From Candidatus Heimdallarchaeota archaeon (GTDB taxonomy: Archaea > Asgardarchaeota > Heimdallarchaeia > Heimdallarchaeales > Heimdallarchaeaceae): DNA of 25,949 bases. A model generated the notes under the pieces. That model had not been told where the DNA came from and made no database searches. It worked only from the letters and a program-made list of their open reading frames with translations. Shown in pieces: positions 1 to 25,949 of the stretch. The stretch spans positions 1 to 25,949 of the forward strand of contig JAEOTE010000053.1 in the NCBI GenBank assembly GCA_016839945.1, in the 5' to 3' direction. Position 1 is the stretch's first letter. Each line of letters starts with the position of its first letter. Position numbers and translations under genes: made by a program.

Positions 1-434
1 AGTACATAAGCAAACAATAGAGTGACTAAAGGTTGAGCTTTTTGAATTAAAATGGCTATTGTAGGATTTCCTAAACCAAAGGATATTAGATAGAAGAATA
101 AACCTAAAGCAGATCCACCAAAGGATATATACATCAATGACAACCAATCTTTTCTTGTGAAATTTTTTAAGGGAGCAAGGATTTTACGAAAACCTCTTCT
201 AATGATTAAAATTGGTAGAAGAATCATCATACCAAAGAAATGTTCAATTAAAGCAATGAAAGATGATCCTCTTGGCATAACCATTGGAAGAGTATTCTCT
301 AAAGGAAACACTACTCCAGGTGATGAGAAGATTAGTGGGTATCTTACTGGAGCATCAAAAGCTCTTGCTGCATTAGCTAGTGAAACAAAAGCTGGACCAA
401 ATTTTTGCATTTTTAGATTATCTTCTTCACTCAT
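1..434 (-). CDS. EamA/DMT-family transporter, 5' part (runs off the left edge; absent from the ORF track)
   Basis: Manual translation from ATG at 434: MSEEDNLKMQKFGPAFVSLANAARAFDAPVRYP...IALIEHFFGMMILLPILIIRRG...KDWLSLMYISFGGSALGLFFYLISFGLGNPTIAILIQKAQPLVTLLFAYV, open to the window edge. The pattern G..F.....G....A.LIQ..QP.VT.LFA is typical of an EamA repeat. Confidence 0.85.
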   Translation of the reverse strand, partial: MSEEDNLKMQKFGPAFVSLANAARAFDAPVRYPLIFSSPGVVFPLENTLPMVMPRGSSFIALIEHFFGMMILLPILIIRRGFRKILAPLKNFTRKDWLSLMYISFGGSALGLFFYLISFGLGNPTIAILIQKAQPLVTLLFAYV

Positions 435-452
435 GAAATCACTATGTCATTT

Positions 453-467
453 ATACGACAGTCGTAT
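453..467. promoter_or_regulatory. Perfect 7-1-7 inverted repeat ATACGAC-A-GTCGTAT, candidate operator upstream of the EamA gene
   Basis: Seen directly. Lies between a TATA-like TTAAAA (minus strand, ~480-485) and the ATG at 434, over the expected transcription start. Confidence 0.6.
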
Positions 468-470
468 TTG

Positions 471-500
471 ACTACACAGTTTTAAGTTTGTGGGTGTAGT
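471..500. repeat. Inverted repeat ACTACAC-16 nt-GTGTAGT (hairpin or second binding site)
   Basis: Arms at 471-477 and 494-500 are exact reverse complements and enclose the TATA-like element; just downstream of the stop at 523. Confidence 0.4.
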
Positions 501-522
501 TACCTAAAATGTGGTAGCAAAA

Positions 523-2262
523 TCAGGATAAAACAACTTCAGATACAATGAATTTATCATATATTTCTTGGTACATAGATACTAGGGATTCAGTAGCTAT
601 TTCTTTTTCAAACATCCTCTTTAGTTTGTTTTCTGGTTTTCTTCTCTCCCATAGTTTGTGGATTCTTTTATATAAAGATTTTAAGAATGACCAGAGTAGA
701 AGAGGAACGAAAAGGATTATTTTTAACAAAACTTTACCTAATTTCAAAAAGAATTTACCAAAATCTATATCCATATCTTTCTTGAGATTGAATTTCTTTC
801 CTTTTTCAACTACAGAGAAGTATGTATCAGTAAAAGCTGTATTAATTTCTCGAAATCTTTTTCTGATTAATCGTGGAATTGTTAAAGTTTTCTTTGAGAA
901 AATTGTCTTAACTAGGGTAAAAATTATGTGTTTAATGTAAAGAATCAAGGCAAAAAAAACCAAAAAGAATGGCATTAAAAATGCTACAATAGAGACACCA
1001 ATCCCTTTCAAGATTAACACCCATGTTGGGAGATTCTTGAAAATATCAATTAAATATTGTTGAGCTCCTAAAGCTAATGAAATCGCTAATTTATTGTATT
1101 CAATATCAGTCATTATTTGTTTATACTTTTTCTCTTGTTTTGCTATTCCTTTCAATGCACCATTTATCATCATGACTTTCAATATATACTCATCAATCTC
1201 TTCATTTTTTACCTTCAGAACAATATCTTGAAGAGCATTTTCAGCTTTTTCTTCTGTTAATTTATTATTTAATGCGAATCTTTCTAGTGCTTCGTCTCTC
1301 CTCCATGGCAAAACAGATGATTCTTTACTCCATATCAATAAAGCGAATGTTCTTGAAGTTTTTTGAGTTATTTTTGTCAAGTCAAGTTTCTCTAAAGGTA
1401 TTTCTGCTTTTCTTAATAGTATCTCTAACATTTCTTTTGATCTATCTGGAACTTCTTTAACATCCATAGCCAGCAAACCTTGAACTTTTCCTTTTATTGT
1501 TTCAGCTTCTTCTAAAAGTTCTATTTTAAATTCCTCAAAGGTTTCAGAAGAAATTGGAGGTGCGTCAAAAAAACTGAAAGACGAACGAACAGCATAATAT
1601 GGGAGTGAGAAAAAGTTTTCAAGATCCTGAAATACTGCAGCCCATCTGTATGCTCCTAATCTTAGCATATTTTTACTTGTTTCATGAAATATTACATAGA
1701 TAGGACCAAATATTGTAGAAATAAAAGAAAGGAGCAACATAATGGTACCTATCATTAAAATAATGACTATTCTTGGTAAAGCTGGAAACCACCCTTGTAT
1801 AATTAATATCAAAGATTCTCCCCAGATTATTGTAGGAACTAGAATAATAAGTATTGGAGAAATCCCCATACTTATTGCCTGTCCAATTCCTCTTCTTAAT
1901 GGATAAGCTTTCTTTACCTTCTGTTGATTGATAACCAATTCATCAAGTTCTTTTGAAACTTCCATGACTTCTTTGGATTTCTTTCCAGCGAATAATTCAG
2001 ATACAGAAAGAGTTGTTTGTCTTAACATTTGTAGAAAAGGAACGTATTCCCTCAATGCTTGGGGAATAAAAATATCGAAAAGAACTAAGATGAATTTTGC
2101 TAAAATAGATAGGGTAGTGAAAATAACAGAAAGAAAATTGAATGAAAATCTAGCTGCTTTGGGTAACATCTTTTTCTCTTTGTCAGCTTCTTCCTCTGTT
2201 ACTCCTTCTTCCTTTGTTGCTTCTTCTTTAAGTTCTTCAGAATTTTTTTCCGAAGCTGACAT
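523..2262 (-). CDS. Uncharacterised multi-pass membrane protein, paralog 1 of 3
   Basis: 587-aa ORF (track start TTG 2286; ATG at 2262 preferred, with a TATA-like ATTAAAA ~25 nt upstream). Several hydrophobic segments; shares P..LRE.VP, AYP..RG.G, FGPIY..FH, YRW, FD.PPIS.ET, FAL.IW.KE.S..PW, GALKG, D.EYN..A.SLALGAQ.Y and ES.V.MYQEIY.K with 2320-4026 and 22127-23836. Confidence 0.9.
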   Translation of the reverse strand: MSASEKNSEELKEEATKEEGVTEEEADKEKKMLPKAARFSFNFLSVIFTTLSILAKFILVLFDIFIPQALREYVPFLQMLRQTTLSVSELFAGKKSKEVMEVSKELDELVINQQKVKKAYPLRRGIGQAISMGISPILIILVPTIIWGESLILIIQGWFPALPRIVIILMIGTIMLLLSFISTIFGPIYVIFHETSKNMLRLGAYRWAAVFQDLENFFSLPYYAVRSSFSFFDAPPISSETFEEFKIELLEEAETIKGKVQGLLAMDVKEVPDRSKEMLEILLRKAEIPLEKLDLTKITQKTSRTFALLIWSKESSVLPWRRDEALERFALNNKLTEEKAENALQDIVLKVKNEEIDEYILKVMMINGALKGIAKQEKKYKQIMTDIEYNKLAISLALGAQQYLIDIFKNLPTWVLILKGIGVSIVAFLMPFFLVFFALILYIKHIIFTLVKTIFSKKTLTIPRLIRKRFREINTAFTDTYFSVVEKGKKFNLKKDMDIDFGKFFLKLGKVLLKIILFVPLLLWSFLKSLYKRIHKLWERRKPENKLKRMFEKEIATESLVSMYQEIYDKFIVSEVVLS

Positions 2263-2319
2263 AAGTTTACTTTCTACAATATTCAATTTTAATATTGTGA
2301 AAGTGTCGCTGAGAGTACA

Positions 2320-4026
2320 TCATGATACCAATAAATCTGAAAGTAGCATTTTTTCATAGATTTCTTGATACATTGAAACGAGAGATTCAGTTGCTAATTC
2401 TCTTTCAAAATCTCTTTTCATTTTTTCTTCTTCACTTACTCTTGTCCATATTCTTTTGATTATGTTGTAAATAGACTTGAAAAAAGACCAAAGTAAAAGA
2501 GGTATGAATAAGATAAGCTTAAGTAAGACTTTACCTGCTCTAATTGACAATTTCTTTAAATCTAAACCAAAATCTTGTTTTAAGTTTAGCTCCTTTCCTC
2601 TTTTTTTAACTGAAATATATGTTGTTGAAAAGGTGTTACTTATTTCTCCAAATCTTTGACTAACAAATCTTCCAATTTTTAGTATTCTAAAAGAGAAAAT
2701 TGTTTTAAAAATTGTTACAAAGACATGAATAAAATATGAAATAATAGCTTGTATTAAAACAACAGAAGGAACAAATGGAGCAATTAATGATGTAAAAAGA
2801 TTTCTTGAAAATTTCTTATACCAAGGAATAGGACTGTATTTATCTTTAATATATTGTTGAGCACCCAATGCTAGAGAAATTGCCAATTTATTATACTCTA
2901 TATCAGACATTAATTGTTTGTATTTCTTTTCTTGTTTCGCGATACCTTTAAGGGCTCCAGTTATAACTACTGAAGAATAGAGATCATAACTTAAGAACTC
3001 TTCCTCAAGTTTTTTAATAATTAATTCAAAAGATTTCTTTGCTTCTTTTTCATTCATATTGTAGTTTTTAGCAAATTTCTCACTAGCTCGACCTCTCTTC
3101 CAAGGAAAGATTGAAGACTCCTTCTCCCAAATTAGAAGAGCAAACGTTCTAGCTGTTTCTTCTTTGATCTCAGAGATATCCAAATCACTTAAAGGTAATT
3201 CTGCTTGATTTAATAAATGTTCAAGGCGTTCTTTTGATCTTTCAGGAACATATTGCGAATCTAATGCAATTAAGCTCTGAACTCTCTTTTTCATTGTATC
3301 CAATTCATCGACTATTTCTAGTTTGAAGTCTTGAAACGTTTCGGTTGATATAGGAGGTGAATCAAAAAGTGTAAAACTACTCTTTGCAACATGATAAGGA
3401 ATGGAAAAAAGATTTTCTAAACCTTGATAAATCGCAGCCCATCTGTAACCTTTGTATTTCATCATGATTGAACTACTTTCATGAAATAGAGAATAAATTG
3501 GACCAAAAATTGTTGCTAACCATGAAGCTAAAAGAAGTCCCGTACCAAATAATGAAATAGTCCAAAATTCAGGCAATCCAGTAGCGTCTTTGATTAAACC
3601 TAGTAAATCAATATACTCAATACCATAAATTCTACCAATAGCAGTAGGTATTCCAATAAAAACAATTGGAGTTACAGCTAGATTTATTACTTCTCCAAAA
3701 CCTCTTCGGAGAGGATATGCTTTTATCATTCTTTGTTCTCTTAGAACTAATTCATCAAGTTCTTGTGCTACTTCAACAATTTCTTTTGATTTCTTCCCAG
3801 CGAATAAATTAGAAGCTGTTAAAGCATATTTTCTGTACATTTGAAGAACAGGAACTAATTCTCTCAAACTACGAGGAAAAAAGATGTCAAAAAGTATCAA
3901 TCCAAATCTGCCTATAATCGAAACTAGTGTGAAAAAGCCTGCAATGAAACTGATAAGGAATCTGATTGGCCAAGATAAGTCGTTGTTAGGTTTCTTAACT
4001 TGCTTATCTTTAGGCATCATTTTCAC
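2320..4026 (-). CDS. Uncharacterised multi-pass membrane protein, paralog 2 of 3
   Basis: 568-aa ORF (GTG 4026 or ATG 4020/4017), collinear with its tandem neighbour; identical blocks such as LFAGKKSKE and GALKGIAKQEKKYKQ. Confidence 0.9.
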   Translation of the reverse strand: MKMMPKDKQVKKPNNDLSWPIRFLISFIAGFFTLVSIIGRFGLILFDIFFPRSLRELVPVLQMYRKYALTASNLFAGKKSKEIVEVAQELDELVLREQRMIKAYPLRRGFGEVINLAVTPIVFIGIPTAIGRIYGIEYIDLLGLIKDATGLPEFWTISLFGTGLLLASWLATIFGPIYSLFHESSSIMMKYKGYRWAAIYQGLENLFSIPYHVAKSSFTLFDSPPISTETFQDFKLEIVDELDTMKKRVQSLIALDSQYVPERSKERLEHLLNQAELPLSDLDISEIKEETARTFALLIWEKESSIFPWKRGRASEKFAKNYNMNEKEAKKSFELIIKKLEEEFLSYDLYSSVVITGALKGIAKQEKKYKQLMSDIEYNKLAISLALGAQQYIKDKYSPIPWYKKFSRNLFTSLIAPFVPSVVLIQAIISYFIHVFVTIFKTIFSFRILKIGRFVSQRFGEISNTFSTTYISVKKRGKELNLKQDFGLDLKKLSIRAGKVLLKLILFIPLLLWSFFKSIYNIIKRIWTRVSEEEKMKRDFERELATESLVSMYQEIYEKMLLSDLLVS

Positions 4027-4063
4027 ATCAGTATCATGATATTTTCATTTTTCGAGAAAGATT

Positions 4064-6019
4064 TTATTTATACAGTATGTTCTTAATATAATCTTGAATA
4101 AGTTCTATCTCTATTTTAGAACAGATATAATTTTGATAAATTAAATTATCTATACTATCATCTATTTCGGTCTCATCTTTTGATTCTTTTAACATCATCT
4201 TAGATAGTTTTTCTAGCTCTTCTTTTGTTTCTTGACTAGGTATCTTCACTGGTAGATCATGAAGAAACATTGGAAGATAATGTAAGTAATTTCCTAAAAT
4301 TTCTGTCCCTGAGAAAATTACACTGTACAAGAAACTGTAGAATTCACTATTTAGTAGAGCTAGAATAAATTCCAAAGAAAGATTTAGAGATTTTCCTTTT
4401 TCTGTTAAATGACCTAACAAGAAAATATCTTTACTCACATATCCTTCTGTATCAATAGTTGCCCTGATTCTTAATGCATTTTGACAGATAATTATCTTCT
4501 TAGATTTGAAGTATTCATAATCGGGAAAATTATTATTCAATTTCTTGGCTTTTTCTCTATCATAGTCAATCCAATCTCCATCCCAGATGAGTTTATACCT
4601 TTCAATTTCTCTATTTCCTCCAAAAGGTTTACCACCTATGAACTTCACCGGATTCTTCCCAGTAGGTTTAGAGCTAACAAACATCTCTCTAATTCCTTTT
4701 CGGTGAAAAGAAATTGACCAACGAAAACGGATTAAATCACCGAGAGTGTAATCTGATAAACTAAACACTCTTTCAAGGAATTCTACTTTCTTTCTTGGGA
4801 AATACAAAGTTTTGTTCTTCATCTTGTTAAAAAGATCAATTGACACAGTTTCCTTTTTGTCTTCCAAATTCAATGAAGATAAATCTTCTATTTGAACATC
4901 TGGAAATAAATCAATGTAGTTATTTTTTTGTAATTCCTTTTTCAAAATAAGAATAATAGGATAAACAGCTGGTCGAAAAACTCGTTGATGTGCTAAATCT
5001 ACGATTTGATTGATAAGATTTCTAGCTAAAAATCGTTCTCTTAATACTCTAGCATACTTTGATATTAGAAATTTGTTAGGAATTATAAATCCTAATTTTC
5101 CTTTTTCTGACATCATTTCAGCGCCAAGAGATAAGAAGCATGCATAGATATCAAAAGATCCTTTAGCTTCCTCAGGGAAATATCTTTTACATATTGTTTT
5201 AGTTTTTTTATCCATTTTTTTTGATTCTATATATGGAGGATTGCCAACTACAAAATCATACTTCTTTCTTTTTGCTTCTTTGATATACTTCTCTTCGTTG
5301 GTACTATCTGTAACAAGGGAGTTTGTTTTGTAGATATTAAATTTCATTTTATGTTCTAATGGAAAATCGGATTTAAAACAATCAAACAATGTATTAATGA
5401 TGTTTACTTTCGATAAGTATATTGCAATAGGATCTATATCAAATCCATAAATCTTGTCAGAAATTTTTGATATTATTTCCCCAGGAGTTTGATTTTTCTT
5501 CTTCTCACTATCATACATTCTTTGAGCTGCTCTGGTTAGAAATAATCCTGATCCACATGCTAAATCTATAAGATTGTTTTCGCTCTTTTGGTTCTCATAA
5601 AGAGGATATTCCAATTGTGACAAAATATAATCAATTACGGAGATAGGAGTAAAAACAATCCCTTTATCTTGTTTTTTTGAAGAAGAGAGAACCTTTTGAT
5701 ATAACTCTCCTAAATAATCTCTTAATTCATATTGAGCTGAACTTTCTATAAAAGAATCTATTTTTTTGGAAATCTTTCTGAAATCAAAGTCTTGGAAATC
5801 AGTAAAAAATGATGGAAAAGATTGATTTAGTATCTCTTTCTTTTCAGAAATTGAATGAGTACTATCTATAAATCCATAGTATTCTGCTTTTTTTAGTAAA
5901 ATAAATTCACTAAGTTTCTGGAAATTCTTGAGTAAGAGTTTATGACCTCTAAAATTTGTTAGTTTATTCTGCTCATTGATTAATCTATATGAGCTGTTGA
6001 GATCTGAGAGAATTCCCAT
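4064..6019 (-). CDS. N6-adenine DNA methyltransferase, gamma class (Eco57I/TaqI-like, with TaqI_C-type target recognition domain)
   Basis: Motif X GIVFTP, motif I IDLACGSGLFL, motif II IYGFDIDP, motif IV VVGNPPY, motif VI GFIIPNKFL in gamma order; C-terminal KIIICQ...FILALLNS...LHDLPV. AAGGAG Shine-Dalgarno upstream (6026-6031). Confidence 0.9.
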   Translation of the reverse strand: MGILSDLNSSYRLINEQNKLTNFRGHKLLLKNFQKLSEFILLKKAEYYGFIDSTHSISEKKEILNQSFPSFFTDFQDFDFRKISKKIDSFIESSAQYELRDYLGELYQKVLSSSKKQDKGIVFTPISVIDYILSQLEYPLYENQKSENNLIDLACGSGLFLTRAAQRMYDSEKKKNQTPGEIISKISDKIYGFDIDPIAIYLSKVNIINTLFDCFKSDFPLEHKMKFNIYKTNSLVTDSTNEEKYIKEAKRKKYDFVVGNPPYIESKKMDKKTKTICKRYFPEEAKGSFDIYACFLSLGAEMMSEKGKLGFIIPNKFLISKYARVLRERFLARNLINQIVDLAHQRVFRPAVYPIILILKKELQKNNYIDLFPDVQIEDLSSLNLEDKKETVSIDLFNKMKNKTLYFPRKKVEFLERVFSLSDYTLGDLIRFRWSISFHRKGIREMFVSSKPTGKNPVKFIGGKPFGGNREIERYKLIWDGDWIDYDREKAKKLNNNFPDYEYFKSKKIIICQNALRIRATIDTEGYVSKDIFLLGHLTEKGKSLNLSLEFILALLNSEFYSFLYSVIFSGTEILGNYLHYLPMFLHDLPVKIPSQETKEELEKLSKMMLKESKDETEIDDSIDNLIYQNYICSKIEIELIQDYIKNILYK

Positions 6020-6094
6020 TGTTGTCTCCTTTTCAATACTTGTATAATAAAGTAAGTACTAAAGTTTTTAGGATTCAAACTAGATATATTTACT

Positions 6095-7297
6095 ATGGTA
6101 TCCCGTCATTTACTCTTTGGGGATATCGAAAAAAAAGCTGAAGAAGATCTCAAGCTTCTACTTACGAAAAAAAAACCGCTACCCCAAGAATTCCATTATT
6201 CTCCTTTTATCTTACGTAGTGTTAATGAGAAACTACTAGAAGAAGGAATATCTATAGGACTTGGTTTTTTATCAGATAAAACAATTATAGATGCTTATTG
6301 GAATTCAGTTTCTCTACCTTTAGAAGGAGAAATTCTAGTTCGTATAATATATGGTACACAAATAGGATGCCAAGATGAACTAGTTATATTTTTCAAGAAT
6401 AATGAAGTTAAGAAAAAAATGCAACAGGAAATATCAGAAATCCTGAAATTAAAACCTAAGAATAACTTAGTATATAGATTTAGATCTATGATTAGAAATG
6501 AAGATGTTGATAATATCTGTGAAAAAATCAGAGCTATTTCTTATGAGAAGAATATCATTATTCAAACAGAAATGATTTATTTAGAAAGAAAAGAAATTCA
6601 GGTAAATGAGACTAAATTTGTTTGGAATATTCCTTCAACAGTTAAGCTGAAATGTAAAAGATGCAACCTTTGTGAACTCCCAAGCCATTATTCTGTAAAT
6701 CCTATACCTAATATTATGGAAGAAGATGAGGAAAAAAAATGTTTTACATTTGAGAATCGCATATGTTTTCCTTGCAATTTACCAACTCTCTCCTATCATG
6801 AAATTGAAAATATATCGATGAAAAAAAGCTTACAAATTCAAGATTTTAGTAGACCTGTTCTAGCTTTTGAAGATACAAAGACTAACAATTTTGATTACTT
6901 GTTTGCTTTGAAACAAAAGAATGGTTTATGTGTTTTTCAGAATCTGAAAAATAATAGCTGTTTGATCCATAATATATCACCTTTGAATTGTAAATCCTAT
7001 CCTCTACTAATATCAGATTTAAGTGAAAAGGAAATTATCATAGAACTAGATTTTTCATGTCCTGGAATTGAAATTAAAGGTTCCATAAATTTTCAGAAAT
7101 TATCCAAAAAATACTTTCAATTACTAAAAACTAGAAGTAAATTACCAAATAGAAATATAGCATCATTATTACAAACTTGGAAAGATCTTGTGATTTGGAA
7201 GGATAAAGAGAGAGTTAAACATGATGAAGTAGAAATAGCTTATGATATGTTTTTTCAAGAATATTTGGAATTTAAAGAGAAAACAAAAACAAAATGA
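6095..7297 (+). CDS. YkgJ-family (zinc/iron-chelating CxxCxxCC-like) cysteine-cluster protein with an unknown N-terminal domain
   Basis: CKRCNLC, then GLCVFQ...SCLIHNISPLNCKSYP and DFSCPGI, matching the C.F...C.I...RP..C..YP / CPG signature. AAAGTTTTTA BRE/TATA-like motif at 6061-6070. Confidence 0.75.
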   Translation: MVSRHLLFGDIEKKAEEDLKLLLTKKKPLPQEFHYSPFILRSVNEKLLEEGISIGLGFLSDKTIIDAYWNSVSLPLEGEILVRIIYGTQIGCQDELVIFFKNNEVKKKMQQEISEILKLKPKNNLVYRFRSMIRNEDVDNICEKIRAISYEKNIIIQTEMIYLERKEIQVNETKFVWNIPSTVKLKCKRCNLCELPSHYSVNPIPNIMEEDEEKKCFTFENRICFPCNLPTLSYHEIENISMKKSLQIQDFSRPVLAFEDTKTNNFDYLFALKQKNGLCVFQNLKNNSCLIHNISPLNCKSYPLLISDLSEKEIIIELDFSCPGIEIKGSINFQKLSKKYFQLLKTRSKLPNRNIASLLQTWKDLVIWKDKERVKHDEVEIAYDMFFQEYLEFKEKTKTK

Positions 7298-7303
7298 TTG
7301 TTT

Positions 7304-7795
7304 CTACATATATCTTACTTTTAATCTATTGAACTTAATTCTACATGTATTGCAGAAAGTCGAAGATTTCTTAATCAAAGTCTCAAAGTTATCTGAATAT
7401 CGCATAACACAGTCCTCTCTGCATGCATTCAATCCTAGAACCAATCCAACTTGATATGCAACTTCCTTTGCTGCAAGTGTTCTAGTCGCCATCTTTGAAG
7501 TTGATACAATTGATCCTTTTGAAGACTCAGCATATCCAAAAACATGTTTATCATCAGCTGCTAAAGGTTCTTCTATTAGCCAAAGAAAATAAGTTATTCC
7601 ATCTCTTAATACATTGTTTAGAAGTGTTTTAGCATTGAATGCTTTGACATTTACATCCCAAGCATTTTGCCTTGGTATACGTACTCCTACTGACCTGAAT
7701 TGTATGTCAAAAACATCTTTAAGCATCCTCTCAACATGTTCCGACACCTCATCAGTGACTTTCTCACAGTAGTATATCTTGTATTCCCTAGGCAA
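7304..7795 (-). CDS. Archaemetzincin (peptidase M54)-like protein with a degenerate catalytic zinc motif
   Basis: HVFGYA..., SIVSTSKM, KEVAYQVGLVLGLNAC..DCVMRYS...KSSTFCNTC aligns to the M54 consensus KE..HE.GH..GL.HC...CVM..S......K...FC..C. TTG start. Confidence 0.8.
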   Translation of the reverse strand: MPREYKIYYCEKVTDEVSEHVERMLKDVFDIQFRSVGVRIPRQNAWDVNVKAFNAKTLLNNVLRDGITYFLWLIEEPLAADDKHVFGYAESSKGSIVSTSKMATRTLAAKEVAYQVGLVLGLNACREDCVMRYSDNFETLIKKSSTFCNTCRIKFNRLKVRYM

Positions 7796-7886
7796 GTGAA
7801 TCTAAGCTTATTTTTATCTATAATCACTAATATCTTTTATGTTATTATCAAAAGTTTCTAGCAAAAATTCTTAAGTAATTTTCCAA

Positions 7887-8333
7887 TCACTTGCGAGAAT
7901 AAATTGAACTTGAAATAATTTTTTCGTCTTTACCCATCTTAATAGTAACTTCTAGTTCATCTTCTTCTTCTGTTTGCTTAATTTCTCGAATAATTTTCAT
8001 GTTTGGTGGAAGATTGAAACCAAAATCAAAAACACTTCTAATTATGAAAAGATTTTTCTCTTCTGAACTCGAAATAAGGCTTTTTTCAATATATCCTTCT
8101 TCATTGATAATAATGTTGTTCAATTTCTCATTGATTTTATCAAAAAAGAAATAACCAATTTCTATGATCTTTGAAGATTTTTCATGAGTGATTGATTGCT
8201 CATATTTTATGATTTCTGAACCATATAAAGCAAAAGAAATGGAAGATTCAAATTTTCCATCTTCATTTTCAGTTTCCCCTTCCCATTTTCCTAATAGCCA
8301 ATCAAATTCCTTTATGGGATTTTCAAATTTCAT
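7887..8333 (-). CDS. Nitrobindin/THAP4-like (DUF1794, FABP-type beta-barrel) protein
   Basis: N-terminal PIKEFDWLLGKWEG signature, E.GYF motif, alternating beta-strand pattern, 148 aa. Confidence 0.65.
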   Translation of the reverse strand: MKFENPIKEFDWLLGKWEGETENEDGKFESSISFALYGSEIIKYEQSITHEKSSKIIEIGYFFFDKINEKLNNIIINEEGYIEKSLISSSEEKNLFIIRSVFDFGFNLPPNMKIIREIKQTEEEDELEVTIKMGKDEKIISSSIYSRK

Positions 8334-8402
8334 TATTGATGTTCTATTGAATTAGATTTAAAAACTCTAGCTTTGATGGAATATTAACTCAAGTGATTCC
8401 TC

Positions 8403-9119
8403 ATGATAGATTTAGAAAAAGGAATATTCTTTGATTGGAAAGTTAAGAAATCTTTACTAGAAGAAGCTTTAACTCATCCAAATTATAACAACATATATCC
8501 AGATAAAGAAAATTTTGAGAGATTAGAGTTTTTAGGTGACGCAATATTAGATGTTTTGACAGCAGAATGGCTTTATCATAATATCCAAGAAGATGTAGGC
8601 GTTCTTTCAAAACTTCGTTCACTTGTGGTTCAAACTGATTCATTAGCTGAAATTGGAAACTCTCTGAAACTTCAAGATCATCTGTTGAGAGAACCAAAAT
8701 ATGAAGTTACAAGAACAGATATTGAAGATTGCTTAGAAGCTATTTCAGGGGCTTTATATTTATCAAATGACATTGAAACTACAAGAGATTTTTTCAATAA
8801 ATTCTTCTCAAGCAAACTGGAATCATTTAAGGAGAAATTACCAAACAAAGAAGAAAGAAGTAAACTACTAAAAAGAGCAGTATGTGAAGACAATCCTAAA
8901 AATAGACTACAAGAGTTCTGTCAGAAAAGAAGACTAGATTTACCAAGCTATAAAGTTGTAGGGAGAGAAGGATTTGATCATGATCCAATCTATCAAGTTG
9001 AATGTACTCTCCAATATAAAAACAAAGAATATACTAGTATAGGAGAAGGAAGAAGAGTTAAAATTGCTGAATATGACGCTGCTGAAGACGTTTTAGAACA
9101 ATTGGAAAACTCAAAATAG
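8403..9119 (+). CDS. rnc: Ribonuclease III (catalytic domain plus dsRNA-binding domain)
   Basis: ALTHPNY, signature NFERLEFLGDAILD, second acidic pair EDCLEAISGALY, dsRBD NPKNRLQEFCQK...PSY...GEGRRVKIAEYDAA. Confidence 0.95.
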   Translation: MIDLEKGIFFDWKVKKSLLEEALTHPNYNNIYPDKENFERLEFLGDAILDVLTAEWLYHNIQEDVGVLSKLRSLVVQTDSLAEIGNSLKLQDHLLREPKYEVTRTDIEDCLEAISGALYLSNDIETTRDFFNKFFSSKLESFKEKLPNKEERSKLLKRAVCEDNPKNRLQEFCQKRRLDLPSYKVVGREGFDHDPIYQVECTLQYKNKEYTSIGEGRRVKIAEYDAAEDVLEQLENSK

Positions 9120-9178
9120 TCCTTTTTATTTACTTATTTCTCACAAGGTTTAAGTAATATTTTATACAACTATAATTG

Positions 9179-10012
9179 ATGAATGATTCTAGCTTTGATT
9201 TTGAAAAAGCTATAGATTTTGTTAGAAAAAAAACTAAAGATGTAGAGAAATACAAGCTTCATTTTATCCTTGATGAAAAAAAAGAAGCAAAATCGATGCT
9301 AAAAGAACAATTAAAGATGCAAAATGAAGACGGAGGGATACCTTACAGATTCCAGCAAGGTGCAATAAGTACTATTGGTTCAACTATTATGTTTTTCAAG
9401 GATTTACTTCTACTTAATTTGCATGAACTTATCAGTGAAGAATTAGATAAAGCAGTTGAATTTTTAATCGGACGACAACATGAAGATGGACTTTTTGAGG
9501 AACCTCCAGAAATAAATAAATTGGAATGTGCTATGTGGGAAAGTACAGGATTCGAATCTAACCAGATATATTGTACAGCAATTGCAATAAATTTCCTACT
9601 TGGATCAAAGAAAACTCAAGCTGAAGATTCAATAATCAAAGGGATGGATTTTCTTCTAAAAAAATGGGACAATGAAAAAGGTTTCAGGAGCTACCCTCAC
9701 GCATTATGGAACAGTATCCCAGTATTCATAAGTAAGAAAAGTGAAGATGACCCAATTTCTGCAAGAGGAAGAGAATTATTGAATACTCTCCAACTTCAAA
9801 ATTATCCATCATCATCACTAGTATGGATGATTGAAAGCTTCATACATACAGGATTGGAAAAACATAATTTAGTAGAAAAATTGTTACAGATAATATTACC
9901 AAGACAGATGGGAGATGGAAGATGGACATCAGAAGATGGTGAAGAATTTGATCCTTTAACCACATTATCTGTTCTTGTTATCCTGAAAAGACTGAATTTA
10001 TTATCAAAATAG
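9179..10012 (+). CDS. Prenyltransferase/squalene-oxidase repeat (alpha/alpha-barrel) protein
   Basis: QW-like repeats QNEDGGI, RQHEDGLF, WDNEKGF, RQMGDGRW. ATG 9179 lies ~25 nt after AAGGTTTAAG (BRE/TATA-like). Confidence 0.75.
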   Translation: MNDSSFDFEKAIDFVRKKTKDVEKYKLHFILDEKKEAKSMLKEQLKMQNEDGGIPYRFQQGAISTIGSTIMFFKDLLLLNLHELISEELDKAVEFLIGRQHEDGLFEEPPEINKLECAMWESTGFESNQIYCTAIAINFLLGSKKTQAEDSIIKGMDFLLKKWDNEKGFRSYPHALWNSIPVFISKKSEDDPISARGRELLNTLQLQNYPSSSLVWMIESFIHTGLEKHNLVEKLLQIILPRQMGDGRWTSEDGEEFDPLTTLSVLVILKRLNLLSK

Positions 10013-10076
10013 CATCAGAAACAAAAACTAAAGATTTATCCTAAAGGCTTTTATTGCATACTTTTTCAGATAAATT

Positions 10077-11003
10077 ATGATTATAGATGGGCATACTGAT
10101 GTTTTATATACATTAAGAAGACAGCAAAGACAATTCAGTGAAGAATCGGAAATAGGTCATGTAGATCTTCCAAGACTAAAAAAAGGAAATGTTTTAGCAG
10201 CCTTCTTTGCAATATATCCAGCAGTTAGTGATTATGTTTTATCGAGAGGAGTAGATGATTGGTTCAAGCTTGTAAATGCTCCAGAAAATGCGTTATTTCA
10301 GATAAAGAAAATTGAAGATTTAGATCAATGTAAAAAAGATAACAAAGTTGGAGCAATACTACATTTTGAAGGATCAGGTGGGATAGATTCTGAATTTCAT
10401 AATTTAAGAAATTACTATCGATTGGGATTACGAAGTATGGGTTTAAGTTGGTCTAATCTTAATAAGTTTGCCACAGGAGTGGGAAAAGATCCTGAAAGAG
10501 GTCTGTCAGCTGAAGGAAAAGAATTAGTAAAAGAGATGGAAGCCCTAGGGATTATAGTAGACATTAGTCATTTAAACGAGAAATCATTTTGGGATGTTAT
10601 CAATACAGCTTCTAAACCACTTATTGCATCACATAGTAATGCATATTCTTTGTGCGATCACATAAGAAATTTGAAAGATGAACAGATAGAAGCTATTAGA
10701 GATATTAATGGAACAATAGGAGTTAATTTTGTTAAAAGTTTCCTAATATCAAAGGAAAAGCAAGATGAGATAACGTTAGAAACAATAAAAAATCATATCG
10801 ATAAGATTGTAGAATTAGCTGGAATAAATCATGTAAGTTTTGGATCAGATTATGATGGAGCAACTGTTCCTGATGTTGTAAAAGATGTAAGTTATTTTCC
10901 AATATTACTAGAATACCTTGAAGAAAATGGATATACAAAAAAAGAATTAGAGAAATTATCTGAAGATAATTATAAACGAGTAATGAAATCAGTTTGGAAA
11001 TAA
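10077..11003 (+). CDS. Peptidase M19 (membrane/renal dipeptidase family)
   Basis: IIDGHTD, GHVDLPRL, HFEG, DISHLNE, SHSNA, GSDYDG motifs. Confidence 0.93.
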   Translation: MIIDGHTDVLYTLRRQQRQFSEESEIGHVDLPRLKKGNVLAAFFAIYPAVSDYVLSRGVDDWFKLVNAPENALFQIKKIEDLDQCKKDNKVGAILHFEGSGGIDSEFHNLRNYYRLGLRSMGLSWSNLNKFATGVGKDPERGLSAEGKELVKEMEALGIIVDISHLNEKSFWDVINTASKPLIASHSNAYSLCDHIRNLKDEQIEAIRDINGTIGVNFVKSFLISKEKQDEITLETIKNHIDKIVELAGINHVSFGSDYDGATVPDVVKDVSYFPILLEYLEENGYTKKELEKLSEDNYKRVMKSVWK

Positions 11004-11023
11004 AGTATAAAAAATACTCTATT

Positions 11024-11683
11024 TCAAAAAGAAAGATATCCAGAGATATGTGGAAAGATAATATTAGTTTGCCATCTAATCTGCATTTGAAAAGAGAGAA
11101 GTAGTTCTGTTTCTTGATGATTATTAATTCTTAATTGTGCTTGAGAATTATTGGTCATACTTTGGAAGAATGGGATTGTGAAGAAATCACTTCCTTGAGC
11201 ATTAAATGTTTTGTTTCCTTGACTAGTATCAGCAATAATTTCACTATCATAGTAGAAATGAACAGCTGAATATACTCCTTCTGGTAAATCAATGGCATCA
11301 AATAACTCAACAGTATTATTTAGAGCTTTTAGGTCAATAATGATAGGTTCTTGTATTAAATCTATTACAGTACTTTCACCTTGAACTCTAATTGTTATGT
11401 AATTAACATATAATAACAAATTATAAACATCATATGGAGGAGTTGATTCAGAAGTCAATGATAAAATTGGACTAGAATTATCAACAGTATAACCAGAGAA
11501 ATAGAGTTTTAATGTACCCTCATTTATTTCATTCCATTCAAAAGGATCATTAATAAAATCATTAAACTGTGTAATAATTTGATTATAGTCTCTGACTGTA
11601 ATTAAAGTAGCAATTGGAATCCCAGATAAAATCAGTAAAACCATAACTATTGTGATTTTATCTCTTCCATTCATTTTTTTCAC
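11024..11683 (-). CDS. Membrane-anchored extracellular DUF4382-like protein
   Basis: N-terminal hydrophobic anchor (ITIVMVLLILSGIPIATLITV); beta-rich domain with IIDLKAL...DLPEGVYSAVHF resembling the DUF4382 DL..L / LP.G.Y..I.L pattern. Start GTG 11683 or ATG 11674. Confidence 0.55.
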   Translation of the reverse strand: MKKMNGRDKITIVMVLLILSGIPIATLITVRDYNQIITQFNDFINDPFEWNEINEGTLKLYFSGYTVDNSSPILSLTSESTPPYDVYNLLLYVNYITIRVQGESTVIDLIQEPIIIDLKALNNTVELFDAIDLPEGVYSAVHFYYDSEIIADTSQGNKTFNAQGSDFFTIPFFQSMTNNSQAQLRINNHQETELLLSFQMQIRWQTNIIFPHISGYLSF

Positions 11684-11756
11684 TTCTATATACTATATTC
11701 TTTCTATCTGTTTTTATATTTCCTATTTATTTTTTTAAAGTTCAATTCATTATTTT

Positions 11757-12575
11757 TCATAAAGCCACCATAAAGTAGATGTAATCCATCAAGATGAGAA
11801 TACCTGCTAGTATTAATGCTTGATATTTTTTACAATCAGATGAAAGATTGATTCCTTGAGCTACTAAAATTGTTGAGTATATTTTACTAATAATGAACAC
11901 AATATTAAGGATTATTCCAATCCAATTATCTGTAGCTGTATTTGTATAATAAAGGATTCCAGCAGGTATTAAATAGATGATATAGGGAATGATACCTACA
12001 AAAACACCAGTCCATAATTCTTTGAAATTAGTTTCATATCTGAGTATTTTCAATATTGCGAAAATAAGTAACAAATAAATGTACCAATGAACAAATGAGA
12101 TAATGGCATTAATTATAGGACCTCCCAAGAACATACTTTCAATTGAGCTGAAATATGAGTTAGAAACACCAAACAGCCATGCTGTTATAATCAACAGAAT
12201 ATTCAATTCTATTAGACTTCTTAAAGGATCACCAAAGAAATAATAGAATATATTCGGAAAAGTTATTTTATCTAAAAACCAGGTTACTTTCTTTTGTTCA
12301 ACTGCTGGAATAGCTTCTTCATGGAAAATTGAATAAACAATTGATTTTCCTTCTTCATTCAGCTGATAGAAATTTTGTTGATCCTTTTGGATAAATTTAT
12401 CTAAGCTTTTTAAATGATAAAATAAGTTTCCATCTGTCATTTCTAGTTCTTCTTTTAACACAGAAAAAGAAATTGATCCTTGATCTGAAATTGTTTTAAG
12501 AATCTTTTGCCTGATTGGATTTGATAGAACTTTCATTTTTTGAGTATGTTCATCATCTCCAATCATAGTATTCAT
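11757..12575 (-). CDS. ArsR-like winged-HTH regulator fused to a ~5-TM membrane domain
   Basis: VLSNPIRQKILKTI...SFSVLKEELEMTDGNLFYHLKSL...YQLNEEGK wHTH; C-terminal ~150 aa almost entirely hydrophobic helices. Confidence 0.85.
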   Translation of the reverse strand: MNTMIGDDEHTQKMKVLSNPIRQKILKTISDQGSISFSVLKEELEMTDGNLFYHLKSLDKFIQKDQQNFYQLNEEGKSIVYSIFHEEAIPAVEQKKVTWFLDKITFPNIFYYFFGDPLRSLIELNILLIITAWLFGVSNSYFSSIESMFLGGPIINAIISFVHWYIYLLLIFAILKILRYETNFKELWTGVFVGIIPYIIYLIPAGILYYTNTATDNWIGIILNIVFIISKIYSTILVAQGINLSSDCKKYQALILAGILILMDYIYFMVAL

Positions 12576-12619
12576 GAGTATTCACAAAAACCATAATATA
12601 TAATTTTAACCCTTTATCT

Positions 12620-12637
12620 ACTTTAAAATTTTAAAGT
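12620..12637. promoter_or_regulatory. Perfect 18-bp palindrome ACTTTAAAATTTTAAAGT in a divergent promoter region
   Basis: Seen directly, between the wHTH-TM gene and the secreted-protein gene. The 12-mer TTTTAAAGTTCA (12629-12640) recurs at 11733-11744 upstream of the DUF4382-like gene. Confidence 0.55.
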
Positions 12638-12693
12638 TCATGAATTTAGAAGAATAAATAAACACGTATTAAATTTGCAGAGAGTTTTGAATA

Positions 12694-13695
12694 TTGGCGA
12701 AAAATATGAAAGCAAAACAAGTATTAATTGGATTGACCTTTGTTATTCTCTTGTTCGCAAGCATGCAAATTCAAGCAGCTCCTGAACAAGGAATAACTTA
12801 TGAATATAAGAATGGTATAGCAAAAATTGAGACTGCTAATGTCACTGTTAGTGTAAATACTATGGGAAACATTCCAACATTTCATTATAAACAAGTATCA
12901 GGGTATAGTGTTAATGTAATGTTCAAACAGATTCATGAATATTATGATCTCAATGAGGATGGTGTTTTTCAATACAACGAATCTCTTGTAGGATTTCCCC
13001 CTCTCTCATTGTCAAGTATTCAATGGATATTCAGTGGTTTTGATGTTGAAGAAACTGGTGGAGTAACTACAGCTGCACATTTTAATTTTACATCAGATAC
13101 TATTATCGGAGCTATCTATGATGAATTAGATATTACTATCGCTATGCATCTATATTTAGAAGATCAAATAATTGATGGTTACGAATTAATTGGTGGAGCC
13201 GAATTTAAATTCGATATCTACATTAATGGTTGGCCATGGCAAGAAGTTGATAGTCTTTTAGCACTTCGATTTGATATTACTCCTGATAAAGGAAGTCAAT
13301 GTAAGAATCAAAACAATCAAGTTATTGATACTTCAGTAGATACAACAGACAATGAACAAAAACTTGTTGAAAAGAATCAAATAAAACAGAAACTTCAGTT
13401 TGAAAAAAATGGAAATGGAGCTTTCTTTGGATATGCAAATCAATCCAGAATTCGAAACACAACTGAATCACAATATAGATATGGAAGCGTGAATGCTTCG
13501 TATTCAAGCACTGGAGATGGAATACTACAAATATTTTTAAGCTTTGAACATGCTGACAGTATCATTTATGATCCCTCTCTTGGAACAGATGAATCTGGAG
13601 TAGCTGAAACAGCTTCTTCCTGGATTGCAGCAGTTATACTGCCAATATTAGCTGTTGCAGTTGTAAGAGTTTCTTACTACTTTAAGAGAAGATAA
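12694..13695 (+). CDS. Cell-surface protein: signal peptide, beta-rich ectodomain, C-terminal TM anchor
   Basis: Signal peptide ending ASMQIQAA; DxNxDG calcium-loop-like YYDLNEDGVFQYNE; several N-x-S/T sequons; IIYDPSLG; TM WIAAVILPILAVAVV then KRR. Start TTG 12694 or ATG 12706. Confidence 0.85.
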   Translation: MAKNMKAKQVLIGLTFVILLFASMQIQAAPEQGITYEYKNGIAKIETANVTVSVNTMGNIPTFHYKQVSGYSVNVMFKQIHEYYDLNEDGVFQYNESLVGFPPLSLSSIQWIFSGFDVEETGGVTTAAHFNFTSDTIIGAIYDELDITIAMHLYLEDQIIDGYELIGGAEFKFDIYINGWPWQEVDSLLALRFDITPDKGSQCKNQNNQVIDTSVDTTDNEQKLVEKNQIKQKLQFEKNGNGAFFGYANQSRIRNTTESQYRYGSVNASYSSTGDGILQIFLSFEHADSIIYDPSLGTDESGVAETASSWIAAVILPILAVAVVRVSYYFKRR

Positions 13696-13714
13696 TTCTT
13701 CTCTTTTTTTTTCT
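13696..13714 (+). terminator. Oligo-T archaeal-type terminator
   Basis: Pyrimidine tract ending in a run of nine T immediately after the stop of 12694-13695, between convergent genes. Confidence 0.55.
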
Positions 13715-13722
13715 AAAAATAG

Positions 13723-14193
13723 TTATTTTTCTTCTTTTTTTTCCTCTAAAGGAATTAGTTCTAACTGTCTTCCATATCCTGTGTCAATTTCTCTGATTAT
13801 TTCTAAAGATATTAGTTTCTCAACCCTCTCTCTGACAATTCTTCTTGAAGCTGAACCCCTTTCTTTTCTTACTTGTTCAGTTAATTGTGAAATGTTTAAT
13901 CTCTCCTTTCTTTCTAAAGCTGATATAATTGCTTTTGAGATTTCATCAAATTTGATATCTGGATTCAGTTCAAGTATTCTGTCTTTCATAGAAAGAGTTT
14001 GAGATAACATAGTAAAAGGAGCTTTAGTAATCTGTAGAGTGGATGTTAGGATTTGTAAAAGATTCATCATTTCTTTGAGTTCAGGATTAGAATCAGAAAC
14101 CCTATGCTGAAGATTATTTATTTGAAGTATAACATAATTAATTTTCTCTTCTAATTCTGTTATCCTGTTTTCTAATGTTTCATCTTCAGACAT
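13723..14193 (-). CDS. N-terminal coiled coil plus C-terminal winged-HTH protein, putative regulator (last gene of a 3-gene operon)
   Basis: Heptad LENRITELEEKINYVILQINNL; DEISKAIISAL...LNISQLTEQVRKERGSASRRIVRERVEKL...GYGRQLEL HTH with wing. Confidence 0.8.
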   Translation of the reverse strand: MSEDETLENRITELEEKINYVILQINNLQHRVSDSNPELKEMMNLLQILTSTLQITKAPFTMLSQTLSMKDRILELNPDIKFDEISKAIISALERKERLNISQLTEQVRKERGSASRRIVRERVEKLISLEIIREIDTGYGRQLELIPLEEKKEEK

Positions 14194-14243
14194 ACATATC
14201 CACTTAGAGAATCATTTAAGTCTTATTCCTGGACTTAGATTAT

Positions 14244-14540
14244 TTATTTCTTTACATTTATTTTAATAGCTTCTTTTATCATCTCTTTTGGAGAATCCCC
14301 AAAAGAAGATAGTTTCACCAAGTTTCTCAAGCTTAATCCATTACCATATGATTTTGCGATTTCTCTTCTGAAATCTCTTGGAATCCCAAATTGCTTTAAA
14401 TTTCTTCTAATTATTATCATATTTCTAGATTTTTTTGTAGATCCTGAAATAATTAGATATAGGAAGAGATAGGGGAATATAACCCCCAAGTAAGTAATAT
14501 ATAGCGTCGACCAAAAAATCGCCCATAAGGTTTTAGTCAT
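14244..14540 (-). CDS. Small single-TM membrane protein with a basic cytoplasmic tail (middle gene of the operon)
   Basis: ATG at 14540 preceded by AGGTGG SD-like motif (track start GTG 14549 overlaps it); hydrophobic N-terminus, then RRNLKQFGIPRDFRREIAKSY. Confidence 0.7.
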   Translation of the reverse strand: MTKTLWAIFWSTLYITYLGVIFPYLFLYLIISGSTKKSRNMIIIRRNLKQFGIPRDFRREIAKSYGNGLSLRNLVKLSSFGDSPKEMIKEAIKINVKK

Positions 14541-14562
14541 ACATTCCACCTATTGGTATTTT

Positions 14563-14940
14563 TTAGTCATCTTCTTCTTCGTCTTTCTTTGTCTTCAATT
14601 TTATTTCTTTGTCAATATTTTGGGGTATGTTTTTCATAGCAGAACCCAAAACATCAAATGATTTGGAAAAATTCAAAACAATTTCTCTAACCATATCTTC
14701 AGGTAGTCCTTGTTCTTGAAGTTCTTTGTAAAGAGATCCAATTCCTTTTCCATAGTTTTCAGCGATTGATGGATCATATATTGATCCAAATATGTTCTTC
14801 AGTAAGTCTGGGACTTGTGTAGAAACAACACCTAGAATCTCTCTTATTTCTTCAGCATCAGAAGAAGACTTTTTCTTAGTTTTCTTAATCTCTTTTTCTA
14901 TTTTTTCACTCAATTTATCACCAAGTTCATTGAAATCCAA
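14563..14940 (-). CDS. Small helical hypothetical protein (first gene of the operon)
   Basis: TTG start with GAGGTGA SD 6 nt upstream (14947-14953); core EIREILGVVSTQVPDLL...YGKGIGSLYKELQEQGLPEDMV. Confidence 0.8.
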   Translation of the reverse strand: MDFNELGDKLSEKIEKEIKKTKKKSSSDAEEIREILGVVSTQVPDLLKNIFGSIYDPSIAENYGKGIGSLYKELQEQGLPEDMVREIVLNFSKSFDVLGSAMKNIPQNIDKEIKLKTKKDEEEDD

Positions 14941-14977
14941 TTTGTTTCACCTCAGTTTTTCTAATAATATATTGATT

Positions 14978-15016
14978 GGTCACTATTTTTGAAACTGATG
15001 GTCACAAATCGGTCAC
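14978..15016 (-). promoter_or_regulatory. Three GGTCAC direct repeats (GTGACC on the coding strand) in 11-bp phase, candidate operator
   Basis: GGTCAC at 14978, 15000 and 15011 (spacings 22 and 11), located between a TATAAA (minus strand, 15046-15051) and the SD of the operon. Confidence 0.6.
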
Positions 15017-15069
15017 TTTTTCTGTTCAGTTACTGCTTTACTAAGTTTATATTCTCATAAAAATGTTCC

Positions 15070-16332
15070 TTAATCTTTCTCTTTTCTTCTTCGAATAAGG
15101 AAAAATATAGCTATTGCAAATATAACAGATATAACTGCAAAAAGAAAAGTGTATCTTAACATAACAAAAATCCCTAAGGGAGAATTATCTGCTAGAACTC
15201 CTAATAGTAGAATTCCTGCAACTACTCCAGTGATTCCAACAAAGCTAAAGATGCCATATGCTGCTGCTCTTCTTTCTTTATTTGAATAATTTGCGATTAG
15301 TGTATAAACTGAAACACTGTAGAAAGGATACATAGGGATGCTATAAAGAATTAAATTCAAAATAGCATTTGTGTAGAATATTGACATAAAGAGAAAGTAT
15401 ATAGCTTGTATAAGAAGGTAAACTATAGCAATTTGGCTGATCTTTTTATCTGATTTTATATTTCCCAAGAAGATAGAAACTGGAATAGCAATAGCCGTAG
15501 TAGCAATTAAGAAAAATGAAAAATGGACTGCTTTAACATTAAGCGTTTCAATGAAATAGATTGAACTATAAGCCCAAAATCCACTCATCGTTGCTTGCAT
15601 GAAGAAAGCCCAAATTAAAATTAAACCAAAAAAGATTGGATAAATGGAAATAGGAGTTGATGATTTAACTGCTTTGTTCTTTTCTACTACATCTTCAGTT
15701 CTTGTTTCTTTAGCAAAGAAAATTAAGATCAATGCAATTGAAATTGAGATAATAGCGATAATTAATTGGATCATCATAGCATTGTCTCCAGCCAAATCAT
15801 GAATTGTTCCAGAGATAGGACTCATTATAATCCAAGCAAAACTCATAATAGCAGATATTTTTCCTAATATCATTTCTTTTGATTTATTAGTTGATACCGT
15901 AGCTAAAGCATAATAATTTGCTTGTTGCGCAGAACCAAAAAAATATCCAATTAAGATAATAACAAGAAAATAGACAGGACTCATTGAGAAGATTAGACTA
16001 ATATACATAAGTCCCATAGCGATCAAACCACCGATAATAAATTTCTTTGTACCAAGTTTATCAGCAAAAAATCCCCATAATAATGTTCCAACTGCTAGCA
16101 TGGAATTCCAAATAACATTTGTAAGACCTAATACAACAAAGGATTCTACATCAAACAGCTGTTTCAACCAAATTGGTGCATAAGGTATGAAATTTGCATT
16201 AGCGATGCTGAAGAAAAACATACTGAAAATTATGAAAAACTCATTTCTACCAAAACTTAACCAATCTAGGATTTTTTCTTTTTTTGAACTAGTTTGCTTT
16301 TGTTCAATCCTAGAATTGGTATTCATGACCAT
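15070..16332 (-). CDS. MFS transporter
   Basis: About 12 hydrophobic segments; motif A WGFFADKLGTKK; ERRAAAYG in the C-terminal half. Confidence 0.92.
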   Translation of the reverse strand: MVMNTNSRIEQKQTSSKKEKILDWLSFGRNEFFIIFSMFFFSIANANFIPYAPIWLKQLFDVESFVVLGLTNVIWNSMLAVGTLLWGFFADKLGTKKFIIGGLIAMGLMYISLIFSMSPVYFLVIILIGYFFGSAQQANYYALATVSTNKSKEMILGKISAIMSFAWIIMSPISGTIHDLAGDNAMMIQLIIAIISISIALILIFFAKETRTEDVVEKNKAVKSSTPISIYPIFFGLILIWAFFMQATMSGFWAYSSIYFIETLNVKAVHFSFFLIATTAIAIPVSIFLGNIKSDKKISQIAIVYLLIQAIYFLFMSIFYTNAILNLILYSIPMYPFYSVSVYTLIANYSNKERRAAAYGIFSFVGITGVVAGILLLGVLADNSPLGIFVMLRYTFLFAVISVIFAIAIFFLIRRRKEKD

Positions 16333-16439
16333 TTGTAAAACTAGTCATTCTTAACTTTTCTCAAATAACTTTTGGATTAAAGCGAAAAGTTGATATTTAT
16401 CTGATTAGAAAGGTTGTTTATAAGAGTGCTAGATTATCA

Positions 16440-17612
16440 ATGAACGAAACTGAACCAACTAGTGTTAAAGAAATTCTAATTGAAATGAAAACGCTCTCAG
16501 AAATATGCGTAGATTTAGCTTTCGCCTCATTACTTTATACTGATAAACTTGTAGCTGAACAGGTTTTAGTGATTGAGGAGAAAATAGATGAACTCTACAA
16601 AAAACTTCTTGATCATCTCTCATTATCAATAAAAAGCCAAAGTCTTGCAGAACAACTCAGAATTTACTATATAATTGGAGAAGCAAGTAACATAATCTCA
16701 GATTCAGCTGCGGATATGGCTTCTTTGGTGTTGATGGGTTATGAGGTAGAAGATGAAATTAAGAAAATTCAACAACATATGGATCAACTAGTAGATTTGA
16801 TTACATTAGAAGGTTCTTCTACTCTCTGTGGAGAATCAGAGCTTTCAGCTGATTTGCACGATATGATTGGTATTGATATAGTCGGAATAATAAGACCAGA
16901 AGATGGATTGTTAACCACTTATGATGAAGTAATGAAATCTGGAGACTTGCTCATTTTCAGAGGACCTTTACCAAATGTTAACCAATTTATTAGATTAGCA
17001 AAGGGAGAAATAAGCACAGTAGAACAAGCTCGAATTGAGATAATAGAACAAAATGATGTTGAACCTGATACAAAACTCAAATATCATCAAGATCTGCTAG
17101 TGACAATGAAAGAAACTGCAGAATTAGTTGTTGATCTCGCTTACTTGTATGCATTAGAAGATCTAAAACAATTAAACAATCTTATACTTATAACAGAAGA
17201 CAAAATAGATAACTTGCAGTTTCAATTAATTGAAGAGGTTCTAAGGTTATACAAACAAGATTTAATTGGAAAGAAAACTTTAATGGCTTATCTATGGATG
17301 GCAGATTCCTTTGAAGAGATAGCTGATGCAGCTATCAAAATCGCTTTTGGAGTATCACCAAGACACAAGCCCTATGAATTACTAGAAGAAGTTATTGATT
17401 ATTCATCTGAAGCTCTAGATTATATCCATGTAACTAAAGATTCTCCATATATTGGGAAATCAGTAAAAGAAGCAGAATACCTTGATGATTTTATGCAAAT
17501 CTTAGCTGTAAGAAAGAAAGGACAATATTTCTTCTTCCCAAAAGATGATGCAAAGATTCATGCCGGAGATGGATTACTAATCAAAGAATACTCCAGTCCA
17601 GAAGATGAGTGA
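16440..17612 (+). CDS. Tandemly duplicated PhoU + TrkA-C (RCK_C) domain protein (COG3273-like)
   Basis: Two repeats of L..MK..E..VDLA...EE/EDKID.L...I.D.A...A, each followed by an RCK_C-like segment (IVGIIR...GDLLIFRG; ILAVRK...P.....IHAGDGLLI). Confidence 0.85.
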   Translation: MNETEPTSVKEILIEMKTLSEICVDLAFASLLYTDKLVAEQVLVIEEKIDELYKKLLDHLSLSIKSQSLAEQLRIYYIIGEASNIISDSAADMASLVLMGYEVEDEIKKIQQHMDQLVDLITLEGSSTLCGESELSADLHDMIGIDIVGIIRPEDGLLTTYDEVMKSGDLLIFRGPLPNVNQFIRLAKGEISTVEQARIEIIEQNDVEPDTKLKYHQDLLVTMKETAELVVDLAYLYALEDLKQLNNLILITEDKIDNLQFQLIEEVLRLYKQDLIGKKTLMAYLWMADSFEEIADAAIKIAFGVSPRHKPYELLEEVIDYSSEALDYIHVTKDSPYIGKSVKEAEYLDDFMQILAVRKKGQYFFFPKDDAKIHAGDGLLIKEYSSPEDE

Positions 17613-17624
17613 AACCAAAAAACC

Positions 17625-18452
17625 TCATAGATGAGAATTAATCCATTTTTCTAAATCTGCGAAAGCTTCATCTCGTTTTTCTTTGGTTTCAGTATACATC
17701 TCATGCCATCCATCAGGATAAATCTTAACTGTTAAGTCTGTGTTTTTAAGATCATCTATTAGCTCATCTATATTGATAACTAATTTATCTAATTCTCCTT
17801 TCTGAATTAAAACAGGAATTTTGATTGCTCCAATTTTGTCTTTAATTTCAGGATAATGTTTAACGAAAGCATATCCATATGATGCAGTAGCTTTTTTGTA
17901 ATTTATTAAAGGATCATTAATATAATCTTCAACTGATTCTGGGTCAGATGAAAGTTCCTCTGGAATGATGCCTGCTGATCCCATAAAAGTTGGCCAAATT
18001 TTAACCATAACACGAGCTAATAATTCAAGTGGTTTTGGGAGAGGTACTCCAGTTCCAGATCCTGATAAAACTAATCCTTTCAGCTCTTTCTGATATTTTA
18101 TTGCGTATCGTTGACTTACTAAAGAACCCATGGAGTGTCCAACAAGGAATAGTGGTTTTCCTTTTTGCTCTTTTTTGATTATTTTTGTTAATTGATAACA
18201 ATCTTCAACAAATTCATCAAAACTTCCAATATGATTTCTTCTTCCTTCACTTTTTCCATTACCACGATGATCATTTCCATAAACAGCAATTCCTGATGAA
18301 GTAAGATAGTCCACAAGGTGCTTATATCTTCCAATGTGTTCTACACCGCCATGAACAATTTGAACAATAGCTTTTGGTTTTTCAGGAACCCAAGATTGGT
18401 AATATATTTTATAGTTTTTTAAACCTTGAAAGTGGTTTTCATTATATTGCAT
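17625..18452 (-). CDS. Alpha/beta hydrolase, lysophospholipase/monoacylglycerol lipase family
   Basis: IVHGGVEHIGRY, DHRGNGKS, nucleophile GHSMG, acid GELDKLV, His in DGWHEM. ATG 18452 (MQYNENHF) preferred over track start 18509. Confidence 0.92.
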   Translation of the reverse strand: MQYNENHFQGLKNYKIYYQSWVPEKPKAIVQIVHGGVEHIGRYKHLVDYLTSSGIAVYGNDHRGNGKSEGRRNHIGSFDEFVEDCYQLTKIIKKEQKGKPLFLVGHSMGSLVSQRYAIKYQKELKGLVLSGSGTGVPLPKPLELLARVMVKIWPTFMGSAGIIPEELSSDPESVEDYINDPLINYKKATASYGYAFVKHYPEIKDKIGAIKIPVLIQKGELDKLVINIDELIDDLKNTDLTVKIYPDGWHEMYTETKEKRDEAFADLEKWINSHL

Positions 18453-18568
18453 AAAAATAAGAAAACAGAACTTATTCAAAAAACTTACTAGAGAGTATAA
18501 TATCTGCATAAAAGTTAAAACACAAAGGTTTTAAGGACTTCAATGATTAATCAATAAGAAGGGATACC

Positions 18569-19576
18569 ATGTCTTTAAGAGGATTCATTATCAGAAGAGT
18601 TCTTTATATTGTTCCTCTTATGTTAGGTATAACTTTAATGAATTTTACAATGATAAATGTAAGTCCAGGTGATCCCGTTATTGTAAGATTAGGATTAATT
18701 CAGTGTAATACAGTAGAATGTTACAATAATGCGTACAACAGAGAAGCAATAGAAATGGGTCTGTTAAGCAAAGATCTATACACAGTTCCATGGTTTGAAA
18801 GATATATTGATTTTGTTAGCAATTTATTACATCTAGACTTTGGAAGAAGCTGGTATTATGAACAAGCAGGACAAGGAGTAGAAATTACGGAACTGCTAAA
18901 AACTCATGCACCTTATACAGTTATCCTAAACTTAATATCCTTTATACTATCGCTTGTTCTTTCAACTGCAATAGGTGTAGTATCAGCAACAAGAATGAGA
19001 TCATTCTGGGATAGAAGTCTAACAGTAGCAATGTTACTCGGATATAGTATGCCTCTTTTCTGGATCGCAAAGTTGTTAATGTATGTCTCATACAATCTAT
19101 TCAATTTTACAGGAGTAACAAATAAGGACGCATTTGTTAAACCATTAGTTTTAAATCCAAATTTCTACAAATACTTGATTTTGCCAACATTAGCGTTGAC
19201 TCTAGGACATCTTGTGTTTATGGCGAGATTAATGCGATCACAATTATTGGAAATACTAAGACAAGATTATGTAACAACGGCAAAGGCAAAAGGAGTACCA
19301 AAAAGAGGAGTAATTTACAAACATGCCTTCAGAAACGGATTGTTACCAATTGTAACGATAGTAGGAAACTCACTACCAGGATTACTAAGCGGAAGTGTGA
19401 TGGTAGAGACAATTTATGGGTGGCCTGGGCTAGGAACGATATTTCTGCAAGGAGCTCTATTCAGAGACTACCCTCTTATGATGGCTACGAACACGATCTT
19501 CCCATTCTTATTCTTAGTGGCGCGTCTGCTTACGGATGTTACTTATGTGTTCATAGATCCTCGAATAAAATATTGA
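18569..19576 (+). CDS. ABC peptide/nickel transporter permease, OppB/DppB type (copy 1)
   Basis: PGDP, LDFG.SW, EAA loop LRQDYVTTAKAKG, KHAFRNGLLP, GWPGLG, RDYP, DPRIKY end. Confidence 0.95.
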   Translation: MSLRGFIIRRVLYIVPLMLGITLMNFTMINVSPGDPVIVRLGLIQCNTVECYNNAYNREAIEMGLLSKDLYTVPWFERYIDFVSNLLHLDFGRSWYYEQAGQGVEITELLKTHAPYTVILNLISFILSLVLSTAIGVVSATRMRSFWDRSLTVAMLLGYSMPLFWIAKLLMYVSYNLFNFTGVTNKDAFVKPLVLNPNFYKYLILPTLALTLGHLVFMARLMRSQLLEILRQDYVTTAKAKGVPKRGVIYKHAFRNGLLPIVTIVGNSLPGLLSGSVMVETIYGWPGLGTIFLQGALFRDYPLMMATNTIFPFLFLVARLLTDVTYVFIDPRIKY

Positions 19577-19591
19577 TATACATATTTTCTT
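19556..19591 (+). repeat. 36-bp direct repeat, left copy (oppB1 codons DPRIKY-stop plus 15 nt)
   Basis: GATCCTCGAATAAAATATTGATATACATATTTTCTT, identical to 20865-20900. Confidence 0.95.
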
Positions 19592-19666
19592 ATTTTATCT
19601 TAGGCTTGCGAAAAATTTTTCTATATCAATTTTCTATAATTGTTTATTAGAAACTTACTGATTCTT

Positions 19667-20773
19667 ATGAAAAATATAAAAGCAGTCTCTCTTCTTTTCA
19701 CTTCAATACTTTTACTGATAATCCTTTGTCAATCAGTTAAATTGACTCAAACTGAAATTAACTCCTTAAACCAAAGCAACGCTCTCAATGATTCTGAATC
19801 AATACTCATAGGTGATTATCTTTATGATTGGCATAATTATTCTTTTGAAGGTGAAGGCACAGAAGAAAGGCCGTTTATTATTAAAGATTTAAATATTACT
19901 TCAGAAGACAATACTCCTTTTTTAGGGGGATATTCTGGCAATCCTCAATATGGTATTAGAATTGCAAATACTGACAAATATTTTAAAATTGAAAACTGTT
20001 TTATCAATGTTTATGGACCCGCTGTGCGCCTAATTAATGTTTCCTCGTGTATTGGTATAAACAAAATAATTTCTTCTAACTCGGATTATAATCGAATAAA
20101 CTTAGAGGGTGTTTCTAATTTAGCAATAACAAATAATTCTGTAGGTGTTTCAGGTATAAATTGTTCATCTATTTATATTTCAGAAACGACAATGGATAGT
20201 ACAGATGGAATTACGTTTAAAAATTCACATGCAATATCCATTACTAAATGTCAAATTACCGGTTGTTATAGGGGCATGTCTATAACAGATTCTAATAGCG
20301 TTATTATAGATAATAATACAATCTCTTCTTGTACTATAAGAGGCATATCAATGAGAAAGGTCTCTAATTCCATAATTTCTGAAAATGTTTTCAAAGAGAA
20401 TGGTCATGAAAGTATAGGTGAACTCTTTTTTGGAGGGGGTATCGTGTTGGCTGAAGCATCTCATTGTGTAATATATTCCAATTCATTTATAGATAACTAT
20501 ATTTTTGAAGAATCACAATGCTACGATAGTAAAAACAATGAAACTTATTGGTATAATGAACAATTAAAGATGGGAAATTATTGGAACGATTTGAAGAAAA
20601 ATGTTGATGAATATCAAATTGCTGGTCCATCTAACTCAAAAGATATCTATCCTTTGAGGAAACCACACTATCGGGATGCTTCCTTTACTAATTTTACGTT
20701 TTTACAGATTATTGTCCCTCTTACTTTACTTACATTTTTTATAATTAGAAGATCAAAAAATAAGGAATTATAG
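19667..20773 (+). CDS. NosD-like right-handed parallel beta-helix surface protein
   Basis: Signal peptide; GEGTEERPFII; repeated I.NN.I....GI turns; GNYWND...KDIYPL cap; C-terminal TM plus RRSKNK. ATG 19667 preferred over TTG 19640. Confidence 0.88.
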   Translation: MKNIKAVSLLFTSILLLIILCQSVKLTQTEINSLNQSNALNDSESILIGDYLYDWHNYSFEGEGTEERPFIIKDLNITSEDNTPFLGGYSGNPQYGIRIANTDKYFKIENCFINVYGPAVRLINVSSCIGINKIISSNSDYNRINLEGVSNLAITNNSVGVSGINCSSIYISETTMDSTDGITFKNSHAISITKCQITGCYRGMSITDSNSVIIDNNTISSCTIRGISMRKVSNSIISENVFKENGHESIGELFFGGGIVLAEASHCVIYSNSFIDNYIFEESQCYDSKNNETYWYNEQLKMGNYWNDLKKNVDEYQIAGPSNSKDIYPLRKPHYRDASFTNFTFLQIIVPLTLLTFFIIRRSKNKEL

Positions 20774-20864
20774 TACTTATTAGTAATCTCTTTATTTTTA
20801 GTTTTATATTGCATATTTCATTTTGTCACTTAGTTGTATCTCTCAAATAATTTGTGTTTTCATC

Positions 20865-20900
20865 GATCCTCGAATAAAATATTGATATACATATTTTCTT
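20865..20900 (+). repeat. 36-bp direct repeat, right copy (orphan oppB 3'-end fragment)
   Basis: Identical to 19556-19591 at an offset of 1309 bp; degenerate leftward extension reads tgt gtt ttc atc gat cct cga ata aaa tat tga (CVFIDPRIKY-stop). Confidence 0.95.
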
Positions 20901-20967
20901 CTCTTTTCTACGAAATCTATTTAAATTCTTGATTTTATAAACTATGCATATATAATCCTGTGATATT

Positions 20968-21975
20968 ATGTCTCTGAAAGGATTTATTGTTAAAAGATTT
21001 CTTTATATCATCCCAGTTATGTTAGGTATTACACTATTAAATTTCACAATAATTCAAACAGCTCCAGGTGATCCTGTAATTGTAAGATTGGGACTGATTC
21101 AGTGTAATACGGTGGAATGTTACAATAATGCGTATAACAAGGAAGCTATAGAAATGGGCCTGTTAAGCAAAGATCTATACACAATTCCTTGGTTTGAAAG
21201 ATATATAGATTTTGTAAATAATTTATTACATCTTGATTTTGGAAAAAGCTGGTACTATCAACAAGCAGGGGAAGGAAGGTCAATATCGCAGATAATAGCT
21301 GAGAAAGCTGTTTATACAATAACCCTCAATCTAATATCATTTTTATTTTCTCTACTCTTATCAACTGCTATTGGAGTAATCTCAGCAACTAGACAAAACT
21401 CTTTCTGGGACAGAAGTTTAACTGTAGCAATGTTACTTGGATACTCATTACCTCTTTTCTGGCTAGCTAAGTTGTTAATGTTAATGTCCTTCTATATGTT
21501 CAAATTCACAGGAGTAGCAAACAAGGATGCATTTAAGACTCCTTTAATTACCAACGGGAATTTTTACAAATATCTTATCCTACCAACACTTGCTTTAACA
21601 TTAGGAAGCTTAGTCTTCATGGCTAGATTAATTAGATCTCAACTGCTAGAAATATTGCGACAAGATTACGTAGTCACTGCAAAAGCAAAAGGATTAGATA
21701 GAAGAGCAGTAATTTACAAACATGCTTTCAGAAATGGTCTTCTTCCAATAGTTACTCTTGTTGGTCTTAATCTTCCATACATGATTGTTGGTTCTGTTAT
21801 GATAGAAAGAGTCTTCGGATGGCCAGGTTTGGGAACAGTATTCCTTGAAGGCGCACTATTTCGTGACTACCCCCTTATGATGGCTTCTAATACCATCTTT
21901 CCTTTGCTCTTTCTCGTTTTTAGACTACTTACGGATATCACGTATGCCTTCATTGATCCTCGAATCAAATATTAA
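20968..21975 (+). CDS. ABC peptide/nickel transporter permease, OppB/DppB type (copy 2)
   Basis: 335 aa, gap-free alignment to copy 1, roughly 78% identical by my manual count; same motifs. Confidence 0.95.
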   Translation: MSLKGFIVKRFLYIIPVMLGITLLNFTIIQTAPGDPVIVRLGLIQCNTVECYNNAYNKEAIEMGLLSKDLYTIPWFERYIDFVNNLLHLDFGKSWYYQQAGEGRSISQIIAEKAVYTITLNLISFLFSLLLSTAIGVISATRQNSFWDRSLTVAMLLGYSLPLFWLAKLLMLMSFYMFKFTGVANKDAFKTPLITNGNFYKYLILPTLALTLGSLVFMARLIRSQLLEILRQDYVVTAKAKGLDRRAVIYKHAFRNGLLPIVTLVGLNLPYMIVGSVMIERVFGWPGLGTVFLEGALFRDYPLMMASNTIFPLLFLVFRLLTDITYAFIDPRIKY

Positions 21976-22126
21976 TTTCTATTCTAATTTTTATCATTAA
22001 TTTTTTGATAAATGTTGTAATTTTGTAGATCTTAGTTGAGACAATGCCATTATTCTGGGTCGAAAAAAATCATTTAGATAATAGCAAAAAATTAAAAATC
22101 TCCCCCTCTTAAAATAAACTGAAATA

Positions 22127-23836
22127 ATGACTATTAGTTTTACTAAAATACTCAAATCCATGCTTCTCCCTTTTATGTGGGTTATTGGTATCTTGCTATA
22201 CCTAATAGTTGTTCTTGCTAAATTTTTCTTCATGTTGTATGAGACTCTTATCCCTCGAGGATTAAGAGAACTTGTTCCTATTTTGAATCTTTGGCGAAAA
22301 TATTTAGTCTATGTTTCAAATCTCTTCTCTAGCCACGAGAAGATTGAGTTAATTAAAGTTGAAGAAGAATTTGATGAAATGATAATTGTTGAGGATCGTA
22401 TCAACAAAGCCTATCCTATTCAACGAGGAGTCGGTGAAACTTATGATCATGTTTTGATTCTAGCTTTAGTTATTGTTGCTTCTTTACTTATCATCCAAAG
22501 TCAAACTGCTAGTTTCGATGTTCTACTTGATGAAATAGTTAGTAGAGTTCCATGGTTTCAAACATTAAGTGAGAGAGCTTTATGGTTAGTAATAACAGTT
22601 ATAGCTATTATTTGTTCAACAGTCATGGGTATGTTGAGTTTCATAGCAACAGTTTTCGGTCCAATATATGCCCTCTTTCATAAATCTAGTTTGAGAATGG
22701 TTAGAATGGGGGCATACAGATGGGGATCTTATTTTCAAAGATTAGAGGATTTGTTTGCCTTGCCGTATCTAGCAAGCAAGGCGAGTTTTTCGTTTTTCGA
22801 TGCCCCTCCAATATCACCTGAGACGTATGAAGAATTTAAGATTGATTTAATGGGTGACTTAAGCGATTTAAGAAAGAGATTCACTAATGTTCTTAATCTC
22901 AATCCGACATCTCTTTCTGAAAAAACCCAAGCAGTTTATAAAAAATTACTTTCCTCAACGATAGAAGATAGGTTGGACATGACGCAAGTAGAGGATTCAA
23001 TTTCTCGAGCTTTTGCTTTAGAAATATGGCAGAAAGAAACGTCTCTTTTTCCATGGAAAAAAGAACCAGGTTTAGCCCTATTTGCTGAGCGAAATAATCT
23101 ATCTTACAAAGAAGCTAGAACCACCTTTGGTTTTGTTACTCAGAAACTTCAAGATAAATTTGTTTCAAAACCTTTCTATAGTTCAATTCTTCTTACTGGT
23201 GCTTTGAAGGGTGTACTAGCAGTTGAAAGTAAATATGATATGCCTTTTAGTGATTTAGAATATAATCAAATTGCTTTTTCTTTAGCATTAGGTGCACAAA
23301 GATATATTATAGATCATTTCACTAGACCTAAATTCTTCAAAAGATTAGGAATTAAACTAAAAAACGTTTCATATGGTTTTGCTGTCCCCTTTATAGAATT
23401 TTTTGATATTTTTATCTCATATGGAAAGCATATTGGACGCAATTTTAAAGAGATTTTTTCAAAAGGTTGGACTAAAAGAGCTGGTATATTCATTAGTTCA
23501 AGATTCACAGAAATTCAAACAGGTTTATTCAAGGTAGTTTTTCCCGAAGAAAAAACTGCTGAAACAGAGGAATCAACAAAGAAGGAATTAAAAGAAGCTT
23601 TTGGTATGTTATGGAAAAGCATCCTCTTTGTTTTCAAAGTCATTCTAGCATTACCACTGAGTTTATTCTACATGCTAAAATTCTTCTATCAGCTCTTTAT
23701 AGGGATATGGGAATTTAGAAAACCTGAAGTCAGAAAGAAAAGGAAATTCGAAAAAGATTTAGCTAAAGAATCTATGGTTGCTATGTATCAAGAAATTTAC
23801 TCGAAGATGGTACTGGAAACATTCTACTATACTTGA
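22127..23836 (+). CDS. Uncharacterised multi-pass membrane protein, paralog 3 of 3 (most divergent)
   Basis: PRGLRELVP, KAYPIQRGVGE, FGPIYALFH, GAYRW, SFSFFDAPPISPET, RAFALEIWQKETSLFPW, GALKG, DLEYNQIAFSLALGAQRY, ESMVAMYQEIYSK. Confidence 0.9.
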   Translation: MTISFTKILKSMLLPFMWVIGILLYLIVVLAKFFFMLYETLIPRGLRELVPILNLWRKYLVYVSNLFSSHEKIELIKVEEEFDEMIIVEDRINKAYPIQRGVGETYDHVLILALVIVASLLIIQSQTASFDVLLDEIVSRVPWFQTLSERALWLVITVIAIICSTVMGMLSFIATVFGPIYALFHKSSLRMVRMGAYRWGSYFQRLEDLFALPYLASKASFSFFDAPPISPETYEEFKIDLMGDLSDLRKRFTNVLNLNPTSLSEKTQAVYKKLLSSTIEDRLDMTQVEDSISRAFALEIWQKETSLFPWKKEPGLALFAERNNLSYKEARTTFGFVTQKLQDKFVSKPFYSSILLTGALKGVLAVESKYDMPFSDLEYNQIAFSLALGAQRYIIDHFTRPKFFKRLGIKLKNVSYGFAVPFIEFFDIFISYGKHIGRNFKEIFSKGWTKRAGIFISSRFTEIQTGLFKVVFPEEKTAETEESTKKELKEAFGMLWKSILFVFKVILALPLSLFYMLKFFYQLFIGIWEFRKPEVRKKRKFEKDLAKESMVAMYQEIYSKMVLETFYYT

Positions 23837-23875
23837 AACCCTAAAAGTTATGAATGACAAATTTTTCTATATCCT

Positions 23876-24976
23876 ATGTCTGATGAGAGATGTAGACTTA
23901 GAGATTTAGGATTGAAAGTGGGTACTCTGGAAACTGGAAAGCTGAATTCAATTACTGATGTTCCAGGAGTGAAAGTAGGACATTACACTATTATCGAAGG
24001 AGAGGGAAAACTACAACCTGGTAAAGGACCAATTCGTACAGGAGTAACCGTTATTTTACCACATGAAGGCAATGTCTATAGAGAAAAAGTAAGAGCAAGT
24101 TCTTTCGTTCTAAATGGGTATGGAAAAACAATTGGTCTTGTGCAAGTGAATGAATTAGGGTATATAGAATCTCTTATCGGATTAACTAATACACTTAACA
24201 TTCCAATAGTAGCTGATGCATTAATTGATTATCATTTGAAAGATAATCCTGACATAGGTATCTCAACATCATCTATAGGTGTAGTTGTTGGAGAATGCAA
24301 TGACGGATATCTAAATGATTTGCAAGGAAGGCATGTTAAGAAAGAGCATGTTTTCAAAGCAATTAAAGCAGCTAGTGTAAATGTTGAAGAAGGATGCGTT
24401 GGTGCAGGTACAGGCATGACAGCTTTTAGATTAAAAGCTGGTATTGGAACCTCTTCACGAAAAATTCCTACTACAGATTCTGAATACATTGTTGGAGTTT
24501 TAGTTTTGTCTAATTTTGGACATAAAAAAGAGTTTACTATCTTAGGTAAGAAATATTATGAAGAATCAGCTGAAGATACAGATGAACATCAAGAAAAGAA
24601 AGAAGATGGTTCAATTATTATAATCGTAACAACCAATGCACCATTAGATTCTAGACAGCTCAATAGATTAGCTAAACGAGCTCCTATGGGTTTATCTCGT
24701 ACAGGAAGTTATGCATCATATGGTTCAGGTGATATTATTATCGTTTTTTCAACTGAAAATAAAATTAATCATGACATGAAGGATGATGCGTATCAAATAA
24801 CTACATTAAATGAATCAACGAAATTATTCAACTCTTTATTAAAAGCTGTAGTAGAAGCTACAGAAGAAGCAATTCTTAATTCCTTATTTTCTTCAAAAAC
24901 CATGAAAGGTCGAGATGATAGAATAATTGAAGCTATTTCAATAGAAAAAATAAAAGAAATGTTTGAAGTGGTTTAA
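23876..24976 (+). CDS. dmpA: DmpA/peptidase S58 (P1) L-aminopeptidase/D-esterase
   Basis: NSITDVPGVKVGH, RTGVTVILP, NGYGK, GECNDGYLND, VGAGTGM, autoprocessing G/SIII site (EDGSIII), GSGD, EATEEAILNS. Confidence 0.93.
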   Translation: MSDERCRLRDLGLKVGTLETGKLNSITDVPGVKVGHYTIIEGEGKLQPGKGPIRTGVTVILPHEGNVYREKVRASSFVLNGYGKTIGLVQVNELGYIESLIGLTNTLNIPIVADALIDYHLKDNPDIGISTSSIGVVVGECNDGYLNDLQGRHVKKEHVFKAIKAASVNVEEGCVGAGTGMTAFRLKAGIGTSSRKIPTTDSEYIVGVLVLSNFGHKKEFTILGKKYYEESAEDTDEHQEKKEDGSIIIIVTTNAPLDSRQLNRLAKRAPMGLSRTGSYASYGSGDIIIVFSTENKINHDMKDDAYQITTLNESTKLFNSLLKAVVEATEEAILNSLFSSKTMKGRDDRIIEAISIEKIKEMFEVV

Positions 24977-24979
24977 CTT

Positions 24980-25949
24980 CTATCCATATATTACATCTCT
25001 TGTTATATCTTGCAGAGTTGCAACTTCAGTCATTCTCATAGCTTTTGAAAGAGTCTTTTGATAGAGTTCAAAAAGAGTTTTTACTCCTTCAACTCCTCCA
25101 CCAACAGCTGATCGAACAATATCTCTACCTATTAGTACAGCTTCTGCTCCAATAGCAAGCATTTTCAGAACATCATAACCTGTTCTAATTCCACCATCAA
25201 CTAGAATTCTAGTTTTACCTTTTACTGCATCCACAATTGGAGGTAGTACTTCAGCTGTTCCAGGAGTGTGATCCAAAACTCTTCCTCCATGATTAGAAAC
25301 TACTATTGCAGCTGCTCCGGCTTCAGTAACAGCAACAGCATCTTCAACTGACATAATTCCTTTGATTATAACTGGTAACTTGGTTGAAGCAACTAATTCT
25401 TTTATGTCTTCAGGTGTTTTTCGAAAAACAGGTTTTTCATTAGCTGCCATGATTGTACTTCCGCAACCATCTACATCTGTACCAACTGCGATAGCTCCTC
25501 CTTCTTCATACATCTTGAATACTTTCTTGAGAGTTTCTTGATCTCTTGGTTTACTGATTTTTACTCCCCAACCTTGTGCTAAGTTACAAATAGCTTCAAA
25601 ACAAGGCATGAAATCCCAATCATATGTATATGTGTCTCCTCGCCAACCAATTGTTCCAGCTTGTTTTGCTCCAAGAACAGTTGCTTTGCAGAATTCTGGT
25701 TCAGTAATTACTTTGTCTCCTCCAAATGAATTAACTCCAGTAACAGAAGCACCCATTATTGGCATTGTAAGCTTATTCCCAAAGAATTCATATGATGTAT
25801 CAGGTGTGTAATTTTCTCCAATTACTCTCATTTTAAGTTTGATTGCTTTTAGTGCAGAATAATTATTCGCAAAACTAGATCCAGAACCTACTCCTCCAAA
25901 ACCTATAGGTTTTCCATAACTGTTTCCTTGGCAAACTCTTGAATCTAAA
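24980..25949 (-). CDS. FMN-dependent alpha-hydroxy-acid oxidase/dehydrogenase (5' end beyond the window)
   Basis: PVIIKGI, VSNHGGR, VDGGIRTGYDVLK, IGR. The frame stays open from the track start (25831) to the edge: LDSRVCQGNSYGKPIGFGGVGSGSSFANNYSALKAIKLKM. Confidence 0.93.
   Translation of the reverse strand, partial: LDSRVCQGNSYGKPIGFGGVGSGSSFANNYSALKAIKLKMRVIGENYTPDTSYEFFGNKLTMPIMGASVTGVNSFGGDKVITEPEFCKATVLGAKQAGTIGWRGDTYTYDWDFMPCFEAICNLAQGWGVKISKPRDQETLKKVFKMYEEGGAIAVGTDVDGCGSTIMAANEKPVFRKTPEDIKELVASTKLPVIIKGIMSVEDAVAVTEAGAAAIVVSNHGGRVLDHTPGTAEVLPPIVDAVKGKTRILVDGGIRTGYDVLKMLAIGAEAVLIGRDIVRSAVGGGVEGVKTLFELYQKTLSKAMRMTEVATLQDITRDVIYG

Follow-up and report, generated by a model that had tools for sequence, protein, structure and literature searches.

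What are the three related membrane proteins encoded in a 25,949-nucleotide stretch of DNA from a Candidatus Heimdallarchaeota archaeon (the whole of the stretch analysed, referred to here as the window), and what might they do? An earlier sequence-only reading had described them as intact members of one unrecognised family and suggested that they could be subunits of a hetero-oligomeric membrane complex. We find that the genes, here named A, B and C (Table 1), are functional paralogues; the orphan family to which they belong consists of polytopic, all-helical membrane proteins that are ~540-700 aa long. As for their function, our best guess is an oligomeric device that resembles a channel or transporter and occurs as specialised isoforms, and to this we assign a probability of roughly 0.35.

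Table 1. Positions in the window of the three paralogues, the parts of B and two genes given for context.
Feature	Position	Strand	Remarks
Paralogue A, from the TTG start at 2286	523-2286	-	587 aa
Paralogue A, from the ATG start at 2262	523-2262	-	579 aa; public gene call P0030
Paralogue B	2320-4026	-	568 aa; public call P0004 is 565 aa
B residues 21-180, N-terminal membrane module	3487-3966	-	TM1 through end of TM3
B residues 181-409, juxtamembrane block and helical soluble domain	2800-3486	-	
B residues 410-568, C-terminal part	2323-2799	-	
Type II gamma-class N6-adenine DNA methyltransferase (Eco57I/N6_Mtase + TaqI_C)	4064-6019	-	context
OppB/NikB-like ABC permease	20968-21975	+	context; in three genera next to the C-type gene, in one orientation or the other
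Paralogue C	22127-23836	+	569 aa; oldest split

The three paralogues and their architecture

The open reading frames of A, B and C are free of internal stops, and a three-way alignment bears out the earlier description of a single architecture with a common set of motifs. These are P..LRE.VP, AYP..RG.G, FGPIY..FH, YRW, LE..F..PY, FD.PPIS.ET, R.FAL.IW.KE.S..PW, GALKG, D.EYN..A.SLALGAQ.Y and ES.V.MYQEIY.K. The alignment contains 150+ invariant columns, and the sharing of motifs far exceeds chance expectation; A and B are 50% identical, and C is 33-37% identical to both (37% to A in this alignment). Synonymous differences between the paralogues are saturated (pS 0.64-0.74) and dN/dS between orthologues is 0.09-0.18, and the genes are therefore old duplicates under purifying selection, as the sequence-only reading had proposed. 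A begins with an acidic/Lys-rich tail of ~40 aa that precedes the core with its five hydrophobic segments. B is separated by 37 bp from the methyltransferase gene upstream of it and by 33 bp from the TTG start of A downstream. Most B orthologues, including the B genes of sister species, carry a duplicated N-terminal TM1 module, which is missing from the B of the window.

Five hydrophobic segments, TM1 to TM5, were identified from family-mean hydropathy (residues 21-47, 113-131, 155-177, 410-430 and 498-518 in B numbering) and flank a soluble domain of ~230 aa. In the N-terminal module of B, TM1 is followed by the amphipathic helix P..LRE.VP, the loop L1, AYP..RG.G and the TM2/TM3 hairpin, which encloses a variable and K/R-poor loop, L2; FGPIY ends TM3. 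The juxtamembrane block that comes next contains FH, YRW, LE..F..PY and FD.PPIS.ET. The C-terminal part comprises TM4, the Lys/Arg-rich L4 (net charge +7), TM5, a cationic amphipathic helix and the conserved C-terminal helix ES.V.MYQEIY.K. That exactly nine residues follow this last motif is true of the three genes in the window, but not of the family, in which nine residues were counted in 25 of the 50 members with the motif pattern and 3-13 in the others. Pairwise hhalign comparisons of the N-terminal, soluble and C-terminal parts revealed no internal repeats (probability at most 1%).

The full-length AF2 model is all-helical and of moderate confidence (pLDDT 65.5), with L1 modelled at a pLDDT below 50; a separate model of the soluble domain, based on 65 aligned sequences, was likewise of moderate confidence (pLDDT 73.9). 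TM1, TM4 and TM5 are flanked by strongly amphipathic cationic helices, and almost all loop flanks carry positive charge. According to the positive-inside rule, L2 looks external and L4 looks cytoplasmic, signals that conflict if TM4 spans the membrane.

Orphan status, distribution and history

The sequence-only reading had not recognised the family, and we likewise obtained no characterised match from sequence, profile or fold searches. With A, B and C, the best matches in Pfam and NCBIfam had E values of 0.011-0.07 over 15-30 residues, far below the cut-offs, and PADLOC gave no match; across 36 diverse members, no Pfam family was matched at E<=1 by more than 3 members. A profile search of PDB sequences returned 0 matches at E<=10, and neither the whole protein nor residues 186-410 had a usable match in the ESM Atlas. 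Among 1.84 billion representative proteins, a profile search retrieved 28 matching clusters, composed of family members only, while word-indexed searches with B and with a 36-sequence profile produced 76-77 matches, all from the same family. All named relatives are Heimdallarchaeia, and the host is an Asgard archaeon.

Fold comparisons of the moderate-confidence models with the PDB and with BFVD gave best Foldseek E values of 0.63 (whole model), 2.2 (soluble domain) and 0.46 (against BFVD); what the whole model retrieved were generic helical hairpins only. With VIA-align, calibrated such that helical matches are meaningful from a Z of about 13, the wide search matched single helical hairpins only, with a best Z of 9.1 for the whole model and of 7.2 over 52 residues for the soluble domain alone. 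The top rows for the full model belong to PspA/Vipp1/ESCRT-III (PspA, Z 9.1 over 92 residues, rmsd 6.2; Snf7, Z 8.7 over 61 residues); this match is below the meaningful Z and limited to residues 126-225, which include TM3, and Pfam searches, including those with the 36 members, yielded no ESCRT-III/PspA profile match. The family is an orphan, assignable to no known family or fold, although a known fold is possible given the moderate confidence of the models. ResB/CcsB proteins of cytochrome c synthesis were considered because a CcdA-like gene adjoins the family gene in one sister family; we rejected them, as there is no PF05140 match, the model is all-helical, and H182 and H434 are conserved in the window's family only. 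Because the order's other families have G/E/R/V in place of these two residues, we also rejected a His-ligated haem or metal site.

Orthologues are already public as hypothetical proteins, for example K9W45_02555 (Ca. Heimdallarchaeum aukensis), K9W46_02950 (Ca. H. endolithica) and HeimAB125_12720, none of them characterised or placed in a family; we found no mention of orthologue locus tags in the literature searched, nor a paper that combines Heimdallarchaeum, hypothetical and membrane protein. Heimdallarchaeaceae orthologues are full-length homologues that are 44-78% identical to B and have its motifs and architecture. Ca. Heimdallarchaeum differs from the window in encoding two copies, an undivided AB and a C, rather than three.

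Among 400 Asgard genomes, the family is present in 45 of the 47 that belong to one order of the Heimdallarchaeia, the Heimdallarchaeales, and in 0 of the 353 others, so that the suspected lineage specificity is upheld at the sensitivity of HMMER. Genomes of three other families in the order mostly have a single copy, and those of the genus with Ca. Heimdallarchaeum and of a sister genus have two; in the window's own genus the number is 2 or 3, and most of its species retain three paralogues. Three genera of the window's family (g1, g10 and g13) have both an AB-type and a C-type gene. An IQ-TREE phylogeny of 65 genes (A clade support 100) indicates a single ancestral gene, one duplication in the window's family that gave rise to C and AB, and a later tandem duplication in its genus that gave rise to A and B, after which one or the other copy was lost in particular lineages. 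The alternative that this tandem duplication followed the divergence of the B-only species is disfavoured by an AU test (p 0.03).

Within the window's genus the order methyltransferase, family gene(s), EamA transporter forms a conserved slot. By tblastn synteny, a single A-type gene lies between the methyltransferase and EamA genes in G004 and G007 and a single B-type gene in G008; B-type-only genomes with the same slot are G002, G005, G008, G012 and G018. As these congeners carry only an A-type or only a B-type gene in the same position, A and B are not obligate partners. The A/B locus is syntenic core chromosome, flanked by genes for RNase III, archaemetzincin and dipeptidase. Neighbours vary by family and include the methyltransferase, EamA, an OppB-like permease, a CcdA-like protein, radical SAM, SufBD/SufC, RIO kinase, eIF2-gamma and acetyl-CoA synthetase; no partner or pathway gene is conserved near family genes across the order. 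Guilt by association fails as a functional clue because the neighbours differ between families.

Conservation and possible functions

All 65 members, at identities down to ~23%, have an L1 of exactly 65 aa and a soluble domain of 230-233 aa; these invariant lengths suggest a rigid, machine-like build. Over the whole family, conservation is 0.65-0.78 in the juxtamembrane and soluble motifs versus 0.33-0.5 in the TM cores. Within paralogues, TM2 and TM3 reach 0.66-0.78, equal to the soluble motifs, which suggests that the membrane helices are constrained rather than passive anchors. TM1, TM2 and TM4 are kept within each paralogue and diverged between paralogues, being nearly unrelated between AB and C (0.08-0.19; C differs from A and B in its TM2 and TM4), while all share the soluble motifs. 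Such divergence is the pattern of isoforms that would have different membrane-side specificities.

Family-wide invariants are mainly Pro, Gly and aromatic residues with a few scattered charges. G175-P176 at the end of TM3 is invariant throughout; in the 50-sequence alignment A2, T162 and P420 are invariant and P127, G161, S168 and T172 near-invariant, and in alignment A3 both P420 and P509 are at least 80% conserved. The most conserved block, at the membrane-water boundary, includes invariant Y194 and E204 and near-invariant D222; R293, D395 and E461 are further invariant charges. There is no Cys conserved family-wide, no charged or polar residue conserved family-wide within the TM cores, and no family-wide His. 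We saw no catalytic-looking motif, and the sequence-only reading had likewise recognised no catalytic or metal-binding one.

In the channel- or transporter-like reading, the protein would assemble into a rigid oligomer embedded in the membrane, which would let something through or gate its passage; the ancestral form would have been a homo-oligomer. Its mode would be that of few-TM oligomeric channels and transporters with a large helical soluble domain on the membrane and the most conserved motif ending a pore-side helix, a position that FGPIY..FH...YRW at the end of TM3 could occupy. The three paralogues would act as specialised isoforms with partial redundancy that combine a common soluble "engine" with differing membrane-embedded helices, and not as obligatory subunits of one A-B-C complex. 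Oligomeric channels with few TM segments and a large helical soluble domain include the CorA/Mrs2, bestrophin and MscS types, and the analogy extends to the few TM segments per chain, the long helices running from soluble domain to membrane and the top motif at the end of a TM helix. Nevertheless, the family has no sequence, profile or convincing fold match to them (the Mrs2 match, Z 5.7 over one helical hairpin, is within noise) and no GMN-like or other known channel signature. Several observations count against a channel or transporter: the number of hydrophobic segments is only five, the TM cores lack a family-wide charged or polar residue, the topology signals conflict, both AF2 models are of moderate confidence, and neighbourhoods across the order are heterogeneous.

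The protein could instead be a membrane-anchored scaffold or adaptor, whose helical domain is held on the (probably cytoplasmic) surface to bind proteins or lipids or to shape the membrane, with no transport; we regard this as somewhat unlikely. The peak of conservation in the juxtamembrane and soluble motifs rather than the TM cores points this way, as do invariants of a structural kind with no catalytic set. The cationic amphipathic helices beside TM1, TM4 and TM5 suit a membrane-surface scaffold just as well as a channel, and the positive charge on nearly all loop flanks fits a protein mostly on one face of the membrane. However, such invariance of motifs and absence of indels are rare in scaffolds and membrane shapers, among orthologues TM2 and TM3 equal the soluble core in conservation, and no partner gene is conserved across the order.

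A bolder form of the channel- or transporter-like reading, which we consider unlikely, is that the Heimdallarchaeales invented a membrane channel or transport machine of a structurally new class, with a fold absent from the PDB; its Heimdallarchaeaceae isoforms (AB/C, then A/B) would possibly form mixed oligomers with differing membrane-side specificities.

The sequence-only reading had favoured A, B and C as subunits of a hetero-oligomer and expected three consistent orthologous subfamilies; that they are obligatory subunits of one complex now seems quite doubtful. It would agree with the purifying selection on three paralogues in most species of the genus, the tandem arrangement of A and B, the co-occurrence of AB-type and C-type genes, and TM helices kept within and diverged between paralogues, as for co-adapted heteromeric interfaces. 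Yet the three other families of the order mostly manage with one copy and two genera of the window's family with two, and species with only A or only B retain the same syntenic slot, a result close to the erratic copy number that the sequence-only reading itself had named, together with the lack of a predicted inter-paralogue interface, as speaking against a complex. A heteromer of AB and C limited to the window's family is possible.

It is improbable that the protein is an enzyme working at the membrane interface on a lipid or lipid-linked substrate, with its active site in the FGPIY...PPIS.ET block. The position of this block at the membrane-water boundary, its Y194, E204 and D222, and the invariant R293, D395 and E461 could be read in favour of an enzyme, but the multi-acidic, His or Ser/Cys motifs of known membrane transferases and hydrolases are missing, His residues are not family-wide, no pathway genes are conserved nearby, and no enzyme family or fold was matched.

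Two further proposals have hardly any probability. The Oxa1 superfamily (YidC, Get1, EMC3, TMCO1 and archaeal DUF106/Ylp1; PF01956) has a similar N-terminal order of TM segment, charged helical loop and TM hairpin, and the order TM1, 65-aa L1, TM2/TM3 is compatible with the three-TM core of such insertases, which has a cytosolic coiled coil between TM1 and TM2 and forms a hydrophilic groove, with the reservation that L1 is poorly modelled and that the topology signals conflict; a divergent Oxa1/YidC/Get1/EMC3/DUF106-type insertase is nonetheless contradicted by hhalign probabilities of 0.99-1.3% when 20 aligned Heimdall DUF106 proteins were compared with N-terminal, full-length and C-terminal profiles of the family, by the lack of a PF01956 or YidC match at E<=1 in 36 members, by a canonical PF01956 gene already present in 30 of 31 genomes searched, by fold matches that include no insertase, and by a size three times larger, with an extra 230-aa domain and two more hydrophobic segments. 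Equally remote is an accessory or effector role in a restriction-modification or defence system around the N6-adenine methyltransferase. Throughout the window's family the gene for this enzyme sits directly upstream of the AB-type gene; the two run in the same direction in the window, G001 and Ca. H. aukensis, three genomes from two genera, and the gaps in the window are 37 bp and 33 bp. It is, however, unlinked to family genes elsewhere in the order and was never seen beside a C copy in neighbourhoods across it; the core-chromosome setting and the PADLOC result also disagree.

Significance for the Heimdallarchaeales

The newness of the family lies in the lack of an assignable known family or fold, and not in a demonstrated new mechanism. 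Newly worked out here are the duplication history, the A-only and B-only congeners, the paralogue-specific divergence of TM segments, the failed link to Oxa1/DUF106 and the duplicated TM1 module. No archaeal lineage is closer to eukaryotes than the Heimdallarchaeia, whose membrane biology has hardly been explored by experiment. Searches found no member of the family in the remaining orders of this class, in the further Asgard classes covered or in other representative clusters, and it therefore bears on the physiology of the Heimdallarchaeales and not directly on eukaryogenesis. Near-universal in this order, under strong purifying selection, with indel-free domains and repeatedly duplicated, it marks cell biology specific to the Heimdallarchaeales.

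An order-restricted orphan family

The three paralogous membrane-protein genes of the window (A, B and C) are intact by ORF listing and translation, as the sequence-only reading had it, and every motif it quoted is present in their three-way alignment, in which A is 50% identical to B and 37% identical to C. The three proteins and their homologues, hereafter the family, match no Pfam, NCBIfam or PADLOC family, and the family profile had 0 matches among PDB sequences. A search of 5.8e9 proteins matched 76 clusters, all of them Heimdallarchaeia "hypothetical proteins" without Pfam domains; by profile, only 28 clusters were matched among 1.84e9 representatives. In six-frame profile searches, a family gene was found in 45 of the 47 genomes of the order (Heimdallarchaeales), in none of 36 genomes from other orders of its class, and in none of 353 Asgard genomes outside the order overall. 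Two out-of-order matches with E ~0.005 are noise, one having internal stops and the other being a marginal 16-bit match. The proposal of an unrecognised, lineage-specific family therefore stands, as an orphan restricted to one order. Exactly three copies, A, B and C, are present in the assembly that the window comes from (3.0 Mb, 88% complete). A literature search found no paper on the family, whose sequences are public yet unannotated.

Coordinates of the family genes and of other features in the window and in loci of relatives
Feature	Position	Strand	Details
Paralogue A	523-2286	minus	587 aa from TTG start; 579 aa from ATG at 2262 (public gene call and sequence-only reading)
Paralogue B	2320-4026	minus	568 aa
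Type II N6-adenine methyltransferase	4064-6019		
400-aa ORF	6095-7297	plus	divergent from methyltransferase
RNase III, bacterial-type	8403-9119	plus	Pfam Ribonuclease_3 and dsrm
Three consecutive small ORFs	13723-14940	minus	156, 101 and 125 aa
Their counterparts in a congener	L015:9984-11149		
OppB/NikB-like ABC permease, first	18569-19576	plus	335 aa
NosD-like beta-helix protein	19640-20773		
OppB/NikB-like ABC permease, second	20968-21975	plus	335 aa
Paralogue C	22127-23836	plus	569 aa
B orthologues with duplicated N-terminal module	L043:1-400; L045; L047; L074; L068; L015:16956-17260		sister species
CcdA-like DsbD_TM gene	L006:6749-7450	minus	sister family
CcdA-like DsbD_TM gene	L007:10119-10796	plus	sister family
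CcdA-like DsbD_TM gene	L008:7313-7993	minus	sister family
CcdA-like DsbD_TM gene	L009:9791-10507	plus	sister family
CcdA-like DsbD_TM gene	L014:1343-2038	minus	sister family
Isolated open frame	G005:C101:41144-41236		31 codons

Structure searches likewise leave the family without an assignable known kind. The AF2 full-length model of B (20 helices, pLDDT 65.5, pTM 0.55) was matched by nothing in Foldseek searches, where the best E was 0.63 for PDB and 0.46 for BFVD, and its VIA-align comparison with 48,161 chains returned only helical-hairpin rows (PspA, Z 9.1; Snf7, Z 8.7) that lie below the tool's helical noise level. ESM Atlas offered no usable neighbour. The soluble domain was also folded by itself, with an alignment of 65 sequences taken from genome loci; for this model (pLDDT 73.9, pTM 0.66), the best matches had Z 7.2 over 52 residues and, in Foldseek, E 2.2. 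Membership in the Oxa1/DUF106 superfamily was rejected, as N-terminal, full-length and C-terminal profiles each reached only ~1% hhalign probability against a 20-sequence Heimdall DUF106 alignment.

The window (30% G+C) otherwise contains ordinary archaeal chromosomal genes, among them those for an archaemetzincin, RNase III, an M19 dipeptidase, an MFS protein, ABC permeases and an S58 peptidase. Bacterial-type RNase III is uncommon in archaea; this one, which has a C-terminal dsRNA-binding motif, shows conserved synteny in three congeners (53-56% identity) and is therefore a stable resident gene rather than a contaminant. The three small ORFs, whose order is conserved in a congener, have no Pfam match.

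Rigid soluble parts and paralogue-specific membrane helices

Family-averaged hydropathy delimits five hydrophobic segments (B numbering: TM1 21-47, TM2 113-131, TM3 155-177, TM4 410-430, TM5 498-518). TM1 is joined to TM2 by a charged helical loop (L1), TM2 and TM3 form a hairpin around a short variable loop (L2), a domain of ~230 aa lies C-terminal to TM3, the loop from TM4 to TM5 (L4) is rich in Lys/Arg, and the protein ends in a conserved helix. All 65 members, whose pairwise identity falls to ~23%, nevertheless have an L1 of exactly 65 residues and a post-TM3 domain of 230-233 residues; the length of L2 varies between 8 and 51 residues. Within each paralogue, the conservation of TM2 and TM3 matches that of the soluble motifs (segment-wise identity 0.66-0.78). 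Between paralogues, TM1, TM2 and TM4 reach identities of only 0.29-0.40 for A versus B and are nearly unrelated for AB-type (A, B and undivided AB genes) versus C-type genes (0.08-0.19). The soluble domain is thus common to the paralogues while the membrane-embedded part differs. The soluble parts are rigid and free of indels, the membrane helices are paralogue-specific, and purifying selection is strong.

Charge counts give conflicting topologies. L2 is K/R-poor, variable and external-loop-like, which would place L1 and the large domain inside; L4, however, has a net charge of +7 and is cytoplasmic-loop-like, which, should TM4 be membrane-spanning, would place the large domain outside. In extended orthologues, linkers rich in K/R precede TM1, suggesting that this segment begins on the cytoplasmic side. 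Most B orthologues are extended, to 630-700 aa, by an N-terminal duplicate of TM1 and the 'PP.LR' amphipathic module, which the family profile matches a second time. This module is absent from the window's B and from its nearest relative (569 aa), and sister-family members bear ~4 extra N-terminal TM segments instead. The family core shows no detectable internal repeat.

We tentatively favor, at a probability of roughly 35%, an oligomeric device akin to a channel or transporter, the isoforms of which would differ in membrane-side specificity. TM1, TM4 and TM5 are also flanked by strong cationic amphipathic helices, and a scaffold or adaptor at the membrane surface is a possible, if doubtful, alternative to such a channel- or transporter-like device.

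Two duplications followed by lineage-specific losses

Sixty-five genes, excised from genome loci, were placed in an IQ-TREE tree. Its outgroup consists of single-copy genes from three other families, after which come the C clade and then the AB clade. The earliest branches of the AB clade are the two genera that have two copies; the clade also contains separate groups for A (support 100) and B (support 97). In the window's genus, most species share the gene order methyltransferase, B, A, EamA; their C gene lies on the opposite strand at a distance of ~18 kb. When the window's proteins were compared by tblastn with three long contigs from relatives' genomes, the slot between methyltransferase and EamA was occupied by a single gene: an A-type gene in G004 and in G007, a B-type gene in G008. 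A B-type gene without an A-type gene is also found in G002, G005, G012 and G018; the AU test weakly disfavors a split of the B-only species before the duplication (p 0.03, for a group defined after the tree was seen). The family has therefore undergone two successive duplications and then lineage-specific losses. The duplications are old and under purifying selection, as had been proposed: synonymous sites among A, B and C are saturated (pS 0.64-0.74), and orthologue dN/dS is 0.09 for A (window versus G003) and 0.18, 0.13 and 0.10 for A, B and C, respectively (G014 versus G011).

An isolated 31-codon open frame on another contig of G005 matches only the family's conserved C-terminal helix (E 4e-8). 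The species now retains just a B-type and a C-type gene, and the frame may be what is left of a copy that it has lost.

Whether A, B and C, which the sequence-only reading proposed as subunits of a hetero-oligomer, form one obligate complex is a question orthogonal to function, and a yes is improbable. Lineages differ in copy number (1, 2 or 3), and the existence of A-only and B-only species means that either A or B is dispensable, which contradicts such a complex. Mixed oligomers, or a pair of AB-type and C-type proteins within the window's family (Heimdallarchaeaceae), would be compatible with the copy-number pattern.

Conserved residues and gene neighbors

Family-wide invariants are mostly Pro, Gly or aromatic (P51, P59, G175, P176, Y194, P210, P224, P225, F295, F318, G388, Y553), with few charges (E204, R293, D395, E461). 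The alignment of members contains no Cys conserved across the family, and two His conserved in Heimdallarchaeaceae are substituted in other families of the order. An enzyme acting at the membrane interface is accordingly given little weight.

In Heimdallarchaeaceae, a Type II N6-adenine methyltransferase always directly precedes the AB-type gene, a link that looks like inherited gene order, and the C-type gene always adjoins an OppB/NikB-like ABC permease whose orientation varies, an adjacency kept in three genera. In a sister family, the single-copy gene adjoins a CcdA-like DsbD_TM gene in 5/5 loci and in both orientations, the pair being co-directional (47-70 bp gaps) in some and divergent in others; the family lacks conserved Cys/His, so there is no evident link to thiol or haem chemistry. 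Two further families have no methyltransferase, permease or CcdA-like neighbor, and epimerase, RIO kinase and eIF2-gamma are among their neighbors instead. Since no neighbor is shared by the whole order, gene context does not point to a function.

The 400-aa ORF beside the window's methyltransferase has no Pfam, NCBIfam or PADLOC match; it keeps this position in G004 and G007 (44% identity), is missing in G008, and could be a candidate cognate restriction endonuclease. The window's two permease paralogues are 78% identical, and neither has an OppC, ATPase or binding-protein gene beside it; the NosD-like gene follows the first and paralogue C the second.

Oxa1/DUF106 proteins resemble the family solely in their layout of a TM, then a charged loop and a TM hairpin, and 30 of the 31 genomes searched have a canonical PF01956 gene of their own; an insertase is barely credible, as is a role in defence. 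The family is striking for its conservation and its restriction but has no direct tie to eukaryotic features.
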